In this document: one piece after another, positions 1-37,588 of the stretch
Layout of the letters: each line of letters starts with the position of its first letter
Position numbering within the stretch: the first letter of the stretch is position 1
Source: a virus
Lineage: Duplodnaviria; Heunggongvirae; Uroviricota; Caudoviricetes
Length of the DNA: 37,588 nucleotides
Virus record (IMG/VR): IMGVR_UViG_2563366827_000004
Coordinates: 1-37,588 of that record
Reading direction: 5' to 3' (one strand)
Position numbers and translations under genes: made by a program
Notes under the pieces: model-generated
The model's input: the letters and a program-made list of their open reading frames with translations, nothing else
Databases searched by the model: none
Told to the model about the DNA's origin: nothing

Positions 1-1167
1 TCAGGCCTTATGGTGGAAATAATCACTCAGGCGAGAAAACATGCTGCCTTCCCCAACAGATTCCAGGGTAACCAGCGGCCAGTGCGCCACCTGTTTATCA
101 CGGTCGTAAAGTTCAATTTCCCCTACCCGCTGATGGGCGCTAATTGGCGCGGTGAGTTCTTTACCATCAAGGGTATATTTGGCTTTGATATGTGGAATTT
201 CGGCTTTCGGTAGTACCATCCAGAACTCTTGTTCTGTTCCCAGGGCGATATTTTCTTTATCGCCATACCAGATGCGTTCCGTACCGACCTTTTTCCCACG
301 GTGCAAAATTTGCACCGTAGTAAAGTTTTGTTGCCCCCAACGCAGTAATTTTCTTGCCTCTTCCTCACGACCTTTTGCACTGTCAGCCCCCATTACCACT
401 GCAATGAGACGACGCTGCCCATCTACAGCCGAAGCAATGAGGTTAAAACCGGCACCAGAAGTATGACCCGTTTTCAGGCCGTCAACATTCATGGTTTTAT
501 CCCACAACAACCCGTTACGGTTTTGCTGGGTGATACCGTTCCAGGTGAGACTTTTCTCACTGTACATATGATAAAACTCGGGCTCGCCGTGGATGATAGC
601 ACGAGAAAGCACAGCTAAATCATAAGCCGAGCTATGCTGGCCAGGTGCATCCAGACCATGCACTGTTTCAAAATGCGTATCCTTGAGATGCAGCTTCTCG
701 GCATAGTTGTTCATCATTTCAACAAACTGCCGTTGCCCACCGGCAATATAGTCAGCCAGAGCAACACAAGCGTCATTTCCGGAATCCACAATTAAACCAC
801 GGCTTAAATCATGTACCGATACGCGATCGCCCTCTTTCAAAAACATCAGTGAAGAACCGACAAACACCGGATTATCTTTCGCCCACGCATCGCGCCCCAC
901 GGTGACAATATCGTCTGGCGTAATGCGATGACTATCGATAGCGCGATCCACGACATAACCCGTCATCAGCTTTGTCAGGCTGGCGGGATTGCGCTGTTGA
1001 TGCTCATTACCCGCGGTGAGGATCTGACCGGTGGTGTAATCCATCAGTACCCAGGACCCGGCATGAATCTGTGGAGGCTGAGGTGAAAAAGGAATGTTTT
1101 CCGCCGCAAAACCAGACGATAAGTTAAAAACGAACAAAGAAGCAGCAATAATAAGACGGCGTTTCAA
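1..1167 (-). CDS. dacD: D-alanyl-D-alanine carboxypeptidase DacD (PBP6b)
   Basis: ORF 1..1173 matches recalled E. coli DacD end to end (MLLKRRLIIAASLFVF...SRLSDYFHHKA). Probable TTG start at 1167, 7 nt after GAGGG, giving 388 aa. Confidence 0.9.
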   Translation of the reverse strand: MKRRLIIAASLFVFNLSSGFAAENIPFSPQPPQIHAGSWVLMDYTTGQILTAGNEHQQRNPASLTKLMTGYVVDRAIDSHRITPDDIVTVGRDAWAKDNPVFVGSSLMFLKEGDRVSVHDLSRGLIVDSGNDACVALADYIAGGQRQFVEMMNNYAEKLHLKDTHFETVHGLDAPGQHSSAYDLAVLSRAIIHGEPEFYHMYSEKSLTWNGITQQNRNGLLWDKTMNVDGLKTGHTSGAGFNLIASAVDGQRRLIAVVMGADSAKGREEEARKLLRWGQQNFTTVQILHRGKKVGTERIWYGDKENIALGTEQEFWMVLPKAEIPHIKAKYTLDGKELTAPISAHQRVGEIELYDRDKQVAHWPLVTLESVGEGSMFSRLSDYFHHKA

Positions 1168-1375
1168 CAGCAAACCCTCAGGAGTTTCAAATAGCTGTTC
1201 TTTTTACGGAAATACTTATGAACTGGCTGGAATAAAGTGCAAGAAAATGTGACTACTCTCTCATTTTTATCTGACATGATCTGTTGCCACTCGCTGTCAA
1301 ATTGTTGCGCTAAAGCTGATTAGCACGGTGATATTTGATACTCTGGCAGACAGCAGAAATAACGGATTTAACCTA

Positions 1376-1423
1376 ATGATGAATGACGGTAAGCAACAAT
1401 CTACCTTTTTGTTTCACGATTAC
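1376..1423 (+). pseudogene. sbcB: 5' fragment of exonuclease I gene sbcB, truncated by prophage insertion
   Basis: ATG ATG AAT GAC GGT AAG CAA CAA TCT ACC TTT TTG TTT CAC GAT TAC encodes MMNDGKQQSTFLFHDY, the recalled SbcB N-terminus. The frame then leaves SbcB and stops 4 codons later at 1436-1438. Confidence 0.6.
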
Positions 1424-1478
1424 GCGCAACACCCCTGAGAACCGCCATGAACAAGGGTTTCATGATTTGTGATTTTAG

Positions 1479-1502
1479 TTTGGTACGCAATTTGGTACAC
1501 AA
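1479..1502. repeat. Tandem 12-bp direct repeat TTTGGTAC(G/A)CAA x2, candidate integrase arm-type site
   Basis: tttggtacgcaa immediately followed by tttggtacacaa, about 55 bp inside the inferred prophage end. Confidence 0.35.
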
Positions 1503-1847
1503 CACAATTTTCACTTCAGCGGGTAGTCATCAAACTCACCATAACGAGCATCGTTAATGATGTATGTGATCACCACAAATATCACATCTGGACTAGTTCC
1601 GTCTTCATGCGCAGGTATCTGTTCACGCCTCCCTTTCTGCAAATCCTAAAGATGAGATTTTGGGGTTTTGGGATATCTTTTTATCCTCAGTTCTCTATCA
1701 ATTCTACAAAGCAGTAATGAACCATCACTATGTGATAGTGAGGCATCCGCTACATTAAGCGCAGAGAAATGATGCAGTGGTGGGCGGACTGGCTTGATGA
1801 AAAGGTGGAGTGATGGTTATTCTAAATAAAAATAATGCATTAATTTA

Positions 1848-1870
1848 GCCCTTACATTATCTGTAAGGGC
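1848..1870. terminator. Hairpin just downstream of the tailspike stop
   Basis: gcccttaca-ttatc-tgtaagggc, a 9-bp perfect stem. T-rich flanks are modest on both strands. Confidence 0.4.
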
Positions 1871-1883
1871 TTTGCCTTAAAAA

Positions 1884-3731
1884 TTAAAAAAACTCTTTTC
1901 CTGTTGTAAACATGCCTTCGGGAAGACGCGCACCGTTAACTGAAGAAAATATAGGACCATAATATTGCTTGTTATAGCTTTGTTGAAATGAAATATATCC
2001 ACCACCATATCCGTTATCTGACATATTTACTTGCGAAAAATAACAATTAATTGTTGACGCATCAATATCTCTAAACTGCTGCATGAATCCGCATTGGCCA
2101 ACAACAACATCACCATCATCTTCTTTTTTTGTTAAAATAGGAAGGTGAATCCAGTTAAAATTCCTTGCGCTCGTAGCCATATGTGTATACACGCGCTCGC
2201 AAATAATATCATCACCAGATGTTTTATTTATTGCATAATTTGTCACGTTTGCTCCATCGCCAAATATAGTTTCAGCAACATAGCTATATGTAGATGACGA
2301 AACTGTAAGCGTTGATGCTGTATGTAGTGTTACATGCCTTGATAAGAGCAATTTAGGAGCATAACCAGAATCAAGGTTAAAGGATGCATTTTCTGTCCTC
2401 AACCTTTGAAGAAAATCACTATGACCACCATGGTATGTACCGAAGAACTTTCCAGTTGATAATTCTTTTGCAGCAAACTCTGTTGCTCCATTCCCACCGA
2501 AGTAATATGAAGGCCCCCCATTCACAAAAGGAGTTATTGTTGCTATAAAATTGTCATAATCTAGTAATTCACAACATCCAAGGCTAAAAACGTTTAGCCC
2601 AACGAGATTTGCAGGTTGAAGCGTTGTCGTATCTGTATTTTCAACTTTAAGATACCAAGTTCCTCCAAGTCCATTTATTTCAATATCAATAGGAAGTGGT
2701 GGCTGACCACCTGGTAATATTTTTGTGTCAACGATCTTTTGCGTTGTCCAGTCAGTGTTGTTTCTGCTTATTGATATTGTTACTGACTTACTTGATGCAT
2801 TAGAGCATGCAAGTCTGACATGCGCTATGCTATTTGTTAACATATATGTTACATAAGCGTTTGTGGAAATTGAATAAACTTGAGGTGTGTTAAGGGTGAA
2901 ATCACCTTGTTCTGTTTCCGCGTGTATAGCGTCATCTGTTTTAGAAAAGCCATACAATGTACTTATTTGAGATTCAGTAAATGAAGATAGGGAGACGCCA
3001 GTGTCACTTTTTGTATGTGGTGATAATTTTGCGATAACTGCATCACTTACCATATATACACTTCCAGGCCTAAAAGGTGATGCCCCGCCATAGTTATTCG
3101 AGTCTGATGGTGAAACCTCATTTGTTACTCTATGAGAAATATATTTTCCTTTCCCATGACATCTTTTACTTATAATATAAAAGTCATTAGAATTTTCATC
3201 TTTGACTATTGCTTTTATGTGTGTTGTTATTGTAGGTGATGTTGGGGGGATGATTGATGTCACAAAGTTAACATCTATAGATTTTCGCACATTAATAAAT
3301 TCATCATCTATACTAGTAATTTTATCTTTTAACGTTCCATCTTCATATCCAATATTTTCAGTCCCATCAGGACCTGCGAGAGACTTTGATAGTTGATCCG
3401 GGTCATACTTCAGAACATTCGGAAAATAGAACTGCTGCGCACCATACGCATCATAAACAGCCATAGAGTGGCCTTGCACGGTTACAAACTTGGCAATCTG
3501 TCCGTTATATACCGGATATCCAGAAGCGTTAATGATGATTGGTTGCGAAACAGGAACGTGAGAACCGTCTTCATTTTCCACATAAACCTGAATCTGGTTT
3601 TCATGATTTACCGGGTCAGTGTCAATTTTACCGATATAAATTTTACCATTAGCTACGGCTTTAAAAGAACGAGCCATAGTGAAGAGTTGCGAAGGCATTC
3701 CTATAACCACATTTGGTGTTATATTAGTCAT
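1884..3731 (-). CDS. Tailspike protein with P22 gp9-like N-terminal head-binding domain and divergent receptor-binding body
   Basis: From the internal Met at 3731 the first ~110 aa (MTNITPNVV...RSFKAVANGKIYIGKIDTDPVN...VQGHSMAVYDA...VLKYDPDQ) closely match the recalled P22 tailspike N-terminus. GGA RBS upstream. The rest does not resemble P22. Confidence 0.85.
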   Translation of the reverse strand: MTNITPNVVIGMPSQLFTMARSFKAVANGKIYIGKIDTDPVNHENQIQVYVENEDGSHVPVSQPIIINASGYPVYNGQIAKFVTVQGHSMAVYDAYGAQQFYFPNVLKYDPDQLSKSLAGPDGTENIGYEDGTLKDKITSIDDEFINVRKSIDVNFVTSIIPPTSPTITTHIKAIVKDENSNDFYIISKRCHGKGKYISHRVTNEVSPSDSNNYGGASPFRPGSVYMVSDAVIAKLSPHTKSDTGVSLSSFTESQISTLYGFSKTDDAIHAETEQGDFTLNTPQVYSISTNAYVTYMLTNSIAHVRLACSNASSKSVTISISRNNTDWTTQKIVDTKILPGGQPPLPIDIEINGLGGTWYLKVENTDTTTLQPANLVGLNVFSLGCCELLDYDNFIATITPFVNGGPSYYFGGNGATEFAAKELSTGKFFGTYHGGHSDFLQRLRTENASFNLDSGYAPKLLLSRHVTLHTASTLTVSSSTYSYVAETIFGDGANVTNYAINKTSGDDIICERVYTHMATSARNFNWIHLPILTKKEDDGDVVVGQCGFMQQFRDIDASTINCYFSQVNMSDNGYGGGYISFQQSYNKQYYGPIFSSVNGARLPEGMFTTGKEFF

Positions 3732-3833
3732 GTGTGCAATCCTATTAGACTTGTTTGATAAAGAAGATAATGGAGTTAATGCTACAAATGACGCTATTGA
3801 TTTGAAAAATGATCTTCTATTCATATTAAACAC

Positions 3834-3862
3834 ACATTAATGCAGAAAATTTGCATTAATGT
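3834..3862. promoter_or_regulatory. Perfect 11-bp inverted repeat (acattaatgca-N7-tgcattaatgt) between ejection-protein gene and tailspike
   Basis: Seen directly in the 190-bp gap upstream of the tailspike start. Operator or RNA hairpin. Confidence 0.35.
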
Positions 3863-3922
3863 AAGCAAAAAGCGCAATCAACTCCATAGCAATTTAATTT
3901 TTAACTGTAATTTACATCTACA

Positions 3923-5920
3923 TTACCATGACAACGCATCAGACTTAGCCCCCTGCGTCATAGCGTTAATGGCCTTTTGCGCCTGCTGCATGGCTTTCTC
4001 GAACACTGTTGATCCGCGTGGGGTGTTTGCCATTCGGAGCATTGCATTTCTGAATGGCTCGCTCTCATAGGCGCGAGTAAGAAGTCCGTAGCTTACTGCT
4101 GCGCCAGTTGTTGCAGGGTTCATTGCCGTCCCATACCCGATAATGAACGGGATGGTTTGCTGGCCTGTTGGTGTTGTTACTGCCGCTTTTGCAGCCTGCT
4201 GCGTGGATTGCAGGTAGTTTTTTAATCCTTTCAGATAAGCAGCGTCCTGCCCCTTAAATGTGATGCCAGTCTGGTTTTGCAGGATGTTAAGCTGCCGAAG
4301 GAACTGGTCAGGGGATCCGCCAGATTTCTCCATCGCCTTTCCAATGATGCCATTGCGCATTTGCGCCCTGCCAACACGACCAACTGAGTTATACAGCGTC
4401 TTAATTTCCGATTTGTTCTTGCTGAATAGCATGTTGTTGACAACTTCCGGCGTCAGGTCTCCTTTCATGAGAACATTCTTCAGCCTGGTATTCTTTAGTT
4501 TCGCCGCTTCGTCAGCGTAGACGGCATTGGCCTGCTGATATTTACGGAGAGTATCGTTGCCAAGATTCTGACCAATGGCACCATTGATATCGTCGGTCAT
4601 CGCCTTGTAAACACGTTGAATGGCGGCATCGGAACGGTTTGGTAACACTGGTCGCTCCCCCTTCACGTCCATTCTGAACTGGCTGCGCAGATCGCTTAAT
4701 TGCTTCAAATCCAGATTAACCGGACCATCAGGGCCAGCATTGCGAACAAGCTCATCACGATATGACTGAAGTTTTGAAATTGTCTCGTTATCAGCTACCT
4801 TACCAAGCTTCTGCAGATTAGATATTTCTGTATCAATCTGCTGAATTGCTCGCGCAGGCTGAATGTTTACTCCAGCCATAGCATTCTGAACCTGCTCCAG
4901 TCGATTACCGGCGGCACGACGAATTCCTGATGTTTTCGCTTTAAGGCTGTCAATAACAACAGATGGATCATACTCACCGAATTTATCAGCAAATCTCTGC
5001 ACCAACTGACTTCTCGCTTCCTGTTGCGTTGCTCTCATTCCGCTTGTGCCAGCCAGGGGGATATTTTCTGCTGTAGTCTGCGCCATTTTCCCGACGCGGG
5101 AAGTAGGCTGTAACAGGTCTGTGGTGTGCAGAGGAACTCCTTCACGCTCTGCAAATCTGATAGCCTGCTGCGCTTCTGGCGCAATAGCACCACGAACGCC
5201 ACGATAAGCAGCACCTAATCCACGTCCGGCAGCGTTAATAGCACCGCCAGCCAACACACCAACGCCTAAATCGGTGGCGAGTGCTTCCGCATCATCTTTC
5301 GCACTATTTGCAGCAAGTGATCCAACTGCGTTTTCTGCGAGAAGTCGTGTTGCCCCATGAGCAATTCGACCAGCAAGTGTTGGTGCCTGTGTTGCCGCCC
5401 TCTCAACGCCAGCAGGAGTGAGGTAAGGCAATGCTTCAGCAAATACCCTTCCCTCTGTCGTTTGTGGCGTCAGCGCGCCTTGCTGAAGGCCAAAGTCCTG
5501 CTCTAATCCCTGCGTTGTTACTCGTGGTGCTGGTTGATATGTACCATCGCCAATGCCGAGTTTACCGCCAGCCCAAGCCGCCGCGCTTGTTACAGCATCG
5601 GCAACTGATGCAGGTATGTTTGCCACGTTCACGCCAGCCTGCACCAGTCCGCGACCAGTCTCTTTCACTGCTTCACCAAGATCAGGCATAAATCCACTTT
5701 GCTGTGGTTGTTGCTGTGCTACTGGTTGCTGTGTCTCCACTGGCTGCACAGATGGCAATGGATAGGCTGCATAGAAAGCTTGCTTAGCCTGCTCTGCATT
5801 TTCTCCGGCTTGCGGGGCCACGACTTCATTGAAGTATTGCTCCTGAGCCTGCGCTTTTTGTTCTGGTGCTAACGCCTGATACTGTGGAGAGGCGATAACA
5901 TCTTTCCATGCTTTAGCCAT
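3923..5920 (-). CDS. DNA ejection (injection) protein, P22 gp16 position
   Basis: 665-aa ORF at the gp16 position of the conserved P22 order 7-20-16-tailspike; start overlaps upstream stop. Assigned by synteny and size only. Confidence 0.6.
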   Translation of the reverse strand: MAKAWKDVIASPQYQALAPEQKAQAQEQYFNEVVAPQAGENAEQAKQAFYAAYPLPSVQPVETQQPVAQQQPQQSGFMPDLGEAVKETGRGLVQAGVNVANIPASVADAVTSAAAWAGGKLGIGDGTYQPAPRVTTQGLEQDFGLQQGALTPQTTEGRVFAEALPYLTPAGVERAATQAPTLAGRIAHGATRLLAENAVGSLAANSAKDDAEALATDLGVGVLAGGAINAAGRGLGAAYRGVRGAIAPEAQQAIRFAEREGVPLHTTDLLQPTSRVGKMAQTTAENIPLAGTSGMRATQQEARSQLVQRFADKFGEYDPSVVIDSLKAKTSGIRRAAGNRLEQVQNAMAGVNIQPARAIQQIDTEISNLQKLGKVADNETISKLQSYRDELVRNAGPDGPVNLDLKQLSDLRSQFRMDVKGERPVLPNRSDAAIQRVYKAMTDDINGAIGQNLGNDTLRKYQQANAVYADEAAKLKNTRLKNVLMKGDLTPEVVNNMLFSKNKSEIKTLYNSVGRVGRAQMRNGIIGKAMEKSGGSPDQFLRQLNILQNQTGITFKGQDAAYLKGLKNYLQSTQQAAKAAVTTPTGQQTIPFIIGYGTAMNPATTGAAVSYGLLTRAYESEPFRNAMLRMANTPRGSTVFEKAMQQAQKAINAMTQGAKSDALSW

Positions 5921-7215
5921 TAATCACCCCATAGTGAAGAAAAATTACTGCCAGTAGTAGGTTGTTGCGCTGGCGTATTCTGTACTGGCTCCTGATAATC
6001 AAACTGTTTTTTAACAGTGCTCAACTTGCTTTCAAGCTGATTTCTAATCTTTCCGATAGAGTCACGAAAAGCCTTTTCACTCATTTTGGGGCTTAGGGCA
6101 CCAACCGCATCGGATAATTTTTTACCCTCAGCATCTGAAAGAGCACCCATACCCTTCAGGGACTGCACCATAGGAAGGAATGTTTGAGCTTTAAAGGTGT
6201 CGAGCCTTGCTTCAAAGTTAGCCGCATCAGAGCCAGGAACTGTCGGAAACGCTGAGCGAATTCCTACTGCTTTTGAAAGGCCGGGGCTTTGCTCTATCTC
6301 GTTGAGAGAATCAAGCGCGGTGCTGAACGTATCAACTGCACCCTGAGCGGCGGCCTGCCTGTCAGCGCGGGCTATGTCAGCCTTTTGCCGAACATCTGCC
6401 TGTTTCTGTTTTAGCTCTTCAAGCTTTAACTGATTGCTTTCTCTGGCTATCTGTCTGTCCAGAGCCTTTTCTTGTAATTCTGCTCTTTGTATTTCTCGGG
6501 AAAGAGCAGCATTCTGTGCGCTGATGTTCTGTCCACGTATCTGGATGTCCTGACCTCGAGCTGTTAGTGCTTCACCTGCCTGATTGCTGCGGATTGTCTC
6601 TGCCAGCCTGCCTCGGTCAATCTCACGACCAGCCATCTTGTCCTGAACATTGAAGTAATCAATCGGACCAAGCGCGGCCATTCCAAGGTGATCAACAAAC
6701 TCACCAAATCCTGAAGGATTCTGCTGATACATCTGAGCAACGTTATTAGGGTCAACACCGACGCGCGCCAGCTCATTGGCGTTGTTTTGCAGCCATGATT
6801 GCATTGCTTCTGGAGACGATGACGCAAGGCGTGCGCCAGCCGCTAAGGTGCCGATAGAATTACGCTGATCTTCATCAATGAATCCCATGCCTTTACGAAC
6901 GGATTCAATCTGTTCTGGATATTGAGTAGCCAACTGACGCAAAGCTCCGCGATCACCAGACGCATAAGCATTAGCGTACGCCTGCTGAAATTCTTTCTGC
7001 CGCTGAGCCTGCTTTTCCTGCTGAAACACCCCTGCAATACCTGAAAGACCTTGCAAAGCAGTCAGCCCAACATTGTTAGCGCCTGAACGCTCAATATCAT
7101 TGTTCTGCCTGATAAGCTGAAGCGTATTGCCGATGTCATTTACGCTCGGAGCGTTTGAGTTGACGCCGCCGATACCAGCTAACAATCCGCCATTTGATCC
7201 TTGCCAAGTAGCCAT
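5920..7215 (-). CDS. DNA ejection protein, P22 gp20 position
   Basis: 431-aa ORF between the gp7 and gp16 homologs; synteny. Confidence 0.6.
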   Translation of the reverse strand: MATWQGSNGGLLAGIGGVNSNAPSVNDIGNTLQLIRQNNDIERSGANNVGLTALQGLSGIAGVFQQEKQAQRQKEFQQAYANAYASGDRGALRQLATQYPEQIESVRKGMGFIDEDQRNSIGTLAAGARLASSSPEAMQSWLQNNANELARVGVDPNNVAQMYQQNPSGFGEFVDHLGMAALGPIDYFNVQDKMAGREIDRGRLAETIRSNQAGEALTARGQDIQIRGQNISAQNAALSREIQRAELQEKALDRQIARESNQLKLEELKQKQADVRQKADIARADRQAAAQGAVDTFSTALDSLNEIEQSPGLSKAVGIRSAFPTVPGSDAANFEARLDTFKAQTFLPMVQSLKGMGALSDAEGKKLSDAVGALSPKMSEKAFRDSIGKIRNQLESKLSTVKKQFDYQEPVQNTPAQQPTTGSNFSSLWGD

Positions 7216-7224
7216 GATTACCCC

Positions 7225-7917
7225 TTAAAACAACGAGCCAAGCAATCCGATACCAGCACCAATGCCAGCGCCCCAAGGTGTTGATGTTCCCAAAAGGCTG
7301 GCAAGACCTGCACCGGCAATCGCACCAGACGTTCCGCCACTAATTGCTGTCTGAAGACTTGATGGTTTGTTGGCATTAGCAGCGGCAAGAGCTGCGCTTT
7401 GCTGTGCAATGCTGCTCATGTTGTTGGCGTATGTCTGCCCGGCGTTTGCCTGACCTTGCAGCGCACCAAGCCCAACGTTTGCCAGATTATTGTAATTGCT
7501 CATCTGATTTGATAACCAAGACTGACCGAGTGTCGGCGCGATCGTAGCCAGTTGATTGCTTGTGGCTGTCGAACCAAGTCCACCCGTCGCCTCCGCAGCA
7601 GCAAGACTCTGGTAACGAGCCTGACCTGCAAGGTCTTTATACTGCTGAGAGTTGTAATACTGATTAAGTGCCTGCCCCTGACCTTCTAAACTGGAAAGGT
7701 TCTGAAGCTGGTTAACATACTGCTCCGCAAGAGGCGTGAACGGAGCAAGGTTTTTCATGATCGTCTGCCACTGCTGATTTTGCAGGTCTGCGGCATACTT
7801 CTGGGCTTCTGCTGCATACTTTGCGCTTTTATCAGAGCTACCACCTTTCCCGCCTTTTTCAGGGCAATAAGGTTCCTCGCCACGCAGTTTTCTGCCTAGC
7901 TTAAATGCATATAACAT
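7225..7917 (-). CDS. DNA ejection protein, P22 gp7-like
   Basis: 230 aa; N-terminus MLYAFKLGRKLRGEEPYCPEKGGKGGSSDKSAKYAAEAQKYAADLQNQQ and the Gly/Ala-rich C-terminus match recalled P22 gp7. Confidence 0.8.
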   Translation of the reverse strand: MLYAFKLGRKLRGEEPYCPEKGGKGGSSDKSAKYAAEAQKYAADLQNQQWQTIMKNLAPFTPLAEQYVNQLQNLSSLEGQGQALNQYYNSQQYKDLAGQARYQSLAAAEATGGLGSTATSNQLATIAPTLGQSWLSNQMSNYNNLANVGLGALQGQANAGQTYANNMSSIAQQSAALAAANANKPSSLQTAISGGTSGAIAGAGLASLLGTSTPWGAGIGAGIGLLGSLF

Positions 7918-7919
7918 GG

Positions 7920-8375
7920 CTATCTCCTGTGATTCAGGAAGTCGATTAGTTCTTCGCGTGTGGCGCTGTAAAAAGTCACGTCATCCACGCCTTTAAAGTA
8001 TTTCTTGATGGTTCCGACACGCTTAAGGCCAATCATTGCGCAGTAAATCTGCCCGTGGCGGAATTTGCGTGCGGCGAACGATGTGACGCACTGAACGGTG
8101 GTGTTAGTCAGAATGTATCGCCAGAACGCCAGCCCGATTTCCTTGCTGAACCCACGAACCTCTGGCAGGTACATGGCGTGGCAATCGAATGTCAGCGGCT
8201 GAATCTCCTGATAGTAAACAATGCCGCCGAACTGCCCGTGCACGTTCACCTCAAAGTAACGGCAATCAGGTTTGTAGTCGTATCCATCACCGTTATTGCT
8301 CCCGGCGATAATGTCAGGGTGATTTCCGACAGCTTCGATCAGGTCGATGTTTCGCGTTGGTTTGAATGTAATCAT
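7920..8375 (-). CDS. Virion protein at the P22 gp14 position
   Basis: 151-aa ORF between the gp26 and gp7 homologs; synteny only. Confidence 0.5.
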   Translation of the reverse strand: MITFKPTRNIDLIEAVGNHPDIIAGSNNGDGYDYKPDCRYFEVNVHGQFGGIVYYQEIQPLTFDCHAMYLPEVRGFSKEIGLAFWRYILTNTTVQCVTSFAARKFRHGQIYCAMIGLKRVGTIKKYFKGVDDVTFYSATREELIDFLNHRR

Positions 8376-9076
8376 CAGTCAATCAGCCCATGTAATCTAA
8401 GTGCCGTTTCAAGCGCCAGAATACGCTGCCGAGCCTGCTGCAAACCTGTAGCGAGAGCCGCGACTTCGGATTGTGTGTACGTAGTGCCGACCGTGTATGA
8501 CTGGTTAGCGTTGAATGAGCCAAGAAGAGGTGTACCTGTGGCTGCAGTCCATCCGGTCTGCCTTGCTCCAACGACCTGAATTCCATCAACTGAATATGAT
8601 GTTTTTACATCCAGCGGTGACGCAAGAGACTGCGATTCGGTTACGGTTTTCGATACGTAATCACTCTTAATGCCAGAGACATCGTTTTCTACGTTATCCA
8701 GTCTTTGGTCAACAGTGACCAGATGCGCCTGAATATCGATAACCTCATCCAGCAAGTAATCAACATCGCTACGCAGTACGACTATCTTCCCTTCGGCAGT
8801 TGTTAACCTGACCTCAAGTAGATTTATCGCTTTTGTGTTTGCGGTGATTCTTGCATCGTGATCTGCCAGTTCGACGTCCTGTTCATCGTTTTTTACCTGG
8901 GCATCGTAAGCGCCCTGACCAGCCTGATTTGCCTTCCCAGCAATTGCACCGACATCAGCTCCCTGATTTATGACATACAGCAGGTAAGACTGGCTGAATA
9001 TATTGCGTGGCAAAATTGAAGCATCAAGGCGCGTAGCCTGAACCACGACAGGATCATTCAGTGATGAATCAGCCAT
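8375..9076 (-). CDS. Tail needle protein, P22 gp26-like
   Basis: 233 aa; [25 protein letters not shown]...[22 protein letters not shown]...RLHGLID matches recalled P22 gp26. Confidence 0.85.
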
Positions 9077-10494
9077 TACTCAATCCTTATCTGGCAGCCA
9101 GACAGAGTGACAGGTGACTTCGTGATAACGCGCAATTTGAAGCCGACATTTTTCCTGATGCGCCCTACTCGCTTCCACAAAACACGTTTGTCGTAAACGA
9201 ACGGTTCATTCTGCTCAATCATCTGTTCACGCCCGTAATTTATGCCATCAGTGGTTGCAGATAGGAACAGGCGGTCGGCGTACTGCGCAACACCAGTCGA
9301 TGATTCCACCTCCAGATCGAAGCATCTGGCGTTATCCGCTTTGAACAACGGAGTAAACAGCAGGTGTTCCTGTTGAAGACCATACTGACTGCTGATATCG
9401 AACTGCAATTTGCCGGTAACCGATTCCAGCTTATCGCCGCACGTTATCTGATTGCCTTCGTAAATGAAGTCGATAGCGCGGTACACATCGTCATACAGGC
9501 CTGTTTTCAACACACACCATTGCGGACCATTGGCGCTTGAAGATGCGTCGTACACGAGAACATGGCGAGGAAGGTGGATAATCAGCAACTCATGAGCATC
9601 AAATCGCAGCGATTCCATCACACCATCAGCCAGTTCATCAGCAGTGTAGGAGCGGAGAATTTTCTCAATGCTCGCGCTGGCGATTGGTGACACCTGACCG
9701 GAGCCGATGATGTATACAGACGGCGCACCTGTTGCCGGATTGCTGATGAACGCATAAGAATCAGCAAACGGCGTTTTGCAGTAAGTCCCGGCAATGCCTT
9801 TCTGCACCATCAGCGATGGCTGTGCGACATACAAAGCAGCACCAACTGTGGTTGCGCCAGTCAGGGAGAAATATTCAATTGTCGATGAACCAAAGCAGAC
9901 GATGAAGTCTCGCCATGTTCCGATGCCGACAATACCGTCAGGCTGCGACTCGGCACGATATTGTGCGCTGTAGCGGTCAGGATGCGATTCGTCTTCAAGG
10001 TCAGTGATAAACCATGAATCAGTTCCGTCTTTTGACCACGCATAACGCCCACGTAAGCGTGTAATGTCGCGGACTGAGCCTAACTCATACTGCGTGAATC
10101 CGCTGTCTGTAGGCCAGTTTGAGACGGTTTTAACCGTGCCATCATAGCGATACTCGACCAGTTGACCATTAACGCCTACTGCCTGTGATGTCCTACCGTG
10201 TGCCATTGATACGCGACCACTTCCGGCAACATCACCGACCTCGCTTTCGCCCTTATACAGCTTGCCGCCACACACGCGATAAACAGCACTCTGCGCCATG
10301 TTGTACTCGACGCCGCGCGATACACCGTTCACATCAGAGCGTTTGGCAATGCCCGGGAATGAGCGAAGATATCCGCTGCTGTTCAGGATTTCTTTGGGTG
10401 TAGCCAACATATTCGCTGGCAGATAGTCGATATAGTCGGCGTTTCGAAAGTCTTTGCCGACACCTTTCATAAGCGGAAGTTGCTGAATCGGCAT
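9076..10494 (-). CDS. Tail hub / head-closure protein, P22 gp10-like
   Basis: 472 aa, same length as P22 gp10; position between gp4 and gp26 homologs. Confidence 0.7.
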
Positions 10495-10503
10495 TTATTC
10501 ACC

Positions 10504-10965
10504 TCACGTACTCGGATCATCTTTCTCGATGTAAAACCGATTCCACGTAAACGCGCTTTTGTTACCACTACCGCGAGGCATGTCATTTCGTCGCTCAAGT
10601 GGTGGTATTTTTGTTAAAGCGATACAGATTGTCTGATATGCACTGTCAGCAGTGGTCAGGAGAGCATCCGACGGCTGAATGACGTTATCCATGCACACCT
10701 GCACAGCGAGCTTCAAAGCGACGCCATCATTTGCCCATGCAGGGATACCTGAATCATCGTCAGGTAACGGCATGATGCCGTTTTCTGTATCAGCAAACTG
10801 ATATCCAAGCTCGATACCTTTCGCCTGCCATGCTGCCATCATGTCTTCGAGGTCATTAATGGCATCTTCAATTGCCTGAGGGTCGGCATCTGTCAACGTG
10901 GCATTGGAATACAGCCCGGCTTTTCGTAAAGCCTTAAGAACGAGATCACCCTTCGTTTTCGCCAT
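10504..10965 (-). CDS. Tail adaptor / head completion protein, P22 gp4-like
   Basis: 153 aa, directly downstream of the coat gene block; synteny. Confidence 0.65.
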   Translation of the reverse strand: MAKTKGDLVLKALRKAGLYSNATLTDADPQAIEDAINDLEDMMAAWQAKGIELGYQFADTENGIMPLPDDDSGIPAWANDGVALKLAVQVCMDNVIQPSDALLTTADSAYQTICIALTKIPPLERRNDMPRGSGNKSAFTWNRFYIEKDDPST

Positions 10966-11134
10966 CTTCTTCCGCCTTAGCCACTTTTTGCTTCGTTGCG
11001 GTTTCTTCAGGAGTTTTTACCCAGCCTTTTTTCAGGTGAGATTTAACTTCTTCGTCATCAACAATGATGTAATCGACAGCAAACTGACCACAGGTGATCA
11101 TGTTGCCAGGCTTATAGAGCATTGTTCGTGCCAT
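10946..11134 (-). CDS. Small hypothetical protein between coat and gp4
   Basis: 62-aa ORF from the internal Met (MARTMLYKPGN...), GGGAGA RBS, lysine-rich C-terminus. Confidence 0.4.
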   Translation of the reverse strand: MARTMLYKPGNMITCGQFAVDYIIVDDEEVKSHLKKGWVKTPEETATKQKVAKAEEDGENEG

Positions 11135-11175
11135 TGTCTTCTCCCAATAAAAATGGGGCCGAAGCCCCACCAAAA

Positions 11176-12429
11176 TTACTGCCCGGCAATAACGATGCCC
11201 GTATATTCAGGAACAAGTACAGAGCAACCATACAGAGTGGTGAAACGAGCAGTGGTTACGCCTTTGATGTGGTCGAAGGCGTAAGACATGATCAGCGTAG
11301 CGCCCTGCTCGGTGGTTGCTGTCATTACCTGTGGACCCTGACCAGTCGGGAACGCCAGTTTGCCGTACATCAGTTCAACAGAACCATCAGCCCAGAACAG
11401 GTTAGCCGGTGCGGCATTTTTGTTGAGAATGGTAATTGCTGCACCATTTGCCGCGTTAGCATCAACGTTTGCATATGGACGGCTGGCGACATCCGCGTTG
11501 TCAGGCGGCAGAATTTTCGGGGAGATAGTTACTGTCGTTCCGCTAACTGCAAGAACGCGGAATACCTGTGGCTGCCCGGTGGTGTCTTTGGTGATCTGGT
11601 GTACGGAATTCACGTCAGCAATGGTGAACGCATCGCCAACCTGCAAACCAGATGCAGATACCGTAATAGTCCCCTGTCGGTTATCCACTGGCATATCGTT
11701 GGCATCTTTCGCTTCAACCTTGTGCGCAGGTTCAGCCGCCAGCGTCAGGGAAGTTGCTGTACCCTTCGGAACACGACCAGAAATATCGGTCTTGTAGCTA
11801 TCGAAGGACGCAACCGGAGGGATCTGCGCTTTTTCGTATGCTGTCAGGGTTGCGCCCTGAGCATAGGCACGGTGACCAAGCTCGCCAGCAAGGTCTTTGT
11901 AGTTGAAGGGGTTCCAGAAAGAGCGACGGTTGATACCCTGAGGTACACCAATCGCCGTCATGGTGGCATCAATACCTGCCGCACAGTTCCACAAATCACG
12001 GCCCTGTGAACCAGTGGTTGAGTCAGCCATTGTGATCACGTTAGTAGCACGCTGCGTGACCATGGAAATCAGGTCAGAGTCAATCTGTGCAGCAAGGCGC
12101 ATACCTGCGGCGCGACCAGCTTCAGTTTTATGTTCCGGGTCACGCATTTCACGCGCATCCAGAGTGTACAGAATGTTTTTCGGCTCCTTGAACACAGAAG
12201 GAACAAGGCGCTGAACCAGTGCTGTTGGCGTTTTGCTGCTGAGGTCGAGGCCTTCCTCAATGTTCATGTGGTAATGCTGCGGACGATACAGAACATCACC
12301 TGCTCGCTGCATTGCTGTATCACCGGGACGGAATTTTTTAGCGTTACGGGAAACTACGCAGGCGGCCTCAAAGCCTTCAACGTAGTTTTCGAACATGATT
12401 TCAAGGTCTTTTGCTAATTGGTTAGCCAT
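11176..12429 (-). CDS. Major capsid (coat) protein, P22 gp5 family
   Basis: 417 aa, follows the scaffold gene by 18 bp; blocks such as NLFWADGSVELMYG resemble the recalled P22 coat. Confidence 0.8.
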   Translation of the reverse strand: MANQLAKDLEIMFENYVEGFEAACVVSRNAKKFRPGDTAMQRAGDVLYRPQHYHMNIEEGLDLSSKTPTALVQRLVPSVFKEPKNILYTLDAREMRDPEHKTEAGRAAGMRLAAQIDSDLISMVTQRATNVITMADSTTGSQGRDLWNCAAGIDATMTAIGVPQGINRRSFWNPFNYKDLAGELGHRAYAQGATLTAYEKAQIPPVASFDSYKTDISGRVPKGTATSLTLAAEPAHKVEAKDANDMPVDNRQGTITVSASGLQVGDAFTIADVNSVHQITKDTTGQPQVFRVLAVSGTTVTISPKILPPDNADVASRPYANVDANAANGAAITILNKNAAPANLFWADGSVELMYGKLAFPTGQGPQVMTATTEQGATLIMSYAFDHIKGVTTARFTTLYGCSVLVPEYTGIVIAGQ

Positions 12430-12447
12430 GCTTAATGCTCCGATAGG

Positions 12448-13341
12448 TTATTTTTTTGCCTTTTTAGCGGCGAAATACGGCGTCCAGTCACCAGTTTCCA
12501 GCGCCTTGGCTTTCAGTTTGTCGAGGTTATTGATTACTGCGCCGTTGCTCCCCTTAACTGTCGGGGTTGTGGCTGCCGTGGTTTTTGCTTTTGGCATGAT
12601 TCTGGCCTTCGATTCGATACGTTCCAGCAGACGACCAATTGCTACGGGGTTGGTAGCTTCTGCCAGTTGCTTGCGCAGTTCAGCGTTGCGACCGAGCGCC
12701 AGAACAACGATTTCCGGCTTCTCTGACTCAAACAGGATCGCGTTTTGTGTCTCGATGGGGATTTCCTCGAGTACGGCCTGTTCTGCTTCCTGATAGCCAG
12801 GAACCTTGAGAGCCTTAACACGTTGCTGATATTTGGATAATCGCTCTTGATAGGCAGCCTGAAGCTCCTGCTCCTTCTGCTTGCGAGCCATCTCCTGTTG
12901 CTGGTACTTGCCGTTATCCTCTGCCCACTTAGCCATGCGTTGCTGGTAGATTTCTTCATCGAAACCGATGTCCTCATCGTCCAGTTTTGGCATTCGCGGT
13001 GGTTGAGTGATTACCGGCTGCTGCTCGACGGGTTTCTGAGACTGACGCATCAGCTCTTTCAGCTCGCGGTCTTTCTCTTTAATCGTCTTGCGCAGGTGTT
13101 TTACCAGTCCATGCTCTGCGCCATCTTCGCTGGTTGGCGAATCCAGCTTTTCGTCACCAAAGTAGAATTCCTGTTCTGATTCGTCGTCATCAGTTTCAGT
13201 AGCTTCCTCTGCATCATTGCCGGAGGACTCACTGCCATCTTCTGTTTCTACTTCTTCAGCCAGTTCGACATCATCAGGAATCTGCTCTGACGCGTCGGTT
13301 TCGATTTCAACTTCTGGTGTGTTTTCTGCCATCTGGTCCAT
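12448..13341 (-). CDS. Scaffolding protein
   Basis: 297 aa with a highly acidic N-terminus and helical, charged remainder; sits between portal and coat. Confidence 0.6.
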   Translation of the reverse strand: MDQMAENTPEVEIETDASEQIPDDVELAEEVETEDGSESSGNDAEEATETDDDESEQEFYFGDEKLDSPTSEDGAEHGLVKHLRKTIKEKDRELKELMRQSQKPVEQQPVITQPPRMPKLDDEDIGFDEEIYQQRMAKWAEDNGKYQQQEMARKQKEQELQAAYQERLSKYQQRVKALKVPGYQEAEQAVLEEIPIETQNAILFESEKPEIVVLALGRNAELRKQLAEATNPVAIGRLLERIESKARIMPKAKTTAATTPTVKGSNGAVINNLDKLKAKALETGDWTPYFAAKKAKK

Positions 13342-13431
13342 TTGTTACCCCTGTTTACTCGATGTTCAGCCCATCGGAAGGCAATAGGGTGCCAGGCCTC
13401 ATAAAGACAGCCATTGCACGTTATGGGTTAA

Positions 13432-15636
13432 TTACTGCTGTGGTTGTTGCTGAGTTGATTTTTGCAGGATGCTGCTGATGTCCATGCGCTGCGCATGGCC
13501 CTGTGCCTGACTTTTCAGGACAAGCTCTGCATCAGCACGGGCATTATCTCCTTGCTGTTGCTGGAACTGTCCGAGCAGTTTCAGAGCCTCGCGGATATCA
13601 GATTTCTGCTGACTATCGGCAGATGCGAGTATTTTCACAACATTTGCCGCTGCAACCTGAGCATCCGTCTGTGCCTGGAATGCTTTAACCTGAATGGCTG
13701 CCTGCTCGTTCTGCGCTTTCTGCAATTCAGCCTGACCAGCAAGAAGCTGACCTTGCGCTGCAACCATAGCCGGATCTGGCTGACTGGCCTGTTGTTGTTT
13801 CGCCTGTTCAACCATCTGCTGTTCTTCAGGCGTTCTCGGCTTGATAACGCCAGACAGAAGCAACTGATTGCGGTTGTATTCTTTCAGGTCGTTCATCCCT
13901 TCGCCGTCCATATTGTCGAGAATCATAGACGATACAAGGTCGTGCTTCGGCGTTCCTGGTGGGATAAGTGCCAGCATGGAAAGTAACGACTTAACCGTTG
14001 CATCACGGCGAGTAGCGAACGACTGACCAACATCGACAGTCACTTCATAGTTACCCTGCGAAAGGTCGTTAAGCGCGATAACCTTCCCTGTCTGACGGTC
14101 AACCACTTCACCTGTCATCAGCGCCACGTCATCGCTGCCGTCCTCATTAACGATACGCATCGGCGTATCACTGCCATAGACCTCACGCGCCATAGAAAGC
14201 CACACGACGCCAGCGCGGCGCATGGATTTAGCCATGTTGTCCATGTAGATATAGGACTGCGTATCCATCCGGTTAAAAATGCTATCAACGGTATCGGTGG
14301 CGATGTTGCTCGGCATGTTCTCAAGCTGCGACGCACCTGTAATTTGCTGAATAGCCGTTCCGGTGTACTGCAATAGCCCGGCAAGAGCAGGAGGCATTTG
14401 TGTCGGAGGTGTCCAGCCAGCAACCTGAGCCTCTGAAATGACCGTTCCGTTTTTGTCCTTCTTGCTGGTCATGGGAAGAACTGCAGGTCTTTTCTTATTC
14501 CTCTCTGCCCAGTGATTCATTAATGGACCGGGAATGAAATCAACATCCACGATAGGAATGCCATCACCGCCAGCCTGAGTAGCGTTATCTGCAATCATGG
14601 AAACCATCAGGTTCTCAAGACGCTGTGCATCCATCGCTTTTGCTGCGTGGCCTTCGATTCGCTCCTGATTATCAACAAATGAACGACGCCCATATACCGG
14701 GATGAGAGGAATATGTTCGCCCGGAATACGCTTAGGTTCTTCCAGCCATTCAGCGCCAGACAGAAGACCGCAATAAACTCTGCGTTTCTTCACCGTCCGC
14801 TCACCGATCAGTTCGAATGCACCATCGGTTAGCTCATCGACAATATCTTTGATTTGATCTTCATCATAGATTGCCGTTTCTCCGCTAACAGGGTTGCGCC
14901 ATGCCGTGAGCTTCACCTTCTCTATGCGAACTTCGTAGTAGCGCCCAACATAGATGGCATCTGGCGTTGACCAGTCATATTGAGTGCCAGTGTCATCACG
15001 AGAAAGGCTTGCCGCGATGGAATCAGGGTATTCAGCCTCGAACGCTTTGGGCGTCATGGAGAACATTTCCATAGCCCACATAGCATCAGAGCGGTCATAT
15101 TGCTTGCTGTCCTGATCGAAGAAGACGCATGTCGCTGGGTCGTAAACAGGAAGAAGGCTGATGCGTCGCTGCTCGTTACTCGGGTCCATTTCATCTTCGT
15201 AATCGGCACACATGCGGAAACAACCGAATCCGCCCGTTACGGCATCATCAAATGCGTTATCACACGCTTCACCACCGGATGTTTCCTGATAGTCAGCGCG
15301 GAATTTGCCGTTCATCTTTTCGGCTAACGCTTCCGATGCCTTATCGTCCTTCGGCCTGAATTTAACGCTGATGCGATTCTGTCGATACTCGCCAATGATG
15401 CGATCACATTCACGGGCAATCTTATTCAGTTCAAAGCGCGGATAATGCTCAAACCTGCCTTCATCAAATGAGTAACCAGCGCTTGTGCTGCCTTCCCACT
15501 GTGCGCCGGATACCCGGACGAAACGTTGAGCCTCAATAATCTGCTCACGCATATCCTGCGTTGCTGACCAGGCATTATCAAAGTTGCACAGCACCTTGCG
15601 ATGCCAGTCAGTCATCTTTCTATCATCAGCCATCAT
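13432..15636 (-). CDS. Portal protein, P22 gp1-like
   Basis: Conserved blocks RRVY, GEHIPLIPVYG, PDPAMVAAQGQLLAGQAELQKAQN match recalled P22 portal. Start placed at ATG 15636 after GGAG; the track's 15648 start is TTG. Confidence 0.85.
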   Translation of the reverse strand: MMADDRKMTDWHRKVLCNFDNAWSATQDMREQIIEAQRFVRVSGAQWEGSTSAGYSFDEGRFEHYPRFELNKIARECDRIIGEYRQNRISVKFRPKDDKASEALAEKMNGKFRADYQETSGGEACDNAFDDAVTGGFGCFRMCADYEDEMDPSNEQRRISLLPVYDPATCVFFDQDSKQYDRSDAMWAMEMFSMTPKAFEAEYPDSIAASLSRDDTGTQYDWSTPDAIYVGRYYEVRIEKVKLTAWRNPVSGETAIYDEDQIKDIVDELTDGAFELIGERTVKKRRVYCGLLSGAEWLEEPKRIPGEHIPLIPVYGRRSFVDNQERIEGHAAKAMDAQRLENLMVSMIADNATQAGGDGIPIVDVDFIPGPLMNHWAERNKKRPAVLPMTSKKDKNGTVISEAQVAGWTPPTQMPPALAGLLQYTGTAIQQITGASQLENMPSNIATDTVDSIFNRMDTQSYIYMDNMAKSMRRAGVVWLSMAREVYGSDTPMRIVNEDGSDDVALMTGEVVDRQTGKVIALNDLSQGNYEVTVDVGQSFATRRDATVKSLLSMLALIPPGTPKHDLVSSMILDNMDGEGMNDLKEYNRNQLLLSGVIKPRTPEEQQMVEQAKQQQASQPDPAMVAAQGQLLAGQAELQKAQNEQAAIQVKAFQAQTDAQVAAANVVKILASADSQQKSDIREALKLLGQFQQQQGDNARADAELVLKSQAQGHAQRMDISSILQKSTQQQPQQ

Positions 15637-17129
15637 CCAACTCCGCAAGGTATGTTGTAGCTTGAGTAATCAATCTCTTTAGGATCTTTGATGTCTCGCA
15701 TCTGTATTGCAAAACGCCTCATCATGTAGCCATAGCGAACAGCAGAAAGGATGTCGTCATTTAGCTTGACGATCTTCCCGTTCTCATCGCGGTGATACAG
15801 GCGAAACTCTTCAAAGAATGGCTCGCAGGTGTTAAATACCTTGAAACGACCGTCGAGCATCATGTCGCGTATCTCTGCTATCCCGGGTTCGACCGCATTA
15901 CCTCCATCAGGCCATGTTGCATGATCTGGCAACATGTCGAACCCAGCGTCGGCGTATTGTTCCTTGAGCTGAGCGCCGCCTCCCTTTTCGTGCTGATGCC
16001 CGTCATGAGGCCAAGCCGTAGGGGTGTTTTTGCTCCATGCTTTAACAGCACTCCATGCCTCTGTCGCCTTCTTCTGTTTGGCCTTCCAGACGCGAGAAAG
16101 ATAAATCACGTCCTCGTCTTTATCCCACCAAAGCTGGATGTGTGCCTGTGGGTGATCCCATCCGAAGTCCATTGCATTGATGACGTAGAAGTGATCAGGA
16201 CACTCGAACGGCTGACACTTAATCGTCTCTTCCGGTATCTGGAAGATTCGACCGCTACCCATCGTAGGAATACCGCGAGCACGCGCCTCTCTCTCATGCT
16301 CAGGATAGGATGCGATGATTTGCTCTTTCTGCTCGTCGGTGTAGTGCTCAGCGTCATAGATGGTCATGTTGACCACTTTCTGCGACTTGCTGGGATTCTT
16401 CAGGAACTTGGTAACAACGTCAGACATCCCCATCAGCGGGGTAAACGTCAGAATTGAGAATTGCCCGTATTTGTTGGTACGGGTAAGGCCTTCGCCATAA
16501 ATGCTGTATGGTGGCTCTTCGTCAAACCACACGCCGTGGATTGTGTCACCCTGCCAGCGAGCACGGCCTTGCGAGTATGGTTTGAAGTAGCAGATTGAAA
16601 TGCCATCTTCAACGCCATCAGCTGTATGATGCTTAACCAGAAGATGATCAACAAGGTTCGGAAAGAAAGGAGACTTCTTCCAGCTAATGATGTCTTCTTT
16701 CGGTATGGAACCGTAGCCAGGCTCATCATTCTCTTCGATACGACCGCACAGGATGCGTTGAGTCGTTTTGGTTACAGTCTCGTTTGTCTCGCCACCAATC
16801 CAGAAGACAACAGGCTCATAGAAACGCTTACCTTTCCACTCACCGCCATATTTACCATCAGCTGGATAGCCTTTTGTGCCCGGATAACGCCCGGTAAGGT
16901 GAAACGCGACTTCAGCAGCACCAGTAAATGACTTACCAAGCTGGTTACCAGCCATAAAACATCGCTCTGGATAGTCATGCCCGGCGTCGATGAACTCACG
17001 CTGTTTGCTGTATGGCGTAAATTCATATAGCAGGTGTGTGTTCCGGTAGTTCTCTTCTTCTTCGAGTAGCTCGAGCAATTCGATTTGCTCTTCGTCGCTC
17101 AGGTTATCAAGAATCGCGTCCAGTTCCAC
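15633..17129 (-). CDS. Terminase large subunit
   Basis: 498 aa between TerS and portal; Walker A-like [11 protein letters not shown] start at 17129 after AAGGAG, overlapping TerS by 23 nt. Confidence 0.75.
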
Positions 17130-17595
17130 GGTTGAATAGCTCCTTGATACGAGAGCGTCGCTTATCGCGATCTCCCTTATCAGGTGTCACGTCTTCAACT
17201 TGCGACTGCTCTTTGAGGCCCAAATCACGGGCGATGATGTTAGCGTTGAGAAGGTCAGCGGCTGCGCCAGAGAATTTCTGGTCGTAGATGATGTCTTCCG
17301 CTCGTGATGTGACGTCAGAAAAACCTTCCATTGACCGGAAGGTTCCCCATGTTTGCCTGGTGATATCAAGGAAGGTACACAATCCTGAAATAGTCATGGC
17401 TCGCATCTTAGGGACATTAGCCTTAATTATTTCTCCCTGATATGAAAATACCTTACCCTCCCATAGTGGGTTATCATCAGCCCACTCGAAGTATTCACAA
17501 CAAGCAGCCCACAGCGCCTCAGGCGATTCGAATTTAGGATTTCGCCCATGACTACTGCGGGCCTCCCAAAATCGGTTGCCCTTTGGTGCTGCCAT
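17107..17595 (-). CDS. Terminase small subunit, P22 gp3-like
   Basis: 162 aa; [38 protein letters not shown] matches the recalled P22 gp3 N-terminus. Confidence 0.9.
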
Positions 17596-17674
17596 ATTGA
17601 TTATTTCCCTTCTGCTTGCTTATCCCATTCATCGCGGAATTTGGATGGGTTGTCGAAACCTTGAGTTGCCATGT

Positions 17675-17854
17675 TTATGCTCCGGTGGTGAACAGGTCTA
17701 ACGCTTCCTTCGATTTACGCACCGCTTCGATAGTGCGGGTCGTGATATCTGAATTAGCGCCGCCTGACTGGAAGTGAATTTTGAATAGCTCAAGCTTCAG
17801 TTCGTCAGTGCCAATGAACTGAAATGCTTCTTCTGCGGCTGCGTTCTGGTTCAT
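17675..17854 (-). CDS. Possible small protein upstream of TerS
   Basis: 59-aa ATG ORF (MNQNAAAEEAFQF...), below the track cutoff; weak RBS. Confidence 0.25.
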   Translation of the reverse strand: MNQNAAAEEAFQFIGTDELKLELFKIHFQSGGANSDITTRTIEAVRKSKEALDLFTTGA

Positions 17855-18083
17855 GACCAGTTTGCCGTTTATCCGTTAAAAGGGATATCAGTTAAGTTAT
17901 CCCGTGTAGGGTATAAGCCATTATCGAGACCACTCATTGAATGGCCTCTGCAATAACCGATGTCTTTCCATCAGTCCGCCACCACAAAGAATCTTTTTTG
18001 CCATCAGGCAGGAGGTTCATCTTTCAGTGGCTGCCAGTGTTATTTCCCCACTTACTGGCTTGGGTTGTTTCGTGGTACTGCTG

Positions 18084-18626
18084 TTAATTAGTGAGTCCGG
18101 GGATTACGGTTTGCCCGTGCTGTTCAAGGCGTTCAATTCTCGCCAGTAGCTGAGGCTTCTTAATTTTTCCCCAGCGATTGAGCAGGCGACCTGACATGCT
18201 GGCAACATCCTTCTCTTTCATGTACTCCAGCATTACGGCATTTCTCTCTTCTTCAAATTGACGATGACCAACCTGAAGCATGGCGTACATCCAGTTAAAT
18301 GCGTTGATGTAAGCAATTTTGATACGCATTGCTTCTTTTTTGGTGTAGGACATAACCAAAAGCATCAACCCATCCTTGCGGAGACGGTAGAATTTTTGCG
18401 GCTTACCATTCTGTAACTCATTGTTTTTATAGCAAAGCTCAAAGTTGAGCTTTGTATCAAACTCAGGAGGGCAAGCTTCTATGGTTCGCTCAATGTCACG
18501 GACTACGTTCTTCGGCAGCTTTCCAAATGCTTTTGCCACCATAAAAGAATCTGTAACCGGATCGTTGTTTGCTACAAAAATTAGGTCTCTGAAATCTATA
18601 TCGTTAACAACGGTTGGGTAGTTCAT
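18084..18626 (-). CDS. rha: Rha-family phage regulatory protein
   Basis: 180 aa; N-terminal block DFRDLIFVANNDPVTDSFMVAKAFGKLPKNVVRDIE resembles the Rha signature. Confidence 0.65.
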   Translation of the reverse strand: MNYPTVVNDIDFRDLIFVANNDPVTDSFMVAKAFGKLPKNVVRDIERTIEACPPEFDTKLNFELCYKNNELQNGKPQKFYRLRKDGLMLLVMSYTKKEAMRIKIAYINAFNWMYAMLQVGHRQFEEERNAVMLEYMKEKDVASMSGRLLNRWGKIKKPQLLARIERLEQHGQTVIPGLTN

Positions 18627-18774
18627 TGCGTCTTTACCTTTTAGAAAGATGAGCCTGTTCGCACAGAAAAGCCGTCCCCGAGATGGTCGCCACCATATAC
18701 GGCAATTCTCAGGCTCAGCTTTCTGAAAGACTCGGGATTGTTACGCGCTGCGATGCGCGGTTTACTGCAGATGT

Positions 18775-18798
18775 AAAAAAGCCCCGCAAATGCGAGGC
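18775..18798 (-). terminator. Intrinsic terminator downstream of the lysis cassette
   Basis: Minus-strand RNA GCCUCGC-AUUU-GCGGGGC followed by UUUUUU; 7-bp stem with one G-U pair. Confidence 0.5.
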
Positions 18799-18972
18799 TA
18801 AATCCTGGTATTTGTAATGACTGGCTCTTATCTCAACGCAGACCCTTACCGCGCGCCAGATGCTCAATATCAAGCATCAGCAATGAGATGTTTAATCTGG
18901 ATTCACTCCAGAAGTGATCACCACCCTGTCTACAGAGCCAGATGTGAAGGATGATGAGTAAAATTATCGCTA

Positions 18973-19410
18973 TCATCGAAGGCATTGCGTCCTGATGTAC
19001 TCCTGCAGGTAGTTAACCTGCGCGGTTATCCTGTCTATTCCACTTCGGAGACGGTAATAATTGAGTTCAGCATCTGCTGTAAGTCTTGGGCTTTCTCCAT
19101 CGCCCATGCTGCTGGCTCCGGTCGTTGACTTTGCACAGGTGGCGGCGACTTGCAGGCGCTTACGACCAGCAGAAACATCAGCACGGAGACTTTCGATAGT
19201 CGCGTTAGCATCAGCAAGCTCCTTTGTGTATCTGGCATCGAGTTCAGCTACATCACGTTGACGCTTCTGCATATCAGCGATGATGGATGTGGCTTTATCG
19301 CGCTGCTCTTTGTAGGTCATGGCGTTATCACGGTAATGATTAACAGCCCATGACAGGCAGACGATGATGCAGATAACCAGAGCGGAGATAATCGCGGTTA
19401 CTCTGCTCAT
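18973..19410 (-). CDS. Rz: Spanin inner-membrane subunit Rz
   Basis: 145 aa; [30 protein letters not shown]... near-identical to recalled lambda Rz N-terminus. Confidence 0.9.
19035..19211 (-). CDS. Rz1: Spanin outer-membrane lipoprotein Rz1, embedded in Rz in the +1 frame
   Basis: Embedded ORF with lipoprotein signal [20 protein letters not shown] and proline-rich mature part, as in lambda Rz1. Confidence 0.8.
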
Positions 19411-19883
19411 ACCTCAATCTCTCTGACCGTTCCGCCTGCTTCTTTGAATTTTGCAATCAGGTTGTCAGCCTTATGCTCGAACTGACCATAACCAGCGCCC
19501 GGCAGTGAAGCCCAGATATTGCTGCAACGGTCGATAGCCTGACGGATATCACCGCGATCAATCATCGGTAAAGCGCCACGCTCTTTAATCTGTTGCAGTG
19601 CCACAGCGTCCTGGCTTTTCGGAGAGAAATCTTTCAGGCCAAGCTGCTTACGATAGGCATCCCACCAACGGGAAAGAAGCTGGTAACGGCCTGCAGCTGT
19701 TGATTTGAGTTTGGGGTTTAGCGTGACAAGTTTGCGAGGGTGATCTGAGTAATCAGTGAATAGCTCTCCGCCTACAATGACGTCATAACCATGATTTCTG
19801 GTTTTCTGACGTCCGTTATCAGTCCCCTCTGACCACGCCAGCATATCGAGGAACGCCTTACGTTGATTATTGATTTCCACCAT
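19407..19883 (-). CDS. R: Endolysin, lambda R lytic transglycosylase
   Basis: 158 aa, near-identical to recalled lambda R ([45 protein letters not shown]...). Confidence 0.95.
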
Positions 19884-20190
19884 CTTCTACTCCGGCTTTT
19901 TTAGCAGCGAAGCGTTTGATAAGCGAACCAATCGAGTCAGTACCGATGTAGCCGATGAACACGCTCGTTATATAAGCGAGATTGCTACTTAGTCCGGCGA
20001 AGTCGAGAAGGTCACGAATGAACCAGGCGATAATGGCGCACATCGTTGCGTCGATTACTGTTTTTGTAAACGCACCGCCATTATATCTGCCGCGAAGGTA
20101 CGCCATTGCAAACGCAAGGATTGCCCCGATGCCTTGTTCCTTTGCCGCGAGAATGGCGGCTAACAGGTCATGTTTTTCTGGCATCTTCAT
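19867..20190 (-). CDS. S: Holin/antiholin, lambda S
   Basis: 107 aa, near-identical to recalled lambda S, with the MKM dual-start motif. Confidence 0.95.
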
Positions 20191-20588
20191 GTCTTACCCC
20201 CAATAAGGGGATTTGCTCTATTTAATTAGGAATAAGGTCGGTTACTGATAGAACAAATCCAGGCTACTGTGTTTAGTAATCAGATTTGTTCGTGACCGAT
20301 ATGCACGGGCAAAACGGCATGAGGTTGTTAGCGCAACCTCCTGCCACCCGCTTTCACGAAGGTCATGTGTAGAAGGCCGCAGCGTAACTATCACTGATGA
20401 ATTCAGGATAGCCAGTGGCTACGGCTCAGTTTAGGTTGTGCTGTTGCTGGGCGGCGATGACGCCTGTACGCATTTGGTGATCCGGTTCTGCTTCCGGCAT
20501 TCGCTTAATTCAGCACAACGATAAGAGCACTCGGTGCATTTAAGCCAAGCCCCATAAGGGAGAATGCTCTTACCTGTTGCACAGATAT

Positions 20589-20781
20589 AAAAAATCCCGA
20601 AACCGTTATGCAGGCTCTAACTATTACCTGCGAACTGTTTCGGGATTGCATTTTGCAGACCTCTCAGCCTGCGATGGTTGGAGTTCCAGACGATACGTCG
20701 AAGTGACCAACTAGGCGGAATCGGTAGTAAGCGCCGCCTCTTTTTATCTCACTACCACAACGAGCGAATTAACCCATCGTT
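20589..20781 (-). ncRNA. Lambda-type 6S RNA (pR' leader) ending at tR'
   Basis: Region matches the recalled lambda pR'-tR' segment almost base for base. tR' hairpin AAUCCCGAAAC...GUUUCGGGAUU plus U6 lies at about 20589-20646 on the minus strand. Confidence 0.6.
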
Positions 20782-20787
20782 GGGTCA

Positions 20788-20816
20788 AATTTACCCAACT
20801 TTATTCAAAAAGTCAA
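20788..20816 (-). promoter_or_regulatory. Late promoter pR' (-35 TTGACT, -10 TAAATT, 17-bp spacer) with Q-utilisation site
   Basis: Minus-strand TTGACTTTTTGAATAAAGTTGGGTAAATTTGACCC matches the recalled lambda pR'. Confidence 0.8.
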
Positions 20817-20858
20817 TATCATGCCGTTAATATGTTGCCATCCGTGGCAATCATGCTG

Positions 20859-21482
20859 CTAACGTGTGACCGCATTCAAGATATTGTCTGCGATTGACTC
20901 TTCCTTGTGGCATTGCACCACCAGAGCGTCATACAGCGGCTTAACAGTGCGTGACCAGGTGGGTTGAGTAAGGTTTGGGATTAGCATCGTTACAGCGCGA
21001 TATGCGGCGCTTGCTGGCATCCTTGAATAGCCGACACCTTTGCATCTTCCGCACTCTTTCTCAACAACTCTCCCCCACTGCTCTGTTTTTGCTATATCAA
21101 CCGCGCGGCCTGTACCGTGGCAATCTCTGCATCTTGCCCCCGGCGTCGCGGCACTACGGCAATAATCCGCATAAGCGAATGTTGCGAGCACTTGCAGTAC
21201 CTTTGCCCTAGTATTTCCTTCAAGCTTTGCCACACCACGGTATTTCCCCGATACCTTGTGTGCAAATTGCATCAGATAGTTGATAGCCTTTTGTTTGTCG
21301 TTCTGGCTGAGTTCATGCTTACCGCAGAATGCAGCCATTCCGAATCCGGCTTGTGATTGCGCCATCCCCATAGCAGCCATCACATCAGTACCGGAAAGAG
21401 AGTCAGAAGCCGTAGCCCGTGGTGAGTCGCTCATCATCGGGCTTTTTGGCGAATGAAATTTAGCTACGCTTTCGAGTCTCAT
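20859..21482 (-). CDS. Q: Late antiterminator Q
   Basis: 207 aa, near-identical to recalled lambda Q. Confidence 0.95.
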
Positions 21483-22144
21483 GCGCCTTCTCCCTGTACC
21501 TGAATCAATGTGAGGTTTCCGCAGAACACTGCGCCGGTATCGATATACATCTGGTTGGCAAACTTGAGTGGTTTCACTGCTGGCGTATGACCAAAGATGA
21601 ACGTGTCCGCGCCTTTGATTTCTTTCACGATCCCGTCTTGTGAGTTGCTGATTCGTTCGCGGTTCCAGATTACCTGCTGATGATCAACTGGCTTTCCAAA
21701 CTCGTATTCGTCACAAGGATAATCGGCGTGGCAGATGACATATTTTTTATCTTTGCTCACCAGTTCGATGATTAACGGAAGTTCTTCTGCTTTATGGGCA
21801 AGAGCTTTAGCCAGAGTTTCTTTGTCGTAATCGAGATTAAAGAACCAACTACCGCCATTAAGCAGCCAGTGATTGACGTTTCCGCGCTCTGATAAGCCAT
21901 CAATCATCATTTGCTCATGGTTTCCACGTACAGCTCTGAACCAGGGGAATGTGATTAATTCCAGGCATTCAACGTTCTCTGCACCACGATCAACCAAATC
22001 GCCCACCGAGATAAGCAGGTCTTTTTTGTTGTCGAATCCAATCGTATCCAGTTTGTTCATCAGGTTCGTGTAGCATCCGTGCAGATCGCCAACTACCCAA
22101 ATATTTCGGTATTTGCTGCCATCAATTTTTTCGTAATAGCGCAT
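21479..22144 (-). CDS. ninI: Ser/Thr protein phosphatase NinI (lambda PPase)
   Basis: From [25 protein letters not shown]... (GDxHG, GDxVDRG, GNHE motifs), 221 aa. The track's upstream extension overlaps ninH and is not used. Confidence 0.9.
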
Positions 22145-22328
22145 CTCTTTCACTCCATCCGCGATGAACCATGAGAACGTCGTTGACGATGGCGTGCATT
22201 TTCCCGTCTTTATCATCAACGTATTTTCTGACCGTACCGCGACTACATTTCAGTCTGCGAGCTACTTCTGTCTGGTTTCCGTATGCTTCAACGAGCATGT
22301 CTGGAATGGTTTTTACTGAGAACGTCAT
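22122..22328 (-). CDS. ninH: NinH
   Basis: 68 aa, matches recalled lambda NinH. Confidence 0.85.
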
Positions 22329-22936
22329 GCGGCCTCACTTCTGCTATTTCGCAGGTCTTTGAGTTTCTGTTGGTACTCTGCCTTGATCGCCTTGCACTCT
22401 TCGATAGTCCAGCGATGGCGGTTATGGTTTGATTCGATTTCGTCTACTGCTTCCTGCCCGATTCGGTTAATCAGTTCGACGCGATACGGAACAAGATTTC
22501 CGCTTTTGTGCTGGTTGCACACCACGCATTGCTTGTGAATATTGCGTTCATCAAATCGGAGTTGAGGTGCCGCAGCAGTTGTCCGGTAATGCCCGGCATC
22601 CCACTGAGCAGACGTGAGCGTTCCGCACGAGATACATGGTAAGTCGCGGTCTCTTTCTCTGATGAAGGCGTTTACGGCTTGCTGGGCTTGTTTAATCCAG
22701 TAACTGCGGGGCTTTAAGGCGAGTTTTCGAATCTTCAGTTTATCTTTCTGTTTCTGCTCCTCTCGTCGTCGTTTCTTCTCTGCTGCTTTTTCCGCTTTTT
22801 CGCGTTCTTTGCTTCGTCGTTCGAGTGCTATCTTTGTTCCACACTCTGGAGAGCACCACCACTGATTAGCGAATGCAGGGTGAAACCATTCCCGACATTC
22901 TTCGTTTTTACATCGTCTTCGCGCTGGTTTAGCCAT
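22325..22936 (-). CDS. ninG: NinG (Rap) recombination-associated protein
   Basis: 203 aa, [20 protein letters not shown]..., matches recalled lambda NinG. Confidence 0.9.
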
Positions 22937-23105
22937 CGTCTTCTTCCTCGTACATTGAGCTATTCGGATCGCTCATCAGTTCTGCGCAGCAGTGCTCACA
23001 CACGTGAACTTCCAGCACATGCAGCTTCTGACCGCAGTTAGCGCACGTTAAAGCCCGCTCGACGCTTTCTTTCTGGTATTGAATGGATTGGGATGGGCTA
23101 AGCAT
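22929..23105 (-). CDS. ninF: NinF
   Basis: 58-aa [43 protein letters not shown]..., below the track cutoff; stop overlaps the ninG start. Confidence 0.8.
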
Positions 23106-23470
23106 TATTGGATTCTCTGCATCATGAGAAAGACAATCATGGCGGCTCGGAGGGGATTTTCATGTATAGCTCGCTTAGATTTACAGTAGGCCACACCGCG
23201 TGCACCCCACTCATCTTCATCGAGATTGATAATGCTAATCCTGTATTTTTCAATAATCGGCCATGCGTCTGCTGGGTTTGCGCATGGGTTAAAGGATCCG
23301 CGCTCAACTTCTACTTCAACTGCGTCTCCGTTTACAATGTCTCCCTCAAATGAGACAAACACCATATCGCCATTCTCACCTTCTTTGTAATCCGGTGATC
23401 CGTTATGAATGGCTTCGAATACCGCCACGTTAATTTCAAAATCACTTAACTGTGAATAATCCATTGTCAT
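23105..23470 (-). CDS. NinX-like protein
   Basis: 121 aa from [14 protein letters not shown]...; ATGA overlap with the ninE stop; sits where P22-type phages carry ninX. Confidence 0.5.
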
Positions 23471-23643
23471 TTCCTCGCACGATGTCTTAGCCACCGGATA
23501 TCCCACAGGTGAGCCGTGTAGTTGAAGGTTTTTACGTCAGATTCTTTTGGGATTGGCTTGCGTTTATTTCTGGAGCGTTTCGTTGGAAGGTATTTGCAGT
23601 TTTCGCAGATGATGTCGGTGATGCTTCGTCGCTGTCGTCTCAT
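23467..23643 (-). CDS. ninE: NinE
   Basis: [51 protein letters not shown]... matches recalled lambda NinE. Confidence 0.85.
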
Positions 23644-24167
23644 TCTGCCCTCCTGACGCCCTGCCCGATCGCCATCAATGCCGCTTTGGATACGGTAGTA
23701 AACATCCGTCGAGGACTGATGAACGGTCGCCAAATCAGCAGCATGGAGCCTTTGCTGTTTCCCTTCTTCTCCAGCCCTGTCGATGGTTCGATAAAATTAA
23801 TCCGTCCATCAGTGATAATGCGAACTTCGTCGACACTCTCCAGAGCCTTGCTGAACCATCCGACTGACATATCCTCTGGCACAAGCATAACTACCGTCTG
23901 TCGCTGTTGTATGCACTGCTCAGCGGCTTTATCCACCCACGGCCTGATATTGCTGTACGGTGGGTTATTCCAGATTGCACCGTGGCTTACCCACTCAGAA
24001 TTGAGCGCGTCGTCGGCCTCAGTTAGCCAGTGAGCACACAGAGCATTTTTGTCGCTCGCTGCCGAATCCAGCCAGAATCCAAACTCAATATCCAGTGCAT
24101 CAAAAAGCCAAAGCGGCGTTTGCCAGCAGTCCTTGTCGTGTGCTGGCGTATTTGATTTGATAGTCAT
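23640..24167 (-). CDS. Phage Dam-like DNA N6-adenine methyltransferase (orphan)
   Basis: 175 aa from [25 protein letters not shown]...; NPPY catalytic motif ([10 protein letters not shown]); no adjacent restriction gene. Confidence 0.7.
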
Positions 24168-24604
24168 GCAGCCCGATCTCCCCATCGCGCTTTCCACTCC
24201 AGAGCCAGTCGCGCTTCGTCTGACCACTTAACGCCACGCTCTGTACCGAATGCCTGTATAAGCTCTAATAGCTCCGCAAATTCGCTTACACGCATCCTGC
24301 TGGTTGACTGGCCTATTACCACAAAGCCATTCCCGGCAAGGTTAGGAACAACATCCTGCTGCTTTAATGCTGCGGTAAACACACACTTCCAGCTTTCTGC
24401 ATCCAGCCAGCGACCATGCCATTCAACCTGACGAGAGACGTCACCTAAGCAGGCCCATAGCTTCCTGTTTTGGTCTAAGCTGCGGTTGCGTTCCTGAATG
24501 GTTACTACGATTGGTTTGGTTGGGTCTGGAAGAATTTGCTGTACTGCGTGAATAGCGTTTTGCTGATGTGCTGGAGATCGAATTTCAAAGGTTAGTTTTT
24601 TCAT
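24164..24604 (-). CDS. ninB: NinB (Orf) recombination mediator
   Basis: From MKKLTFEIRSPAHQQNAIHAVQQILPDPTKPIVV..., near-identical to recalled lambda NinB. Confidence 0.9.
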   Translation of the reverse strand: MKKLTFEIRSPAHQQNAIHAVQQILPDPTKPIVVTIQERNRSLDQNRKLWACLGDVSRQVEWHGRWLDAESWKCVFTAALKQQDVVPNLAGNGFVVIGQSTSRMRVSEFAELLELIQAFGTERGVKWSDEARLALEWKARWGDRAA

Positions 24605-24620
24605 GACTTCCCTCTCCCCC

Positions 24621-24652
24621 AAATAAAAAGGCCTGCGATTACCAGCAGGCCT
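24621..24652 (-). terminator. tR2-like intrinsic terminator between helicase gene and nin region
   Basis: Minus-strand hairpin AGGCCUGC-N8-GCAGGCCU (8-bp perfect stem) followed by UUUUUAUUU. Confidence 0.6.
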
Positions 24653-24677
24653 GTTATTAGCTCAGTGATGTAGATGG

Positions 24678-26054
24678 TCATACGTCCGCCCCTTGTGCAT
24701 ATCGTCTGCCACGCGCAGCAGGTGCATTTGATGCTGTGCAAATCTGTCTGGCTTCATCCTGGTCACATGCAACAAAGTGTCCGTTGCAGAACCGCTGGTA
24801 AACCGTACCAAGTGAGCCAAAACGGTTTTTTGTCACAATGATTTCAGCAAATGGTGCGGCGCTACTGTTCTCGTCATATACCGCTTCCCGATAGAGCATG
24901 ATGATTGAGTCTGCGTCCTGTTCAATGCTTCCAGAATCACGCAAATCTGCGTTTGTCGGGCGTTTGTTTGGTCGCTTCTCAACATCGCGCGAAAGCTGAC
25001 TCAGGGAGATAACAGGCGTTTTCAGGTCTTTCGCCATCGCCTTCAGGCTTCCGGAGATGTGAGCAATTGCGAGGTCGTTGCGGTCTGCTTTCGGCTTCTC
25101 AATCAGGCCAAGATAATCCGCCATGATGAGTGACAGGTTTGGATTTTCCTGTTTATGCCGTTCTGCGATTGAGCGTATTTCTTCGACCGATAACCGCGAG
25201 GCATCGACTACCCATACATCCAAATCTGCAAGCTGACTCATGCCGTTAGCAACACGCGCCCAGCCTTCGTCATCCATCGATGCAGGATTTCGCAGTACGC
25301 TAACCGACATCCTCCCGGCGTTGGCAATGCTTCGCTCTGCAATCTGCAATGCGCTCATTTCCATCGAGAAAATCAACACTCCGCGCCTGACGTCAGAACC
25401 AGGAATAACGCGGCTTGCAACGCCTTCGGCAATCTTCAGCGCCAGTTCGGTTTTCCCCATACCAGGACGAGCAGCGATTATCACCAGGTCTTCCGCGTTC
25501 ATCCCTCCGGTGATGGCATCAAGTTCTTCGATTCCGGTCTTCAGGGTATCTGACTCTTCTCCGTTCCTCAGACGCCTGTCAAGCGTGTCAGTGTAGTCAG
25601 TGATGATTTCCCCTAACCGTACAGGTTTAACCTCGTCACGGGGCTTTCTGATGGCTGAAAGACGCTTTACAAGTTCATCCATCGCCTGACTCGATGCGTC
25701 GATGGTTCCGCTCTGAATTGGTTCACGCATTTCATCCATGATTTCCAGCACCAGACGGCGGTGATAGTTATCCGCGACCATTCCGGCATATCCCTTCAGG
25801 TTTGCGGCACTCGGGCAGTTTTTGCTGGTCATCAGGATTGACGTGAAATGCTCCTCTCCGCACGCCTCGGCAACCATCAGCGCATCGATTAGGTTTCTGT
25901 TTCTCGCCTGCTTGCGGATAACCTCGAAGGCTTTCCGGTAGAGCGGAATTGAAAACGCTTCCGGCTCCAGCGTTGCAAGAACGTCACTGGCGGTTGGAGT
26001 TAATCCACCAATCAGCAGGCCACCGATAACGCTCGCTTCGATATCCTGTCTCAT
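24678..26054 (-). CDS. Replicative DNA helicase, DnaB family
   Basis: 458 aa; Walker A ARPGMGKT and DnaB-like C-terminal domain; at the P22 gene 12 position downstream of O. Confidence 0.85.
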
Positions 26055-26998
26055 GCAATCCCCCTGTCTGCAAACTTCCCTTCCCGAACTCCCGTTAACG
26101 AGTCTTCTCTCAGCAGGTAATCAAAATCAGCCGTCCAGCCCGTGTCGTTGTCTCCGAAGTAAAACGGCTTGGCCTGATGCACAAACGCCCTGACATACGC
26201 TCTGAAACCGTCCACGTTTGGCGTTTTCAGTTGCGGGATGATTTTCTTCAGGCGGCGTTTTCGTTTCTCGTTGACCGCAACAGCGTGTGGCAGTCTGTCA
26301 CCGACTTCGGTGTTGTAGGCGTTCAGGAAGGATTCGTAGTCGATTCGTTCTGCCTTGCGACGTTCAGGTTTAACCTGCCCATCGCCTCCCCCATTGGGGG
26401 GTAGGGGGGTATTATTTATATTCTTGTTAATACCTTCTTGTTCATGATGTGCGGTTGTTTGTGCGGCTTCATGTGCGCTTTCATGTGCGGCATGTACGCT
26501 GAAAGCCGCGCTATTGCTGGCTTCATCATGTGCGGCATCATGTGCGGTTGTTTGTGCGGCTTCATGTGCGGGTAAATTGTCCATTTTTTGAGCATATTCA
26601 TGGTAATTTGTGATGGTTATCACACGGCCTTTTTGCTTCTCTCCATCAATGGAGATCATCCCCTCTTTCACAAAAACCTGAAGCATCCGCTCAACCTGAT
26701 CACGGCTTGCTGGCTTGCCATGTCTGTCGCATAACTGAAGACCTAAATCAGCTGCTGTCACAACCAGTTGACCGGGTTGCAGATGCCATTCATGACCTTT
26801 GAAATTCGCTTTGTATGGCTTTCTGGCGGCATTCAGGAGAAGGTTTTCCCACAGGGTGCGAAGATAAACATCTTTCGCCCATGACTGTTTCAGAATGCTC
26901 CGGTACAACGGAATGTAACCAGTTTTCTGGTTCTCCATCCTGTTGCTCCTGCGCTCGTGTGCGGCGCTGAAATCGTAGATTTTTGCTGTATTGCTCAT
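26051..26998 (-). CDS. O: Replication initiator O-like protein
   Basis: 315 aa; N-terminus [10 protein letters not shown] resembles lambda O (MTNTAKILNF); iteron array inside the gene; 4-bp overlap with the helicase gene. Confidence 0.75.
26441..26571. repeat. Origin-like iteron array (~9 tandem copies of a 12-bp unit nnTCATGTGCGG) with adjacent AT-rich block
   Basis: Tandem units seen directly; AT-rich stretch at about 26400-26440, downstream in the direction of O as in the lambda origin. Confidence 0.5.
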
Positions 26999-27000
26999 AA

Positions 27001-27273
27001 CTACCTGCCTTGACGAAAGACCTTAAGAACATCGTTAAACTGACTTACGGATATGTCTTCTTTGAGAAGCTTTTCCAGAAATGCGTTTGGAATGAACGTA
27101 TATCCCTCCTCTTTTGGTAGAGACGGGAGCAACGCCCTCGCCTCAGCCTTCAGAAGCTCAGTTCTGGCAACTTTCACAAAAGAGATTTGAGTTCTTTCAT
27201 CAATGGAACGAAGGAAGCGCAAACGCTTAGCTTCTTTGTGTGTATCAGGTGGATTAAAGCCTTTGTTTCGCAT
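27001..27273 (-). CDS. Hypothetical basic 90-aa protein between cII and O
   Basis: ATG at 27273 preceded by GAGGT; 22 bp after the cII stop and 2 bp before the O start. Taken from inside the longer track ORF 27001..27546. Confidence 0.55.
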   Translation of the reverse strand: MRNKGFNPPDTHKEAKRLRFLRSIDERTQISFVKVARTELLKAEARALLPSLPKEEGYTFIPNAFLEKLLKEDISVSQFNDVLKVFRQGR

Positions 27274-27295
27274 ATAATTACCTCGTTGGATGTTG

Positions 27296-27589
27296 TTAAA
27301 ATTCCATTTGTATTTGATCAGAACGCTCGGTTGCCGCCGGGCGTTTTTTATTGGTGAGAATCGAAGCAACTTGTCGTGCCAATCGAGCCATGTCGTCGTC
27401 GACAACACCCCATTCAAGAACAGCAAGCAGCATTGAGAACTTTGGAATCCAGTCCCTCTTCCACCTGCTGATCTGCGACTTATCAACGCCCACAGCTTCC
27501 GCTGTCTTCTCAGTTCCAAGCATTGCGATTTTGTTAAGCAACGCACTCTCGATTCTTAGAGCCTCGTTGCGTTTGTTTGCACGAACCAT
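27296..27589 (-). CDS. cII: Transcriptional activator CII
   Basis: 97 aa from MVRANKRNEALRIESALLNKIAMLGTEKTAEAVGVDKSQISRWKRDWIPKFSMLLAVLEWGV..., near-identical to recalled lambda CII. Confidence 0.95.
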   Translation of the reverse strand: MVRANKRNEALRIESALLNKIAMLGTEKTAEAVGVDKSQISRWKRDWIPKFSMLLAVLEWGVVDDDMARLARQVASILTNKKRPAATERSDQIQMEF

Positions 27590-27600
27590 ATGTAAGTATT

Positions 27601-27640
27601 TCCTTAACAAATAAGAAGTTATGCGCATCAACTTATGCGC
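27601..27640 (-). terminator. tR1-like hairpin between nutR and cII
   Basis: Minus-strand GCGCAU-N6-AUGCGC followed by a U-rich tract; weak. Confidence 0.3.
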
Positions 27641-27647
27641 GTTGTAT

Positions 27648-27691
27648 TCCCGCATTTCGGCGGGAATGAGGACCATGACTGTTAAAGAGCG
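27648..27691 (-). promoter_or_regulatory. nutR (boxA CGCTCTTTAACA and boxB hairpin)
   Basis: Minus-strand boxA is a perfect consensus, followed by a 6-bp stem hairpin UCCCGC-CGAAAU-GCGGGA, between cro and cII. Confidence 0.7.
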
Positions 27692-27697
27692 GTGTTA

Positions 27698-27892
27698 CTA
27701 TTTGTTTTTCTTGTTGCTTGGGAAAGGACGAACTTCCTCTCCAATCACACTGCCATCAGGCTTTACCGTAACCATAATGTTACGGCCTGCCAGAATGGCC
27801 TTGCTGATAGCGCACTGGATTACACCAAAGTCACTGGCTGCTTTAGCCTGTCCATGGATTTTGGCGTAATCGGCAAGTGTCATTCGAATCAT
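27698..27892 (-). CDS. cro: Cro repressor
   Basis: [62 protein letters not shown] aligns with recalled lambda Cro; ATG 27892 sits 6 nt after GGAGA. Confidence 0.9.
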
Positions 27893-27921
27893 ATGCACTC
27901 TCCGTTATTAACCATGAACAA

Positions 27922-27992
27922 AGAATACTACAGGTATTCAAAGCAATCAATACTTAGGGTATTTTTAGTTTAAGTACCTTAGCTATTAGAAT
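27922..27992. promoter_or_regulatory. OR operator region with divergent pR and pRM
   Basis: Palindromic sites AATACTACAGGTATT (27924-27938), AATACTTAGGGTATT (27949-27963) and a degenerate third (about 27972-27987). Minus-strand pR: -35 TTGATT, 17 bp, -10 TATTCT. cI ATG has no SD, so probably leaderless from pRM. Confidence 0.65.
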
Positions 27993-27998
27993 TAAGCT

Positions 27999-28715
27999 AT
28001 GGAAAATAAAAAATCACTGACGACAGAACAGCTGGAAGACGCTAAGCGGCTTAAGGCTTTGTATGAGTCAAAAAAGAAAGAATTGGGAATAACCCAATAC
28101 TCAATCGCTGATGAACTGGGTATCACCCAAGGAGCGGTAGGGCATTATCTTAATGGCAGAAATGCGCTAAACGTTGAGGTTGCATCTGGTTTTGCACGAT
28201 TGTTGCAAGTCTCAATTGCTGATTTTAGCCAGTCAATTGCTGCCAAGGTTGCAGAACAGGCAGAAAGCCTTAAGAGCGATGCCAACGTAAGGTATGCAGG
28301 GGAATACAGAGCAGGAAAGAGGTATCCGGTGTTAAGCAGTATCCAGGCTGGCTCGTGGTGTGAAGCATGCGAACCATACACCATTAAAGACATAGATGTT
28401 TGGCTTGAGTCTGACGCGCATATTCAAGGTAATGCGTTCTGGCTTAAAGTGGAAGGTGATTCAATGACGGCACCGGTTGGGTTAAGCATTCCAGAGGGAA
28501 CATTCGTTCTTTTCGATACCGGAAGGGAGGCGATCAACGGCAGCTTGGTCATAGCAAAACTTTCTGACTCTAACGAAGCAACATTCAAGAAGCTGATAAT
28601 CGACGGCGGAAATAAATACCTCAAGGGACTTAATCCTGCATGGCCTCTCGTGCCAATCAATGGAAACTGCAAGATTATAGGCGTTGCAATTGAGACAAAA
28701 CTCAGACTGGTTTGA
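27999..28715 (+). CDS. cI: CI repressor (lambda-CI-like, LexA-type autocleaving C-terminal domain)
   Basis: 238 aa; aligns with recalled lambda CI along its length (TQEQLEDA.RLKA.YE.KK.ELG...FWL.VEG.SMTAP...FTFKKLI.D) but the HTH recognition-helix region differs. Confidence 0.9.
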   Translation: MENKKSLTTEQLEDAKRLKALYESKKKELGITQYSIADELGITQGAVGHYLNGRNALNVEVASGFARLLQVSIADFSQSIAAKVAEQAESLKSDANVRYAGEYRAGKRYPVLSSIQAGSWCEACEPYTIKDIDVWLESDAHIQGNAFWLKVEGDSMTAPVGLSIPEGTFVLFDTGREAINGSLVIAKLSDSNEATFKKLIIDGGNKYLKGLNPAWPLVPINGNCKIIGVAIETKLRLV

Positions 28716-28733
28716 TCACGCAAGGGGGCGCTT

Positions 28734-29102
28734 ATGGTTGGAACCGCTATAGCAAGCTTTTTTGGGATGTTGGCAATCTCGACAATTTACGGCTTAGCGC
28801 ATGCTTTTATTGCGAAATCTCTATCAGAAAAAATAAGCCAGGCTTGGGCGCATAGATCAGCTCGTTTCATGATTCTGGTGATCATAGCAATACAAGGGAT
28901 ATCTGCATTTATCCTCTATGGATCAAGCTTATACCTATTGTATCAAGGCGCGACATTTACGCCTTACACCAGTGATTACGGAACTCTATACGATGGTAGT
29001 GAAGACATCACTGTGGCTTGGATCGTCTTTGGTTTATCTATGGCCGTGTCTGTTGTAGCAGACATCATTAAGGTAATTCTCGTCTTAACCTTCGCTGACT
29101 AA
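28734..29102 (+). CDS. Hypothetical 3-TM membrane protein, rexAB-position gene
   Basis: 122 aa; AGGGGG RBS 5 nt upstream; starts 18 bp after the cI stop; three hydrophobic segments (about aa 2-27, 45-70, 92-120). Confidence 0.7.
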   Translation: MVGTAIASFFGMLAISTIYGLAHAFIAKSLSEKISQAWAHRSARFMILVIIAIQGISAFILYGSSLYLLYQGATFTPYTSDYGTLYDGSEDITVAWIVFGLSMAVSVVADIIKVILVLTFAD

Positions 29103-29233
29103 CCTATAATCCCGGCAGCAATAGCTATCGGGATCCACTTCACATATCCCGCATAAAAAGCACTGAACAAGCAGACACCGAAAAAATAAATATCCTTTGT
29201 ATTCATTTGCTTATCATTATTTCATCAAAAATA

Positions 29234-29275
29234 AATACCTTGGGTATTTACACAATAAAATACCTACAGTATTCT
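29234..29275 (+). promoter_or_regulatory. OL operators and pL promoter
   Basis: AATACCTTGGGTATT (29234-29248) and AATACCTACAGTATT (29259-29273), same palindrome family as OR; -35 TTTACA (29247-29252), 17 bp, -10 TATTCT (29270-29275). Confidence 0.6.
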
Positions 29276-29321
29276 TTAGCCATCAGCAGGAAGCTGGAAG
29301 CCAAACGGAAAAGATTGGCAG

Positions 29322-29362
29322 GCTCTTTAACATTGATGGGATTGTCCCGCCGAAATGCGGGA
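29322..29362 (+). promoter_or_regulatory. nutL (boxA GCTCTTTAACA and boxB hairpin)
   Basis: boxB TCCCGC-CGAAAT-GCGGGA is identical to the nutR boxB. Confidence 0.7.
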
Positions 29363-29469
29363 ACCAAAGAGTAATTGGCTTTGGGGTGACGTGAAGTGCA
29401 GCTGCACGACGGCAACCGGAAGATAAGCACCCGGCGCGTCACCGCCAAAGTCAATCATCGGAGGTCAAC

Positions 29470-29769
29470 ATGACAGTAGTCATTACATATCTGGCTGACG
29501 ATAACGCCAGAAATCGCCGCAGAGCACGCAGACAGGCTCAACGTGAACAGGCGATGCAAGAACAGCGACTGGCGCGAAAAATTGCGCTAAAGCTCTCTGG
29601 TTGCGTCAGAGCGGATAAAGCAGCATCACTCGGAATCCTTCGCTGCAAGAAGGCAGATGAAGTCGAGAGTAAACAGAATCGTATTTACTACCGCAAGCCA
29701 CGCAGTGAAATGGGTGTGACTTGTGTTGGTCGCCAGAAAATGAAATTAGGCAGCAAACCACTTATTTGA
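29470..29769 (+). CDS. N: N-like antitermination protein
   Basis: 99 aa, first gene after pL/nutL, GGAGG RBS, N-terminal arginine-rich motif DNARNRRRARRQAQREQ. Confidence 0.7.
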   Translation: MTVVITYLADDNARNRRRARRQAQREQAMQEQRLARKIALKLSGCVRADKAASLGILRCKKADEVESKQNRIYYRKPRSEMGVTCVGRQKMKLGSKPLI

Positions 29770-29780
29770 GAGGAATTAAT

Positions 29781-30404
29781 ATGTCATCAATCCGCTTAAC
29801 TACGAGAATGAAAGAGGAAATCGCTCGTAACGCTTTAATTAAGTCTGGGGTTTTCACTGAACTTGAAGAAGTAACAAAGTTAAAGAACCAGCTTGCACTT
29901 GACGCCAGAGTTATTGCGTTTGGCGGTAAAAAGAAAACTGAGGAAGTGGATCGGTTATCATCCAAGTTAGCAGCTATAAGTGAAGAACTTGAGAAGATGG
30001 GATGTTCATTTTACTCATGCGATGTTCGTTCTGCTTCGATTTATCTGACTGTATCTGGAAGAAGGGTTGGCTGGCATTCATACGGAAAAGACGGCAACGG
30101 TGAAGATATATTGCTCCCCACCCCAGAAAAAGATAAATGCATGTTTGACGCAGAACACGAAATAACAAAAAGGTTTGATGAAATCTGCGCATTGCAACAA
30201 AAACTTGAAGCCAAGAAAAAGGATATCGAATCAAATGTATGGGCTGCTTTGAACTCAGTCACAACAGTTAAGCGACTTATTGAAGTTTGGCCTGAAAGCA
30301 AAGAATTGCTACCAAAAGAAGCAGATAAAGCAAGTACAGCACTTCCTGCTTTACGGGTAGAAGATTTGAATAAGATGATTGGACTTCCTTCCGAGGCCGC
30401 ATAG
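29781..30404 (+). CDS. Hypothetical 207-aa protein co-transcribed with N
   Basis: ATG at 29781 with GAGAGGAA RBS, 12 bp after the N stop; soluble, no recognised motif. Confidence 0.7.
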   Translation: MSSIRLTTRMKEEIARNALIKSGVFTELEEVTKLKNQLALDARVIAFGGKKKTEEVDRLSSKLAAISEELEKMGCSFYSCDVRSASIYLTVSGRRVGWHSYGKDGNGEDILLPTPEKDKCMFDAEHEITKRFDEICALQQKLEAKKKDIESNVWAALNSVTTVKRLIEVWPESKELLPKEADKASTALPALRVEDLNKMIGLPSEAA

Positions 30405-30419
30405 TCGGCCTTTATTTTT
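30394..30419 (+). terminator. Intrinsic terminator overlapping the stop of the 207-aa gene
   Basis: AGGCCG-CATAGT-CGGCCT followed by TTATTTTT. Confidence 0.6.
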
Positions 30420-30448
30420 GGCATAAACAACAGAATAAACACTGCACT

Positions 30449-30476
30449 GTGTATTCATTCCAACGAGTGAATACAC
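30449..30476. promoter_or_regulatory. 12-bp inverted repeat (gtgtattcattc-caac-gagtgaatacac, 11/12 match)
   Basis: Seen directly between two terminators; no T-run follows. Confidence 0.3.
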
Positions 30477-30538
30477 GGAGCAATGTCGCTCGTAACTAAA
30501 CAGGAGCCGACTTGTTCTGATTATTGGAAATCTTCTTT

Positions 30539-30564
30539 GCCCTCCTATGTGAGGGCAATTTTTT
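30539..30564 (+). terminator. Second intrinsic terminator, immediately before the coiled-coil gene
   Basis: GCCCTC-CTATGT-GAGGGC followed by AATTTTTT, 12 bp before the GGAGG RBS. Confidence 0.55.
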
Positions 30565-30576
30565 GACGGAGGATAT

Positions 30577-31545
30577 ATGAGTGAAGTAACAGATTTAGTT
30601 GTTATTGAAAAAGCAAATGCAATGACTGTATTTCAGTCTGCCGACCAGATTGAAGAAATCCTTCAAAAGGTTGAACGTGAAGTTATGTCCTTTGTGCCTG
30701 ATATCACAACGGCAAAGGGCAGAAAGGAGATCGCTTCTCTGGCGTATAAAGTTGCGCAAACGAAAACATATCTCGATGGTCTTGGAAAAGACCTTGTTGC
30801 TGAACTGAAGGAAATTCCAAAGCTAATTGATGCCAACCGCAAGACAGTGCGTGATCGCCTTGATGAGCTGAAAGCCAAGGCACGCCAGCCTCTTACTGAT
30901 TATGAGGAGGAGCAGGCGCGGATTAAAGCCGAAGAAGAGGCTAAGGCAGCAGCTGAAGCTCTCGCAAAGCAAATTGAGTCTGACCATGAAATAGCGATTT
31001 TGATGGATCGCGAATTTGACCGCCAAAGAGAAGAGGCAAGACTCAAAGCGGAGCAGGAAAAGCGAGAGCATGAAGAACGCTTAAAAAGAGAAGCTGAAGA
31101 GAAAGCCAGAGCAGAAGCCGAAGCAAAGGCAAAAGCCGAAATTGAAGCAGCAGCAAGGCGAGAAGCAGAGGCTAAGGCCGCAGCGGAACGTGCAGAGCGT
31201 GAACGCATTGAAGCCGAGCAACGAGCACAGCGCGAAGCAAAAGAGGCAGCAGAACGGGCTGAAAGAGAAAAGCAGGCGGCAATTGAAGCAGAACGCCGAA
31301 AAGCACAGGAGGAGGCAGAACGAATCCGGCGCGAGGCTGAAGCAAAAGAGCAAGCCAGAATAGCAGAAGAAAAAAGAATCAAGGACGAAGAAGAGCGTAG
31401 AGCAAAGGATAAAGCTCACCGGAAAGAAGTAAATAACAAAATACTTGCTGACCTTATCAAGGTTGGCGCATCAGAAGATGTTGCTAAAAATATCATAACA
31501 GCCATCGTAAAAGGCGAAGTATTCGCAACAAAAATAACCTACTAA
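30577..31545 (+). CDS. Hypothetical protein with a long E/R/K/A-rich helical repeat region
   Basis: 322 aa; about 150 central residues are almost only E, A, R, K, Q; globular-looking N- and C-termini; GGAGG RBS. Confidence 0.7.
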   Translation: MSEVTDLVVIEKANAMTVFQSADQIEEILQKVEREVMSFVPDITTAKGRKEIASLAYKVAQTKTYLDGLGKDLVAELKEIPKLIDANRKTVRDRLDELKAKARQPLTDYEEEQARIKAEEEAKAAAEALAKQIESDHEIAILMDREFDRQREEARLKAEQEKREHEERLKREAEEKARAEAEAKAKAEIEAAARREAEAKAAAERAERERIEAEQRAQREAKEAAERAEREKQAAIEAERRKAQEEAERIRREAEAKEQARIAEEKRIKDEEERRAKDKAHRKEVNNKILADLIKVGASEDVAKNIITAIVKGEVFATKITY

Positions 31546-31569
31546 TAAAACCAACATAAGGAACCACCC

Positions 31570-31701
31570 ATGATTTACGCAATCGCGGGAGGCGCTCGCA
31601 TGGGTGCCTTCCAACTAAATGAATCTTTACTTGAACGAATCACCCGTAAATTACGTGACGGATGGAAAAGAGTTGAGATCTTATTATGCGCAATGAAATA
31701 G
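31570..31701 (+). CDS. Possible small protein (43 aa)
   Basis: ATG 31570 after AAGGAA; below the track cutoff. Confidence 0.3.
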   Translation: MIYAIAGGARMGAFQLNESLLERITRKLRDGWKRVEILLCAMK

Positions 31702-31838
31702 CCATCAATCACCAGATGCTTCGTGCTGCACAGAACAAAGCAGTAATAGCCAGATTTATTGGTGATTCAAAAATGTGGCTTGAAGCAAATAAAGCGATGA
31801 AATCAGCTATCAACCTTCCGTGGTATCGCAGGAAATGA
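31686..31838 (+). CDS. Possible small protein (50 aa)
   Basis: Overlaps the previous ORF; stop overlaps the next start (ATGA). Confidence 0.3.
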   Translation: MRNEIAINHQMLRAAQNKAVIARFIGDSKMWLEANKAMKSAINLPWYRRK

Positions 31839-31993
31839 GTTTTACAGATAACTGGTCAGACGAAGAATTCATTCGTCAGATGAAAGATTTAATCGGTAAC
31901 GAAGGAGATATTCATGTCACTTGCAACCACAGTGAAGGAGAGCAAGTTACAGAGACGCATGTACACGCAGAAAGCTCTCTGGTATCGCCATAA
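31835..31993 (+). CDS. Possible small protein (52 aa)
   Basis: ATGA-coupled to the previous ORF; below the track cutoff. Confidence 0.3.
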   Translation: MSFTDNWSDEEFIRQMKDLIGNEGDIHVTCNHSEGEQVTETHVHAESSLVSP

Positions 31994-32092
31994 TGGTGAC
32001 CGCGAAGGAATGCGGGTATGCCTTAATTTGTCCCGAGTCGAAGTATTAAATCAGCGTTATTTCCTTGGGCCTTGTCCATTCTGAGGTGAATT

Positions 32093-32800
32093 ATGGATTT
32101 GAACAAATTCGATGAGCCATTCAGCCCTGAAGATATCGAATGGCGAATACAGCAAAGCGGTAAAACACGCGATGGCAAGGTGTGGGCTATGGTGCTGGCT
32201 TATATCACGAACCGGGCAATCATGAAACGCCTGGACGATGTTTGCGGCAAAGCAGGATGGCGCAATGAATACCGCGATATTCCCAACAACGGCGGCGTTG
32301 AATGCGGCATATCAATAAAGATTGATTCCGAATGGGTAACCAAATGGGATGCTGCTGAAAACACGCAGGTAGAAGCCGTCAAAGGTGGTCGTTCAGGTGC
32401 AATGAAGCGTGCTGCCGTTCAGTGGGGAATCGGTCGGTATCTGTATAACCTTGAGGAAGGTTTCGCACAAACATCTCTCGATAAAAAGCAGGGGTGGCAC
32501 AGGGCAAAACTGAAGGATGGAACAGGATTTTACTGGCTCCCTCCATCGCTGCCGGGATGGGCAATCCCAGCATCAGATAACAAACCATCACCAGAAAATA
32601 CCAACCAGAAATCTCCATCGGTTGACTGCGAACAAATCCTGAAAGACTTCAGCGATTATGCGTCAACAGAAACTGACAAGAAAAAACTCATCGAGCGTTA
32701 TCAGCGTGACTGGCAATTAATGGCTGGCAACGAGGAGGCGCAGGCTAAATGCGTTCAGGTAATGAACATCAGAGTTAACGAACTAAAACAGGCGGCATAA
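32093..32800 (+). CDS. Single-strand annealing recombinase (Rad52/Erf-type SSAP)
   Basis: 235 aa; motif AMKRAAVQWGIGRYLYNLE is typical of Rad52-like phage annealases; the C-terminal ~50 aa resemble what I recall of the P22 Erf C-terminus (unverified). Confidence 0.7.
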   Translation: MDLNKFDEPFSPEDIEWRIQQSGKTRDGKVWAMVLAYITNRAIMKRLDDVCGKAGWRNEYRDIPNNGGVECGISIKIDSEWVTKWDAAENTQVEAVKGGRSGAMKRAAVQWGIGRYLYNLEEGFAQTSLDKKQGWHRAKLKDGTGFYWLPPSLPGWAIPASDNKPSPENTNQKSPSVDCEQILKDFSDYASTETDKKKLIERYQRDWQLMAGNEEAQAKCVQVMNIRVNELKQAA

Positions 32801-33274
32801 ATGGCAAGCAGAGGCGTAAATAAGGTGATCATTATTGGTCGCCTTGGGCATGATCCAGAAATCAGATATTCACCATCAGGAACGGCATTTGCAAACCTTA
32901 CAGTTGCTACGTCAGAACAATGGCGTGATAAGCAAACTGGAGAGCAAAAGGAGCAGACGGAGTGGCACCGTGTGGTAATGAGCGGGAAACTAGCAGAAAT
33001 TGCCAGCGAGTATCTGCGAAAAGGCTCTGAGGTTTATCTTGAAGGCAAATTGCGGACAAGAAAATGGCAGGATCAAAGCGGACAGGATCGGTTCACTACC
33101 GAAGTTATCGTAGGCGTTGGTGGAACCATGCAAATGCTTGGTGGCAAGCAAGGAGGCAATGAACAGTCTTCACCTCAGCGAAATAACGGTCAGCAACAAA
33201 GACAGCAACCTCTGCAGCAGGGAAATCACAGCGAACCACCTATGAACTTCGACGATTCGGATATTCCGTTCTAG
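32801..33274 (+). CDS. ssb: Single-stranded DNA-binding protein
   Basis: 157 aa; OB-fold-like N-terminus, Gln/Gly-rich linker and acidic tail ending DDSDIPF. Confidence 0.9.
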
Positions 33275-33283
33275 GAGCTGAAT

Positions 33284-33763
33284 ATGAAAATCTGCTCAAG
33301 ATGCCATCAACAGAAGGAAGAAAAGGACTTTCAAATCAGAAGAGCATCCAGAGATGGATTAACTGCCGCTTGCCGGGCTTGCCTGGCTGAATACGACAAA
33401 GAGCGCGCGGGATTGCCACATCGAGTATCAGCAAGGAGAGAATATCAATCATCGGAACGCGGCAGAGAACGGTGTAACGCAGCCAAAAAGCGGTTCATTC
33501 AGAGCAACCCATGGAAAAGAAAAGCCCACATCATCGTGGGTAATTTTTTGCGCGACGGTAAGCTAATCCGACCACCACAATGTGAGTGCTGCGGATCAGA
33601 ATGTAAACCACAGGCGCACCACTGCGACTACAGCAAACCAACCGATGTGATGTGGCTCTGCAAGTCATGTCATGTCGAGTGGCACAAACATAACAAACCT
33701 ATCTACCCAGACGAGGAACCAGTAACTCTCCCCTTCCCTCGTCACGCTATTCACGCAATTTAA
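33284..33763 (+). CDS. HNH endonuclease-like zinc-binding protein
   Basis: 159 aa; N-terminal Cys pairs and C-terminal CECCGSE...AHHCDY...LCKSCHVEWH, an HNH-type motif. Confidence 0.6.
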   Translation: MKICSRCHQQKEEKDFQIRRASRDGLTAACRACLAEYDKERAGLPHRVSARREYQSSERGRERCNAAKKRFIQSNPWKRKAHIIVGNFLRDGKLIRPPQCECCGSECKPQAHHCDYSKPTDVMWLCKSCHVEWHKHNKPIYPDEEPVTLPFPRHAIHAI

Positions 33764-33776
33764 TCAGGAGAAAATC

Positions 33777-34070
33777 ATGCCAGCGCCTCTGTATGGTGCG
33801 GATGACGCGCGCCGCTGTTCCGGCAATTCCGTATCGGAGGTGCTGGATAAATTCAGAAAAAACTACGATCGAATAATGTCGCTACCGCAGGAAACGAAAG
33901 AGGAAAAGGAATTTCGCCATTGTATATGGCTTGCAGAGAAAGAAGAACGCGAGCGAATTTACCAGACATCAATCCGACCATTCCGCAAAGCCACATATAC
34001 CCACTTCCCTGAAATTGACCCGCGCCTGCGTAATTACCGCTCACGCTATGGCGCTATCAGTAATGACTGA
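33777..34070 (+). CDS. Hypothetical protein
   Basis: 97 aa; AGGAG RBS 6 nt upstream. Confidence 0.5.
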
Positions 34071-34080
34071 GGAATTTACC

Positions 34081-34245
34081 ATGAGAGGACTTGCATACAA
34101 TCCCGGCATTCTTCCGGCAGAAATGATTATTCGCCAACGCGTAAAGCCAATGCCATCGAGAGAGGAATTGCTCAAGAGAAATTCTTTTCCATCAGTAAAT
34201 CAAAACAAATATCTGAATGCGATGTGGCGGAGTGGGAAGAAATGA
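34081..34245 (+). CDS. Hypothetical small protein (54 aa)
   Basis: ATG 34081 after GAGGAA; start choice uncertain (alternative ATG 34060). Confidence 0.35.
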
Positions 34246-34778
34246 AACAAATGTCACTAATTGAGATGGATGGATTTCTGAAAGGTAAATGCATCCCACG
34301 AGATTTAAAGGTTAACGAAACAAACGCTGAATATCTGGTGCGTAAATTTGCTGAAGCGGAGGCCAAGATTTCGGCTCTGTCCGAAGACCACCAGAAAGCG
34401 ATTGAGTCAATTAAGCAGGCTGATGCGGCTGTTAAGTTGGCACACGAGAAGTTTTCGGCGCTGGCGGCGGAGAATGCGGGGCTGAAGTCTGGCGCTATGG
34501 ACGAAATCAAGGTTATCAACCGTGGAGGGCAGGCATATTGCGTAAAAGATGGAGTGCAAGTTAATCCCATGTATGCAAGAGGGTGGAATGACTATCGCGC
34601 AAAGTCTATGCAATCAGACACCCCAGCCACCGATGCTTTCCTGACTGAAATTGAACGCAAAGCAATCCGAAAGTTCATTAACAGCATTGAACACATCCTG
34701 CGTGACAAGTTGTCACCGTATGACACCGAAGAGATGCTTGAGACTATGCGTATTTTTCTGGAAGAACAGGGAGGCTAG
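34242..34778 (+). CDS. Hypothetical protein (178 aa)
   Basis: ATGA overlap with the upstream stop; GGAG RBS. Confidence 0.55.
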
Positions 34779-34783
34779 CAAAA

Positions 34784-35098
34784 ATGACAATCACAAAACA
34801 ACGAGTAGAAAAAATCATATATCGCCATGAAATGGGACTGAACAGCGATGTCACTGCCGAAGAGGTTTATGACCTGGCTGTACTGGCGCTGAATTTATCA
34901 AATATCGCAAACCTGAAGCGATACGAGCTTGATATGGGAGGTTGCGACTCGTGCGGTCAGGATTGTGGCGCTGACATGACTGAAGATTCTGATGGCGATT
35001 ATGTCCTGTTTGATGACGTGGTTAAGTTGTTTGAGTTTGATACAACCACTCAGAAGTTAGAAGGCCCAGCAAAGGAGACAACCAGTGAGCGAAATTGA
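34784..35098 (+). CDS. Hypothetical acidic protein (104 aa)
   Basis: ORF with RBS; cysteine cluster CDSCGQDCG. Confidence 0.5.
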   Translation: MTITKQRVEKIIYRHEMGLNSDVTAEEVYDLAVLALNLSNIANLKRYELDMGGCDSCGQDCGADMTEDSDGDYVLFDDVVKLFEFDTTTQKLEGPAKETTSERN

Positions 35099-35981
35099 CT
35101 ATCAGGCACTGCGTGAAAAGGCAGAGAAAGCAACGTGTGGGGTGTGGTCGCTCGAATATGGAGAGAGCCGATTTGATTGTGATGATGCGCTAATTCATCG
35201 TGACGTTGTTGGATATATTCCCATTTGCAGAATTGAAGGAGCGCATCCTGAAAGCGGTTTCGATGAAGATTTCCAAATGGAACAGCAGGCCAATGCTGAA
35301 TTCATCGCCGCAGCCAATCCGGCTACTGTGCTGGCACTACTGGATGAACGGGAAAGAAACCAGCAATACATAAAACGCCGCGACCAGGAGAACGAGGAGA
35401 TTGCGCTAACGGTAGGGAAGCTGCGCGTTGAGCTGGAAGGCAAAGACAAGCTGATTGCAGAGCTTAGAAAACAATGCGCTGAATGGGAGCGAAAAGCATT
35501 AAGCAACTTTGAAGAGTGTGCTGCGATGGCTGAACGTATCGAAGAGTTGCAGACAAAATCTGCACCAGATTCGTTTGGCATCATCGGTGAAAATATTCGA
35601 ACACAGGATAATCGAATAACGTCAGACCCTATGTTTTGTGTGTATCAAAAGCGCGAAATCGTTGTTGATGCTGATTATGACTATGACCGGATTGTCTGGG
35701 TTGATGAAGATGGCAATGAAGCCAATAAACGCCAAAGTCGTCGTCTCGAACTACTTCACGAAAACTTTCGAGAGCCACCAGAAAAGTGGCGGCGCGTTGC
35801 TGTGAAAGATATTGATGAATTCGTTACCTGCTGTTTCACCGAACAGGGTTGTAAAGATTACCTGGCAGTCAATGGTCACAATCTTCGCTTGCCATTTATA
35901 TATGTAAAAAGTGGTTTCAGGAACGCTGAATATATCGGCATAAGAAACTGGCTTGCTGGCATTCGCATCAAAGGAGAGTGA
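35085..35981 (+). CDS. Ead/Ea22-like protein
   Basis: 298 aa; GTG start after AAAGGAGA; block ANAEFIAAANPATVLALLDERE is characteristic of Ead/Ea22-like prophage proteins. Confidence 0.65.
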   Translation: MSEIDYQALREKAEKATCGVWSLEYGESRFDCDDALIHRDVVGYIPICRIEGAHPESGFDEDFQMEQQANAEFIAAANPATVLALLDERERNQQYIKRRDQENEEIALTVGKLRVELEGKDKLIAELRKQCAEWERKALSNFEECAAMAERIEELQTKSAPDSFGIIGENIRTQDNRITSDPMFCVYQKREIVVDADYDYDRIVWVDEDGNEANKRQSRRLELLHENFREPPEKWRRVAVKDIDEFVTCCFTEQGCKDYLAVNGHNLRLPFIYVKSGFRNAEYIGIRNWLAGIRIKGE

Positions 35982-35982
35982 G

Positions 35983-36174
35983 ATGAACGGACAAATATCA
36001 ATTGTTCGACCGGGAGCATGTGACGATTGCGAGATACGAATGATTATTCGTCTGGCGATGGGGAAAACAATAACTGCTCTCATTACTCCTGAAAATCTCG
36101 CATTAGCATTAACAGGAAAGTCAGACCTGCCAGTAGAGCTAAAGCTGCGAAACGTTGAGATTAAAGTGAAATAG
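35983..36174 (+). CDS. Hypothetical small protein (63 aa)
   Basis: ATG 35983 after AAGGAGAG, 1 bp after the upstream stop. Confidence 0.45.
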   Translation: MNGQISIVRPGACDDCEIRMIIRLAMGKTITALITPENLALALTGKSDLPVELKLRNVEIKVK

Positions 36175-36176
36175 TT

Positions 36177-36701
36177 ATGAATACTCTTACCAAAGAATGG
36201 TTACAGAACACGATTACCAGCATTGAGTCAGCACGGGATGAAATACCGTTCGGACTCAATGAAGATCAAAACAACATGCTTACCGCATTAAAAATTGCAC
36301 TGACATCGCTGGAAGCAGAGCCGGTGGCATGGAAGGCAACCTTCACGCAAATTGACAATGAATATAATACATTCACCACTATGTATTCTGACAAAGCAGA
36401 AGTCGAACGCTGGGTGCGACTGCATGAAATAGGTGACTTTCGGGCAGAAATAACACCGCTTTACGCAGCGCCGTCAGCGCCGGTAATTCCGGATGGTTGG
36501 ATAAGCTGTAGTGAGCGGATGCCAGATGATGGTCAGCACGTAATTATTTTATGTGATGGCGCATTCGTTCTTTATGCGCAATATCGAGACGGAGAGTTTT
36601 TCGATATTGTCCGCAATGGTGATGAATTTTTCGAAACACAGAGTCGCAATGTAACCGACTGGATGCCGCTGCCAGAACCGCCGGAGCAGGATGGTGAATG
36701 A
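36177..36701 (+). CDS. DUF551-like phage protein
   Basis: 174 aa; C-terminal part (DGWISCSERMPDDGQHVIILCDG...DWMPLPEPP) resembles the DUF551 family seen in lambdoid early-left regions. Confidence 0.55.
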   Translation: MNTLTKEWLQNTITSIESARDEIPFGLNEDQNNMLTALKIALTSLEAEPVAWKATFTQIDNEYNTFTTMYSDKAEVERWVRLHEIGDFRAEITPLYAAPSAPVIPDGWISCSERMPDDGQHVIILCDGAFVLYAQYRDGEFFDIVRNGDEFFETQSRNVTDWMPLPEPPEQDGE

Positions 36702-36787
36702 TGCCGCCAGTTAAAGTTGTGATTATCACTTTGGTGATGATAGTGATTGCGAGAATCATGTCTGGTGAAATTGGGTGGATATGGTAA
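36698..36787 (+). CDS. Possible 29-aa hydrophobic peptide
   Basis: MMPPVKVVIITLVMIVIARIMSGEIGWIW; ATG overlaps the upstream stop; single predicted TM helix. Confidence 0.3.
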   Translation: MMPPVKVVIITLVMIVIARIMSGEIGWIW

Positions 36788-36888
36788 TGACCATGGCAGC
36801 AGCAGATCGCAACTAACAATCCTCGCACTCGCGGGGATTTCTTTTATCTGAACTCGCTACGGCGGGTTTTGTTTTATGGAGATGATAA

Positions 36889-37056
36889 ATGCACTTTCGA
36901 GTCACAGGTGAATGGAATGGAGAGCCATTCAACAGGGTTATCGAAGCAGAGGACATCAACGACTGCTATAACCACTGGATGATATGGGCGCAGATAGCGC
37001 ATGCAGACGTAACCAATATTCGAATTGAAGAACTGAAAGAACACCAAGACGCCTGA
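36889..37056 (+). CDS. Hypothetical small protein (55 aa)
   Basis: ATG 36889, 7 nt after GGAG; followed by a hairpin and T-run. Confidence 0.4.
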   Translation: MHFRVTGEWNGEPFNRVIEAEDINDCYNHWMIWAQIAHADVTNIRIEELKEHQDA

Positions 37057-37069
37057 TGGCGGTTTTTTT
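37050..37069 (+). terminator. Weak hairpin plus T7 run (CGCC-TGAT-GGCG then TTTTTTT)
   Basis: Seen directly; stop codon of the 55-aa ORF lies in the loop. Confidence 0.35.
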
Positions 37070-37080
37070 GGGGGTAGTAG

Positions 37081-37296
37081 ATGGCTGCAATTCACATTGT
37101 CTCAATAATATGCAATGCAATTCAGATAGTTGCTTGCATTATCTTTGTTTTCTCAATCCTTCGCTCCCGACGATATTCTCCAGCAATTAACCGACATCCT
37201 GCACAGGTTGAAGCCGTCAGGATGGCTATAGAGTTACGAAATGAGATGAATAAGGCATTAATGGAGATGGAGAAACCATTCACTGACAAACATTAA
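37081..37296 (+). CDS. Small membrane protein (71 aa)
   Basis: MAAIHIVSIICNAIQIVACIIFVFSIL: N-terminal TM helix followed by a charged helical tail. Confidence 0.5.
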   Translation: MAAIHIVSIICNAIQIVACIIFVFSILRSRRYSPAINRHPAQVEAVRMAIELRNEMNKALMEMEKPFTDKH

Positions 37297-37358
37297 GAGT
37301 GTAAATAAAGAAATCACACCGCCTCACACTCGATGAGGCATGTACATATCTGATAGAT

Positions 37359-37381
37359 CCGCTATATGGCGGTTTCTTTTT
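37359..37381 (+). terminator. Weak hairpin plus T-run (CCGC-TATATG-GCGG then TTTCTTTTT) upstream of xis
   Basis: Seen directly; same GGCGGTTT motif as the element at 37050. Confidence 0.3.
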
Positions 37382-37396
37382 GCCTGGAGAATTAAG

Positions 37397-37588
37397 ATGA
37401 CCGATACCAGCCTGATTCCTGAGAAAGAAGTGATGAACAAGCTCGGTGTTTCATCACGTCAGACAATCTGGAACTATACCAAACGGCACGGATTTCCGAA
37501 GCCAGTCAGAACCCACCCCAAATCATACCTTCGTGAAGCTGTTGAAGGGTGGATTCTTAACGGTGGCGTTAATCAGAAATGCTCCTGA
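37397..37588 (+). CDS. xis: Excisionase / AlpA-family DNA-binding protein
   Basis: 63 aa from MTDTSLIPEKEVMNKLGVSSRQTIWNYTKRHGFPKPV...; GGAGA RBS; last gene before the expected int; stop is the final triplet of the window. Confidence 0.65.
   Translation: MTDTSLIPEKEVMNKLGVSSRQTIWNYTKRHGFPKPVRTHPKSYLREAVEGWILNGGVNQKCS

Follow-up and report, generated by a model that had tools for sequence, protein, structure and literature searches.

The end of a P22-like prophage in the phage 2851-type site of sbcB, and the hybrid sbcB at its other end

Introduction

The viral DNA considered here, a stretch of 37,588 nucleotides that will be called the window throughout, starts with a bacterial gene, dacD, and then, at positions 1376-1502, passes from the first codons of sbcB, the gene of exonuclease I (ExoI), into phage DNA that soon carries a 12-bp tandem repeat. 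Such a locus raises the question of how this junction was made, what role the repeat has, and whether the bacterium loses its exonuclease I.

The comparisons described below leave little doubt that this segment forms the dacD-side end of a P22-like prophage, 37.55 kb long, that occupies the phage 2851-type site in sbcB, with sbcB rebuilt as a hybrid gene at the other end; the binding of the integrase (Int) to its sites, and the expression and activity of the hybrid, are predictions from sequence. The gene is a familiar target, as Stx prophages have four standard sites in E. coli O157:H7 and sbcB is among them (PMC8309913). In naming the two junctions we follow the Sf101 paper, i.e., the int/sbcB side is attL and the dacD-side junction is attR. 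The features of the window are collected in Table 1.

Table 1. Features of the window discussed in the text, with the evidence for each
Feature	Position	Strand	Evidence and remarks
dacD (D-alanyl-D-alanine carboxypeptidase), complete host gene	1..1167	-	Collinear with MG1655 dacD (L004:5382-6548), 99.1%
Native dacD-sbcB intergenic region, host promoter side of sbcB, intact	1168..1375		Within the gap-free 99.09% MG1655 alignment
Orphaned sbcB stub: 16 native codons (MMNDGKQQSTFLFHDY), 4 phage-derived (AQHP) and stop	1376..1438	+	Identity to MG1655 sbcB up to 1424
13-bp recombination core TTTCACGATTACG	1412..1424		sbcB nt 37-49 (codons F13 H14 D15 Y16 and first base of E17)
int-distal arm of attP proper	1425..1510		Matches mEp234 97.6%, EC.P3 and E212 96.9%, Sf101 93.1%
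Probable integrase arm-type site 1, TTTGGTACGCAA	1479..1490	+	One of five same-orientation TGGTACRC in attP; position kept in L055
Probable integrase arm-type site 2, TTTGGTACACAA	1491..1502	+	Same basis; 12-bp start-to-start spacing kept in L055
umuD/humD-like S24 peptidase pseudogene, N-terminus missing, internal stop	1511..1765	-	tblastn with HK140_028 residues 45-130: 56%, E = 3.5e-26
HK620/IntS-type integrase relic, last 18 codons and stop, KRREMMQWWADWLDEKVE*	1756..1813	+	100% protein identity to HK620 Int C-terminus
Perfect 10-bp-stem hairpin, 5-nt loop, AGCCCTTACA / TGTAAGGGCT	1847..1871		Between int relic and tailspike 3' end
P22-type tailspike, 615 aa, last late gene of the prophage	1884..3731	-	Pfam Head_binding, residues 1-113, E = 8e-65
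Small excisionase-like HTH gene, 63 aa	37397..37588	+	Runs up to the window edge; mEp234_026 and Sf101_0019 agree with it in position and length

The dacD-side junction

An earlier reading of this DNA, made from its letters alone (hereafter the sequence-only reading), had placed a prophage junction within the 5' end of sbcB, with dacD and the shared intergenic region intact on the bacterial side. Alignment to the dacD-sbcB locus of E. coli K-12 strain MG1655 bears this out, since positions 1-1424 match it at 99.09% over 1,424 bp, without gaps, and the alignment ends at 1424; the gene at the start of the window is annotated as dacD in every E. coli hit. Base by base, 49 identical bases run from the sbcB ATG, the last of them being window position 1424, and phage DNA follows. 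Positions 1376-1423 read ATGATGAATGACGGTAAGCAACAATCTACCTTTTTGTTTCACGATTAC, whose translation corresponds to residues 1-16 of MG1655 SbcB, so the 16-codon match given in the sequence-only reading is present on exact alignment; the plus strand from 1376 reads ATGATGAATGACGGTAAGCAACAATCTACCTTTTTGTTTCACGATTACG, and the MG1655 protein begins MMNDGKQQSTFLFHDYETFG. The sbcB N-terminus at the junction is thus an exact match, far beyond chance.

Past the native codons, the frame adds AQHP and stops at 1436-1438. Within the window SbcB is represented by codons 1-16 only, with no complete RNase_T or ExoI C-terminal domains, i.e., by a stub and not a gene. The phage tailspike expected from 1884 was found there as a minus-strand ORF, and the dacD-side junction with this same arm occurs in 420 of 5,426 complete E. 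coli genomes.

The far end of the prophage and excision in silico

The opposite junction lies about 1.4 kb past the end of the window and was read on contig KB733087.1 (GCA_000352585.1, locus L021), which is 100% identical to window positions 26177-37588 (11,412 bp); with this overlap of 11.4 kb, a window coordinate equals the L021 coordinate plus 26,176. The int gene lies on the minus strand just outside the window, after the excisionase-like gene, and the order on L021 beyond the window is xis, int (on the opposite strand), a 181-bp spacer, and sbcB. The integrase has 392 aa and two Pfam domains, Arm-DNA-bind_3 (E = 8e-18; 64.8 bits, cut-off 27) and Phage_integrase (E = 7e-16; 58.9 bits, cut-off 27.1), and is 98-99% identical to the integrases of Sf101, HK544, and HK140 (L033, L035, and L042). 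A second copy of the core is found at L021:12786-12798, the equivalent of window positions 38962-38974, which makes the prophage 37,550 bp long from core to core. Hence both items that the sequence-only reading had proposed to look for past int, namely the rest of sbcB and a duplicated core, are in place.

When the prophage is excised in silico, the joined phage arms match the attP of mEp234 at 98.9% over 616 bp and the joined bacterial flanks match MG1655 at 99.1% over 551 bp, both gap-free, so that the empty site, the comparison proposed earlier for defining the crossover, is restored. In an assembly from an independent read set, the left end likewise runs from ejection protein through tailspike and dacD to sbmC, with the tailspike called as a 615-aa gene beside dacD. 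The int-side junction, i.e., the joint between the int arm and sbcB, is present in 582 of 5426 complete E. coli genomes (~11%).

The 13-bp core and the type of attachment site

When the window and the empty site are aligned with two free attPs and two further junctions, the only block identical in all six sequences is TTTCACGATTACG, at 1412-1424, and it occurs once within the window. The earlier estimate of a core at about 1415-1430 was therefore right in location to within 3 bases, while the exact shared core is the block given here. It is identical in the MG1655 attB, in the attP of the free phages mEp234 and Sf101, in Stx2c phage 1717, and in strain EC50. The mEp234 record labels it "prophage attachment site (type 2851)" and already remarks on the similarity of attP to sbcB, and that of Stx2c phage 1717 labels it "duplication due to insertion". 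PMC4159516 gives the 13-bp attP of phage 2851 and Sf101 as CGTAATCGTGAAA and reports integration of Sf101 at sbcB with this 13-bp core, in agreement with the mention of Sf101 in the sequence-only reading.

The phage 2851-type attP is used by Stx2c phages, mEp234, HK544, HK140, and Sf101, and the features of this module found here are the shared core, the insertion in the 5' end of sbcB by dacD, the presence of the core at both ends, and a matching Int. The similarity extends beyond the core, because the attPs of free phages, HK544 and HK140 among them, match the window from 1425 (imperfectly already from 1395) to 1813; the same arm also matches the ends of Stx1a, Stx2a, and Stx2c prophage records. 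Scanned in full against Rfam and for tRNA genes, the window gave no hits, so the att site is not associated with an RNA gene. Codons D15 and E17 encode what we take to be catalytic DEDDh residues of ExoI, and if so, the core lies on the most conserved codons of sbcB, making it a good target across hosts.

A core-like sequence, GTTTCATGATT, is also present at 1457-1467, 46 bp downstream of GTTTCACGATT (1411-1421) at the core. The E. coli-type attPs conserve this sequence and the divergent attP of L055 does not, and it could be either a secondary core-type site or a product of chance.

Candidate arm-type sites

The two copies of the tandem repeat begin 54 bp and 66 bp beyond the core, and the sequence-only reading had regarded them as a plausible arm-type site of the integrase. 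Their shared motif, TGGTACRC, is not enriched within the window itself, where 2 matches are found versus 1.2 expected, and the case for arm-type sites is drawn entirely from the complete attP of relatives. In the attPs of mEp234 and Sf101, TGGTACRC occurs five times within 295 bp, always in one orientation, and 0 times elsewhere in 5.4 kb; 0.2 copies are expected, and five were reached in 0 of 200 shuffles. The copies are split 3 + 2, as three of them adjoin the start codon of int and two are the tandem pair, and the three int-proximal copies are also present on L021.

The positions of all five sites are conserved in integrase relatives down to 59-72% identity. When the int-proximal arms of relatives with 59-99% Int identity are aligned, mean column identity is 73% and the three GTAC centres are invariant in position. 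The flanks of the int-proximal copies vary in concert in each phage, with TTTGGTAC becoming TTCTGTAC or TTTTGTAC, i.e., TGGTAC changing to CTGTAC or TTGTAC. Moreover, the divergent free attP L055 (Int 72% identical) has TTATGTACACAC and TTTTGTACATAG 12 bp apart in an int-distal arm that is otherwise unrelated, and the distances of the pair to the int start are 284/296 there versus 285/297 in the E. coli type.

The repeat could instead be incidental, arising by chance, as a remnant of the 3' end of the umuD-like pseudogene, or as a site for Xis or IHF. We regard this as unlikely. The absence of enrichment within the window agrees with such a reading, as does the short distance of 9 bp between the repeat and the stop codon of the S24 pseudogene; however, chance accounts poorly for five copies that share one orientation and are found in the two arms of attP only, a pseudogene remnant does not explain why the pair recurs with the same spacing and distance in an unrelated arm that has no aligned remnant, and the integrase has an Arm-DNA-binding domain, while the copies change in concert with the divergence of Int. 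The 12-bp tandem repeat is thus very probably a pair of integrase arm-type sites, and the original suggestion gains support from the five-copy architecture of attP and from its conservation in relatives.

The rebuilt sbcB

On L021, the int-proximal arm ends with ATG ACA GAC ACA GAT AAA CAA CCT ACC TTC CTC, in frame with the core. The phage thus brings its own gene start, and an intact sbcB frame is rebuilt at this end: the hybrid gene, L021:12753-14177, has 474 codons, no internal stops, and both the RNase_T and the ExoI C-terminal domains, and it lies 181 bp from int in divergent orientation. The protein begins MTDTDKQPTFLFHDY|ETFGTHP..., with the first 11 codons (MTDTDKQPTFL...) supplied by the phage. 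Read from its second Met, the host SbcB starts with MNDGKQQSTFLFHDY, which equals the hybrid start in length and shares 10 of 15 residues with it, and the remainder of the hybrid protein has three differences only from K-12 SbcB. The Pfam RNase_T match begins at hybrid residue 12, so the exchange is limited to a short N-terminal tail before the exonuclease domain. The same hybrid start is present in EC50, where PGAP calls sbcB an intact exodeoxyribonuclease I of 1,425 bp.

The prophage at the sbcB site of EC50 (L007:20340-22725) is a remnant of about 9 kb riddled with IS elements, which keeps int, a truncated xis-like gene, fragments of IS30 and IS3, a tailspike-like ORF, and gtrABC. At 40 kb from its junction, EC50 has the colanic acid/rfb region and not a far prophage junction.

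The insertion therefore leaves the reading frame of ExoI intact, and the hybrid would presumably be expressed and active. The sequence-only reading had raised the loss of exonuclease I as a possible consequence, which the 474-aa frame on L021 contradicts. That the insertion nonetheless inactivates sbcB, leaving a lysogen without exonuclease I and with altered recombination and repair, appears quite unlikely to us. In its favor, the native promoter and start codon no longer adjoin the main part of the gene, and a stop ends the stub after 20 codons; in addition, papers use the word "disruption" for the sbcB site, and promoter prediction in the phage arm is empty, as a simple sigma-70 scan of the 181-bp int-sbcB spacer found no promoter. 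However, the same kind of scan finds no consensus promoter in the native upstream region of sbcB either, so that promoter scanning is uninformative about expression of the hybrid; terminator scans of the spacer and of the native region are empty as well. Against inactivation stand the intact 474-aa gene on L021, with its in-frame phage start and all ExoI domains, and the annotation of the EC50 hybrid as functional by PGAP. Moreover, the surrogate start stays in frame in relatives down to 59% Int identity and in free phages, which would be unexpected if it were useless, and in Pantoea anthophila a hybrid-type start persists, with about 0.5 kb of visible gene open, next to an integrase that has decayed.

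Since the whole region upstream of sbcB is replaced and the spacer holds three candidate arm-type sites, the prophage may rewire ExoI expression, e.g., by making it depend on Int occupancy or on the state of the prophage; we offer this as a speculative reading with rather low odds. If true, it could benefit the phage's own Rad52-type and Abc2 recombination functions.

The integrase lineage across Enterobacterales

Searching viral contigs with the integrase as query returned 79 loci (L027-L105), and the comparison covers those relatives, with 59-99% Int identity, that have upstream DNA with a match to the FHDY codons. In all of them the int start lies 212-214 bp from the FLFHDY codons, and an in-frame surrogate start, either ATG or TTG, precedes these codons. 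Except in the attPs of free phages, the sequence downstream of the FLFHDY codons belongs to the sbcB of another host (ETFGKSPSLDRPAQFAGIRT and ETFGTSPSRDRPAQFAGLRT among them), several Enterobacterales being targeted in this way. By this conservation, the surrogate-start arrangement is evidently selected and not accidental. A bolder extension, which shares the low odds of the rewiring proposal, is that this entire integrase lineage has one conserved strategy in the Enterobacterales, namely to target the FLFHDYE codons and bring along a surrogate 5' end.

A group of integrases at ~56% identity was also considered as sbcB-targeting and rejected, as no FHDY core is found within 600 bp; evidently, this group has another target. 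Furthermore, when the surrogate and core sequence together were used to scan species-representative genomes, no genus with a native sbcB start equal to the surrogate came out; the hits were occupied sites only, including one in Pantoea anthophila. In strain LMG 2558 of that species (L015:7250-7520), there is an integrase relic that is interrupted by a stop within its conserved LYGKP region, whereas the GTAC repeats and a surrogate-style sbcB start (TTG-KNDPGQPTFLFHDYE) remain, with sbcB open over the ~0.5 kb visible; it looks like an old integration that left the phage-derived gene start in place.

The rest of the arm, the mosaic boundary, and the prophage backbone

Beyond the tandem repeat, the arm holds a pseudogene whose intact counterpart, HK140_028, matches Pfam Peptidase_S24; in some relatives, such as HK140, the umuD-like gene is intact beside a dinI-like gene. 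The arm then overlaps a short relic of an HK620-type integrase. The entire int-distal arm was also considered as a decayed integrase gene and this was rejected, as tblastn matches only the last ~18-19 codons.

This relic is found in every 2851-type attP module and also at the HK620-type joint of int and tailspike: the similarity of all 2851-type modules to the window ends at 1813-1814, and that of the HK620-type joint starts at 1756. In HK620, attP lies upstream of int, which reads towards the tailspike, and in seven E. coli genomes the tailspike module adjoins a complete intS gene. Given this gene order and the shared sequence, the 59-bp relic looks like the joint of a cassette replacement, in which a P22-like backbone appears to have exchanged its HK620-type attP-int cassette for a 2851-type xis-int-attP cassette. 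For the hairpin that follows the relic at 1847-1871, a simple terminator scan makes no call of an intrinsic terminator.

The combination of this att arm with this tailspike is absent from complete RefSeq E. coli genomes, the one point found in favor of the junction being an assembly chimera or a rearrangement scar instead of a prophage end made by an integrase, yet such an origin is extremely improbable, considering that the same dacD-side junction recurs in 420 complete genomes, the independent assembly has dacD next to the tailspike, both prophage ends have a copy of the core and int is adjacent, and in-silico excision restores attP and attB without gaps.

The backbone is that of a P22-like podovirus, with a virion module of the Lederbergvirus type: the called genes match the P22-type families P22_gp7, Inj_translocase, Phage_P22_gp16, P22_Tail-4, Phage_stabilise, P22_CoatProtein, and Head_binding, and 42-64% of the sequence is covered at 94-96% identity by E212, CUS-3, IME10, and others. 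For the tailspike, the ORF list offers an upstream GTG at 3833, which is not the called start. Its receptor-binding part of ~500 aa has no Pfam match, and among 5,426 complete E. coli genomes only 7 have the tailspike, with 99.4-99.9% identity; in each of them the prophage that carries it has an intS-type integrase.

At the other edge of the window, the excisionase-like ORF occupies the position of the putative xis of mEp234 and has Pfam matches below the cut-offs (Phage_AlpA, 17.8 bits, cut-off 21; HTH_17, 16.8 bits, cut-off 27). Elsewhere in the window, an ORF of 207 aa at 29781-30404 on the plus strand, in the early-left region between the repressor and cIII/kil, matches Pfam Nmad5 (nucleotide-modification-associated) and may be a moron or a defence-related gene.

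Relation to known systems

The attachment module agrees closely with that of phage 2851 and Stx2c phage 1717, as the 13-bp core is identical, its position in sbcB is the same, and the int-distal arm is 93-95% identical over window positions 1300/1425-1813. In contrast, these are long-tailed lambdoid Stx phages of 55-62 kb, whereas the prophage described here is a 37.55-kb P22-like podovirus, and no stx gene is visible within the window.

Closer in its virion is Sf101 (Lederbergvirus), another P22-like podovirus with the same core, an integrase 99% identical (L033), the same order xis > < int - attP, and the same five TGGTACRC sites. It differs in having oacB between attP and the tailspike, in the tailspike itself, and in an arm that is 93% identical; the available portion of the Sf101 paper (PMC4159516) does not comment on the rebuilding of sbcB or on arm-type sites. 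The phages mEp234, HK544, and HK140 are siphoviruses with an "attP type 2851" and with virion modules unrelated to those of this prophage, even though the attP rebuilt here is 98.9% identical to that of mEp234 over 616 bp. In HK140 the umuD-like gene is kept intact, whereas the window has a pseudogene in its place.

At a more general level, the system resembles the Int/attP system of lambda, whose heterobivalent tyrosine integrase uses arm-type and core-type sites, and with which it shares an integrase made of arm-binding N-terminal and catalytic domains, a short core identity, and an adjacent small excisionase-like gene. The candidate arm-type sites are repeated on both arms of attP, as in lambda, split 3 + 2 here, where lambda attP has 2 + 3. 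Unlike in lambda, int is transcribed away from attP and convergently with xis, and the target lies within a coding sequence. Phage 21 and e14, which integrate in icd, and the phages that integrate in tRNA genes carry in their arm a diverged copy of the displaced gene end, and thereby keep the target gene whole with its 3' end replaced. At sbcB it is the 5' end that is replaced instead, so that the phage must provide the start codon together with the translation-initiation region and any promoter.

Conclusions

Taken as a whole, the locus is very probably the product of site-specific recombination by a tyrosine integrase at the phage 2851-type site in sbcB, with strand exchange taking place within the 13-bp identity TTTCACGATTACG (1412-1424, sbcB codons 13-17). 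On the dacD side, the native promoter of sbcB and 16 codons remain as a dead 20-codon stub running into the int-distal arm of attP; on the other side, the int-proximal arm supplies a diverged sbcB start in frame with the core, to give the hybrid sbcB. The repeats at 1479-1502 would then be the int-distal pair of five GTAC-centred sites, and the Arm-DNA-binding N-terminal domain of Int would bind TTTGGTACRCAA, as in lambda attP.

Publications and the annotation of public records already cover the junction, its core, and the gene that is targeted. In the literature searched, whose coverage stops short of the original description of phage 2851, no statement was found on restoration of the sbcB frame by the phage arm or on the five-site arm architecture. 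Both are expected when a coding sequence is the target of a lambda-type integrase and are, for this reason, refinements and not discoveries, and the current understanding of how such systems work is unchanged.

Nevertheless, five candidate arm-type sites are now mapped for an integrase by which Stx2c prophages, serotype-converting prophages, and others are moved, and this map could help in the design of a PCR assay for the att site or of an integration vector. Occupancy of the sbcB site is often called "disruption", yet the frame is kept here and in the other lysogens directly examined; accordingly, lysogens with an occupied sbcB site should not be assumed to be sbcB mutants.

Follow-up and report, generated by a model that had tools for sequence, protein, structure and literature searches.

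Is the phage DNA in this stretch of 37,588 nucleotides (the window) one complete temperate phage, and how unusual is its mixture of lambda-like and P22-like genes? The first-pass annotation proposed a mosaic, apparently complete, temperate hybrid lambdoid podophage that starts at position 1424. We find that the element is almost certainly a P22-like (Lederbergvirus-type) mosaic prophage; the best explanation overall is very probably a complete-looking, P22-like temperate podophage from the 'lambdoid' gene pool. Gene content, synteny, full-length essential genes, the autocleavage residues of the repressor and the att cores support the proposal, while damage to one conserved non-structural gene (DUF2560) qualifies 'apparently complete'. 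Feature coordinates are collected in Table 1.

Homology to K-12 stops exactly at 1424, and this position is indeed the host/prophage junction. Positions 1-1424 (dacD plus the 5'-most 49 nt of sbcB) are host DNA, 99.1% identical to K-12, and 1425-37588 are prophage, so that 36.2 kb of a total of ~37.55 kb lies inside the window. The integration site is the 5' end of E. coli sbcB, between sbcB and dacD, and the phage end provides a substitute for the sbcB N-terminus. The core TTTCACGATTACG is the reverse complement of the 13-bp attP CGTAATCGTGAAA that was published, together with the sbcB 5'-end site, for Sf101/phage 2851 (PMC4159516); Sf101 and E212 each carry one copy. The other core of the single pair that bounds the prophage lies outside the window, at 12786-12798 of L011, a public contig 100% identical to window positions 26177-37588 (11.4 kb). 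Beyond the window end, L011 continues with a 392-aa integrase and then an intact sbcB. The int gene, whose possible absence outside the window had been raised, is known solely from this contig, where it is intact; its product, with an Arm-DNA-bind_3 and a Phage_integrase domain, is a tyrosine integrase of the Sf101/phage 2851 type (389/392 residues identical to Sf101 Int). In L011 it is convergent with the AlpA-like gene, which is 97.8% identical in nucleotides to Sf101 gp19 and whose stop codon is the window end. At the opposite end, Pfam gave no match for the small ORF or the attP-flanking DNA, and there are no O-antigen modification genes in that flank (1425-1883).

Between these ends, the genes are arranged throughout exactly as in one P22-like genome, each function occurs in one copy, and the prophage has no IS elements. 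Thirteen virion genes occur full length, once each and in P22 order (TerS, TerL, portal, scaffold, coat, gp4, gp10, gp26, gp14, gp7, gp20, gp16 and tailspike). Gene matches and Pfam also recover divergent cI/cro, N, cII, O-type replication, a nin region and Q, and the holin-endolysin-spanin cassette is placed upstream of the virion genes, all as in the P22-like layout. Full-length homologues of all P22 lytic-growth and virion genes are present in P22 order, and comparison with the nearest references found no frameshifting indels in coding regions; the essential genes are intact, as first described, with no frameshift or truncation in any. Inactivating point mutations in the proteins are a separate matter: they are possible, and beyond the reach of comparison alone.

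Table 1. Features of the window, in order of position (aa, amino acid; nt, nucleotide)
Feature	Position	Strand	Type or evidence
Host dacD	1-1167	-	window begins at its stop codon; ORF checked
Displaced native sbcB 5' end (MMNDGKQQSTFLFHDY)	1376-1424	+	alignment to K-12 sbcB; left at near prophage end
att core TTTCACGATTACG, 13 bp	1412-1424	+	direct repeat
Phage DNA flanking attP	1425-1883	.	93-97% nt identity to Sf101, E212
Small ORF, Sf101 gp17 homologue	1469-1717	+	
Tailspike, 615 aa	1884-3731	-	Pfam Head_binding, E = 9e-65
Ejection protein gp16	3923-5920	-	Sf6-type
Ejection protein gp20	5920-7215	-	Sf6-type
Ejection protein gp7	7225-7917	-	Sf6-type
gp14	7920-8375	-	
Tail needle gp26	8375-9076	-	HK620/CUS-3-type
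gp10	9076-10494	-	
gp4	10504-10965	-	CUS-3-type
Small ORF	10946-11134	-	CUS-3/Sf101-type
Coat	11176-12429	-	CUS-3/Sf101-type; Pfam P22_CoatProtein
Scaffold	12448-13341	-	CUS-3/Sf101-type
Portal	13432-15636	-	CUS-3/Sf101-type; Pfam P22_portal
Terminase large subunit	15633-17129	-	P22-type; 92% aa to P22 gp2; Pfam Terminase_6N/6C
Terminase small subunit	17107-17595	-	P22-type; 77% aa to P22 gp3; Pfam GP3_package
DUF2560 gene, 5'-truncated	17675-17854	-	HK620 hkbM / P22 orf80 homologue
Rha-family regulator	18084-18626	-	CUS-3/Sf101-type; Pfam Phage_pRha + ORF11CD3
Rz	18973-19410	-	98% aa to Sf6, 59% to lambda
Rz1	19035-19211	-	embedded in Rz
Endolysin R	19407-19883	-	lambda-type
Holin S	19867-20190	-	lambda-type
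Late promoter region: pR', qut, 6S RNA with tR'	20191-20858	-	lambda-type; base-by-base alignment, lambda 44506-45190
Q	20859-21482	-	lambda-type
ninI	21479-22144	-	lambda-type
ninH	22122-22328	-	lambda-type
ninG	22325-22936	-	lambda-type
ninF	22929-23105	-	
ninX	23105-23464	-	Pfam NinX
ninE	23467-23643	-	
Dam methyltransferase	23640-24167	-	97% identical to Sf6 region; Pfam Dam
ninB	24164-24604	-	lambda-type
ninA/tR2 boundary sequence (helicase/ninB joint)	24606-24681	-	97-100% identical in lambda, Sf6, HK620, 720R6
DnaB-type helicase	24678-26054	-	Pfam DnaB, DnaB_C (N- and C-terminal domains)
O-type initiator	26051-26998	-	Pfam Phage_rep_O
90-aa ORF	27001-27273	-	
cII	27296-27589	-	
cro	27698-27892	-	HK620-type
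OR1-3	27923-27988		
cI	27999-28715	+	HTH_3 + Peptidase_S24
hkaS-like gene	28734-29102	+	
OL1-3	29211-29274		nutL before N
N	29470-29769	+	98% aa identity to CUS-3
Nmad5-family accessory gene, pL operon	29781-30404	+	Pfam Nmad5, E = 8e-71; gene call from L011
gp33-like gene	30577-31545	+	Sf6-type
cIII	31570-31701	+	
kil	31686-31838	+	
Erf/Rad52 annealing protein	32093-32800	+	
SSB	32801-33274	+	
Sf6 gp26-like gene	33284-33763	+	
Abc2	33777-34070	+	
DUF2737	34081-34245	+	
'ea' region, small accessory genes	34242-37296	+	Pfam, PHROGs; patchy HK620, 720R6, Sf101 matches
Ead/Ea22-like	35085-35981	+	
DUF551	36177-36701	+	
AlpA/excisionase-like HTH gene, 63 aa	37397-37588	+	PHROG 'excisionase and transcriptional regulator'; weak AlpA match

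The composition of the prophage can be read by comparison with sequenced phages. At least 85% identity to one of nine such phages is found for 91.8% of its bases, nearly all modules are >95% identical to a counterpart in some sequenced phage, and the nearest relative switches abruptly every few kilobases. For the best single P22-like members, the aligned part amounts to 46-52% of the prophage, at ~96-97% identity, and the classified members of the genus diverge from one another to a similar degree in the same comparisons. Mosaicism of this degree is the documented norm among P22-like phages (PMC2629481, PMC4159516), so that 'hybrid' is right as to the mosaic and wrong in the unusualness that it implies; the prophage is ordinary, assembled almost wholly from known phage modules. 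The sources are HK620 type for cro, cI and operators; CUS-3 type for N, cII, O and the DnaB helicase; lambda type for ninB, ninG-I, Q, pR', S and R; P22/E212 type for the terminase; CUS-3 type again for portal, scaffold, coat and gp4; and Sf6 type for gp7, gp20 and gp16. Module joints had been placed at TerS/Rha/Rz, helicase/ninB and O/cII: all three are confirmed, but the prophage contains many more, and the O/cII joint is inherited, CUS-3 having the same one at 99-100% identity. Several joints coincide with boundary sequences annotated in Sf6 (bsq3, 4, 6 and 7, of which bsq6 is the one at 24606-24681); such conserved sequences are sites where lambdoid phage recombination is expected.

The largest single match is CUS-3 (CP000711), a P22-like, K1-specific temperate coliphage to which 51.6% of the prophage bases align. 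Amino acid identity to CUS-3 is 95-100% for coat, scaffold, portal and gp4, 100% for rha, helicase, O and cII, and 98% for N, but CUS-3 has its own endosialidase tailspike, ant/mnt region and neuO, another terminase, a phage 21-type Q and other cI/cro and gp20/gp16. Its integrase, at argW, is of the IntS type, and its int gene adjoins the tailspike. Sf101 (NC_027398), a UV-inducible, serotype-converting P22-like Shigella phage, shares the attP, sbcB site and integrase described above, the convergent int/AlpA arrangement, CUS-3-type head genes, the lambda-type Q-nin block and rha; it differs in its own oacB, its terminase, immunity region and tailspike, a primase-type replication gene and a longer gp16. 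Over the stretch gp7-terS (7201-17864), the prophage is colinear, at 95.5% nucleotide identity, with Escherichia phage E212 (MZ043897), which was isolated on ETEC K88. E212 likewise combines P22-type terminase genes with CUS-3-type genes for the head, shares the DNA that flanks attP and is without O-antigen conversion genes. It differs in lambda-type O/P replication, cI, gp20/gp16, the gene at the rha position, the tailspike body and an intact DUF2560 gene. In vB_EcoP-720R6, Sf6-type gp16/gp20 stand beside a CUS-3-type head; this is a partial genome with host flanks and hence provides no evidence of viability.

Other relatives match in fewer places. Shigella phage Sf6 (NC_005344) resembles the prophage in gp16, gp20, gp7 and gp14 (96-99% aa), the early-left block from gp33 to abc2 (98% nt), Rz/Rz1 and the Dam-ninB region, and both are without an ant/mnt region; the terminase, portal, scaffold and coat of Sf6 are of a separate type, its immunity is 434-like, its Q is of the phage 21 type and comes with tRNAs, its ninG carries IS911, and it has oac and an integrase at argW. 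Coliphage HK620 (NC_002730) shares the immunity region, nutL, the N-terminus of N, the lambda-type Q and needle gp26; its head and replication genes, ejection proteins, tailspike and integrase are different, and so is most of its nin region. Salmonella phage P22 (NC_002371) has the same gene order throughout and is close in TerL (92% aa), helicase (90%, gp12), Q (97%), Rz (90%) and ninF/ninG/ninB (95-97%), but coat (28%) and portal (34%) are distant, immunity and integrase site differ, and P22's sieA, mnt, arc, ant and gtrABC are absent from the window. Lambda (NC_001416) matches 15% of the prophage at 95-99% nucleotide identity, namely S, R, the Rz 5' end, pR'/qut/tR', Q, ninI/H/G/F, ninB and cII. 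Nucleotide comparison found none of lambda's head, tail, replication P, immunity or int/xis sequences in the prophage, and lambda 1-29000 gave no match, save for a short stretch near lambda 29106-29360. A lambda-like siphophage (Lambdavirus) is rejected, the similarity being restricted to regulatory, nin and lysis genes.

In the immunity region, the operators had been called unique; they are not, since the cro-OR-cI-OL region is that of HK620 (27587-29661, 98.7% nt identical). Five of the six operators annotated in HK620 are identical here (OR1, OR3, OL1, OL2 and OL3) and OR2 has 1 mismatch in 17; cI is identical in 238/238 residues (100%) and cro in 98%. Repressor and operators appear to belong to the HK620 immunity group. 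The repressor keeps the cleavage site of lambda cI (Ala117-Gly118) and its catalytic Ser/Lys pair (Ser155, Lys197). Farther along the left operon, the Nmad5-family gene has counterparts at 96.5% aa identity in mEp235 and in Stx1a phages, and the early-left genes (30577-34245), with Pfam families taken from the same genes in L011, are 96-100% identical to Sf6 in amino acids and 98.1% in nucleotides over 30394-34084.

The near-identity to lambda that was first noted for S/R, pR', Q, ninI/H/G, ninB and cII is borne out at 96-99%. Window positions 19162-23071, spanning the Rz 5' end, R, S, pR'/qut/tR', Q, ninI, ninH, ninG and ninF, are 95.8% identical to lambda 42297-46235. Amino acid identity is 98-99% for S and R and 98-100% for Q, ninI, ninH, ninG and ninB (starts checked from Q to ninB), and nucleotide identity is 98.6% over the ninB stretch (24164-24681) and 97.0% over that of cII (27303-27606). 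The late promoter region is near-identical to lambda except for one replaced stretch of roughly 50 nt. Rz had also been taken as lambda-like, which holds for its first ~120 nt and not for the remainder, the lambda/P22-type crossover lying at about 19290-19330. For replication, the O-like initiator and DnaB-type helicase are upheld by their Pfam domains and by the likeness to P22 gp12; the O gene contains 12-nt iterons at 26441-26583, and 24650-27690 is 99.1% identical to CUS-3 in nucleotides.

The virion genes were described as P22-type. They do match P22-family Pfam models in P22 order (GP3_package, Terminase_6N/6C, P22_portal, P22_CoatProtein, P22_Tail-4, P22_gp7 and Inj_translocase), but close likeness to P22 itself is limited to the terminase, and the block is a mosaic of P22-type terminase, CUS-3-type portal/scaffold/coat and Sf6-type ejection proteins. 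The terminase genes are 99% identical to E212 in nucleotides; TerS is P22-type, yet several positions differ in its stretch equivalent to the pac site of P22. Proteins encoded in 10946-15636 (start codons checked) are 95-100% identical to CUS-3 and just 28-34% to P22. Matches to gp14, gp26, gp10 and gp4 (7920-10965; Pfam P22_Tail-4) are full length at 93-99% aa, as are those of gp16, gp20 and gp7 to Sf6 gp13, gp12 and gp11 (98-99% aa, 97% nt; Pfam Inj_translocase and P22_gp7).

From this gene content, the prophage is predicted to be inducible. cI would repress pL and pR through the HK620-type operators until RecA-stimulated autocleavage lifted repression; N would then open the early operons, and lambda-type Q, acting at lambda-type pR'/qut, the late ones. 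Int and the AlpA-like protein would excise the genome, O and DnaB would replicate it from the iterons inside the O gene, the P22-type terminase would package it by headfuls into the CUS-3-type capsid, and the lambda-type holin and endolysin would lyse the cell. The regulators and sites are matched pairs, HK620 cI with HK620 operators and lambda Q with lambda pR'/qut/tR'. We think it rather likely that infectious particles are actually released.

It is unlikely, but deserves to be weighed, that the prophage is defective (cryptic), looking complete and releasing no infectious particles, through the DUF2560 truncation, the short Rz1, missense changes or module incompatibility. Aligning the DUF2560 gene, between rha and terS, with E212 and HK620 shows 61 bp deleted at 17864/17865, a loss that takes in the RBS and start codon as well as the first 21 codons. 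The gene is kept at 95-99% nucleotide identity in 9/9 reference phages, the match being split at the deletion in all, and is undeleted in the best ten full-length matches listed per collection. Rz1 lacks its last 3 residues relative to four relatives, and the exact module combination is absent, at >=80% coverage, from 5,426 complete E. coli genomes and all phage records. Against this, every gene with a known essential role in P22 is full length and free of frameshifts, the integrase is intact, as are both att cores, and no IS element interrupts the prophage. No gene between the lysis genes and gene 3 of P22 is known to be essential. E212, an isolated phage, shows that a P22-type terminase and a CUS-3-type head can coexist in a viable phage, and 720R6 has Sf6-type ejection proteins next to such a head. 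A functional temperate phage is the preferred reading, although the single mismatch in OR2 and a genome slightly shorter than that of any reference also weigh against it. That the mosaic is instead an assembly chimera, or two adjoining prophage remnants, is suggested by the abrupt changes of nearest relative and is nonetheless highly improbable, given one P22-like gene order with one copy per function, one pair of att cores, a length near that of the references used (38.25-41.7 kb), if a little below it, an independent public scaffold identical over the 11.4 kb compared, and joints at the conserved boundary sequences annotated in Sf6.

The tailspike joins a standard part to a rare one. Its N-terminus is a P22-type head-binding domain, for which phmmer matches the N-terminal domain structures of Sf6 gp14 and P22 gp9, with PDB matches confined to residues 1-151. 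The receptor-binding part (1884-3392) has a low GC content of 37% and no close relative among sequenced phages, tblastn matches being limited to phages of Aeromonas and Vibrio at 26-38% aa, and is rare. Several E. coli chromosomes match the tailspike at 99.4-99.9% nucleotide identity.

The prophage belongs to a very well known kind of phage, of which it is a new, mosaic member. Its open reading frames were compared one by one with lambda, P22, Sf6, HK620 and CUS-3 by tblastn and searched against Pfam and PHROGs; together these comparisons give a gene order that corresponds one-to-one with that of a P22-like phage. The prophage is without IS elements, an ant/mnt/arc region or O-antigen modification genes. 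The first-pass annotation, which had read the element as a likely inducible hybrid lambdoid podophage, is partly confirmed in what it observed and partly supported in how it interpreted it.

Features of the window, with joints and with regions outside the cover of the nine reference phages
Feature	Position	Strand	Remark
dacD	1-1167	-	host DNA
sbcB, first 49 nt	1376-1424		host; preceded by the dacD-sbcB intergenic region
att core copy	1412-1424		
Tailspike, gp16, gp20, gp7, gp14, gp26, gp10, gp4		-	
Coat, scaffold, portal, TerL, TerS, DUF2560, Rha		-	
Rz/Rz1, R, S, pR', Q		-	
ninI, ninH, ninG, ninF, ninX, ninE, Dam, ninB		-	
DnaB-type helicase, O-type initiator, 90-aa ORF, cII, cro		-	
cI, hkaS-like gene, N, Nmad5 gene		+	
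Sf6 gp33-like, cIII, kil, Erf/Rad52, SSB, Abc2		+	
Small 'ea' genes, AlpA/excisionase-like gene		+	
Tailspike receptor-binding part	1884-3392	-	
Portal/TerL junction	15619-15676		
DUF2560 remnant	17675-17854	-	59 codons
61-bp deletion	17864/17865		
rha joint	18084 and 18622		
Rz1	19035-19211	-	
Lambda-like block	19162-23071		lambda 42297-46235
bsq7	19295-19342		inside Rz
ninB and upstream boundary	24164-24681		
bsq6	24606-24681		ninA/tR2; helicase/ninB joint
Iterons	26441-26583		within O gene
O/cII joint	~27300		
cII	27303-27606		
HK620-like immunity region	27587-29661		HK620 7454-9527
OR2	27947-27963		
Nmad5 gene	29781-30404	+	
bsq4	30444-30556		tL2a
bsq3	35086-35116		
DUF551 gene	36177-36701		
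Further joints, virion side			gp16/tailspike, within gp20, gp14/gp26, gp26/gp10, gp10/gp4, portal/TerL, TerS/DUF2560
Further joints, regulatory side			inside Rz, ninF/ninX, ninX/ninE, cII/nutR, inside N, both sides of Nmad5 gene, several in ea region
Uncovered	1815-3393		tailspike receptor-binding region
Uncovered	3725-3928		short intergenic stretch
Uncovered			Nmad5 gene
Uncovered			part of DUF551 gene

The first 1424 nt are host DNA with 99.1% identity to E. coli K-12, and this similarity ends exactly at 1424, where the first-pass annotation had placed the start of the element. The integrase gene had been named as one that might be missing. Looking up the DUF551 protein led to a public scaffold, L011 (GCA_000352585.1 KB733087.1), which is 100% identical to 26177-37588 of the window (0 mismatches in 11,412 nt) and continues beyond it with a tyrosine integrase of 392 aa, encoded on the other strand, followed by full-length sbcB; int is thus intact and lies just outside the window. 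The integrase matches that of Sf101 at 389 of 392 residues. Copies of the 13-bp att core TTTCACGATTACG, the published attP of the sbcB-integrating phages Sf101 and 2851, are found at the end of the host DNA and at 12786-12798 of L011, within a 30-nt imperfect repeat. From the boundaries in the window and in L011 the prophage is ~37.55 kb long, 36.2 kb of it in the window. On integration the first 14 codons of sbcB were swapped for 13 phage-encoded codons (L011 12753-12800): the gene in the lysogen begins with the phage-supplied MTDTDKQPTFLFHDY, and the native MMNDGKQQSTFLFHDY survives beside the dacD-sbcB intergenic region as a remnant. Exonuclease I is therefore still encoded at full length in the lysogen, with a changed N-terminus and with different DNA upstream of the gene. 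E. coli LD39-1 carries a comparable P22-like prophage at the identical sbcB-dacD site. A tRNA scan of the window found none, so integration was not at a tRNA gene. The window edges themselves fall on stop codons, that of dacD at 1 and that of the AlpA/excisionase-like gene at 37588; the integrase gene, which overlaps the latter by 20 nt on the opposite strand, is cut off there.

Near-identity to lambda had been proposed for the lysis genes, Q, the nin genes, cII and the pR' region, and it holds for the block as a whole (95.8%), for ninB with its upstream boundary (98.6%) and for cII (97.0%). The interval from Q to S follows lambda base for base through the pR' -35/-10, qut and the 6S RNA terminator, except for a replaced stretch of ~50 nt. 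The claim fails for Rz beyond its 5' end: identity to lambda is 98-100% over the first ~80 nt, ~90% over the next 40 and 50-80% thereafter, whereas Rz is 90-100% identical to Sf6 along its whole length. Pfam bears out the O-like initiator (Phage_rep_O) and the DnaB-type helicase (DnaB and DnaB_C). The helicase has 90% amino acid identity with P22 gp12, and the block from helicase to cII has 99.1% nucleotide identity with CUS-3. The reverse-strand ORF at 27001-27546 matches lambda only as an alternative frame of cII, and the 90-aa call at 27001-27273 is used instead. Contrary to what had been suggested, the immunity operators are not unique: the region is 98.7% identical to HK620, cI agrees with HK620 cI at 238 of 238 residues, and the HK620-annotated OR1, OR3, OL1, OL2 and OL3 are unchanged. 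In OR2 a single position out of 17 is changed (CAATACTTAGGGTATTT here, CAATACTCAGGGTATTT in HK620).

Description of the virion genes as P22-type is right at the level of the family, but closeness to P22 itself is limited to TerL and TerS (92% and 77% amino acid identity). Coat, scaffold, portal and gp4 are of the CUS-3/Sf101 type (95-100% identity to CUS-3, 28-34% to P22), gp7, gp20, gp16 and gp14 of the Sf6 type (96-99%), and the needle gp26 of the HK620/CUS-3 type. Identity with the P22 pac site is not claimed, as several positions of the equivalent stretch are different. The CUS-3-type procapsid cluster meets the P22-type terminase at the portal/TerL junction; E212, an isolated phage infecting ETEC K88, likewise has a P22-type terminase next to a portal of the CUS-3 type. 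Sf6-type gp16 and gp20 accompany a CUS-3-type head in the 720R6 record as well, which is not itself proof of viability because the genome is partial and flanked by host DNA. This viable-looking mix of P22-type terminase, CUS-3-type capsid and Sf6-type ejection proteins is recorded here.

The receptor-binding part of the tailspike is rare and is flagged for that reason. Its GC content is 37% (~50% across the prophage); it belongs to no Pfam family, sequence comparison gives no PDB relative, and its only relatives among 50,697 phage records are in Aeromonas (38% amino acid identity) and Vibrio (26%) phages. Several E. coli chromosomes carry it at 99.4-99.9% nucleotide identity, in at least one case adjoining an IntS-type integrase. 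A tentative and rather doubtful reading is that it represents an uncharacterised type of polysaccharide depolymerase for an E. coli surface glycan without a described phage enzyme, brought in from beyond the pool of enterobacterial phages and joined to a standard head-binding domain of the P22 kind. Even if this were true, the remainder of the prophage would be ordinary.

Joints were mapped by comparing 250-nt tiles with seven phages and by listing HSPs for nine. The three named in the first pass all exist, but many more are present (see table). At the rha joint, similarity to E212 breaks exactly at both listed positions; the O/cII joint, where lambda identity starts, is not specific to this prophage, as CUS-3 carries it unchanged. 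Boundary sequences are short conserved stretches, the presumed recombination points of lambdoid phages, and four of the joints coincide with those annotated in the Sf6 record (bsq7, bsq6, bsq4 and bsq3). The prophage is one more example of documented lambdoid modular exchange, in which crossovers lie at boundary sequences that had been annotated before.

When each base is scored by its closest match among nine sequenced phages, 91.8% of the prophage reaches an identity of at least 85% to a known phage, and 88.1% reaches at least 95%. No record among 50,697 phage records and 5,426 complete E. coli genomes covers at least 80% of the queries, the best coverage being 70% and 78%, respectively. The lack of a single such holder is typical of P22-like phages, described as members of the lambdoid group that are related mosaically, have Q genes identical to lambda's and exchange their early regions freely (PMC2629481); their ejection proteins are mosaically conserved (PMC8954989), and Sf101 has been called 'highly mosaic' (PMC4159516). 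The prophage sequence is already in a public assembly and answers no open question, so it carries little weight for discovery; of practical value is the identification of its immunity type (HK620) and integration site (sbcB).

As the first pass had stated, the essential genes are intact, with protein lengths in the window matching those of their nearest homologues. In a screen of all gaps in alignments of at least 92% identity to the nine references, no gene has an uncompensated frameshift; every frame-breaking gap is part of a compensating pair in a divergent stretch, is intergenic, or stems from CUS-3's own frameshift. In cI the cleavage site of lambda cI (Ala117-Gly118) is retained, as are the catalytic residues Ser155 and Lys197. 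This apparently cleavable repressor and the matched pairs of regulator and site (HK620 cI with HK620 operators, lambda Q with lambda pR'/qut) are established at the level of sequence, as are the integration site, att cores and gene inventory. From established lambda and P22 biology we infer that SOS would trigger cI autocleavage, antitermination would depend on N and Q, Int and AlpA would excise the prophage, and O/DnaB replication would start at the 12-nt iterons; the P22-type terminase would then package by the headful, a holin, endolysin and spanin would lyse the cell, and the tailspike would mediate adsorption to an O antigen.

That the prophage yields infectious particles is probable, with doubts arising from a truncated DUF2560 gene, a shortened Rz1 and mutations invisible to sequence comparison. 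Relative to five of nine references (E212, HK620, Sf6, CUS-3 and 720R6), a 61-bp deletion removes the RBS, ATG and first 21 codons of the DUF2560 gene, a conserved one (HK620 hkbM, P22 orf80). In a query spanning the deletion junction, the top ten full-length matches listed from the phage collection and from the E. coli collection are all undeleted. We also flag this natural deletion: should the prophage turn out to be inducible, it would show that the gene can do without its N-terminal part. Rz1 ends in ...SEVE*, three residues short of the ...SEVESTG* of Sf6, CUS-3, Sf101 and P22.

The gene of the Nmad5 family ('nucleotide modification associated domain 5') belongs to the pL operon, where N precedes it and the Sf6 gp33-like gene follows; it has the conserved tL2a boundary sequence as its right flank and shows 96.5% amino acid identity in mEp235 and Stx1a-converting phages. 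The ORF opposite it (30041-30442, reverse strand), considered as a sieB-like exclusion gene, has no Pfam, PHROG or reference-phage match and is probably not a gene. The neighbouring Sf6 gp33-like gene (322 aa) is whole here and in Sf6; the CUS-3 record (35058-36027) has two ORFs in its place, through a 1-nt difference at window position 30908.

Follow-up and report, generated by a model that had tools for sequence, protein, structure and literature searches.

Tailspike Gene and Genomic Context

The minus-strand open reading frame at 1884-3731 of the window (the whole 37,588-nucleotide stretch of viral DNA that was analyzed) is the tailspike gene of an apparently complete P22/Sf6-like prophage adjoining dacD. 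The frame is open as far as 3833 and encodes 649 residues from GTG 3833 or 615 residues from ATG 3731. An identical 615-residue coding sequence is annotated by PGAP in LR-45 and TW11681, and the 615-residue protein is 98-100% identical to the database proteins P0001 and P0002. TW11681 is O19:H45 and carries a prophage remnant only; O-antigen genes are absent from the window. The features of the locus are collected in Table 1, with residues numbered from Met 3731.

The N-terminal part of the protein is a P22/Sf6-type head-binding domain. Pfam PF09008 (Head_binding) matches residues 35-147 of the long open reading frame, which are residues 1-113 from Met 3731, over its full profile (1-113) with E=9e-65. 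Matches to PDB sequences are restricted to residues 1-119 and include Sf6 gp14 (7sg7, E=6e-64) and the P22 tailspike (2vky, 2xc1, 1lkt). Identity in this domain is 92% to Sf6 (113 residues) and 71% to P22 (112 residues), in agreement with a preliminary description of the locus that had found the first ~110 residues from Met 3731 to be P22-like. By virtue of this conserved domain, the trimer would dock on the gp4/gp10 tail hub in the manner of P22 and Sf6.

Table 1. Features of the tailspike locus, in window coordinates.
Feature	Position	Strand	Description
Short (virion) tailspike CDS	1884..3731	-	615 aa + stop; from the ORF list and sequence
P22/Sf6-type head-binding domain	3387..3731	-	Residues 1-115; Pfam PF09008 and PDB matches
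Variable linker and neck	3267..3386	-	Residues 116-155; lowest conservation in the family alignment, with some gaps
Predicted 22-residue alpha-helix	3267-3332	-	Residues 134-155 (H19-40 of the body model); AF2, low to moderate pLDDT
Beta-sandwich region, including CBM6/CBM35-like jelly roll	2553..3266	-	Residues 156-393; AF2 pLDDT mostly >90
C-terminal supersandwich, galactose-mutarotase-like	1887..2552	-	Residues 394-615; most conserved part; putative catalytic/sugar-binding site
Signature motif GATEFAAKELSTGKFFGTYHGGHS	2418..2489	-	Residues 415-438; invariant E418, H434, H437 (alignments A1, A3)
Horizontally exchanged receptor-binding cassette	1815..3393	-	Body and 70 nt of 3' flank; from homology breakpoints and GC
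GC-rich hairpin, likely bidirectional terminator	1847..1871	.	Just past the tailspike stop; dG -16.7 kcal/mol, z -3.5
In-frame 31-codon extension MNRRSFFKSIASFVALTPLSSLSNKSNRIAH, predicted Tat-type signal peptide	3732..3824	-	Three diverged types keep frame, start codon and RRx(F/L)(F/L)K
AGGA Shine-Dalgarno for ATG 3731	3740..3743	-	Embedded in the extension coding sequence
Perfect 12-bp-arm inverted repeat	3833..3863	-	Between the -35-like box and the outer ATG; dG -14.1 kcal/mol, z -2.1
TTGATT, -35-like hexamer	3876..3881	-	Upstream of the long-isoform start; invariant GTTGAT at 3877-3882

The gene is the distal member of a P22-type virion module, as judged by PHROG matches for all ten upstream open reading frames: gp16, gp20, gp7, gp14, gp26 (the needle), gp10, gp4, coat, scaffold, and portal. 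Farther out in the prophage come genes for terminase, lysis, Q, replication, and repressor functions. The place after the ejection-protein genes is the same as that of Sf6 gp14 and P22 gp9 (Lederbergvirus; 7sg7, 2xc1, 1lkt), and the immediate upstream neighbor is a gp16-type ejection gene (3923-5920) that ends 191 nt upstream of ATG 3731. Downstream, the interval from the tailspike stop to dacD (1-1173) holds no credible gene. As had been noted in the preliminary description, neither immI nor gtr genes flank the tailspike gene among the window's open reading frames and their PHROG assignments, and oac is missing as well. In LR-45, the hairpin that follows the stop codon is placed between the tailspike gene and a convergent intS.

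Exchange of the Receptor-Binding Cassette

Tailspikes serve as the standard example of modular determinants of host range, and they are a main source of depolymerases for phage therapy and biotechnology. At this locus, homology breakpoints and base composition indicate that the body, the part of the protein beyond the head-binding domain, was exchanged as a low-GC cassette at the canonical recombination junction, with the Sf6-type head-binding domain kept. Some part of a query spanning 1700-4000 is matched in 2,048 of 5,426 E. coli genomes, and the whole tailspike gene is found in only 7 of the 5,426 complete genomes. Window 3394-4000, which holds the head-binding part and the upstream region, is matched in many more E. 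coli genomes than the whole gene, and in these genomes homology to other tailspike genes ends at window ~3394, or about residue 113. On the other side, window 1-1814 is contiguous in 572 E. coli genomes that carry other tailspikes. These two breaks place the cassette at approximately 1815-3393. Its GC content is 34-39%, versus 47-55% in the adjacent virion genes. The receptor-binding-domain swap proposed earlier is therefore borne out by both lines of evidence, and no characterized full-length relative of this tailspike was found.

The modular junction of Sf6 gp14 and P22 gp9 likewise falls at about residue 113. Another P22-type head-binding domain, that of CUS-3, is ~89% identical to the one in the window; the cassette attached to it encodes an endosialidase body and has annotated 'boundary sequences' on its flanks. 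The CUS-3 body is unrelated in sequence, and tblastn similarity stops at residue 123. Unlike the window, CUS-3 has ant and mnt upstream of its tailspike gene. Since the endosialidase body (CUS-3, K1F-type) is not a beta-helix, CUS-3 provides a precedent for a non-beta-helix body on such a head-binding domain.

Family, Predicted Fold, and Conserved Residues of the Body

Beyond about residue 115, searches of Pfam, PHROG, and PDB sequences with the single sequence and with a profile gave no match, in agreement with the loss of similarity that had been described past the head-binding domain. The profile search of PDB sequences recovered only the N-terminal adaptor domains of homologues. A Pfam search of 66 distant relatives likewise returned only N-terminal adaptors and a few CBM/CE2_N-type matches, the CE2_N beta-sandwich being matched by two distant members of the family. 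Among protein sequences, 34 homologues of the body with 35-100% identity are found in Enterobacter, Citrobacter, Siccibacter, Providencia, and Aeromonas, where they are fused to PF09008, PF18668, PF12571, or other N-termini. From 1.84 billion proteins, 210 representatives of the family were collected at E<=1e-3, and in these the body is almost always C-terminal. Homologues with names include proteins of Aeromonas phages PhAER-3/4 (annotated 'hypothetical protein') and Vibrio phage vB_VpM-PP270 ('tail spike protein'), together with prophage proteins of Enterobacter, Citrobacter, Siccibacter, and Providencia. They match the 460-residue body end to end at 26-60% identity and share its invariant residues, while their N-terminal adaptors (PF18668 Tail_spike_N, PF12571, or none recognized) differ from that of the window and so assign them to other phage morphotypes. 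All of these homologues are experimentally uncharacterized. Judged by these relatives, the body is a rare, unannotated family of phage receptor-binding modules that spans enterobacterial, Aeromonas, and Vibrio phages.

The AF2 model of the body as a monomer (pLDDT 88.9, pTM 0.86) is all-beta with long strands. The predicted architecture, in which confidence is high, consists of a neck helix followed by CBM-like beta-sandwiches and a galactose-mutarotase-like supersandwich, without a beta-helix. In Foldseek searches, the beta-sandwich region matched CBM6, CBM35, and CBM32 modules (probability 1.0, TM to target 0.5-0.6). A search of the BFVD viral structures returned weak partial matches (best TM 0.39) and no characterized viral protein of like architecture. 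The preliminary description had anticipated a beta-helix depolymerase, and such a body was rejected on the AF2 model and on fold searches that gave no beta-helix match. The prediction sets the protein apart from the tailspikes of Sf6 and P22, whose bodies are trimeric right-handed parallel beta-helix endorhamnosidases with no detectable relation to the modeled sandwich and supersandwich. The predicted fold also lies outside the beta-helix, beta-propeller, and triple-helix folds usual for phage depolymerases, and predictors that rely on those folds could miss it.

The modeled C-terminal domain has the supersandwich fold of the GH174/galactose-mutarotase-like superfamily. GH174 is a family of endo-glycanases with an unusual fold in which beta-sheets are dominant (PMC12534559), and its catalytic residues are D119/E120/E218 (PMC11943901). 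In mutarotases the catalytic set is His/His/Asp/Glu. The similarity is at the level of fold, with 6-12% identity, and no profile-level homology links the body to the GH174 endo-1,3-fucanases (9k1g, 8jd7), the aldose 1-epimerases, or the PL4/PL26 rhamnogalacturonan lyases. Homology to aldose 1-epimerases was rejected on the basis of an hhalign comparison of the family profile with E. coli GalM (probability 0.3%), and similarity is accordingly claimed for the fold alone. The substrates of the GH174 and PL comparators (sulfated fucans, pectin) and the organisms that carry them are unrelated to the window phage.

Conservation in the family is centered on the C-terminal domain, where an invariant polar cluster is formed by E418, H434, H437, D492, H517, D539, and Q552. 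The HGG core of the signature motif is nearly invariant down to the remotest relatives, in which the consensus reads GSYHGGE. The body is likely to bind a host surface polysaccharide, which it probably also cleaves or modifies; the host's O-antigen or capsule, as suggested in the preliminary description, is a candidate target. Its chemistry may resemble that of glycanases or lyases built on beta-sandwiches, such as GH174 or PL4/PL26. A body that is purely adhesive and non-enzymatic, with the conserved polar residues serving as a lectin-like sugar pocket or in a structural capacity, is a credible alternative that we nevertheless consider rather unlikely. It would suit the CBM-like domains, the lack of a sequence link to CAZy families, and the use of mutarotase-like domains as non-catalytic accessory or sugar-binding parts in many glycosidases (GH2, GH38, and GH31 fold matches). 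However, the E/H/H/D/H/D/Q set stays invariant between E. coli and the homologues in Aeromonas and Vibrio phages, at 26-37% identity, a pattern that suits a common chemistry better than strain-specific binding, and the nearest folds include catalytic uses (GH174, PL4, PL26, aldose epimerases).

A Conserved Coding Extension Upstream of the Annotated Start

Upstream of Met 3731 the reading frame continues into an extension whose likeliest start is the ATG at 3822-3824. The preliminary description had rightly pointed to additional residues with an RRSFFK sequence; it counted 34 of them from GTG 3833, which is a mechanical open reading frame start and a less likely one than ATG 3824. In-frame extensions are seen in JEP4, at 21 IMG/VR loci, and at L028 (also L108). 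They fall into three diverged types with the motifs NRRSFFK (type A, present in the window), NRRLFFK (type B), and KRRTLLK (type C), each invariant inside its type. The extension is found with 14 of 47 body clusters; an identical body occurs with or without it, and also with both types A and C. Sf6 and P22 lack an in-frame Tat-like extension; in the P22-like loci the MTDIT start is immediately preceded by a stop, and the upstream region of Sf6 is unrelated. The extension is rare, being present in ~66 of 5,426 E. coli genomes, and it was found at none of 15 loci from other species, mainly Xenorhabdus, Yersinia, and Citrobacter, under restrictive search patterns.

The pattern of substitution indicates that purifying selection has conserved the extension as a coding sequence, which occurs attached to many bodies. 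Its frame is the sole one open in all variants, with indels only in multiples of three. Between loci L025 and L107, all 8 of 8 differences are synonymous (binomial p=1.5e-5; Fisher p=5.5e-6). Pairs of type C sequences have pN/pS values of 0-0.58, mostly 0.14-0.33, and their variable sites are distributed 10:2:15 over the three codon positions. In the comparison of type A with type B, pN/pS is 0.2-0.34 (Fisher p=0.001) and the variable sites are distributed 11:7:20. A change of the outer start from ATG to GTG among the variants keeps an initiation codon. The strongest signal of selection comes from type C, and the window carries type A. An antisense "shadow ORF" in the frame that shares wobble positions was rejected as the source of the codon-periodic conservation: stops interrupt it in 4 of 7 variants, and when read in that frame the 8 differences are no longer synonymous.

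Met 3731 is nonetheless a genuine start with a conserved ribosome-binding site of its own, as the preliminary description had held. In 3 of 3 extension types, the inner ATG is preceded at 8-10 nt by an AGGA/AAGG core despite differences in the encoded residues, and the 19 nt around this Shine-Dalgarno sequence are almost invariant in six type C haplotypes. No Shine-Dalgarno sequence is recognizable at the outer ATG.

Farther upstream, GTTGAT is the sole block that is invariant when the upstream regions of all three types are aligned. In types B and C, the -35-like box has a -10-like partner hexamer at a spacing of 17 nt, and the end of this hexamer is 31 nt from the outer ATG. A promoter scan upstream of the outer ATG in the window called no site, and the -10-like hexamer of type A is poor; the suggestion of a promoter comes from the sites in types B and C and from the invariant GTTGAT. 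The inverted repeat at 3833-3863 is possibly an operator or a weak terminator, and it is missing from L012, a type A variant.

The same data bear on the earlier view that the extension is most likely not translated. According to this view, only the 615-residue product of Met 3731 is made and the extension is an untranslated leader, maybe the relic of an ancestral tailspike-like gene with Tat export or else a regulatory region, conserved for nucleotide-level signals such as a promoter, an operator, or a ribosome-binding site. The Shine-Dalgarno sequence at the inner ATG, where the Pfam profile begins exactly, the lack of one at the outer ATG, and the choice of the inner start by PGAP everywhere are all consistent with an untranslated leader, and conservation at the nucleotide level is real for GTTGAT, the Shine-Dalgarno region, and AGAAGA. 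TAT_signal models also fail to match the extension (see below). We regard it as unlikely, however, since 8 of 8 synonymous differences, pN/pS values of 0-0.58 (mostly 0.14-0.34), and a 10:2:15 distribution are not expected of non-coding DNA. The frame is moreover open in every variant of the three types, and RRx(F/L)(F/L)K and the h-region are kept though most other residues differ. Purifying selection, with an intact twin-arginine motif in all three types, argues indirectly for translation.

Predicted Tat Signal and Comparison with WceF

The encoded extension has the features of a Tat signal peptide. All three types carry a motif of the S/T-R-R-x-F-L-K kind near the N-terminus. In the window, the moderately hydrophobic h-region comprises 16 uncharged residues with a mean Kyte-Doolittle value of 1.04 and the basic c-region has a charge of +2, like the known E. 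coli Tat signals of SufI, CueO, and TorA. The uncharged stretch of type C is short, at 11 residues. Candidate cleavage sites of the small-x-small kind lie between SLS and N in the window and between AAS or AAA and Q in type C. Pfam TAT_signal (PF10518) and NCBIfam models gave no match at E<=10 for any of the three types, and the models showed low sensitivity in the controls: TorA was also missed, SufI scored 15.4 bits, under the 22.7 cut-off, and only CueO passed.

The closest parallel is WceF of Pantoea stewartii, an exopolysaccharide hydrolase of tailspike-like build in the AmsF/WceF family, in which a 28-residue Tat signal is followed by a P22-like head domain (residues 34-146) and, beyond it, by a neck and a glycanase (PMC7949094). 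WceF is a ~200 kDa trimer, and its knock-out leads to longer EPS (PMC7949094). Its structure, 6tgf, matches the head-binding domain of the window with E=1.2e-8. In the predicted long isoform, as in WceF, a twin-arginine signal of ~30 residues (31 residues predicted here) leads straight into a P22-type head domain, after which come a neck and a glycan-processing body. In other respects the two differ. The WceF gene is chromosomal and belongs to an EPS biosynthesis cluster, and its product has a body of the beta-helix kind and no virion role, whereas the window gene is a prophage tailspike in a late operon, keeps an internal start for the virion form, and has a different predicted body fold; the beta-helix body and chromosomal EPS cluster typical of WceF/AmsF are thus not found here. 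Literature searches, with incomplete coverage, for mutarotase-like tailspikes or for phage tailspikes that bear a Tat signal returned the WceF paper alone.

A translated extension that is not a Tat signal but a Sec-type or membrane-anchoring leader, or a propeptide or regulatory peptide without an export role (in assembly timing, for example), would fit the failure of the Tat profile HMMs and the short uncharged stretch of type C, yet it is very improbable given that the RRxFFK/RRxLLK consensus is the best-kept feature across the three types, that an h-region of modest hydrophobicity and a basic c-region are marks of Tat signals and not of Sec signals, and that Tat suits a pre-folded trimeric tailspike, with WceF having exactly this layout of signal plus head domain.

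One Tailspike Gene with Two Probable Products

We consider it probable, with moderate confidence, that this P22-type tailspike with a swapped body is made from one gene with two starts: a virion form that begins at ATG 3731 and a Tat-exported form that begins at ATG 3824. The inner ATG gives the 615-residue virion protein. The outer ATG would add 31 residues with twin-arginine hallmarks and yield a minor long isoform, possibly from a promoter of its own in which the invariant TTGAT serves as the -35-like box. By analogy with what has been proposed for WceF, the long isoform would be exported in folded form through Tat to the periplasm or cell envelope. There it may act on the cell's own glycan to destroy receptors, exclude superinfecting phage, or trim chain length.

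If this is true, temperate phages would have a new route to remodel the host surface from the inside, with superinfection exclusion or receptor destruction achieved without separate conversion genes. The comparative evidence suggests that some tailspike genes encode a second, Tat-targeted product. The long form was never annotated by RefSeq/PGAP in the records examined, and, should the two-start reading hold, a functional start is systematically omitted from the RefSeq annotation of such genes. The two-start reading, if true, would also explain the origin of bacterial Tat-exported tailspike-like enzymes such as WceF.

More tentatively, a subset of P22-like phages might put one tailspike gene to two uses in general, the exported form trimming or destroying the receptor glycan of its own host cell. 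A receptor-destroying or lysogenic-conversion function would then be built into the tailspike gene, replacing gtr/oac, and the long form would perhaps be transcribed from its own promoter even in lysogens. The open reading frames downstream of extension-bearing tailspikes comprise 4 IntS and 3 unknown, and those downstream of tailspikes without an extension comprise 16 IntS, 2 Oac, and 18 unknown, counts taken from short flanks in which most open reading frames are unclassifiable. Genes of this kind might represent an evolutionary intermediate in the bacterial domestication of EPS-trimming enzymes of the WceF/AmsF type, and intact tailspike genes in decayed prophages of ETEC lineages might be a case of such domestication in progress. 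In LR-45 and six other genomes, including TW11681, the tailspike gene and its upstream region are intact inside badly decayed prophage remnants.

A mosaic tailspike of the P22 type

The tailspike gene belongs to a complete P22/Sf6-type virion module with genes for portal, scaffold, coat, gp4-, gp10-, gp26- and gp14-like proteins and three ejection proteins; terminase, lysis, Q, replication and repressor genes follow farther along the window, the left end of which is the host gene dacD. The preliminary description had recognized a conserved P22-type N-terminal domain beyond which similarity is lost, and database searches bear this out. Residues 35-147 of the open reading frame, exactly residues 1-113 from Met 3731, match the full Pfam Head_binding profile (PF09008, E=9e-65), and the PDB sequences that match, among them Sf6 gp14 (7sg7, E=6e-64) and a number of entries for the P22 tailspike, align over residues 1-119 only. 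The head-binding domain is 92% identical to that of Sf6 and 71% identical to that of P22, and all PHROG matches of the tailspike (27/27) are confined to the N-terminus.

Of 5,426 E. coli genomes that are complete, 2,048 matched some part of the query and seven the full tailspike gene. Window positions 3394-4000, holding the head-binding part and upstream region, match far more of these genomes than does the full gene, and positions 1-1814 are contiguous in 572 genomes with other tailspikes; these homology limits delineate an exchanged cassette, which has a GC content of 34-39% versus about 50% in both flanks. The receptor-binding-domain swap proposed earlier is thus upheld by breakpoints at about 3394 and 1814 and by the drop in GC, and the cassette is a case of classical tailspike module exchange. 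At that level the gene is almost certainly an ordinary mosaic P22-type tailspike with a swapped body. What is new relative to its kind is a non-beta-helix body from an uncharacterized family, together with an alternative N-terminus of Tat type, conserved but overlooked in current annotation.

The absence of immI and gtr genes beside the tailspike had been noted correctly, since only 191 nt separate the end of the ejection-protein gene from ATG 3731 and, among the window's open reading frames, no credible coding sequence lies between the tailspike stop and dacD. A gene for a Rha-like regulator, placed between the lysis genes and the small terminase gene, may serve as antirepressor in place of the immI region that is missing here.

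Features of the tailspike region and of compared loci (window coordinates unless a locus is named)
Feature	Location	Strand	Remarks
dacD (PBP6b)	1-1173		host gene, runs off left window end
Exchanged cassette	~1815-3393		residue ~113 to 70 nt beyond stop; homology breakpoints
Tailspike ORF	1884-3833	minus	649 aa from GTG 3833; 615 aa from ATG 3731
Perfect inverted repeat	3833-3863	minus	ACATTAATGCA-N7-TGCATTAATGT, dG -14.1 kcal/mol
Rha-like regulator/antirepressor gene	18084-18626	minus	phrog_518, E=1.5e-81
Type A extension	window		MNRRSFFKSIASFVALTPLSSLSNKSNRIAH
Type B extension	JEP4 and others		M/V-[ND]RRLFFKT[IL]ASLS[AT]VIPF[SY]SISK[FS]SNRMTN
Type C extension	IMG/VR loci		MKRRTLLKSLLGLTSLLPVKFAASQNLQGKSI; further variants exist
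Promoter-like site	L007 2449-2477		
Promoter-like site	L025 2941-2969		
Intact tailspike in remnant	L001 (E. coli LR-45) 4901-8576		remainder gene fragments
Intact tailspike in remnant	L002 (ETEC TW11681) 3565-12596		remainder cut up by IS3 copies

The receptor-binding body

The body (residues 116-615) was checked against known families and has no match in Pfam, PHROG or PDB sequences. Relatives were found as 34 proteins of 35-100% identity in a collection of 5.8 billion sequences, from E. coli, Enterobacter, Citrobacter, Siccibacter, Providencia and Aeromonas, and the body also matches Aeromonas and Vibrio phage proteins labelled 'hypothetical' or 'tail spike'. An exhaustive profile search among 1.84 billion sequences returned 210 cluster representatives at E<=1e-3 (33 at E<=1e-30), in which the body is almost always C-terminal within proteins of 450-900 aa. 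Since the N-termini of the relatives vary (PF09008, PF18668 Tail_spike_N, PF12571, or unrecognized), the body travels as a receptor-binding module between different phage types.

The body had been expected to form a beta-helix. A confident AlphaFold2 model built on the relatives' alignment (pLDDT 88.9, pTM 0.86) is instead all-beta, with strands of at most 15 residues, and runs from a neck helix through sandwich domains to a large C-terminal sheet domain. Foldseek matched a domain of about 130 residues to CBM6, CBM35 and CBM32 jelly rolls, and no beta-helix protein was among the fold-search matches, so that the predicted fold is very probably not a beta-helix. An unusual fold dominated by beta-sheets has been described for glycoside hydrolase family GH174 (PMC12534559). 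Conservation within the family is highest in the C-terminal domain: a signature GATEFAAKELSTGKFFGTYHGGHS is followed by YTHM and YNKQYYG, residues E418, H434, H437, D492, H517, D539 and Q552 are invariant, and the HGG core is kept even in the remotest relatives. We lean slightly towards an enzymatic body.

A conserved in-frame extension

Among 80 IMG/VR loci with the tailspike N-terminal region that were fetched for comparison, three diverged types of in-frame upstream extension were found (types A to C), while the majority of the other loci have a stop immediately before MTDITANV. Phage JEP4, an isolated infectious Lederbergvirus (PMC8425383), matches the window's extension region at 74% nucleotide identity, and its GenBank tailspike CDS begins at the equivalent MNRR... 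Met; in RefSeq the inner start is annotated in every case. The extension is rare: of 5,426 E. coli genomes, 18 carry type A, 44 type B and 4 type C, and all 15 loci examined from other species lack it. The 22 extension-bearing genes are spread over 14 of 47 body clusters, and one and the same body can occur with and without an extension, as well as with type A and with type C.

The sense frame is the only one that stays open in all seven variants examined; the antisense frame with which it has wobble positions in common is interrupted by stops in four of the seven and was rejected as a source of the conservation. The closest pair of type C haplotypes has eight nucleotide differences, and it is in the sense frame alone that all eight are synonymous (binomial p=1.5e-5). 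Other type C pairs have pN/pS of 0-0.58, mostly 0.14-0.33, with variable sites at the three codon positions in the ratio 10:2:15; types A and B compared with each other give pN/pS of 0.2-0.34 (Fisher p=0.001) and a ratio of 11:7:20, and the head-binding domain 0.04-0.10. The strongest selection signal is that of type C rather than of type A, to which the window belongs. Extension lengths differ by whole codons (31 versus 32), and an ATG-to-GTG change at the outer start still leaves a start codon. Because of these results and the spread over body clusters, the extension is likely translated in this lineage and apparently maintained by selection whichever receptor-binding body it is joined to. 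The preliminary description had held the 34 extra residues most likely not to be translated, a view against which the open frame, the synonymous changes and the pN/pS values below 1 argue.

The conserved features of the extension are those that define a Tat signal. After an RRx(F/L)(F/L)K motif come an uncharged, modestly hydrophobic h-region with a Pro in it and a basic c-region; small-x-small sites are present (AAS/AAA|Q in type C). On h- and c-region measures the extension resembles SufI, CueO and TorA. Curated Tat HMMs did not match it, and in a control the same HMMs gave TorA no hit and SufI a score below threshold. On these features, Tat export of the long form, from ATG 3824, is an even proposition.

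Two starts and their signals

An AGGA/AAGG core lies 8-10 nt ahead of the inner ATG in all three types, although the residues encoded over this core differ (SNRIAH, SNRMTN, LQGKSI), and in type C the 19 nt surrounding it are almost invariant, third codon positions included. The retained core and its near-invariant surroundings point to selection for initiation at the inner ATG, as a virion protein starting with the head-binding domain requires. The outer ATG lacks a clear Shine-Dalgarno sequence. The only invariant block upstream of it across the three types is GTTGAT (window 3877-3882), which in types B and C supplies the -35 element of a site resembling a promoter (TTGATC-17-TAAAAT and TTGATA-17-CATGAT, the spacer being 17 nt), the -10-like hexamer ending 31 nt before the outer ATG in both. 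The box suggests a dedicated promoter within the presumed late operon. In the window the scanner called no promoter upstream of the outer ATG, and the -10 is poor there; it is overlapped by the perfect inverted repeat, which ends at the GTG chosen by the ORF tool, does not occur in a second type A variant (L012), and could control the long isoform as an operator or a weak terminator. From these signals we infer a separate promoter and a low-abundance long isoform.

Type B genes in E. coli (L184, L185, L186 and L187) have diverse upstream neighbors, being an Arc-family gene, an antirepressor gene, an IS1 element or small hypothetical genes, and therefore the extension and upstream box travel with the tailspike 5' end and not with the upstream gene. 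Types A and C stand directly after a gp16-like gene.

A possible host-side function

In WceF of Pantoea stewartii, a Tat signal of 28 residues precedes a P22-like head domain (residues 34-146), after which come a neck and a glycan-hydrolysing body; the protein is a trimer of about 200 kDa, upon the loss of which stewartan chains are longer (PMC7949094). Its structure (6tgf) matches the head-binding domain of the present tailspike (E=1.2e-8), and the order of its parts is the same as in the long isoform. From this likeness we propose that the short form, from ATG 3731, would build the virion spike, while the long form would be exported via Tat and act on the cell's own surface glycan, possibly in receptor destruction, superinfection exclusion or chain trimming. 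Such a role would fit the missing conversion genes beside the tailspike. Across the compared loci, the short flanks downstream of tailspikes with the extension showed 4 IntS and 3 unclassified ORFs, and those without it 16 IntS, 2 Oac and 18 unclassified ORFs, counts that give no clear link between the extension and a lack of gtr/oac genes.

The 615-aa gene and the 191-nt upstream region are also intact (99.4-99.9% nucleotide identity) in argW prophage remnants of which only fragments survive elsewhere. These remnants are those of LR-45 and of six further genomes, namely ETEC TW11681, a strain of serotype O19:H45 (PMC6630672), and five that have the same 99.4% match as TW11681. An intact tailspike in decayed remnants could have been retained by selection, which fits a host-side function.

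The integration site

Between dacD and an intS fragment lie about 580 nt (1174-1755) common to 572 E. coli genomes that have prophages at the dacD site, and the attachment junction must fall within this stretch; the whole window is devoid of tRNA genes. The fragment itself (1756-1813) matches the last 58 nt of intS from argW prophages (99.9% overall identity to LR-45), and the integrase body upstream of this match is absent from the window. With a hairpin at 1847-1871, the intS end forms a conserved downstream cassette boundary common to prophages at different integration sites. A prophage of E. coli 2014C-4587 at the same dacD site (L003, 7021-9963) has a different tailspike without the upstream extension and, beside it, an acyltransferase gene of the O-antigen-modification type, and is one example of an alternative layout with a separate conversion gene.

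Follow-up and report, generated by a model that had tools for sequence, protein, structure and literature searches.

The stretch of DNA analysed here (37,588 nt, hereafter the window) comes from a P22-like (Lederbergvirus) prophage of E. coli. Among the ejection genes of the late operon, the gp16-like DNA ejection protein gene (3923-5920, minus strand; 665 aa) comes last; position 3923 is the end of its stop codon. At near-identical loci, PGAP names its product 'P22-gp16 family phage DNA ejection protein' or 'lytic transglycosylase domain-containing protein', and its upstream neighbour, an ORF at 5920-7215, gives a match to the Pfam family Inj_translocase. The tailspike gene in its canonical form covers 1884-3731, also on the minus strand, and encodes 615 aa from an ATG at 3731-3729, with a P22-type head-binding domain at the N-terminus. 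The match to the Pfam Head_binding profile (PF09008, E = 9e-65) has the Met encoded at 3731 as its first residue, and PGAP places the tailspike coding sequence identically in loci that are 100% identical to the window. A Shine-Dalgarno (SD) sequence, AGGA (3740-3743), lies 8 nt upstream of the canonical ATG on the same strand, and the spacing is equal in relatives of the phage JEP4 type.

The spacer between the two genes, which an earlier note on this DNA had described as a 190-bp gap, is real and measures 191 nt (3732-3922). Both a repeat finder and direct reading of the sequence confirmed the perfect 11-bp palindrome claimed there: two arms of 11 nt (3834-3844 and 3852-3862) that are 100% complementary and separated by 7 nt. 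The plus strand reads ACATTAATGCA GAAAATT TGCATTAATGT over 3834-3862. On the sense (minus) strand the 5′ arm ACATTAATGCA (3862-3852) is followed by the loop AATTTTC (3851-3845) and the 3′ arm TGCATTAATGT (3844-3834), and an extra U3863.G3833 pair is possible at the base of the stem. The repeat is located 60 nt past the stop codon of gene 16 and 103 nt ahead of the canonical tailspike ATG. Upstream of it, the spacer (3863-3922) is AT-rich and holds the motif TTGATT (3881-3876), as well as AAAAATTAAATnGCTATGGAGTTGATTG, which is kept in the diverged relative L248 described below.

Among the perfect inverted repeats of the 37.6-kb window that have loops of at most 12 nt, the 3834-3862 repeat is the longest. 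Dinucleotide shuffling of the whole window gave such a repeat of 11 bp or more in 9% of cases, and shuffling only the spacer did so in 49 of 20,000, so that the occurrence of the repeat by chance is, as had been proposed, unlikely, if only moderately so. Each arm contains the self-complementary octamer CATTAATG, which has five copies in the window when about one is expected (five were reached in 0 of 100 shuffles). Two of these copies are the arms themselves; the other three lie at 10854, 14518 and 37256, at least two of them inside coding sequence. Altogether, five perfect repeats of at least 10 bp are present in the window, nested registers being counted, compared with a shuffle mean of 0.57. 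Two of the additional palindromes are perfect over 10 bp and have very short loops, ACGGTGCAAA-A-TTTGCACCGT at 298-318 and CAAAGCTCAA-AG-TTGAGCTTTG at 18433-18454.

Another hairpin follows the tailspike stop codon (1847-1871, minus strand). That is, AGCCCTTACA-N5-TGTAAGGGCT forms a perfect 10-bp stem that is GC-richer than the 3834-3862 repeat, with a poor U-tail and a d'Aubenton-Carafa/Lesnik d-score of -48. Directly after it, at 1836-1846, TGCATTAATTT represents a one-mismatch copy of the palindrome arm, so that the tailspike gene has similar 9-11-mers on either side; the number of arm-like copies in the window (three matches, 1.4 expected) is not significant. The ORF at 1-1173 (minus strand) encodes a host-type D-alanyl-D-alanine carboxypeptidase (Peptidase_S11 and PBP5_C domains), which places the prophage end between 1173 and about 1840 and makes the tailspike gene the last phage gene at that end.

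Folding and distribution of the repeat

A 46-nt segment of the sense strand covering the repeat folds at -14.1 kcal/mol (z = -4.6), and none of 200 shuffled sequences was as stable. The 3834-3862 sequence is therefore a stable hairpin on the transcribed strand, located between two co-oriented late genes. The stem has 12 bp, of which only 3 are G-C pairs, and a 7-nt loop; it does not correspond to the G+C-rich, short-loop stem of an intrinsic terminator. Its energy per hairpin nucleotide is 0.39 kcal/mol (ΔG of -12.2 over 31 nt), as against 0.5-0.7 for tANT, the terminator found upstream of the tailspike gene in related phages. The sequence following the stem, GUGUUUAAUAU, contains three consecutive U only (tail score nT = 1.5-2.4). 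Owing to the AU-rich stem and this tail, the d-score of the repeat is strongly negative (-35 to -53), whereas tANT, run through the same script as a positive control, gave +23 and +30. This comparison rules out that the repeat is a canonical intrinsic terminator. A simple terminator scan did pick out the repeat as a terminator-like, 12-pair structure of the minus strand with the tail TGTTTAATAT, the one match that it returned compared with a shuffle expectation of 0.6 ± 0.8. A longer-range pairing between 3877-3887 and 3770-3780, inside which the hairpin would lie, was also considered and rejected: the 206-nt fold is ordinary (z = -0.96), and the arms are conserved in L248 with no covariation.

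A 45-nt segment containing the hairpin was found in 18 of 5,426 complete E. coli genomes, with one copy per genome. Together with four IMG/VR contigs, these 18 genomes make up the carriers of the repeat, all with a spacer identity of 98% or more. Several of them are clonal, IS3-disrupted remnants of an ETEC prophage at argW. Agreement among carriers consequently says little about selection. The remnants of E. coli 67-1 and strain 504239, which are among the 100%-identical carriers, lie next to tRNA-Arg and intS, are cut by IS3-family elements, and are reduced to part of a gp20-like ejection gene plus the gp16-like gene, spacer and tailspike gene. The hosts of such remnants are human ETEC-type strains, and the tailspike gene is intact inside the otherwise decayed prophage. 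Natural variants were also observed among prophages, namely an uncompensated arm mutation (T3836G) in one E. coli prophage and a 1-nt deletion in the loop in another. Furthermore, the window and four other loci (L038-L041) share a spacer, extension (the in-frame segment described below) and head-binding module that is at least 98% identical, joined to tailspike bodies of no fewer than four lengths (615, 668, 710 and 743 aa). This arrangement indicates that recombination has combined the module with different receptor-binding domains.

Scanning metagenomes with a degenerate codon-level pattern yielded L248, the sole diverged relative with the same gene order; an isolate-derived contig (L249/L250) has it too. 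The identity between the window and L248 is 90% at the 3′ end of gene 16, 82% in the upstream part of the spacer, 90% in the extension and 89% at the start of the head-binding domain, but only 62% (18 of 29 positions) in the palindrome. The divergence of the palindrome is significant against all flanks (P = 0.0005) and against the non-coding flanks (0.02). In L248 no hairpin is predicted in the interval of the repeat (-6.3 kcal/mol, z = +0.5), and L249 likewise lacks the repeat. The same 32-nt interval of L248 carries instead the sequence AAAGAG, 8 nt before the upstream ATG. RNA folding of JEP4-type leaders also revealed no hairpin at this position. That is, preserved or covarying pairing is absent from the diverged homologues (L248/L249 and the JEP4 type), and the repeat is limited to copies at least 98% identical. 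Given flanks that are 82-90% identical around a palindrome that is not kept, the repeat is lineage-specific and, to judge by parsimony, most likely arose in the lineage of the window. The conservation in related phages that the earlier note had asked for is thus largely missing, as only near-identical copies carry the repeat. The same note had suggested an RNA hairpin in the late transcript, and this idea is physically plausible in view of the stable sense-strand structure and of the hairpins or terminators at the same place in relatives. The case illustrates that a 'perfect' repeat need not be a product of selection but can be a young one.

Hairpins, promoters and operators near related tailspike genes

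In HK620 and epsilon34, tANT is annotated as a rho-independent terminator about 60 nt before the tailspike gene, and CUS-3 and N7 have the tANT sequence at the same place. Like the repeat in the window, tANT (P22, HK620, epsilon34, CUS-3, N7) is a sense-strand stem-loop in the non-coding stretch directly upstream of the tailspike gene. The two differ in that the stem of tANT is short and GC-rich and runs into T7 (d = +23 to +30), whereas the window repeat is AU-rich and has no U-tract (d of -35 or lower), and their sequences are unrelated. In the commonest upstream arrangement, L045-type loci (38 of 80 sampled tailspike loci), tANT is followed by a perfect 9-bp hairpin, GCACTACAC-AAAAA-GTGTAGTGC, about 50 nt before the tailspike ATG.

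A closer parallel in gene order is provided by the Sf6-type phages (Sf6, 683R2, g341c), in which the ejection gene is directly followed by the tailspike gene, with no immI region, and a non-terminating hairpin is located about 25-100 nt before the tailspike start, as in the window. Sf6-type spacers (488-523 of the Sf6 locus L017; L019, L020, L092 and others) contain a 36-nt GC-rich hairpin lacking a U-tract, and the stem of Sf6, 683R2 and g341c folds at -21 to -23 kcal/mol. These hairpins were gathered with a loose pattern, which mostly returned random loci, and then filtered by the presence of a tailspike N-terminus downstream. Across eight variants of the stem, 91.7% of the cells are paired, compared with about 40% in slid controls, and the variants show many G.U pairs on the sense strand and one compensatory pair. 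This suggests that the Sf6-type hairpin is probably a selected RNA element. It differs from that of the window in its GC-rich stem, in its position about 9 nt further downstream and in the maintenance of pairing; the window stem is AU-rich, perfect, and absent from the nearest diverged relative. A 15-mer, CTTACATTAATGCAA, is nevertheless common to the 5′ arm and flank of the window and to the Sf6-type spacers of 683R2 and L092, where the 3′ arm is absent. More generally, the late operons of P22-like phages are recognised to contain internal hairpins and terminators of unknown role (PMC8022706).

The earlier note had also raised the possibility that the repeat is an operator for a dedicated tailspike promoter, on the premise that P22 expresses gene 9 partly from a promoter of its own. 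Gene 9 expression, as Berget, Poteete and Sauer reportedly described in 1983, is really due to read-through from Pant past the terminator tANT, the element annotated in HK620 and epsilon34. A sigma-70 scan of 3500-4200 detected no promoter in the window, while the same scan found TTGATC-17-TAAAAT at the homologous place in phage JEP4. The counterpart in the window, which aligns weakly with the JEP4-type promoter region, is TTGATT (3881-3876)-17-TAATGC (3858-3853, inside the 5′ arm), where the final T of the -10 element is missing. By position, the repeat covers -10 to about +15 of the ancestral promoter, i.e. where an operator would sit. In this respect it resembles the Mnt/Arc operators at Pant in the immI region of P22-like phages, the dyad, with its perfect 11-bp arms, lying over the -10/+1 region of a tailspike-directed promoter as judged from the JEP4-type alignment. 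Unlike those systems, the window has neither an mnt/arc gene nor a functional-looking promoter, and the repeat differs in sequence from the candidate operators of relatives. A blastp comparison of four Mnt/Arc proteins of relatives with all window ORFs gave a best E of 0.28, i.e. no homologue, and no second copy of the repeat or site was present in the regulatory regions of the window. The repeat is thus a dyad-symmetric DNA site that overlaps no detectable promoter and has no cognate repressor gene, and the proposal of a dedicated operator is not supported, the motif being in addition single-copy in host genomes.

The arms were also searched in one genome per species (596 Gb), allowing loops of 3-11 nt, which returned 10 hits in Bacteroidota, Gammaproteobacteria, Firmicutes, Actinobacteria and a deltaproteobacterial MAG. 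Their contexts include xylA-xylB, pstS-pstC, a position upstream of a CobW-like gene, ArsR and TetR neighbourhoods, and a prophage cI/cro-like region. If hairpins of 11 bp or more occur roughly once every 37 kb, multiplying by 4^-11 gives an expectation of some 4 hits. The number is near this expectation and the hits have no common neighbouring gene, so that a widespread operator motif with a common binding protein was rejected. Likewise, one copy per genome and the lack of a second copy in the window exclude a dispersed repeat such as a REP, a MITE or an IS end. The same arms occur in an AT-rich phage contig (IMGVR_UViG_3300046501_000558, positions 11632-11700; L004) as a 12-bp palindrome with a 5-nt loop, accompanied by a third, imperfect half-site, ATGCATTTAATGTAT. 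These sites lie in a divergent promoter region upstream of an operon with a DnaQ-like exonuclease, and the L004 palindrome probably serves as a genuine operator of that contig, with no relation to the window; since the two share no protein, the likeness was regarded as a coincidence.

An in-frame start upstream of the tailspike gene

An ATG overlooked in the earlier note is located at 3824-3822, 9 nt downstream of the palindrome and in frame with the tailspike gene. It opens an in-frame extension of 31 codons, MNRRSFFKSIASFVALTPLSSLSNKSNRIAH (3732-3824, minus strand), which runs free of stop codons into the canonical tailspike start, MTNITPNVV. This means that the spacer, described as a gap, is in part a conserved open reading frame. 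No SD sequence precedes the upstream AUG in the window. The extension was also found in phage JEP4, in E. coli MSHS 472 and in a dozen IMG/VR and metagenome contigs, and is 31-34 codons long across loci (e.g. 1509-1610 in the JEP4 locus L001, 3007-3099 in L002, 5618-5710 in L248 and 406-501 in L026). The tailspikes of JEP4 and Huey are annotated from the upstream start. In all six distinct variants the frame is open, with GTG replacing ATG in one lineage. The variable columns are distributed 8/6/17 over codon positions 1/2/3 (p = 0.036), and nine codon columns vary synonymously only. Judged by these features, the upstream ORF behaves as coding.

Signal peptides of the twin-arginine (Tat) type have an S/T-R-R-x-F-L-K-like motif, a moderately hydrophobic uncharged stretch and a small-x-small cleavage motif. 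In the window, the extension reads N-R-R-S-F-F-K (MNRRSFFK...), followed by SIASFVALTPLSSLS and then by S-L-S|N, and the JEP4-type extension begins with MNRRLFFK (that is, NRRLFFK...SIS|K). The extension of Huey, MKRRTLLKSLLGLTSLLPVKFAAS, is unrelated in sequence and of the same character (KRRTLLK...FAA|S). By its motif, therefore, the 31-residue extension looks like a twin-arginine signal peptide. Searches with the Tat-signal profiles PF10518 and TIGR01409, short profiles that are insensitive, gave no match to the extension at E ≤ 1 (Pfam) or E ≤ 10 (NCBIfam). When the extension was used in searches of homologous proteins and in phmmer searches of 1.84 billion representatives, canonical head-binding domains dominated the results, and only one database protein covers the extension.

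In the literature searched, no description of a Tat-signal-like N-terminus on a phage tailspike was found, the only comparable case being the bacterial WceF of Pantoea stewartii, whose domain order is a Tat signal peptide, a P22-tailspike-like head-binding domain and a beta-helix (PMC7949094). The long form of the window tailspike would match this order. The difference is that WceF, an exopolysaccharide enzyme encoded on the chromosome, has a single start, whereas in the window the signal-like segment lies upstream of an SD-led internal start for the ordinary virion protein. The extension and its upstream start are a more interesting finding than the palindrome. By itself, the latter is one more poorly conserved and minor example among the known hairpins and terminators that precede P22-like tailspike genes, and its value is as a pointer to the adjoining in-frame start, which would give a subset of Lederbergvirus tailspikes a Tat-signal-like N-terminus.

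Origin and possible role of the stem-loop

As described above, the repeat fails the tests for an intrinsic terminator, a promoter-linked operator, a conserved RNA element and a dispersed repeat. It is most likely a recently arisen, lineage-specific stem-loop in the mRNA leader of the tailspike gene, and works like other intra-operon hairpins upstream of Lederbergvirus tailspike genes. In support of this, the hairpin is stable, statistically unusual and on the sense strand, and the hairpins and tANT of relatives are positional analogues. The coding behaviour of the upstream ORF and the AAAGAG that L248 has in place of a hairpin also speak for this reading. Against it stand the lack of conservation, the T3836G and loop-deletion variants and the SD-less upstream AUG.

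Because no sigma-70 promoter was found in the spacer, no source of tailspike mRNA other than read-through from gene 16 is evident. The tailspike would then be read within the late operon coming from gene 16, and such read-through fits what is described for P22-like late operons (PMC8022706). In the late transcript the repeat would form a 12-bp AU-rich stem-loop of -12 to -14 kcal/mol, without causing termination. Acting in cis, the stem-loop would occupy -10 to -39 relative to the upstream AUG at 3824, i.e. the ribosome-loading region, and would take the place of the AAGAG SD-like element that the closest relative has at the same position. Initiation may in this way be biased to the downstream, AGGA-led canonical start, which gives the virion tailspike, whereas initiation at the upstream AUG would add the Tat-signal-like extension of 31 residues. 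An effect on mRNA stability is a possible secondary role of the hairpin. As neither the upstream AUG nor an SD sequence lies inside the stem, the translational effect could be small. We tentatively favour the reading that any effect of the repeat is local and at the RNA level, consisting of reduced ribosome loading at the SD-less upstream AUG and perhaps of some added mRNA stability, with the AGGA-led start dominating; we would give it a little less than an even chance of being correct.

The main rival is that the repeat is a neutral mutational by-product devoid of function, created by one template-switch (quasi-palindrome correction) or patch-replacement event, that has hitch-hiked with the recently spread spacer and head-binding module. 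The differences from L248 are clustered, affecting 11 of 29 positions in the repeat versus about 12% elsewhere, and the occurrence of CTTACATTAATGCAA without the 3′ arm in the Sf6-type spacers of 683R2 and L092 suggests that the 3′ arm was copied from the 5′ arm. Clustered changes that produce a perfect repeat, together with an independent homologue of one arm, would be explained by a single event of this kind. Moreover, the repeat is absent from the JEP4-type outgroup and from L248/L249 and is broken or altered in natural variants, and the near identity of carriers whose C-terminal tailspike modules differ (615 to 743 aa) implies recent spread rather than long-term maintenance. However, hairpins recur at the same place across P22-like phages, with signs of selection in the Sf6-type spacers, and a stem of -14 kcal/mol with 9 nt between its end and a start codon would hardly be fully silent. 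On balance we regard a purely neutral origin as rather unlikely, even if it has to be taken seriously.

Two further explanations are less likely than the neutral one. A dimeric or tetrameric repressor of the phage or the host might bind the repeat as a DNA operator on a weak promoter descended from the JEP4-type, Pant-like promoter. The perfect dyad with a palindromic octamer, CATTAATG, in each arm would suit such a site, as would its position over -10 to about +15 of the degenerate TTGATT-17-TAATGC aligned with the TTGATC-17-TAAAAT of JEP4, and relatives with a divergent mnt gene do have palindromes between mnt and the tailspike gene (ATGCAATCA-N5-TGATTGCAT in IME10/Sf101; AGACCACAGTGGTCT in Gally). 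An operator is nonetheless improbable in the window, where the scan finds no promoter, the '-10' lacks its final T, no Mnt/Arc homologue is encoded, no second site exists and the repeat is single-copy per genome. Furthermore, the occurrences of the same arms in 10 genomes of unrelated phyla and in L004 share no neighbouring gene and are about as many as hairpin abundance predicts, L248 retains the -35-like element and not the repeat, and the arm centres are 18 bp apart, which is neither one nor two helical turns. The repeat might alternatively be a leaky intrinsic terminator or pause site, analogous to tANT, that stops transcription not antiterminated by a Q-type, gp23-like antiterminator before it reaches the tailspike gene. 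The minus-strand label given by the simple scan and the annotation of tANT at the equivalent place in HK620 and epsilon34 point in this direction, and such roles have been proposed for intra-operon terminators in phage L (PMC8022706). With a d-score far below that of tANT, three G-C pairs in the stem, three consecutive U after it and a scan match within shuffle expectation, we consider this explanation more doubtful still.

A bolder version of the mRNA stem-loop reading is that the hairpin would be a translational gate setting the ratio of the virion tailspike (ATG at 3731) to the longer Tat-signal form (ATG at 3824). We think this very unlikely to be the case. If true, the long form would be a glycan-cleaving tailspike sent in the folded state to the periplasm or the surface of the cell, a phage counterpart of WceF, and might remodel the surface polysaccharide of the host in lysogeny or before lysis. 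The output of the gate would then be tuned in a lineage-specific manner, by a promoter and Mnt in the JEP4 type, by an SD-like element in L248 and by the hairpin in the window. The long form, if made and exported, would also provide a mechanistic and evolutionary tie between phage tailspikes and bacterial exopolysaccharide-modifying enzymes.

In the JEP4 locus, about 190 nt upstream of the real gene (1300-1340 of L001), a canonical tailspike leader and start survive as a remnant, GGAGCAAATTAAATGACAGATATTAT. In JEP4-type loci this remnant is followed by the conserved promoter TTGATC-17-TAAAAT (1449-1477 region of L001) and then by the extension, with a divergent mnt/arc-family gene alongside. 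It looks as if recombination had brought a module made up of promoter, signal and head-binding domain into an older tailspike gene at its 5′ end.

Follow-up and report, generated by a model that had tools for sequence, protein, structure and literature searches.

In the stretch of viral DNA analysed here (IMG/VR record IMGVR_UViG_2563366827_000004; 37,588 nt, referred to as the window), a Rha-family gene and an intrinsic terminator are found between the lysis genes and the terminase genes. The locus raises the question whether this gene is an insert with its own upstream region that separates the packaging genes from the lysis transcript, as stated in the original prediction, or an ordinary occupant of the late operon. 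Every feature of the locus from Rz to TerS was found on the minus strand, in the order Q, pR', S, R, Rz, 50-aa ORF, terminator T, 148-nt leader and Rha (Table 1).

Table 1. Coordinates of the features of the locus and the evidence for each.
Feature	Position	Strand	Evidence
Late antiterminator Q, 207 aa	20859..21482	-	Pfam Antiterm, 192 bits; counterpart annotated as Q in CUS-3, Sf101 and epsilon34
Late promoter pR', lambda-type, TTGACT-17-TAAATT, followed by qut/6S leader	20788..20816	-	Promoter scan
Putative tR' terminator of the 6S leader, CCCGAAAC...GTTTCGGG + T6	20589..20644 (approximate)	-	Sequence reading
Holin S, lambda family	19867..20190	-	Pfam Phage_holin_3_1, 105 bits
Endolysin R, 158 aa	19407..19883	-	Lysozyme/endolysin annotation in CUS-3, Sf101 and epsilon34 at ~97% DNA identity
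Rz i-spanin with embedded Rz1 frame (ORF 19035-19238)	18973..19410	-	Pfam Phage_lysis, 126 bits; Rz/Rz1 annotated in relatives
50-aa ORF, conserved, hydrophobic N-terminus	18833..18985	-	PHROG 11822, E = 3.9e-38
Intrinsic terminator T, AGCCUCGC-AUUU-GCGGGGCU + U6	18775..18799	-	Scan, fold energy, conservation, annotation in relatives
H2, small GC hairpin, CGCGC-AUCGCA-GCGCG	18744..18759	-	RNAalifold helix, alignment A2 columns 63-77, 100% paired
H3, long irregular leader hairpin	18637..18730	-	Single-sequence folds and alignments A2 and A3
Rha gene, 180 aa	18084..18626	-	Pfam, PHROG, ORF list
Conserved non-coding stretch 3' of the slot gene	17865..18083	-	blastn
DUF2560/orf80/hkbM remnant	17675..17854	-	Pfam DUF2560 and comparison with relatives
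Small terminase TerS, P22 gp3 type	17107..17595	-	Pfam GP3_package; 99% DNA identity to E212
Large terminase, after TerS	15633-17129	-	Pfam Terminase_6N and Terminase_6C

A lambda-type Q, pR', qut and tR' were all found in the window upstream of the lysis genes. The pR' sequence reads as that of lambda/P22 and the same feature is annotated in epsilon34, and the hairpin of the 6S leader is one that we take to be lambda tR'. The Pfam search gave no match for endolysin R at E <= 0.01. The 50-aa ORF was found to overlap the Rz stop codon, and its equivalents are annotated as gene 65 in Sf6, gp67 in epsilon34 and gp62 in Sf101; this conserved ORF between Rz and the terminator had been left out of the original prediction. 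The lysis module was of the lambda type and the packaging module of the P22 type, as had been predicted, the latter with a GP3_package TerS.

Terminator T was found to contain a 5' arm from A18799 to C18792, a loop at 18791-18788 and a 3' arm from G18787 to T18780, followed by six T nucleotides at 18780-18775. The terminator scan called 8 pairs (6 of them G-C), a 4-nt loop and U6, and the predicted 7-bp stem plus U6 was accurate. The free energy was -14.6 kcal/mol (z = -3.4 against shuffles), and the element shows what defines an intrinsic terminator, a GC-rich hairpin with a U-tract of 5 or more directly after it. The pattern alone is weak evidence, because such patterns are common in the surrounding 8-kb stretch (16, against 7.5 +/- 3.0 expected). 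T was accepted as real because the hairpin and T-run are conserved across homologous loci: 228 of 247 loci have them at the equivalent place, 35-54 nt before H3, and their stems are of at least 10 types, compensatory variants included. Both sides were changed in 5 of the 8 pairs of the terminator helix (helix 1) in alignment A2, and the terminator is already annotated in the phi80, HK639 and epsilon34 records. On this comparative evidence T is a selected intrinsic terminator, and the prediction of a convincing terminator downstream of Rz was borne out by the stem covariation and by the position in the homologous loci. A helix enclosing both T and H2 in the window fold (GGAUU/AAUCC) was rejected, because unrelated leaders were also found downstream of this terminator flank.

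The Rha gene was found to be intact, with an N-terminal Phage_pRha domain at residues 25-113 (Pfam PF09669; 77.1 bits against a cut-off of 29.9, over nearly the whole profile length) followed by a C-terminal ORF11CD3 domain at residues 125-176 (91.2 bits against a cut-off of 25). The protein also matched PHROG 518, 'Rha-like transcriptional regulator' (E = 1.5e-81), and the predicted family membership was confirmed by both the Phage_pRha and the PHROG match. The Bro network consists of domain-swapping phage DNA-binding proteins (Iyer-Koonin-Aravind), and Rha, with Phage_pRha and ORF11CD3, is a two-domain member of it. A listing of the network is given in PMC10111431. The ORF11CD3 domain was found joined with KilA-N or P22_AR_N in other phages at the same slot. 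The protein was 98% identical to Rha of POCJ13, 57% to that of P22 and 35% to that of phi80, and likeness to P22 rha at the DNA level was confined to the C-terminal half. A PDB sequence search with Rha gave no significant match; the protein is most likely a DNA-binding regulator or an antirepressor-like protein. For annotation, the start of Rha is the conserved MN(Y/N/E) ATG and not the upstream starts of the CUS-3, P22 and phi80 records; these long annotated starts are explained by 1-nt indels in the leader.

The gene also has the usual position of its family: as in P22 and phi80, it follows the lysis/spanin genes directly within the late operon. As quoted in PMC4936722, which also gives the late-operon status of rha, the phage is kept from growing in IHF-deficient (himA/hip) hosts by the rha product, and in phi80 and P22 the homologues stop phage DNA synthesis when the host lacks IHF. 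The phi80 record likewise carries the note 'DNA synthesis inhibition in IHF- hosts' on rha. The IHF consensus WATCAANNNNTTR had no match in the leader or anywhere in the window, and the published IHF link therefore cannot be placed on the sequence.

The presence of rha between the lysis and the packaging genes has been known in phi80 and P22 since the 1980s-90s. The order Rz, terminator, leader and Rha-type gene was also found in HK639, in Stx phages and in Hafnia, Klebsiella and Erwinia phages. On the records compared, the arrangement of terminator and Rha is already known, being the standard, annotated layout of P22-/phi80-type phages; the prediction had described both as inserted between two modules of a mosaic, and this was not supported, the layout being the norm in P22, phi80, HK639 and Stx phages. 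Among 230 loci sharing the leader, the downstream gene was of the Rha plus ORF11CD3 type in 107, of KilA-N types in about 82, P22_AR_N in 11, T5orf172 in 11, ANT in 2 and HNH_3 in 2, and an Rz homologue was present directly upstream on the same strand in at least 154 of 205 loci. The slot occupants of relatives comprised Rha, KilA-N, GIY-YIG/T5orf172, P22_AR_N, ANT, HNH and unrelated genes, and the same leader was followed by a non-Rha gene in epsilon34 (GIY-YIG), in E212 and SF11 (KilA-N), and in HK620 hkbK and Tbat2_3 (KilA-N). The upstream region that had been called Rha's own was consequently found to be common to KilA-N, P22_AR_N, ANT, T5orf172/GIY-YIG and HNH slots.

The homology of the leader among phages stops exactly at the start codon of the slot gene. 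The exchange was ORF-precise from start to stop codon, with joints at 18622 and 18084 (18084-18106) around the Rha ORF, followed by a further joint at 17668-17677 at the boundary of the DUF2560 remnant and TerS. Recombination joints of the mosaic, which had been predicted here, were located at these three places by comparison with relatives. By its place and content across these genomes, the slot is the standard accessory-gene site of the lambdoid late operon, between the spanin and the packaging genes, here occupied by an intact Rha.

The leader, which lies between the T-run and the Rha ATG, was 148 nt long (18774-18627), in agreement with the predicted length of about 150 bp. Homologous loci were gathered by DNA pattern scans, and T, H2 and H3 were found in them as three consecutive hairpins conserved as a unit, about 47-51 nt apart, with the types of terminator, H2 and H3 reassorted among loci. 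H2 contained a single both-side change in A2 (UGCGU/ACGCA in locus L139), with further variants in L175 and L190, and inverted symmetry was kept in UGCGU/ACGCA (L139 and L175) and GCGCUU/AAGCGU (L190). An 11-bp 'direct repeat' (GCGCAYNNCAN, twice) had been considered as a protein-binding site and was rejected, since the variants keep the inverted and not the direct symmetry. H3, of about 90 nt, was mostly double-stranded with bulges, at -36 to -46 kcal/mol. Its predicted closing helix joins UCUUU (18730-18726) with AAAGG (18641-18637), the latter being the Shine-Dalgarno sequence, and the helix took in this sequence in 24-26 of 27 representatives; P22-class leaders have a closing helix that leaves it uncovered.

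Over A2 and A3, 96-97% of cells were paired, against at most 57% with the partners slid, and both sides were changed in 9-10 pairs of H3. In A2, 15 of 32 pairs were changed on both sides, and 96.9% of cells were paired against at most 50.7% with slid partners. The fold is backed by compensatory changes in four sequence classes, which together comprise about 250 copies in phages and prophages of many Enterobacterales, the covariation being drawn from these approximately four classes and few independent events. G-U pairs were confined to the sense strand. The sequence of the leader was highly conserved within each class, and because this conservation extends to the loops, protein binding or another sequence-specific role is possible. 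The Rfam 15 search gave no match at the gathering score in the window and six related loci, and in E-value mode only weak matches driven by the terminator hairpin were obtained (at most 20.2 bits). A coding role of the leader was rejected on account of 1-nt indels and class-specific stops. Among known prophage sRNAs, the Pas sRNA survey is silent on the region, and AgvB and AsxR were rejected as leader sRNAs, both mapping to the pR'-proximal moron site (PMC4104026).

The leader RNA is predicted by these models to fold into two hairpins, the larger of them engaging the slot gene's Shine-Dalgarno sequence by base pairing. We tentatively suggest, at somewhat less than even chances, that T, H2 and a Shine-Dalgarno-sequestering H3 together form an undescribed, widespread cis-regulatory RNA gating the post-lysis slot gene in lambdoid late operons of Enterobacterales. 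The folded, conserved leader may be the only new point of the locus, and is a modest lead. It may matter more than the gene order, as a single conserved RNA fold with covarying pairs lies ahead of a wide range of DNA-binding genes, frequently toxic ones, in hundreds of phages; if the suggestion is true, it would be a defined handle on how accessory genes of the late operon stay at low dose, and it might bear on why rha turns harmful in IHF-deficient hosts.

If Rha were an autonomous moron, with a promoter in the 150-bp region, the terminator would end the lysis transcript, and terminase and coat genes would be separately initiated or only partly Q-dependent. The strong conserved terminator directly after the lysis cassette, the dip in GC content to 0.41-0.43 within the Rha ORF, with 0.47-0.51 on either side, and the slot gene itself, which is present, absent or replaced among related phages, all agree with such an origin. 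However, no sigma-70-like promoter with at least 9 of 12 matches was found on the late strand in 18627-18800, which includes the 18627-18774 leader, by a simple consensus scan of a kind that misses weak, activator-dependent and atypical promoters; by eye, the -35/-10 candidates in the leader have the wrong spacing. No terminator was called after Rha on the late strand (18083-17596), where only a U4 hairpin near 17866-17893 was found, and both the sharing of the upstream region with other slot genes and the normality of the layout in P22 and phi80 argue against autonomy. It is established that Q-modified polymerase reads through intrinsic terminators, and T would be ignored by it. The epsilon34 genome paper (PMC2629481) states that Q switches on lambdoid late operons, and that the mapped P22 late mRNA does not stop where the lysis genes end the map but carries on at its opposite end. 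For these two reasons the terminator is no sign that terminase and coat are transcribed as a unit of their own, and the proposed separation of the packaging genes from the lysis transcript was not supported, Q, pR' and qut being present. An autonomous moron is thus very unlikely. We consider it probable, from the sequence, that the locus is a standard late-operon slot carrying Rha, with Q-dependent read-through of T and leader-limited expression of the slot gene. Late transcription would start at pR', 2.2 kb upstream, Q would modify the polymerase at qut, T would be read through as at tR', and Rha, the DUF2560 remnant, the terminase and the head genes would all come from one late transcript. 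Polymerase without the modification, present through prophage leakage or early in infection, would halt at 18775-18780, and this halt would silence a potentially harmful DNA-binding protein together with the packaging genes. T would block unmodified polymerase only, and it should not be taken in annotation as the end of the late operon. H3 would keep translation of the slot gene low, or would be a processing or stability site.

The last point leads to the explanation that T, H2 and H3 act after read-through as a module of RNA processing or stability, for example with an RNase III site in H3 and with T and H2 protecting the 3' end that cleavage would leave on the lysis mRNA. Lysis, slot and structural segments would then decay independently of one another, somewhat like in lambda sib/tI retroregulation. 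The long, mostly double-stranded H3 with its compensatory changes, the conservation of the three hairpins as a unit and the strong structure of the stretch downstream of the slot gene speak for it, but H3 is bulged without a continuous stem of about 22 bp, and the involvement of the Shine-Dalgarno sequence in the closing helix points to translation; processing is considered unlikely, and is compatible with the preferred explanation and not exclusive of it. Translation could also be controlled by a short upstream ORF that melts H3 and frees the Shine-Dalgarno sequence by translational coupling. The window contained a 20-codon ORF (ATG 18697 to TAA 18635) whose end lies 8 nt ahead of the Rha ATG, ORFs of 24-27 codons starting with MxxE(E/D)AG were present in POCJ13-type and Erwinia leaders, and the stop of the ORF overlapped the slot ATG in E212 and SF11. 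Against this, 1-nt indels break the frames within classes (GGGGACGGC vs GGGGCGGC), the ORF ends after 3 codons in the P22 class, the ATG of the POCJ13 class is missing from the window and phi80 classes, and no conserved peptide was evident, which makes such coupling highly improbable. That the leader is only a recombination linker ('boundary sequence') without an RNA function would fit the breaks of homology exactly at the leader/ORF junction and the stop codon, the reassortment of the hairpin types among loci and the boundary sequences that the CUS-3 and Sf6 records annotate at other places. In a pure linker, pairing would not persist through so many both-side changes, the G-U pairs would not be limited to the sense strand, and the terminator stems vary yet always fold; a linker alone is hardly credible, and the least probable of these explanations.

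In lambda sib/tI, RNA structure near a late-expressed gene is known to determine whether a read-through transcript goes on to translation or to degradation. A comparable case is satellite P4 (eta/kil with CI RNA and seqA), where a terminator and RNA structure next to a Bro-network gene settle the same choice (PMC10111431). The search found no sequence or Rfam relation of the leader to P4 eta/kil or sib/tI, and the resemblance would be functional only. Morons (Juhala/Hendrix) and the P22 'ant moron' (PMC2629481) are alike in their variable content at a fixed late-operon place and in a GC content below that of the flanks; they differ in that the gene of the window is without a detected promoter of its own, the terminator is upstream and not downstream of the gene, and the 5' leader is shared by all cassettes. 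In lambda, accessory DNA (bor, lambdap78 and lambdap79), located from Rz to cos, similarly separates the lysis genes from the packaging end of the Q-dependent late operon. The lambda late genes, which had been said to run straight from lysis into head genes, do not do so, as bor and two ORFs (~2 kb) and then cos intervene; lambda differs in having no Rha and in bor being on the opposite strand with its own expression, and the profile search found no homologue of the leader or terminator in it.

Among the closest systems, P22 (NC_002371) was found to contain the same order of 15/Rz1, terminator hairpin, rha (orf201), orf25, orf80, orf59c and gene 3, with the same strand logic, an equivalent terminator after Rz (GCCUCGC-AGAU-GCGGGGC + U5), a homologous H2, a covarying H3 and the same gp3-type TerS. 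P22 and the window were 88% identical in DNA over the C-terminal half of Rha and over the non-coding stretch after it, whereas the N-terminal Rha domain has diverged, the P22 lysozyme is of another type, and about 600 bp before orf80 as well as orf59c are extra in P22. The P22 record leaves the terminator unannotated and starts rha at a GTG inside the leader. In phi80 (JX871397), the prototype of rha, Rz is followed by a 'putative rightward transcription terminator', a leader 84% identical over 178 nt and rha at the same late-operon position; phi80 differs in being a siphovirus with cos packaging, in the C-terminal region of its Rha and in unrelated genes after rha. The P22-like phages Sf101 and CUS-3 were about 98-100% identical in DNA from the holin to DUF2560, the Sf101 leader being 100% identical over 214 nt. 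Both differ in an Sf6-type TerS, and the homology accordingly ends at 17668-17677. In epsilon34 the same hairpin is annotated as a Rho-independent terminator, and a GIY-YIG/T5orf172 gene replaces Rha.

Downstream of Rha, the prediction had placed TerS directly, and in this respect it was incomplete: 219 nt of conserved non-coding sequence, the DUF2560 remnant and 79 nt intervene. The non-coding stretch (17865..18083) was common to phages with different slot genes and had a predicted fold of -69.8 kcal/mol (z = -3.39). It is followed by a 61-bp deletion at 17864/17865, which removed from DUF2560 its ribosome-binding site, its ATG and the greater part of codons 1-18, and the Pfam match of the remnant covers profile positions 18-72 only. 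The gap was present against all relatives compared, the DUF2560 gene being intact in the P22-like phages Sf101, CUS-3, vB_EcoP-720R6 and epsilon34, as is orf80 in P22. As judged from these alignments, the DUF2560 gene of this phage is 5'-truncated and is to be annotated as such.

In the window, every gene of the late segment was found on the minus strand (ORF list; table). The phage is a mosaic P22-like E. coli phage, and its nearest relatives were IME10, CUS-3, HZ41, Kapi1, E212 and Sf101. A Rha gene and a terminator between the lysis and terminase genes, as described in the original prediction, were confirmed in substance and coordinates by the ORF list, Pfam and a terminator scan. The predicted gene order stood as listed, with the addition of a small ORF before the terminator and a DUF2560 remnant and spacer before the small terminase gene, which had been overlooked.

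Features of the late segment in the window, in order of transcription
Feature	Position	Strand	Basis
Antiterminator Q	20859-21482	-	Pfam Antiterm
Lambda-type pR', TTGACT-17-TAAATT	20816-20788	-	promoter scan
qut/6S leader	downstream of pR'	-	read from sequence
tR'	about 20644-20589	-	
Holin S	19867-20190	-	
Endolysin R	19407-19883	-	
Rz with embedded Rz1 frame	18973-19410	-	
Conserved 50-aa ORF	18833-18985	-	PHROG 11822
Terminator T, hairpin AGCCUCGC-AUUU-GCGGGGCU + U6	18799-18775	-	
Leader, 148 nt without conserved reading frame	between hairpin/U6 and Rha	-	
Rha ORF, 180 aa	18626-18084	-	Phage_pRha + ORF11CD3
Non-coding DNA 3' of Rha, 219 nt	17865-18083	-	
DUF2560/orf80 remnant, 59 codons	17854-17675	-	
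P22-type small terminase	17595-17107	-	
P22-type large terminase (portal next)	17129-15633	-	

The arrangement of Rz, terminator and Rha is not peculiar to this mosaic, and the same order was found in several other phages. In P22, 15/Rz1 is followed by the same hairpin (GCCUCGC-AGAU-GCGGGGC-GUUUUU) and by rha, orf25, orf80, orf59c and gene 3. In phi80, where rha was defined, Rz is followed by a terminator (annotated as 'putative rightward transcription terminator'), by a leader with 84% identity to that of the window, and by rha. The terminator is likewise annotated in the HK639 and epsilon34 records, and the layout of the window was also found in the Stx-type phages POCJ13 and Lys12581Vzw and in Hafnia, Klebsiella and Erwinia phages. 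Sf101 and CUS-3 were about 98-100% identical to the window from holin to DUF2560, and at least 80% of window 17000-20300 was present in 36 complete E. coli genomes. The arrangement is already known and annotated in several records, and Sf101 and CUS-3 carry near-identical counterparts of the window copy. The contrast drawn with lambda was overstated, since in lambda, too, Rz and cos are separated by accessory DNA (about 2 kb, with bor and two ORFs).

All features of an intrinsic terminator that can be checked in silico were found in the post-Rz terminator T, whose hairpin had a folding energy of -14.6 kcal/mol (z = -3.4). Terminator-like patterns were abundant around T in a simple scan (16 found vs 7.5 +/- 3.0 expected), so the comparative evidence was decisive. 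Among 247 homologous copies of the T-leader region, from viral contigs and annotated phages, hairpin and T-run were found in 228 (92%), usually at 47-51 nt (range 35-54) ahead of the element that follows. The stem variants were GCCUCGC/GCGGGGC, GCCUCGG/CCGGGGC, GCCUGAC/GUCGGGC, GCCUCAC/GUGGGGC, GCCAGC/GCUGGC, GCCCACGU/GCGUGGGC, GCCCGG/CCGGGC and GCCUUGC/GCAGGGC, and five of eight stem pairs contained pair-keeping changes on both sides in a 20-sequence alignment. The predicted terminator was upheld by this conservation and by the compensatory changes, and T is, on this comparative evidence, a terminator maintained by selection.

The T-tract of tR' with its next bases (20581-20595, minus strand; TTTTTTATATCTG) was similar to that of T (18766-18780, minus strand), the post-Rz counterpart being TTTTTTACATCTG in the window and TTTTTTATATCTGCA in CUS-3; this likeness may have arisen by chance or reflect a common terminator context. 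At the early-region end of the window (36815-36855, plus strand), the terminator part of the leader profile matched another terminator-like hairpin (nhmmer E = 0.007), UCCUCGC-ACU-CGCGGGGA with a U-rich run behind it.

The leader, judged from its alignments, is non-coding. A reading as coding sequence was ruled out by 1-nt indels among the copies (GGGGACGGC in the window and Sf101 vs GGGGCGGC in CUS-3, E212 and most others) and by short ORFs that were class-specific and frame-shifted. These also account for the rha starts annotated inside the leader in CUS-3 (L001, 1978-2589), P22 (L009, 2076-2681) and phi80 (L010, 1932-2486). Eight Rha proteins can be aligned at the N-terminus from a conserved MN(Y/N/E) start, and this alignment and the leader indels indicate that its ATG is the true rha start, in which case P22 'orf201' would be about 178 aa.

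RNAalifold of 20 representatives predicted T and, after it, two more hairpins: H2 (18759-18744), a small GC hairpin, and H3 (18730-18637), a long one. Both-side changes were found in 15 of the 32 predicted pairs (at most 6 compensated with partners slid), 96.9% of cells were paired vs at most 50.7% with partners slid, and the covariation score was reached by 0 of 500 shuffles, the compensatory changes coming from about four sequence classes (window/phi80, POCJ13/Stx, P22 and Erwinia) and the structure from the very alignments that were scored. The same core was recovered when 27 H3 sequences, with Pantoea, Chimaeribacter and Serratia prophages added from a genome scan, were aligned separately (96.1% paired vs at most 57.4% slid; 9 of 20 pairs compensated). 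Folded one at a time, six divergent leaders adopted this architecture as well (-36 to -46 kcal/mol; z between -1.9 and -5.1), and G-U pairs on the sense strand argue for RNA rather than DNA structure. In 24-26 of 27 representatives, the closing helix of H3 is predicted to form between (C/U)CUUU and AAAGG (18730-18726 with 18641-18637 in the window), and AAAGG is the Shine-Dalgarno sequence of the gene behind the leader (the slot gene); the P22 class is the exception. Leader sequence was conserved within each class, loops included. No Rfam family matched, a profile search found no homologue in lambda, and the leader RNA was the sole element of the locus for which no description was found.

Three leaders of E. 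coli-phage type, near-identical to that of HK620, were found on contigs of MAGs labelled Cellvibrionaceae, Bacillota and Collinsella (L262, L270 and L271), which are probably mis-binned Enterobacterales phage contigs.

The features of the Rha family open to examination were present in the window protein (Phage_pRha 77.1 bits, ORF11CD3 91.2 bits, both well over Pfam cut-offs), whose family assignment suggests a DNA-binding regulator or an antirepressor-like protein. PMC4936722 describes phi80 and P22 Rha homologues as damaging phage growth in hosts without IHF, and the phi80 record notes 'DNA synthesis inhibition in IHF- hosts' for rha; a consensus search found no IHF site in the window. Among 230 loci with the same leader, the slot gene was Rha + ORF11CD3 in 107, KilA-N (alone or with ORF11CD3 or P63C) in about 82, P22_AR_N + ORF11CD3 in 11, T5orf172/MUG113 in 11, a longer Rha type in 5, ANT in 2 and HNH_3 in 2. 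These domains are among those listed in PMC10111431 for the 'Bro network', a set of phage DNA-binding proteins that swap domains, and small nucleases were also found in the slot. A Rz homologue lay directly upstream on the same strand in at least 154 of 205 loci with sufficient flank. Outside the network, the slot of Huey (L004, 997-1543) contained 'anti-CRISPR' ORFs, with H2-H3 absent and the terminator hairpin kept, and that of Sf6 (L006, 547-1223) contained gene 66, with both absent; the leader thus travels with Bro-network and nuclease cassettes.

The predicted recombination joint was found when the window was compared with nine relatives by blastn, but the joints frame the Rha ORF rather than the '150-bp upstream region'. 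Epsilon34 (GIY-YIG/T5orf172 slot gene) and E212 (KilA-N) were homologous to the window up to 18622 and again from 18084-18106, the exchange being limited to the ORF from start to stop codon. In Sf6 and Huey, everything was replaced from the terminator on (18776 or 18811). P22 homology was limited to the Rha C-terminal half and the downstream spacer (17898-18314, 88%), which makes Rha a domain mosaic. Homology to CUS-3 and Sf101 ended at 17668-17677, before the small terminase gene, and that to E212 went on at 99%. The description of Rha as a moron was not supported: the terminator scan found no late-strand terminator 3' of Rha, and variable slot content and a modest GC dip were the only moron features found. 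A simple sigma-70 consensus scan found no promoter-like site in the leader.

In lambda, polymerase from pR' is modified by Q at qut and reads through tR'. By analogy, Q-modified polymerase would pass T as it does tR', and Rha, terminase and virion genes would form a single Q-dependent late transcript. T would then stop only unmodified polymerase and insulate the slot gene and packaging genes, and H3 may limit slot-gene translation or be a processing or stability site. Q turns on lambdoid late operons, and the experimentally determined P22 late mRNA extends beyond the lysis end of the map (epsilon34 genome paper, PMC2629481).

The 50-aa ORF has a hydrophobic N-terminus; it overlaps the stop codon of Rz, and T lies just beyond its end. 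It is the counterpart of Sf6 gene 65, epsilon34 gp67 and Sf101 gp62, is absent from P22 and phi80, and could encode an extra membrane or lysis-associated peptide. The 219-nt stretch 3' of the slot gene was conserved across phages with different slot genes and is predicted to be strongly structured (-69.8 kcal/mol, z = -3.39); it contains GGGAUA...UAUCCC, a hairpin with U4 behind it immediately ahead of the DUF2560 start site, and part of the stretch is named an ST64T orf118 remnant in the epsilon34 record. A 61-bp deletion at 17864/17865 (minus strand), relative to all relatives examined (CUS-3, Sf101, E212, P22, Sf6, epsilon34 and Huey), has cost the DUF2560/orf80/hkbM gene its ribosome-binding site, its ATG and most of codons 1-18, and the remnant begins at internal Met21 without an obvious Shine-Dalgarno sequence.

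Follow-up and report, generated by a model that had tools for sequence, protein, structure and literature searches.

The Dam methyltransferase of phage VT-2, an orthologue of the enzyme considered here, was reportedly cloned and characterised in 2001. This enzyme, M.EcoVT2Dam (prophage VT2-Sa), is entered in REBASE with GATC as its target, citing Radlinska and Bujnicki 2001 (PMC6602927), and Radlinska's group named VT-2 among the phage enzymes with demonstrated Dam-like (Gm6ATC) activity (PMC7139368). T1 and HP1 are listed there as well, with GATC specificity taken from the literature, and among the phage enzymes listed only T2 and T4 Dam are homologues of cellular Dam (PMC7139368). The literature also treats the copy carried by Phi24B as a putative Dam (PMC3342100).

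We analysed 37,588 nucleotides of viral DNA (the window), the whole of which is a P22-like phage or prophage nearest to IME10 and CUS-3. Between ninB and ninE it carries a gene whose product is identical at 173 of 174 positions to VT2-Sakai orf32 (BAA84315 / NP_050531). orf32 is flanked by the 'nin 146' and 'nin 60' homologues; no other ORF of VT2-Sakai is annotated as methylase-like, and on this ground we equate orf32 with M.EcoVT2Dam. VT2-Sakai orf4 (299 aa, early-left region) was considered as a second methyltransferase and rejected, being DUF551. The window protein and M.EcoVT2Dam share the length of 175 aa, the position between ninB and ninE and the overlapping start, and they differ in the last residue and by a conservative exchange at residue 79 (D79 in the window, E79 in VT2-Sakai), a column that is freely variable among homologues. 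The two phages are of different kinds, the window phage being a P22-like podovirus of the IME10 / CUS-3 type while VT2-Sakai is an Stx phage. Phi24B encodes a protein with 100% identity to that of VT2-Sakai and 99% to that of HK97, and 99%-identical copies are also found in many Stx phages. The window gene thus very probably encodes a small, single-domain, AdoMet-dependent N6-adenine methyltransferase, orthologous to M.EcoVT2Dam and expressed as a delayed-early cistron with no restriction partner.

The methyltransferase gene and its distribution

The features on which the analysis rests are as follows (coordinates in the window).

23467..23643, minus strand: ninE, its ATG overlapping the methyltransferase stop
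23640..24167, minus strand: methyltransferase CDS, 175 aa (PF05869 / TIGR01712; M.EcoVT2Dam orthologue), from profiles and sequence comparison
23955..23966, minus strand: NPPY, residues 68-71, catalytic motif IV of amino-methyltransferases, read from the sequence and invariant in alignments
24054..24074, minus strand: WLDSAAS, residues 32-38, presumed equivalent of AdoMet-binding motif I from motif order; low model confidence
24114..24125, minus strand: WQTP, residues 15-18, putatively motif X-like, before motif I as in the gamma-class
24164..24604, minus strand: ninB (Orf-family recombination mediator), its stop overlapping the methyltransferase ATG
24178..24183, minus strand: GGGGAG, Shine-Dalgarno sequence of the methyltransferase read from the sequence, 10 nt 5' of the ATG and within the 3' end of ninB
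24629..24652, minus strand: strong terminator-like G+C-rich hairpin with a T run, between the DnaB-like P gene and ninB

The longest methyltransferase ORF in the window's ORF list runs from a GTG start over 23640..24227 on the minus strand (195 aa), and an in-frame ATG at 24167-24165 gives the 175-aa product. The original prediction had placed a 175-aa gene at 23640-24167 between ninB and ninE and had preferred the start overlapping the ninB stop to that lying 20 codons upstream. Its coordinates and neighbours proved correct, as the flanking genes match Pfam NinB (PF05772, E 1e-54) and NinE (PF05322, E 7e-44). The short start is likewise backed by annotation and by homologues: the annotation of VT2-Sakai and that made by PGAP for E. 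coli 214-4 (one RefSeq genome inspected) both call the same 528-nt CDS, the homologues of other genera start there too or at most 4 residues earlier in the alignment, and the HMM matches open at residue 2-4 of the 175-aa form. In the E. coli 214-4 prophage this CDS (528 nt, 175 aa) has the same start and lies between genes that PGAP names 'recombination protein NinB' and 'NinE family protein'.

Both ends of the gene overlap a neighbour as ATGA. The ninB TGA (24166-24164) overlaps the methyltransferase ATG, the minus-strand junction reading ...GGGGAGATCGGGCTGCATGACT, and the methyltransferase TGA (23642-23640) overlaps the ninE ATG (23643-23641), with the 3' junction ...AGGAGGGCAGAATGAGA. An AGGAGG is found 5 nt upstream of the ninE ATG. 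A GATC at 24175-24178, in the spacer between the methyltransferase Shine-Dalgarno sequence and the ATG, is probably there by chance.

Of 5,426 complete E. coli genomes, 1,566 (roughly 29%) contain the 528-nt gene with at least 95% identity, with E. coli copies annotated 'phage N-6-adenine-methyltransferase' among the matches listed. A tblastn search brought up 1,901 phage records with a relative, of which 244 show at least 95% identity and include Stx1- and Stx2-converting phages; T1-like, Klebsiella, Vibrio and Lactococcus phages have more distant members. In the protein database there are clusters of thousands of near-identical proteins, and Pectobacterium, Serratia, Edwardsiella, Providencia, Yersinia and Photorhabdus, among others, have homologues whose identity falls to about 60%. 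This is a known, routinely annotated small phage methyltransferase gene with a characterised 99%-identical orthologue, and nothing here is new; given its annotation by PGAP, its frequency in complete E. coli genomes and that orthologue, it carries little weight as a discovery.

Family, fold and target recognition

The protein matches Pfam PF05869 "DNA N-6-adenine-methyltransferase (Dam)" over profile positions 1-167 of 169 (E 9.2e-65, 217.9 bits against a cut-off of 28.1) and the NCBIfam equivalog TIGR01712 "phage N-6-adenine-methyltransferase" over positions 1-165 of 165 (265 bits against a cut-off of 97.05). As judged by these profiles the match is far beyond chance, both scores exceeding the curated cut-offs with the models aligned along their full length. 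The protein is a single domain of 175 aa in a family of about 170-180 aa, and it has the invariant residues common to T1, HP1 and VT-2. It also matches PHROG 111 'DNA methyltransferase' (E 2e-87). The prediction of an N6-adenine methyltransferase-family gene with an NPPY motif is therefore confirmed by PF05869, by TIGR01712 and by the motif as read from the sequence. The papers found by a full-text literature search for 'PF05869' were mainly eukaryotic (oomycete, chlorovirus), with none on the phage enzyme.

The NPPY motif is invariant in 19 homologues from different genera as well as in T1 and HP1 Dam, and it conforms to the (D/N/S)PP(Y/F/W) pattern of motif IV. Also invariant across the 19 homologues are T17-P18 (within W15-x-T-P, where W15 is nearly invariant), L33-D34-x-A36, N68-P-P-Y-S72, M94-L95, D99, S101, W104, G121-R122, F125, K139-G140 and I145-W-R-P148. 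No FxGxG is present in the methyltransferase; a conserved LDxAA(S/D) occupies residues 33-38, where motif I is expected and where the model pLDDT is below 50 (residues 33-37). Within WLDSAAS, residues L33, D34 and A36 are invariant in close homologues, and L33, D34 and A37 are common to T1 and HP1 Dam. The order TP, LDxAA, NPPY is that of the gamma-class, and we infer the labels X, I and IV for these three elements from the sequence.

T1 Dam (32% identity to the window protein) and HP1 orf13 (35%) are both PF05869 members, and 38 alignment columns, NPPYS included, are invariant across the window protein, T1, HP1 and VT2-Sakai. T1 and HP1 Dam share with the window protein D13, W15, TP, LD, NPPYS, ML, D99, S101, WF, R122 and K139, and they too are orphan genes. 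They differ in genomic context, however, and T1 Dam is longer by about 45 aa at its N-terminus and carries an internal insertion. E. coli Dam, T4 Dam and DpnM (alpha-class, Pfam MethyltransfD12) have in common with the window protein the reported GATC target, the formation of m6A from AdoMet and a (D/N)PPY motif. The window protein nevertheless falls outside the cellular Dam family, which is marked by Dam/DpnM sequence and a recognition domain between motifs I and IV.

The AlphaFold2 model, computed from a shallow alignment, was of moderate confidence (pLDDT 73.5, pTM 0.75), with low confidence around residues 33-37, and its predicted fold is the alpha/beta methyltransferase fold (class I Rossmann). 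Fold comparison of the model gave the following values.

PCIF1: 8.2
M.TaqI: 7.9
CamA: 7.6
M.BseCI: 7.4
Type I HsdM: about 7
E. coli Dam: 6.5
DpnM: 5.7
T4 Dam: 5.6

The model predicts a Rossmann methyltransferase core and nothing more, nearest to gamma-class N6-adenine enzymes such as M.TaqI and not to cellular Dam. Identity to the gamma-class enzymes is only 10-16%, and a PDB sequence search with the methyltransferase returned no meaningful match (best E 0.59, SdiA). M.TaqI, CamA, M.BseCI and Type I HsdM are 320-610 aa long with large recognition domains or subunits, whereas the window protein corresponds to the catalytic core alone. On this modelled structure it is a catalytic core without a separate recognition domain, and it resembles cellular Dam in function without being related to it. 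The description "Dam-like" in the original prediction thus holds for the reported function, methylation of GATC, but not for ancestry, since the nearest fold is gamma-class. As an orthologue of M.EcoVT2Dam, the enzyme almost certainly targets the adenine of GATC. The conserved segment 121-140 is a candidate GATC reader, and the target adenine would be flipped into the NPPY pocket for catalysis. It may be that PF05869 cores read GATC by a mechanism unseen in known structures, for which the conserved hairpin 121-140 and dimerisation are candidates, or that the lambdoid role is a specific counter-defence or recombination protection tied to the place beside ninB; we regard this as rather unlikely.

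The gene was predicted to have no restriction partner nearby, and this is what we found. The best PADLOC models for the methyltransferase are 'orphan methyltransferase', and no restriction enzyme was detected among the window ORFs scanned with Pfam, PHROG and PADLOC; PADLOC found no defence-system matches in the other window ORFs. The neighbours are NinB, NinE, NinX, NinF, NinG, NinH and a phosphatase, an arrangement that does not correspond to a Type II restriction-modification system. The sole endonuclease-like ORF, 33284-33763 (+), lies 9 kb off in the leftward pL recombination module. This 159-aa ORF, between SSB and a P22-type anti-RecBCD gene, has no Pfam match and belongs to PHROG 2340 'endonuclease' (E 2e-47); its N-terminal part gives weak matches to Lar-like restriction-alleviation and endonuclease VII PHROGs. 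No counterpart of it is annotated in VT2-Sakai, despite the same methyltransferase being present there.

Expression and role of the methyltransferase

Upstream of ninB are a DnaB-like P gene and the O replication protein gene, and further up a CII-like activator and an S24/HTH repressor. Downstream of ninE are NinX, NinF, NinG, NinH, a calcineurin-like phosphatase and then antiterminator Q. The hairpin in front of ninB (24652-24629) has the arms AGGCCTGC...GCAGGCCT, followed by TTTTATTT, and it occupies the position of lambda tR2, to which we take it to be equivalent. The methyltransferase gene would then be one cistron of a delayed-early rightward pR operon, in the order cro-cII-O-P, tR2-like terminator, ninB-methyltransferase-ninE-ninX-ninF-ninG-ninH-phosphatase-Q. 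The ATGA overlaps would couple its translation to that of ninB upstream and ninE downstream, and N antitermination through the terminator would have the enzyme made mainly after infection or induction. Since the gene lies in a delayed-early pR operon behind a tR2-like terminator and has ATGA overlaps, the methyltransferase is probably made mainly in lytic growth and not from the repressed prophage.

The benefit to the phage may be in topping up GATC methylation on fast-replicating phage DNA when host Dam is limiting. Progeny would then be shielded from restriction systems whose target is unmethylated GATC, and recombining phage DNA would be spared MutH-directed nicking. The window contains 85 GATC sites against 167 +/- 10 expected from dinucleotide-preserving shuffles, a depletion of about two-fold. 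The Markov expectation is 198 (O/E 0.43), making GATC the second most depleted 4-bp palindrome after CTAG. With GATC depleted about two-fold and a Dam already supplied by enterobacterial hosts, the gene would bring no obvious selective advantage. GATC depletion in prophages and enterobacterial phages has been described before, citing Henaut et al. 1996 (PMC6602927). The phage thus both avoids GATC and encodes a predicted GATC methyltransferase. CTAG is depleted further than GATC, with 9 sites observed and 35.5 expected in the whole window.

A different role would be for the enzyme to act mainly in the lysogen, where it would add to host Dam and thereby make lysogeny more stable or change host gene expression. 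A screen of lysogen cultures for expressed genes picked up the Phi24B gene, and its authors proposed that it might supplement host Dam (PMC3342100), which is required for stable 933W lysogeny (Murphy et al. 2008, as cited in PMC3342100). However, spontaneously induced cells are always present in lysogen cultures, and expression of the Phi24B gene changed significantly upon induction (PMC3342100). The window gene, moreover, lies downstream of pR and a tR2-like terminator in a repressor-controlled delayed-early operon, and in Stx lysogens host Dam methylates 99.9% of GATC sites whether the gene is present or absent, leaving little to add (PMC6602927). The expected lytic expression and the near-complete methylation by host Dam therefore weaken a lysogen role, which we consider unlikely, and on the same two grounds the earlier suggestion that the gene modulates host expression in lysogens is at best weakly borne out.

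The absence of a separate target-recognition domain from the modelled protein speaks for a different or relaxed target, such as some other phage orphan adenine methyltransferases have. Relaxed-specificity phage adenine methyltransferases do exist, namely Hia5 and Hin1523, but the Hia5-type enzymes are related to Dam, DpnM and T4Dam and are not PF05869 proteins (PMC3299994). We had considered Hia5 as a member of the same family and rejected it, as Hia5, Hin1523 and Nma1821 are DPPY/FxGxG enzymes akin to E. coli Dam, DpnM and T4Dam (PMC3299994). The window protein is, furthermore, 99% identical to an enzyme reported to be GATC-specific, and SMRT sequencing of strains with this gene revealed no additional m6A motif (PMC6602927); a target other than GATC is very improbable. 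That the gene is an inactive remnant, or a miscalled CDS with an antisense ORF as the true gene, is barely credible. A 174-aa antisense ORF does exist at 23509..24033 (+), and this is all that speaks for it; as a real gene it was rejected, having no Pfam match. The methyltransferase, in contrast, is full length with every family-invariant residue intact, and its conservation in the aligned enterobacterial homologues extends down to 59-79% identity.

Other open reading frames in the window

Two further ORFs were noted in the course of the analysis. A 322-aa ORF at 30577-31545 (+) belongs to the early-left operon; neither Pfam nor PADLOC gave a match for it, and it falls only in PHROGs 1376, 21365 and 17211, all of unknown function. 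Just after the N-like gene, a 227-aa ORF at 29721-30404 (+) matches PF18757 Nmad5 'nucleotide modification associated domain 5' (E 8e-71), although it sits in a lambdoid phage without an evident base-hypermodification pathway. It belongs to PHROG 1965 (function unknown) and is 95-99% identical in 75 phage records, lambdoid and Stx phages among them. Its distant relatives in other phages, at about 26-32% identity, include one annotated '5-hmdU DNA kinase domain protein'.

Follow-up and report, generated by a model that had tools for sequence, protein, structure and literature searches.

The segment 26388-26572 of the DNA analyzed here, a window of 37,588 nucleotides (37.6 kb) that is the Enterobacteria phage CUS-3 (CP000711.1; O gene match 100% identical), is very probably the origin of replication in the CUS-3-type module. 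This reading, drawn from sequence comparison, follows from five observations: the segment lies at a domain junction of the initiator gene O, its repeats are linked to the N-terminal domain of the encoded protein, the wobble bases of the repeats are constrained, an Asp/His residue of O covaries with an A/G base of the repeat unit, and the repeats adjoin an AT-rich block that is unstable and free of polymorphism. The repeats with their AT block are almost certainly the binding sites and unwinding element of that origin, an expected feature that follows the lambda plan, with short one-directional repeats arranged in two clusters, and that has unusually strong comparative support.

Gene Context and Anatomy of the Segment

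The genes cII, cro, and cI precede O, and a gene encoding a DnaB-type helicase is the next one after it. On the O strand, the order of the elements is cluster A, a 33-bp spacer, cluster B, an AT block, and a C/G-run, as detailed below together with the genes and domains that contain or flank them.

26051..26998, minus strand: O gene, an ORF for the replication initiator (315 aa), labeled "O: phage replication protein" in CP000711.1; contains the probable origin
26576..26998, minus strand: N-terminal origin-recognition domain of O (aa 1-141), predicted as a winged helix-turn-helix from the AlphaFold model
26525..26572, minus strand: iteron cluster A, four 12-bp direct units with the core CCGCACA(T/A), from a repeat search; 3-4 units are kept in 30 + 68 related loci
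26492..26524, minus strand: 33-bp spacer between clusters A and B, containing the off-register degenerate GCGTACATG (26499-26491)
26505-26520, minus strand: spacer core CCAGCAATAGCGCGGC, common to all iteron classes
26444..26491, minus strand: iteron cluster B, four 12-bp direct units mirroring cluster A unit by unit, from the same kind of search
26411..26443, minus strand: AT-rich block GAACAAGAAGGTATTAACAAGAATATAAATAAT, candidate DNA-unwinding element, 21% GC and of low stability
26388..26410, minus strand: C/G-run ACCCCCCTACCCCCCAATGGGGG, which encodes TPLPPNGG; an inverted repeat able to form a hairpin, on the right border of the probable origin
26054..26431, minus strand: C-terminal domain of O (aa 190-315), putative helicase-recruiting module, on the basis of its identity across phages with a DnaB-type helicase
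24678..26054, minus strand: gene of the DnaB-type replicative helicase (458 aa), partner of O, with the Pfam domains DnaB and DnaB_C

The Pfam family Phage_rep_O (PF04492) matches aa 20-132 of O with an E value of 3e-15, a match that passes the curated cut-off, while the C-terminal domain has no Pfam hit; the helicase is 90% identical to gp12 of P22. The CUS-3 record CP000711.1 carries no origin annotation. A promoter scan returned zero matches, and the lone terminator-like match is at chance level. Of 5426 complete E. coli genomes, 281 (~5%) contain the segment, every time within a gene annotated as "replication protein", and many Stx2a phages carry it, with CUS-3-type O genes at 98% identity. 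Between cII and O, at 27001-27273 on the minus strand, there is a 90-aa ORF that CP000711.1 leaves without annotation and that has a sub-threshold match to Phage_rep_O (E 0.048, 14.6 bits); a small ORF is found at the equivalent position in P22 and HK544 as well.

The eight 12-bp units share the core CCGCACAT and encode aa 143-190 of O, at the junction between the N- and C-terminal domains. On the O strand, cluster A (26572-26525) reads CCCGCACATGAA GCCGCACAAACA ACCGCACATGAT GCCGCACATGAT, and cluster B (26491-26444) reads GCCGCACATGAA AGCGCACATGAA GCCGCACAAACA ACCGCACATCAT. An initial sequence-only reading of this DNA had described about nine tandem copies of a 12-bp unit; the repeats are indeed at that place, but as two clusters of four and not as one array, and the supposed ninth copy is the degenerate element in the spacer, which is out of register (9 bp instead of 12 bp from unit B1) and which relatives do not conserve. 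The same reading placed a G-run and then an AT-rich block past the repeats: both elements are present, in the reverse order, with the AT block before the C/G-run.

Exact CCGCACA sites number 10 in the window, and 7 of them fall inside 124 bp, whereas shuffled sequence gives about 5 such sites per whole window; therefore, a chance origin of the cluster is excluded. The units are direct and devoid of dyad symmetry, with no inverted repeats inside the array, and the fold of the array as ssDNA is ordinary (z -1.4). DnaA boxes (TTWTNCACA) are absent near the array, the matches in the window being solely at 3574 and 23451. A lone iteron-like 12-mer, GCCGCACACGAG, which is identical to a unit at 10 of 12 positions and encodes AAHE, is located near the 5' end of O (26954-26965, minus strand); it may reflect chance or conservation at the protein level, because the SAAH peptide also occurs in a relative with another iteron class. 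Elsewhere in the window, at 31045-31125, TRF reports two tandem arrays, made of 2.1 copies of the 15-bp AAAGCGAGAGCAGGA and 3.1 copies of the 12-bp AGAAGCCGAAGC.

The AT block contains two copies of AACAAGAA spaced 14 bp apart and is the least stable 31-mer of the O-helicase module, within the top 0.2-0.3% of the window. Its initial GAACA is invariant (37/37 loci), and none of its 33 positions is polymorphic among 77 close relatives (49 haplotypes). Taken as ssDNA, the AT block and the C/G-run form two hairpins, with z values of -3.2 and -3.8. The C/G-run is homologous to ACCCCCTTACCCCCTAAAGGGGG within the annotated rep_origin of P22, and it is regarded as accessory because several relatives lack it.

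These properties bear on the proposal that the units are O binding sites used mainly for control, i.e., for autoregulation, handcuffing, or copy control, with opening and helicase loading taking place elsewhere. Plasmid iterons serve both initiation and control, and the additional 12-mer near the 5' end of O (26965-26954) would fit a regulatory role. Nevertheless, this proposal is very unlikely, given that the array directly adjoins the least stable and polymorphism-free AT block, that this block is positionally homologous to the AT tract of the annotated P22 origin, and that the window showed no second combination of repeat cluster and AT tract.

Constraint on the Repeats and on the Spacer

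The constraint acting on the origin was measured on the "AH" class, a set of 30 genes out of 36 genomic loci, with the N-domains of these same genes as the codon baseline. The consensus of the unit in this set is NCCGC(A/G)CAT followed by three variable bases. The wobble base that precedes the core is C in 202 of 202 units, compared with 28% in the N-domains, even though the residue specified by that codon can be P, A, T, S, G, C, D, N, or Y. Likewise, the Ala codon is GCA or GCG in 193/193 cases (44% in the N-domains), and the His codon is CAT in 161/164 (75% in the N-domains). Thus, with wobble bases fixed and encoded residues free to vary, the constraint on the repeats acts on the DNA and not on the peptide.

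Variation at shorter distance was examined in 80 viral contigs whose N-domains are 99-100% identical, a set too homogeneous for covariation analysis. The distance across the origin is the same in 77 of the 80 contigs, so that polymorphism in the number of units is absent. Over 49 haplotypes, 12 of the 64 positions in the unit cores are polymorphic (19%), versus 18 of 32 (56%) among the variable positions of the units. Two haplotypes (among viral-contig loci L046-L125) display units swapped within cluster B, for instance a duplicated AGCGCACATGAA replacing GCCGCACAAACA, with the 4 + 4 arrangement maintained; such exchange suggests gene conversion among units.

The opposite view is that the repeats are a feature of the peptide alone, a flexible Ala/His-rich linker generated via slippage, and that the origin is elsewhere. 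The peptide repeat itself is real: as the sequence-only reading had pointed out, the 12-bp period is in frame and yields an AH-x-x repeat in the linker of O, a region without Pfam domain, and interdomain linkers are often repetitive. A linker selected for its residues is, however, extremely improbable, being at odds with wobble bases that stay fixed while residues change, with a synonymous GCA/GCG switch made in all the units simultaneously and tracking a residue of the DNA-binding domain, and with a copy number that does not vary in 77 of 80 close relatives. Moreover, phage L has the same layout, and its repeat cannot be a peptide repeat because successive 11-bp units fall into three reading frames.

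The spacer is conserved in both length and sequence. It measures 33 bp in 26 of 30 locus parses, the remaining four being parse artefacts caused by GAGCAT units. Its core, CCAGYxxYGRCGCGGCY, is found in 38 loci that cover every iteron class, phage L included, always in the identical frame. Here too the wobble bases are fixed (GCG in 35/38, third-position C in 35-36/38) and the residues variable. CUS-3 itself deviates from the pattern CCAGYxxYGRCGCGGC by one mismatch, and in its close relatives the core is polymorphic at 8 of 20 positions. The window contains four matches, the true site included and the others with two mismatches, a number that 3 of 100 shuffles also reach. No known motif was recognized in the core, which may be read by something common to all the iteron classes, as its distribution over loci suggests; the origin model leaves its conservation unexplained.

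Module Exchange and Covariation with the N-Terminal Domain of O

Searches with tblastn found the N-domain (aa 3-143) and the C-domain (aa 190-315) separately in other phages, with the mosaic breakpoints of O in aa 143-190. In the Klebsiella phage ST16-OXA48phi5.2, a CUS-3-type N-domain (80% identical) is joined to another C-domain and accompanied by a lambda-P-type gene, and the units are 12-bp CCGCAC repeats in a 4 + 4 arrangement; Yersinia 210.17 presents the same combination, with an N-domain 75% identical and 3 + 3 units of the CCGCAC type. Conversely, HK544 and P22 possess the same C-domain and helicase as CUS-3 together with an unrelated N-domain and different repeats. More generally, the C-domain is 94.5-98% identical in the listed phages with unrelated N-domains, all of which have a DnaB-type helicase, and it is swapped for another in the relatives with a lambda-P-type gene. 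These swaps indicate that the repeat sequence travels with the DNA-binding N-domain and not with the C-domain. The initial reading had proposed a comparison with the origins of phages sharing the N-domain of O, and had made its interpretation depend on the presence of the repeats in homologs: related loci do keep the CCGCAC units, and the repeats track the N-domain.

Distant N-domain classes, found in ENT1, "SA 1298 Kay", and several Pantoea and Sodalis prophages, keep the layout with a class-specific unit: three 12-bp units, the spacer, three 12-bp units, GAACAGAACAAGAA, and the AT block. The record of "Staphylococcus phage SA 1298 Kay" (L005, OR850084.1; 2.7 kb) encodes an enterobacterial lambdoid O, with a C-domain nearly identical to that of CUS-3 and 12-bp units CCCGATGAACCA; its Staphylococcus label is almost certainly wrong, and the record is flagged UNVERIFIED_ORG. 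Two prophage copies contain a truncated O (L010 and L040): that of Xenorhabdus ehlersii stops just past the spacer (176 aa), and the Symbiopectobacterium ORF has 80 aa; both look like decayed prophages. Most of the database proteins with a CUS-3-type N-domain (P0001-P0073) are labeled "partial" and end at about 146-211 aa. Contigs often break at the origin/domain junction, a pattern probably caused by co-resident prophages that have half of the gene in common.

The junction could also be viewed chiefly as a recombination linker, in which the AT block, the C/G-run, and the spacer are conserved for the exchange of O modules among lambdoid phages. The mosaic breakpoints at aa 143-190 and the many database proteins of the family that end at the junction, where contigs break, agree with this view, but it leaves unexplained the unit-specific wobble constraint and the Asp/His-A/G covariation described below. 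It is highly improbable as the main role of the junction and, in addition, exchange there is compatible with origin function, as a lambda-type N-domain and its iterons must travel together. The origin reading, instead, accommodates the covariation.

In 9 of the 30 loci, CCGCGCAT replaces CCGCACAT in essentially all the units, a change that is both synonymous and concerted. The motif S-R-(D/H)-x-V-x-R-M-L of the N-domain, to which Asp100 of CUS-3 belongs, has His in all nine CCGCGCAT loci and Asp in the others. A second column separates the 30 loci with a perfect split, Ala82 or Pro versus Ser. In an independent set, made of 68 distinct viral-contig proteins, His occurs with G 43 times and Asp with A 25 times, and the second column is A/P versus S/T/L. 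Overall, base 6 of the unit is A with Asp100 and G with His in 98 loci (30 + 68), with no exceptions. On a neighbor-joining tree of the 98 N-domains, built after masking both covarying columns, Fitch parsimony counts three switches (mostly 2-5 in bootstrap replicates), versus 26-36 with shuffled labels, and the closest Asp/His pair is 87% identical over the rest of the N-domain; the sample of independent switches is small (about three), and the tree could be distorted if recombination has occurred within the N-domain. Comparison across these loci shows, at the level of sequence, that the repeats and the winged-helix N-domain of O have evolved together. The covariation is a natural experiment, in which initiator and origin change specificity together while the same DNA encodes both.

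The AlphaFold (AF2) model of aa 1-141, computed from a shallow alignment, has a mean pLDDT of 76, with block means of 81-92 for aa 41-130. It places helix H2 at residues 82-88, H3 at 99-111, and the wing at 115-129; at these modeled positions, Asp100 and Ala82 would lie at the N-termini of the helix-turn-helix helices H3 and H2, respectively. A sequence search of O against the PDB returned no match, and Foldseek with the model retrieved weak matches, with a best E of 0.02 and a majority of winged-HTH DNA-binding proteins, among them MarR, CRP, RosR, CodY, CadC, and TubR. As these matches are weak and generically winged-helix, no specific mode of DNA binding can be borrowed from them, and the term "recognition helix" for H3 follows from the predicted fold class.

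Proposed Mechanism and Comparison with Known Origins

If the system works like lambda O and P22 gp18/gp12, the units would be bound by O via a recognition helix that begins with Ser98-Arg99-Asp100 (H3). Asp100 would read base 6 of the unit, the A in CCGCACAT, and a His at this position would read G; the contacts would be a hydrogen bond from adenine N6 to Asp and one from His to guanine. As direct units without dyad symmetry suggest, the binding is probably head-to-tail, unlike that of the symmetric dimers of lambda; its stoichiometry and geometry are proposed from the analogy. The two loaded clusters would then form a nucleoprotein complex able to destabilize the adjacent AT block, after which the C-terminal domain of O would bring in the phage DnaB-type helicase, followed by the host primase and polymerase. 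In Stx2a-converting phages, many of which carry the module, phage replication drives the production of toxin, and a defined origin with a predicted protein-DNA read-out offers a handle for replication assays, for the incompatibility of co-resident prophages, and for engineering.

The principle of an origin inside the initiator gene is textbook knowledge and the equivalents of P22 and L are already annotated, while literature searches turned up no account of iterons of the CUS-3 type. According to the phage L paper (PMC8022706), the principle is that each of lambda, P22, and L has intragenic iterons to which its own initiator binds.

Iteron plasmid origins resemble that of CUS-3 in having direct repeats for a winged-helix initiator beside an AT-rich element. 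Plasmid iterons are usually ~17-22 bp long and are located outside the rep gene, with DnaA boxes; the CUS-3 units, instead, are 12 bp long and inside the gene, with no DnaA box nearby.

With the lambda ori, CUS-3 shares the central location within the initiator gene, where the domains join, the AT-rich tract after the repeats, and the Phage_rep_O N-domain, so that the lambda architecture of iterons plus AT-rich element within O, recognized in the sequence-only reading, holds, as does its remark that the sequence and period of the iterons are unlike those of lambda. The lambda ori has four repeats of ~20 bp, whereas CUS-3 has eight of 12 bp, arranged as two clusters around a fixed 33-bp spacer. 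The lambda iterons possess dyad symmetry and are bound by O dimers; CUS-3 lacks such 19-20-bp dyad-symmetric iterons, which is a difference of variant and not of principle. The partners differ as well, the loader P in lambda and a DnaB-type helicase in CUS-3.

The Eru2 module of Shiga-toxin phages pairs a Phage_rep_O-type initiator with a 458-aa DnaB-type helicase, as in CUS-3; the paper describes the gene pair and makes no mention of iterons or of an origin (PMC8044961). Eru2A is 273 aa long and falls in the length class of the HK544 and P22 initiators (273 and 271 aa), in contrast to the 315 aa of CUS-3 O.

The origins of P22 and phage L are annotated by similarity or as "putative". That of P22, in gene 18 and associated with gp12, is close to CUS-3 in the helicase (90% identical) and in the C-domain of the initiator (60%), and its rep_origin occupies the equivalent junction, with a homologous AT tract and ACCCCC..GGGGG run. 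The N-domain of P22, however, is unrelated, and its repeats are four of roughly 20 bp, with the inverted-repeat elements GGTAAA..TTTACC.

The "putative origin of replication" of phage L, six imprecise 11-bp repeats in gene 18 (PMC8022706), is at a place equivalent to that of the CUS-3 repeats. It is made of short direct units, three on each side of a 33-bp spacer with CCAGTAATGACGCGGCTC, and then an AT block, and CUS-3 exhibits the same two-cluster layout with its 4 + 4 units, 33-bp spacer with core, and AT block. The unit of L is TGTCCAACGGA, with an 11-bp period and a 3 + 3 arrangement in place of 4 + 4, and the two O proteins are 22% identical. Tentatively, the origins of the CUS-3/L type might constitute a distinct lambdoid class, in which monomers would sit head-to-tail on 11-12-bp direct repeats in two clusters, CCAGYxxYGRCGCGGC would be read by a host factor or by an invariant part of O, and Asp100/His would act as a one-residue, one-base switch that keeps the origins of co-resident prophages separate.

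Follow-up and report, generated by a model that had tools for sequence, protein, structure and literature searches.

A small conserved gene between cII and O of a P22-like phage genome appears to encode a truncated paralogue of the O replication initiator

The replication modules of lambdoid phages are a textbook subject and bear on the biology of Shiga-toxin phages. Their layout has already been described as cII-oop-'orf'-O-P, with lambda "naturally missing" the small ORF (PMC3349717). In lambda, the 5' end of O is itself embedded in the oop promoter p_o (PMC6022878), and replication responds both to how active p_o is and to where it lies with respect to ori (PMC3985674). P22 carries orf48 in the small slot (DUF2740; hkaW in HK620); the 'orf48' of PMC12373910 is an unrelated library identifier and was rejected as a source. 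In HK97 the slot holds gp53 (phrog_1331), and in Klebsiella phage Mulock it holds a ParB-like protein of 265 aa. Coupled leader ORFs are also found ahead of plasmid initiators under antisense-RNA control, such as tap-repA of R1 with CopA and repY-repZ of ColIb-P9 with Inc RNA.

Here we analysed a 37,588-nt stretch of viral DNA (the window), positions 1 to 37,588 of IMG/VR record IMGVR_UViG_2563366827_000004. The genome is a mosaic of P22-like (Lederbergvirus) type, with E212, IME10, and CUS-3 as relatives, and positions 26000-27690 are 100% identical to CUS-3. A preliminary description of the window had reported a 273-nt, 90-aa ORF with a GAGGT ribosome-binding site that exactly fills the gap between cII and O. 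We recovered the identical peptide, with a 22-nt spacer after cII and 2 nt between its stop codon and the ATG of O. That description omitted the strand; the ORF, here called ORF90, lies on the minus strand, with its ATG at 27273 and a TAG stop at 27003-27001 (Table 1). It had also been presented as an extra protein-coding gene, which holds relative to lambda, but the slot was already known from P22 and HK97, and the gene itself is already catalogued as PHROG 2519. CUS-3's authors left it unannotated in their record.

Table 1 Features of the ORF90 locus in window coordinates.
Feature	Position	Strand	Basis and remarks
DnaB-type replicative helicase (P22 gene 12 type)	24678..26054	-	DnaB_C 9.5e-78, DnaB N-domain 4.5e-13
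O-type replication initiator	26051..26998	-	PF04492 3e-15, phrog_345; Phage_rep_O N-domain, ori iterons inside, helicase-binding C-domain
ORF90 / 'mini-O' (90 codons + stop)	27001..27273	-	Sequence, translation, PHROG 2519, dN/dS
SD-like sequence for O, AAGGCAGGT	27003..27011	-	Within the last codons and stop of ORF90
Conserved core GYxFIPNxF...SVxQFNxVLxxF, codons 54-88	27010..27114	-	Homologous to lambda-type O residues 24-58
Basic N-terminal extension, codons 1-32	27178..27273	-	Short-form profile covers ORF90 33-89 only; extension without counterpart in the 59-62-aa forms
Putative oop promoter p_o	27250..27278	+	-35 TGGATT 27250-27255, 17-nt spacer, -10 TATAAT 27273-27278; aligned with lambda p_o and P22's annotated oop promoter
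Shine-Dalgarno GAGGT of ORF90	27281..27285	-	Direct sequence reading; 7 nt 5' of ATG
oop-like antisense RNA	27286..27353	+	5' end inferred at about 27286; terminator stem 27320-27347 plus T-run; antisense to the cII 3' end
cII, upstream neighbour	27296..27589	-	PF05269 (Phage_CII) at 5e-48

ORF90 lies on the pR strand between the cII stop (27298-27296) and the start of O, and begins in the p_o region, as is typical of the lambdoid 'orf' slot. From this position, the strand, and the ribosome-binding site, it is predicted to be an early gene of the pR operon. The 3' end of cII is near-identical to that of lambda, the GAGGTAATTATATG string at the ORF90 Shine-Dalgarno (SD) sequence is kept in family loci, and the helicase gene 3' of O forms the end of the replication module. 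The ORF90 frame is also open in the 5' direction to a GTG at 27546 inside cII, giving a mechanical ORF of 181 aa (27001-27546, minus strand), which explains the over-long gene calls of 120-164 aa seen elsewhere (P0001, P0002, P0035). These are the same gene, either over-extended or fused to cII.

The PHROG 2519 profile matches ORF90 over its full length (1.9e-57, residues 1-90 on profile positions 1-90 of 90), and the divergent family members P0039, P0042, and P0040 match it as well. Members of this family, with sequences that equal or nearly equal ORF90, are labelled 'hypothetical protein' in HF4s, JEP4, Gally, Kapi1, TL-2011a, and RefSeq E. coli genomes, and NCBIfam gave no matches. Among 5,426 complete E. 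coli genomes, 279 (about 5%) have the gene, each time as a 'hypothetical protein', and so do 57 phage records that include about 50 Stx2a-converting phages. Within the phage collection, the full-length O allele is held by the same 57 records, so that what these genomes carry is an ORF-O pair. Prophages of E. coli, Salmonella, Scandinavium, Pseudescherichia, and Klebsiella carry homologues of about 90 aa whose identity reaches down to about 41-71%. In a collection with one genome per species, only two loci had a member of the ORF90 family. A 74%-identical copy also lies at 2265-2507 of OR850084.1, a 2,692-bp record named 'Staphylococcus phage SA 1298 Kay'. This copy is identical to the match in Salmonella phage S.Inf 5-2, and the record is probably mislabelled or a contaminant sequence.

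ORF90 is a real gene under purifying selection. In pairwise Nei-Gojobori comparisons of members that are 71-80% identical, dN/dS is 0.08-0.19 (pN 0.10-0.19, pS 0.5-0.85), with synonymous sites near saturation. By this measure ORF90 is at least as constrained as cII and O of the same loci, its dN/dS being equal or lower, and the constraint spans the entire ORF at about 0.1. The preliminary description had named the lack of conservation and of third-position wobble patterns in related phages as grounds for dismissing the gene; since dN/dS is low and synonymous sites are near saturation, we found the reverse. We also retrieved 79 viral contigs through their O gene, a sampling that is unbiased for ORF90. 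The 90-aa ORF is intact in 77 of them; one copy is frameshifted, and one (L105) retains the last 27 codons only.

These results bear on whether ORF90 could be a decaying recombination scar, that is, the 5' stump of a replaced O left open by chance, or else an artefact of gene calling. A stump would be expected to show homology to the first ~58 residues of O, as ORF90 does (see below), the gene went unannotated by CUS-3's authors, and some of its alleles are frameshifted. The dN/dS values effectively refute this reading, however. Length and frame are kept over 41-96% identity and across two bacterial families, with the core retained down to 41%, the gene has its own SD sequence, and it is intact in 97% of the loci retrieved through O. 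We therefore consider a scar or an artefact highly improbable.

Several alleles show recombination within the gene. L105:1-305 (IMGVR_UViG_2541047790_000014) has only the last ~27 ORF90 codons, located 5' of an otherwise 99%-identical O. This remnant is joined to unrelated DNA coding on the opposite strand, which marks a recombination junction within the ORF. Similar mosaics are P0043 (a Cro-like N-terminus with the ORF core), P0014 (a cII-ORF fusion), and P0023 (the ORF N-terminus with Dam-like sequence). Frameshifted alleles of 79 and 75 aa (P0022, P0025, P0016; L180:3001-3240, L181) are spread over dozens of E. coli contigs, and in the deletion alleles P0020 and P0024, ORF90 codon ~52 is fused to the C-terminal end of the helicase, with O removed. 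The frameshifted and deleted alleles are evidence of decay in some resident prophages. Because such alleles circulate, loss of ORF90 appears to be tolerated at least in resident, possibly defective, prophages.

The product had been described as basic and helical, and both properties are borne out by the predictions. Its pI is 9.99, most of the charge lying in the N-terminal half (pI 10.9), and an AlphaFold2 (AF2) model built from 19 sequences (pLDDT 83.8) has four helices, at residues 10-23, 26-51, 63-71, and 76-87, and a short hairpin at 54-59. A first AF2 run with 12 sequences was poor (pLDDT 57.6), and the 19-sequence run was good. In the 19-sequence model, the core hairpin and two helices are packed on the two N-terminal helices, and a complete winged helix and wing are absent. 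Fold searches returned nothing specific or informative, and when PDB sequences were searched with profiles of the family or of O N-domains, all matches were at chance level.

Profile comparison was more informative. The preliminary description recognised no motif in the product and proposed profile and structure searches for a fold. PHROG 2519 has no assigned function, but the C-terminal core of the product proved to be homologous to some 35-58 residues at the N-terminus of O-type initiators. The match of ORF90 itself to Phage_rep_O is weak (residues 55-88 on positions 6-39; 14.6 bits, E 0.048, below the gathering threshold of 28.7). Across the family, 16 of 19 members match Phage_rep_O at positions ~6-39, with a best E of 5.2e-5, and the family also matches phrog_678, 'replication initiation O-like'. 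We compared the family with a lambda-type O N-domain profile made from lambda O, P22 gp18, HK97 gp54, and three Morganellaceae O proteins. By hhalign, family residues 54-88 align with O residues 24-58 at a probability of 86-91% and E of 1e-6 to 5e-6. In a column-shuffle control, none of 300 shuffles reached the real score of 36.5 (mean 9.7, sd 1.9, max 15.6; z about 14).

A search with the core only led to a subfamily of 59-62 aa in Providencia, Proteus, and Xenorhabdus. Residues 1-57 of this short form align end-to-end with O residues 1-58 (E 1.7e-5), and the short form also matches ORF90 residues 33-89 (E 2e-25). From these two alignments, ORF90 consists of a unit paralogous to the first ~58 codons of an O gene plus a basic extension of 32 aa. 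With respect to O-type initiators such as lambda O and P22 gp18 (PF04492), the homology covers the first ~58 residues and is collinear, including the leader, the GY-x-x-[IL]-x-N strand, and two helices. It stops at Phage_rep_O position 39 of 95, or O residue 58, with only 2 more residues before the end of the protein. ORF90 thus differs from these initiators in having no recognition helix or wing (profile positions ~40-95), no iteron-containing linker, and no helicase-binding C-domain, as well as in its N-terminal extension, which is unrelated to them. Because the recognition helix is missing, ORF90 is not expected to bind the ori iterons in a sequence-specific manner. When 1.84 billion representatives were searched exhaustively by profile, no long O-like protein had the ORF90 N-terminal half. 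On the strength of these alignments, we consider ORF90 to be paralogous to the 5' end of O and truncated. A literature search found nothing on the ORF90 family, and in the sources searched we found no earlier description of the relation of PHROG 2519 to O, which extends across two bacterial families.

The N-terminal extension may have a separate source. Like ORF90, P22 orf48 and HK97 gp53 start in the conserved p_o/RBS segment after cII, and their 3' ends overlap or abut the O-type gene, in the same position and on the same strand. They differ in belonging to other protein families and in being about half as long, and the O-like core is found in ORF90 only. The phrog_1331 profile did not match ORF90, the DUF2740 profile gave no match to the ORF90 N-terminal halves, and hhalign of ORF90 with DUF2740 gave a probability of 4% (E 0.011). 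There are weak collinear matches between the ORF90 extension and P22 orf48 (E 0.002-0.011), and in the Proteus locus a DUF2740-like ORF is located directly 5' of the short form. It is possible that ORF90 is an orf48-like gene fused to a mini-O. In sum, the comparison of cII-O junctions that the preliminary description had called for shows a conserved ORF90 family in a slot that unrelated genes occupy in P22, HK97, and Mulock.

A gene of the ORF90 family is directly 5' of a Phage_rep_O gene in every locus examined, across E. coli, Salmonella, Scandinavium, Pseudescherichia, Klebsiella, Providencia, Proteus, and Xenorhabdus. The surroundings are variable. The upstream neighbour can be cII, a DUF2740-like ORF, or a Cro-like gene without cII, and the helicase can be DnaB, DnaB with a LAGLIDADG intein, or a Toprim/AAA primase-helicase. 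The O protein also varies, with an ENQKTGY-type N-domain in the window and a lambda-type one in the Morganellaceae, and with different C-domains. The intein-containing helicase belongs to Stx phage TL-2011a (L002:3805-6198; the LC6160xx Stx2a phages are alike), where a DnaB-type protein of 797 aa is located 3' of an identical ORF-O pair and the intein, with its LAGLIDADG homing-endonuclease domain, is inserted in DnaB_C.

The junction between the two genes is equally consistent. In all family loci examined, the ATG of O is either 2 nt past the stop of the small ORF or overlaps it by 4-8 nt, and in 8/8 loci examined the SD sequence of O (AAGGCAGG, GGAGGG or GGGAGG) is inside the last codons of the small ORF. 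The proximity of stop and start, together with the internal SD sequence, indicates that the small ORF is translationally coupled to O, as judged from its arrangement. A programmed frameshift fusing ORF90 to O was considered and rejected. The frame of O relative to the small ORF is -1 in the window and L092 and +1 in L093 and L177-L179, and there is no slippery heptamer before the stop, which excludes a conserved fusion of this kind. A side observation concerns window positions 26441-26583, inside O, where an array of repeats with a period of ~12 nt, (T/C)TCATGTGCGG and TTGTTTGTGCGG, presumably represents the ori iterons and encodes a His/Ala-rich linker.

The start of ORF90 is equally crowded. 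The putative p_o overlaps the ATG and codons 1-8, and the antisense strand, TTTCGCATATAATTACC, is kept in the window's relatives and family loci, with a consensus -10 at the position of P22's annotated p_oop. A consensus promoter scan missed p_o, as its -35 matches at only 3/6 positions. The segment after the cII stop (…ATCAAC·GGAGTnATTATG) is common to lambda O, P22 orf48, HK97 gp53, and ORF90 in a DNA alignment, and its opposite strand is the oop promoter. The oop-like RNA is near-identical to the 3' half of lambda oop and its terminator was found by scan; an Rfam scan of 26000-28200 gave no match, the oop-like RNA included. As in lambda, then, the 5' end of the gene after cII is embedded in p_o, with ORF90 here in the place of O and the distance from p_o to the iterons longer by about 275 bp. 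In the O gene of the window, the first ~25 nt (ATGAGCAATACAGCAAAAAT) are also lambda-O-like, and their antisense strand (26973-27001, +) retains a vestigial second p_o-like promoter, TCGTAG-17 nt-CATAAC compared with TTGAGT-17-CATAAT in lambda. That the ORF90 start and the O start both resemble the lambda O start would fit a partial duplication at the 5' end of O.

The coupled stop/start, the position ahead of an initiator, and the antisense RNA (here oop) by the RBS make ORF90 look analogous to tap of R1 and repY of ColIb-P9. It could be that ORF90 has mainly a role in cis, as a leader that delivers ribosomes to the O start and as DNA that carries p_o and sets the spacing from p_o to ori, with a functionless peptide. 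The SD sequence of O within its last codons, a stop and start no more than 2 nt apart or overlapping, and the overlap of its ATG and first codons with the p_o -10 and -35 all agree with such a role. The invariant MRNK and FRQGR ends of ORF90 coincide with these nucleotide-level elements, and in lambda p_o is known to affect replication through its activity and position (PMC3985674). The plasmid leaders, though, are peptides of 24-29 aa that act by being translated and not through their sequence, whereas ORF90 is a paralogue of the initiator under strong purifying selection. In other words, ORF90 has the stop/start and internal SD sequence of a coupled leader but not its unconstrained peptide (dN/dS 0.08-0.19). 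Selection at the protein level extends over the whole ORF with synonymous sites saturated, and the most conserved part of the family is the internal core motif rather than the ends, with the core retained in distant genera whose nucleotide sequences are unalignable. Roles in coupling and in p_o are also compatible with, and additional to, a functional protein. A purely cis-acting ORF90 is thus quite improbable.

We favour a reading in which ORF90 is a translated early paralogue of O, coupled to O and acting on or with it through protein contact, and we give this reading a probability of roughly 45%. It follows from the paralogy, the obligatory adjacency, the coupling, and the purifying selection, and the small protein would most likely be a partner or modulator of O. 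ORF90 would be a basic protein of 10.5 kDa, helical for the most part, whose translation immediately precedes that of O. Its ancestral unit would be the 59-62 aa form seen in Morganellaceae prophages, which resembles the first ~58 residues of lambda-type O and would start with the N-terminal leader, followed by a short strand or hairpin and by helices one and two of the winged-helix domain that binds the origin. This unit would stop where the recognition helix and wing should start, and the version in the window would add the 32-aa basic N-terminal extension. It most likely originated by a partial tandem duplication of the O 5' end or by replacement of O downstream of codon ~60, after which selection would have kept it as a separate protein. 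Since the DNA-reading half of the domain is missing, action is expected to proceed through protein-protein contact with O. Such contact may tune the assembly of the O dimer or O-some, or the stability of O, at the origin, with ORF90 itself not binding iterons. That it is translated in vivo, that it physically contacts O, and that it may influence replication we infer from the comparisons described here.

Several observations run against this reading. The core of ORF90 resembles lambda-type O N-domains, and no homology was found between it and the divergent N-domain of the neighbouring O in the window. For this phage, a simple picture of ORF90 pairing with its own O by mimicry is therefore weakened. 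Lambda replicates without such a gene. Mulock, whose O has the same N-domain type (81% identical), and HK97 and P22, whose O shares the C-domain, also manage without ORF90 and carry unrelated genes in its slot. Given its absence from these phages, ORF90 is not a universal requirement of O, and the persistence of frameshifted and deleted alleles in prophages likewise speaks against a strict need for it. The adjacency to O could also partly reflect an origin by duplication instead of function.

The same mismatch fits an accessory early gene outside the phage's own replication machinery. ORF90 might be a dominant-negative fragment that poisons the lambda- or P22-type O of co-resident or superinfecting phages, or a host-takeover or counter-defence factor in a recombination-prone oop-O slot. 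Such a slot is suggested by its unrelated occupants in P22 (orf48/DUF2740), HK97 (gp53/phrog_1331), and Mulock (the ParB-like protein), by its being empty in lambda (PMC3349717), and by the recombination junctions inside ORF90 (L105, P0043, P0014, P0023), and loss-of-function alleles do persist in prophages. In Providencia, Proteus, and Xenorhabdus, however, the O next to the small gene is of lambda type too, and a poison fragment there would strike the phage's own initiator. The overlapping stop/start adjacency to O also persists despite exchange of cII and the helicase. PADLOC-DB profiles gave no credible match to the ORF90 family (JetB only, E 0.021, in one member, and none in the divergent members). 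Expression from pR, as predicted from the position of the gene, would occur in lytic growth and not in the prophage, which would limit a role in exclusion. On balance an accessory function seems unlikely, though less so than the cis-acting leader.

A more specific form of the partner reading would make the mini-O a dedicated trans-acting regulator of initiation. By pairing with the strand and helices at the N-terminus of O, or by competing for a factor that recognises this terminus (e.g., ClpXP), it would set the amount of active O at the origin; in mosaic phages it might also hamper the lambda-type O of rivals. We regard this as a speculative and rather doubtful proposal. If it were true, lambdoid phages would have a layer of replication control, or of competition between phages, that had gone unrecognised. 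More generally, a small protein that modulates O would give prophage replication after induction, and through it toxin gene dosage, a control point new to study, and would illustrate cleanly how a truncated copy of an initiator can be recruited as a regulator. If it has no measurable effect, ORF90 would be one more small gene at a mosaic junction, as in P22 and HK97.

Two further genes were noted near the repressor. Just 3' of the cI-like repressor (27999-28715), the window contains an ORF of 122 aa (28734-29102, +) that is co-oriented with the repressor and encodes several hydrophobic segments. The same gene follows the repressor in L180 and L181, and it may be a prophage-expressed membrane protein, perhaps with an exclusion or moron function. 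In a relative of the prophage (L006:1552-2457), a gene with a BstA_C domain (abortive-infection defence) adjoins the repressor, and its place is held by unrelated genes in other relatives.
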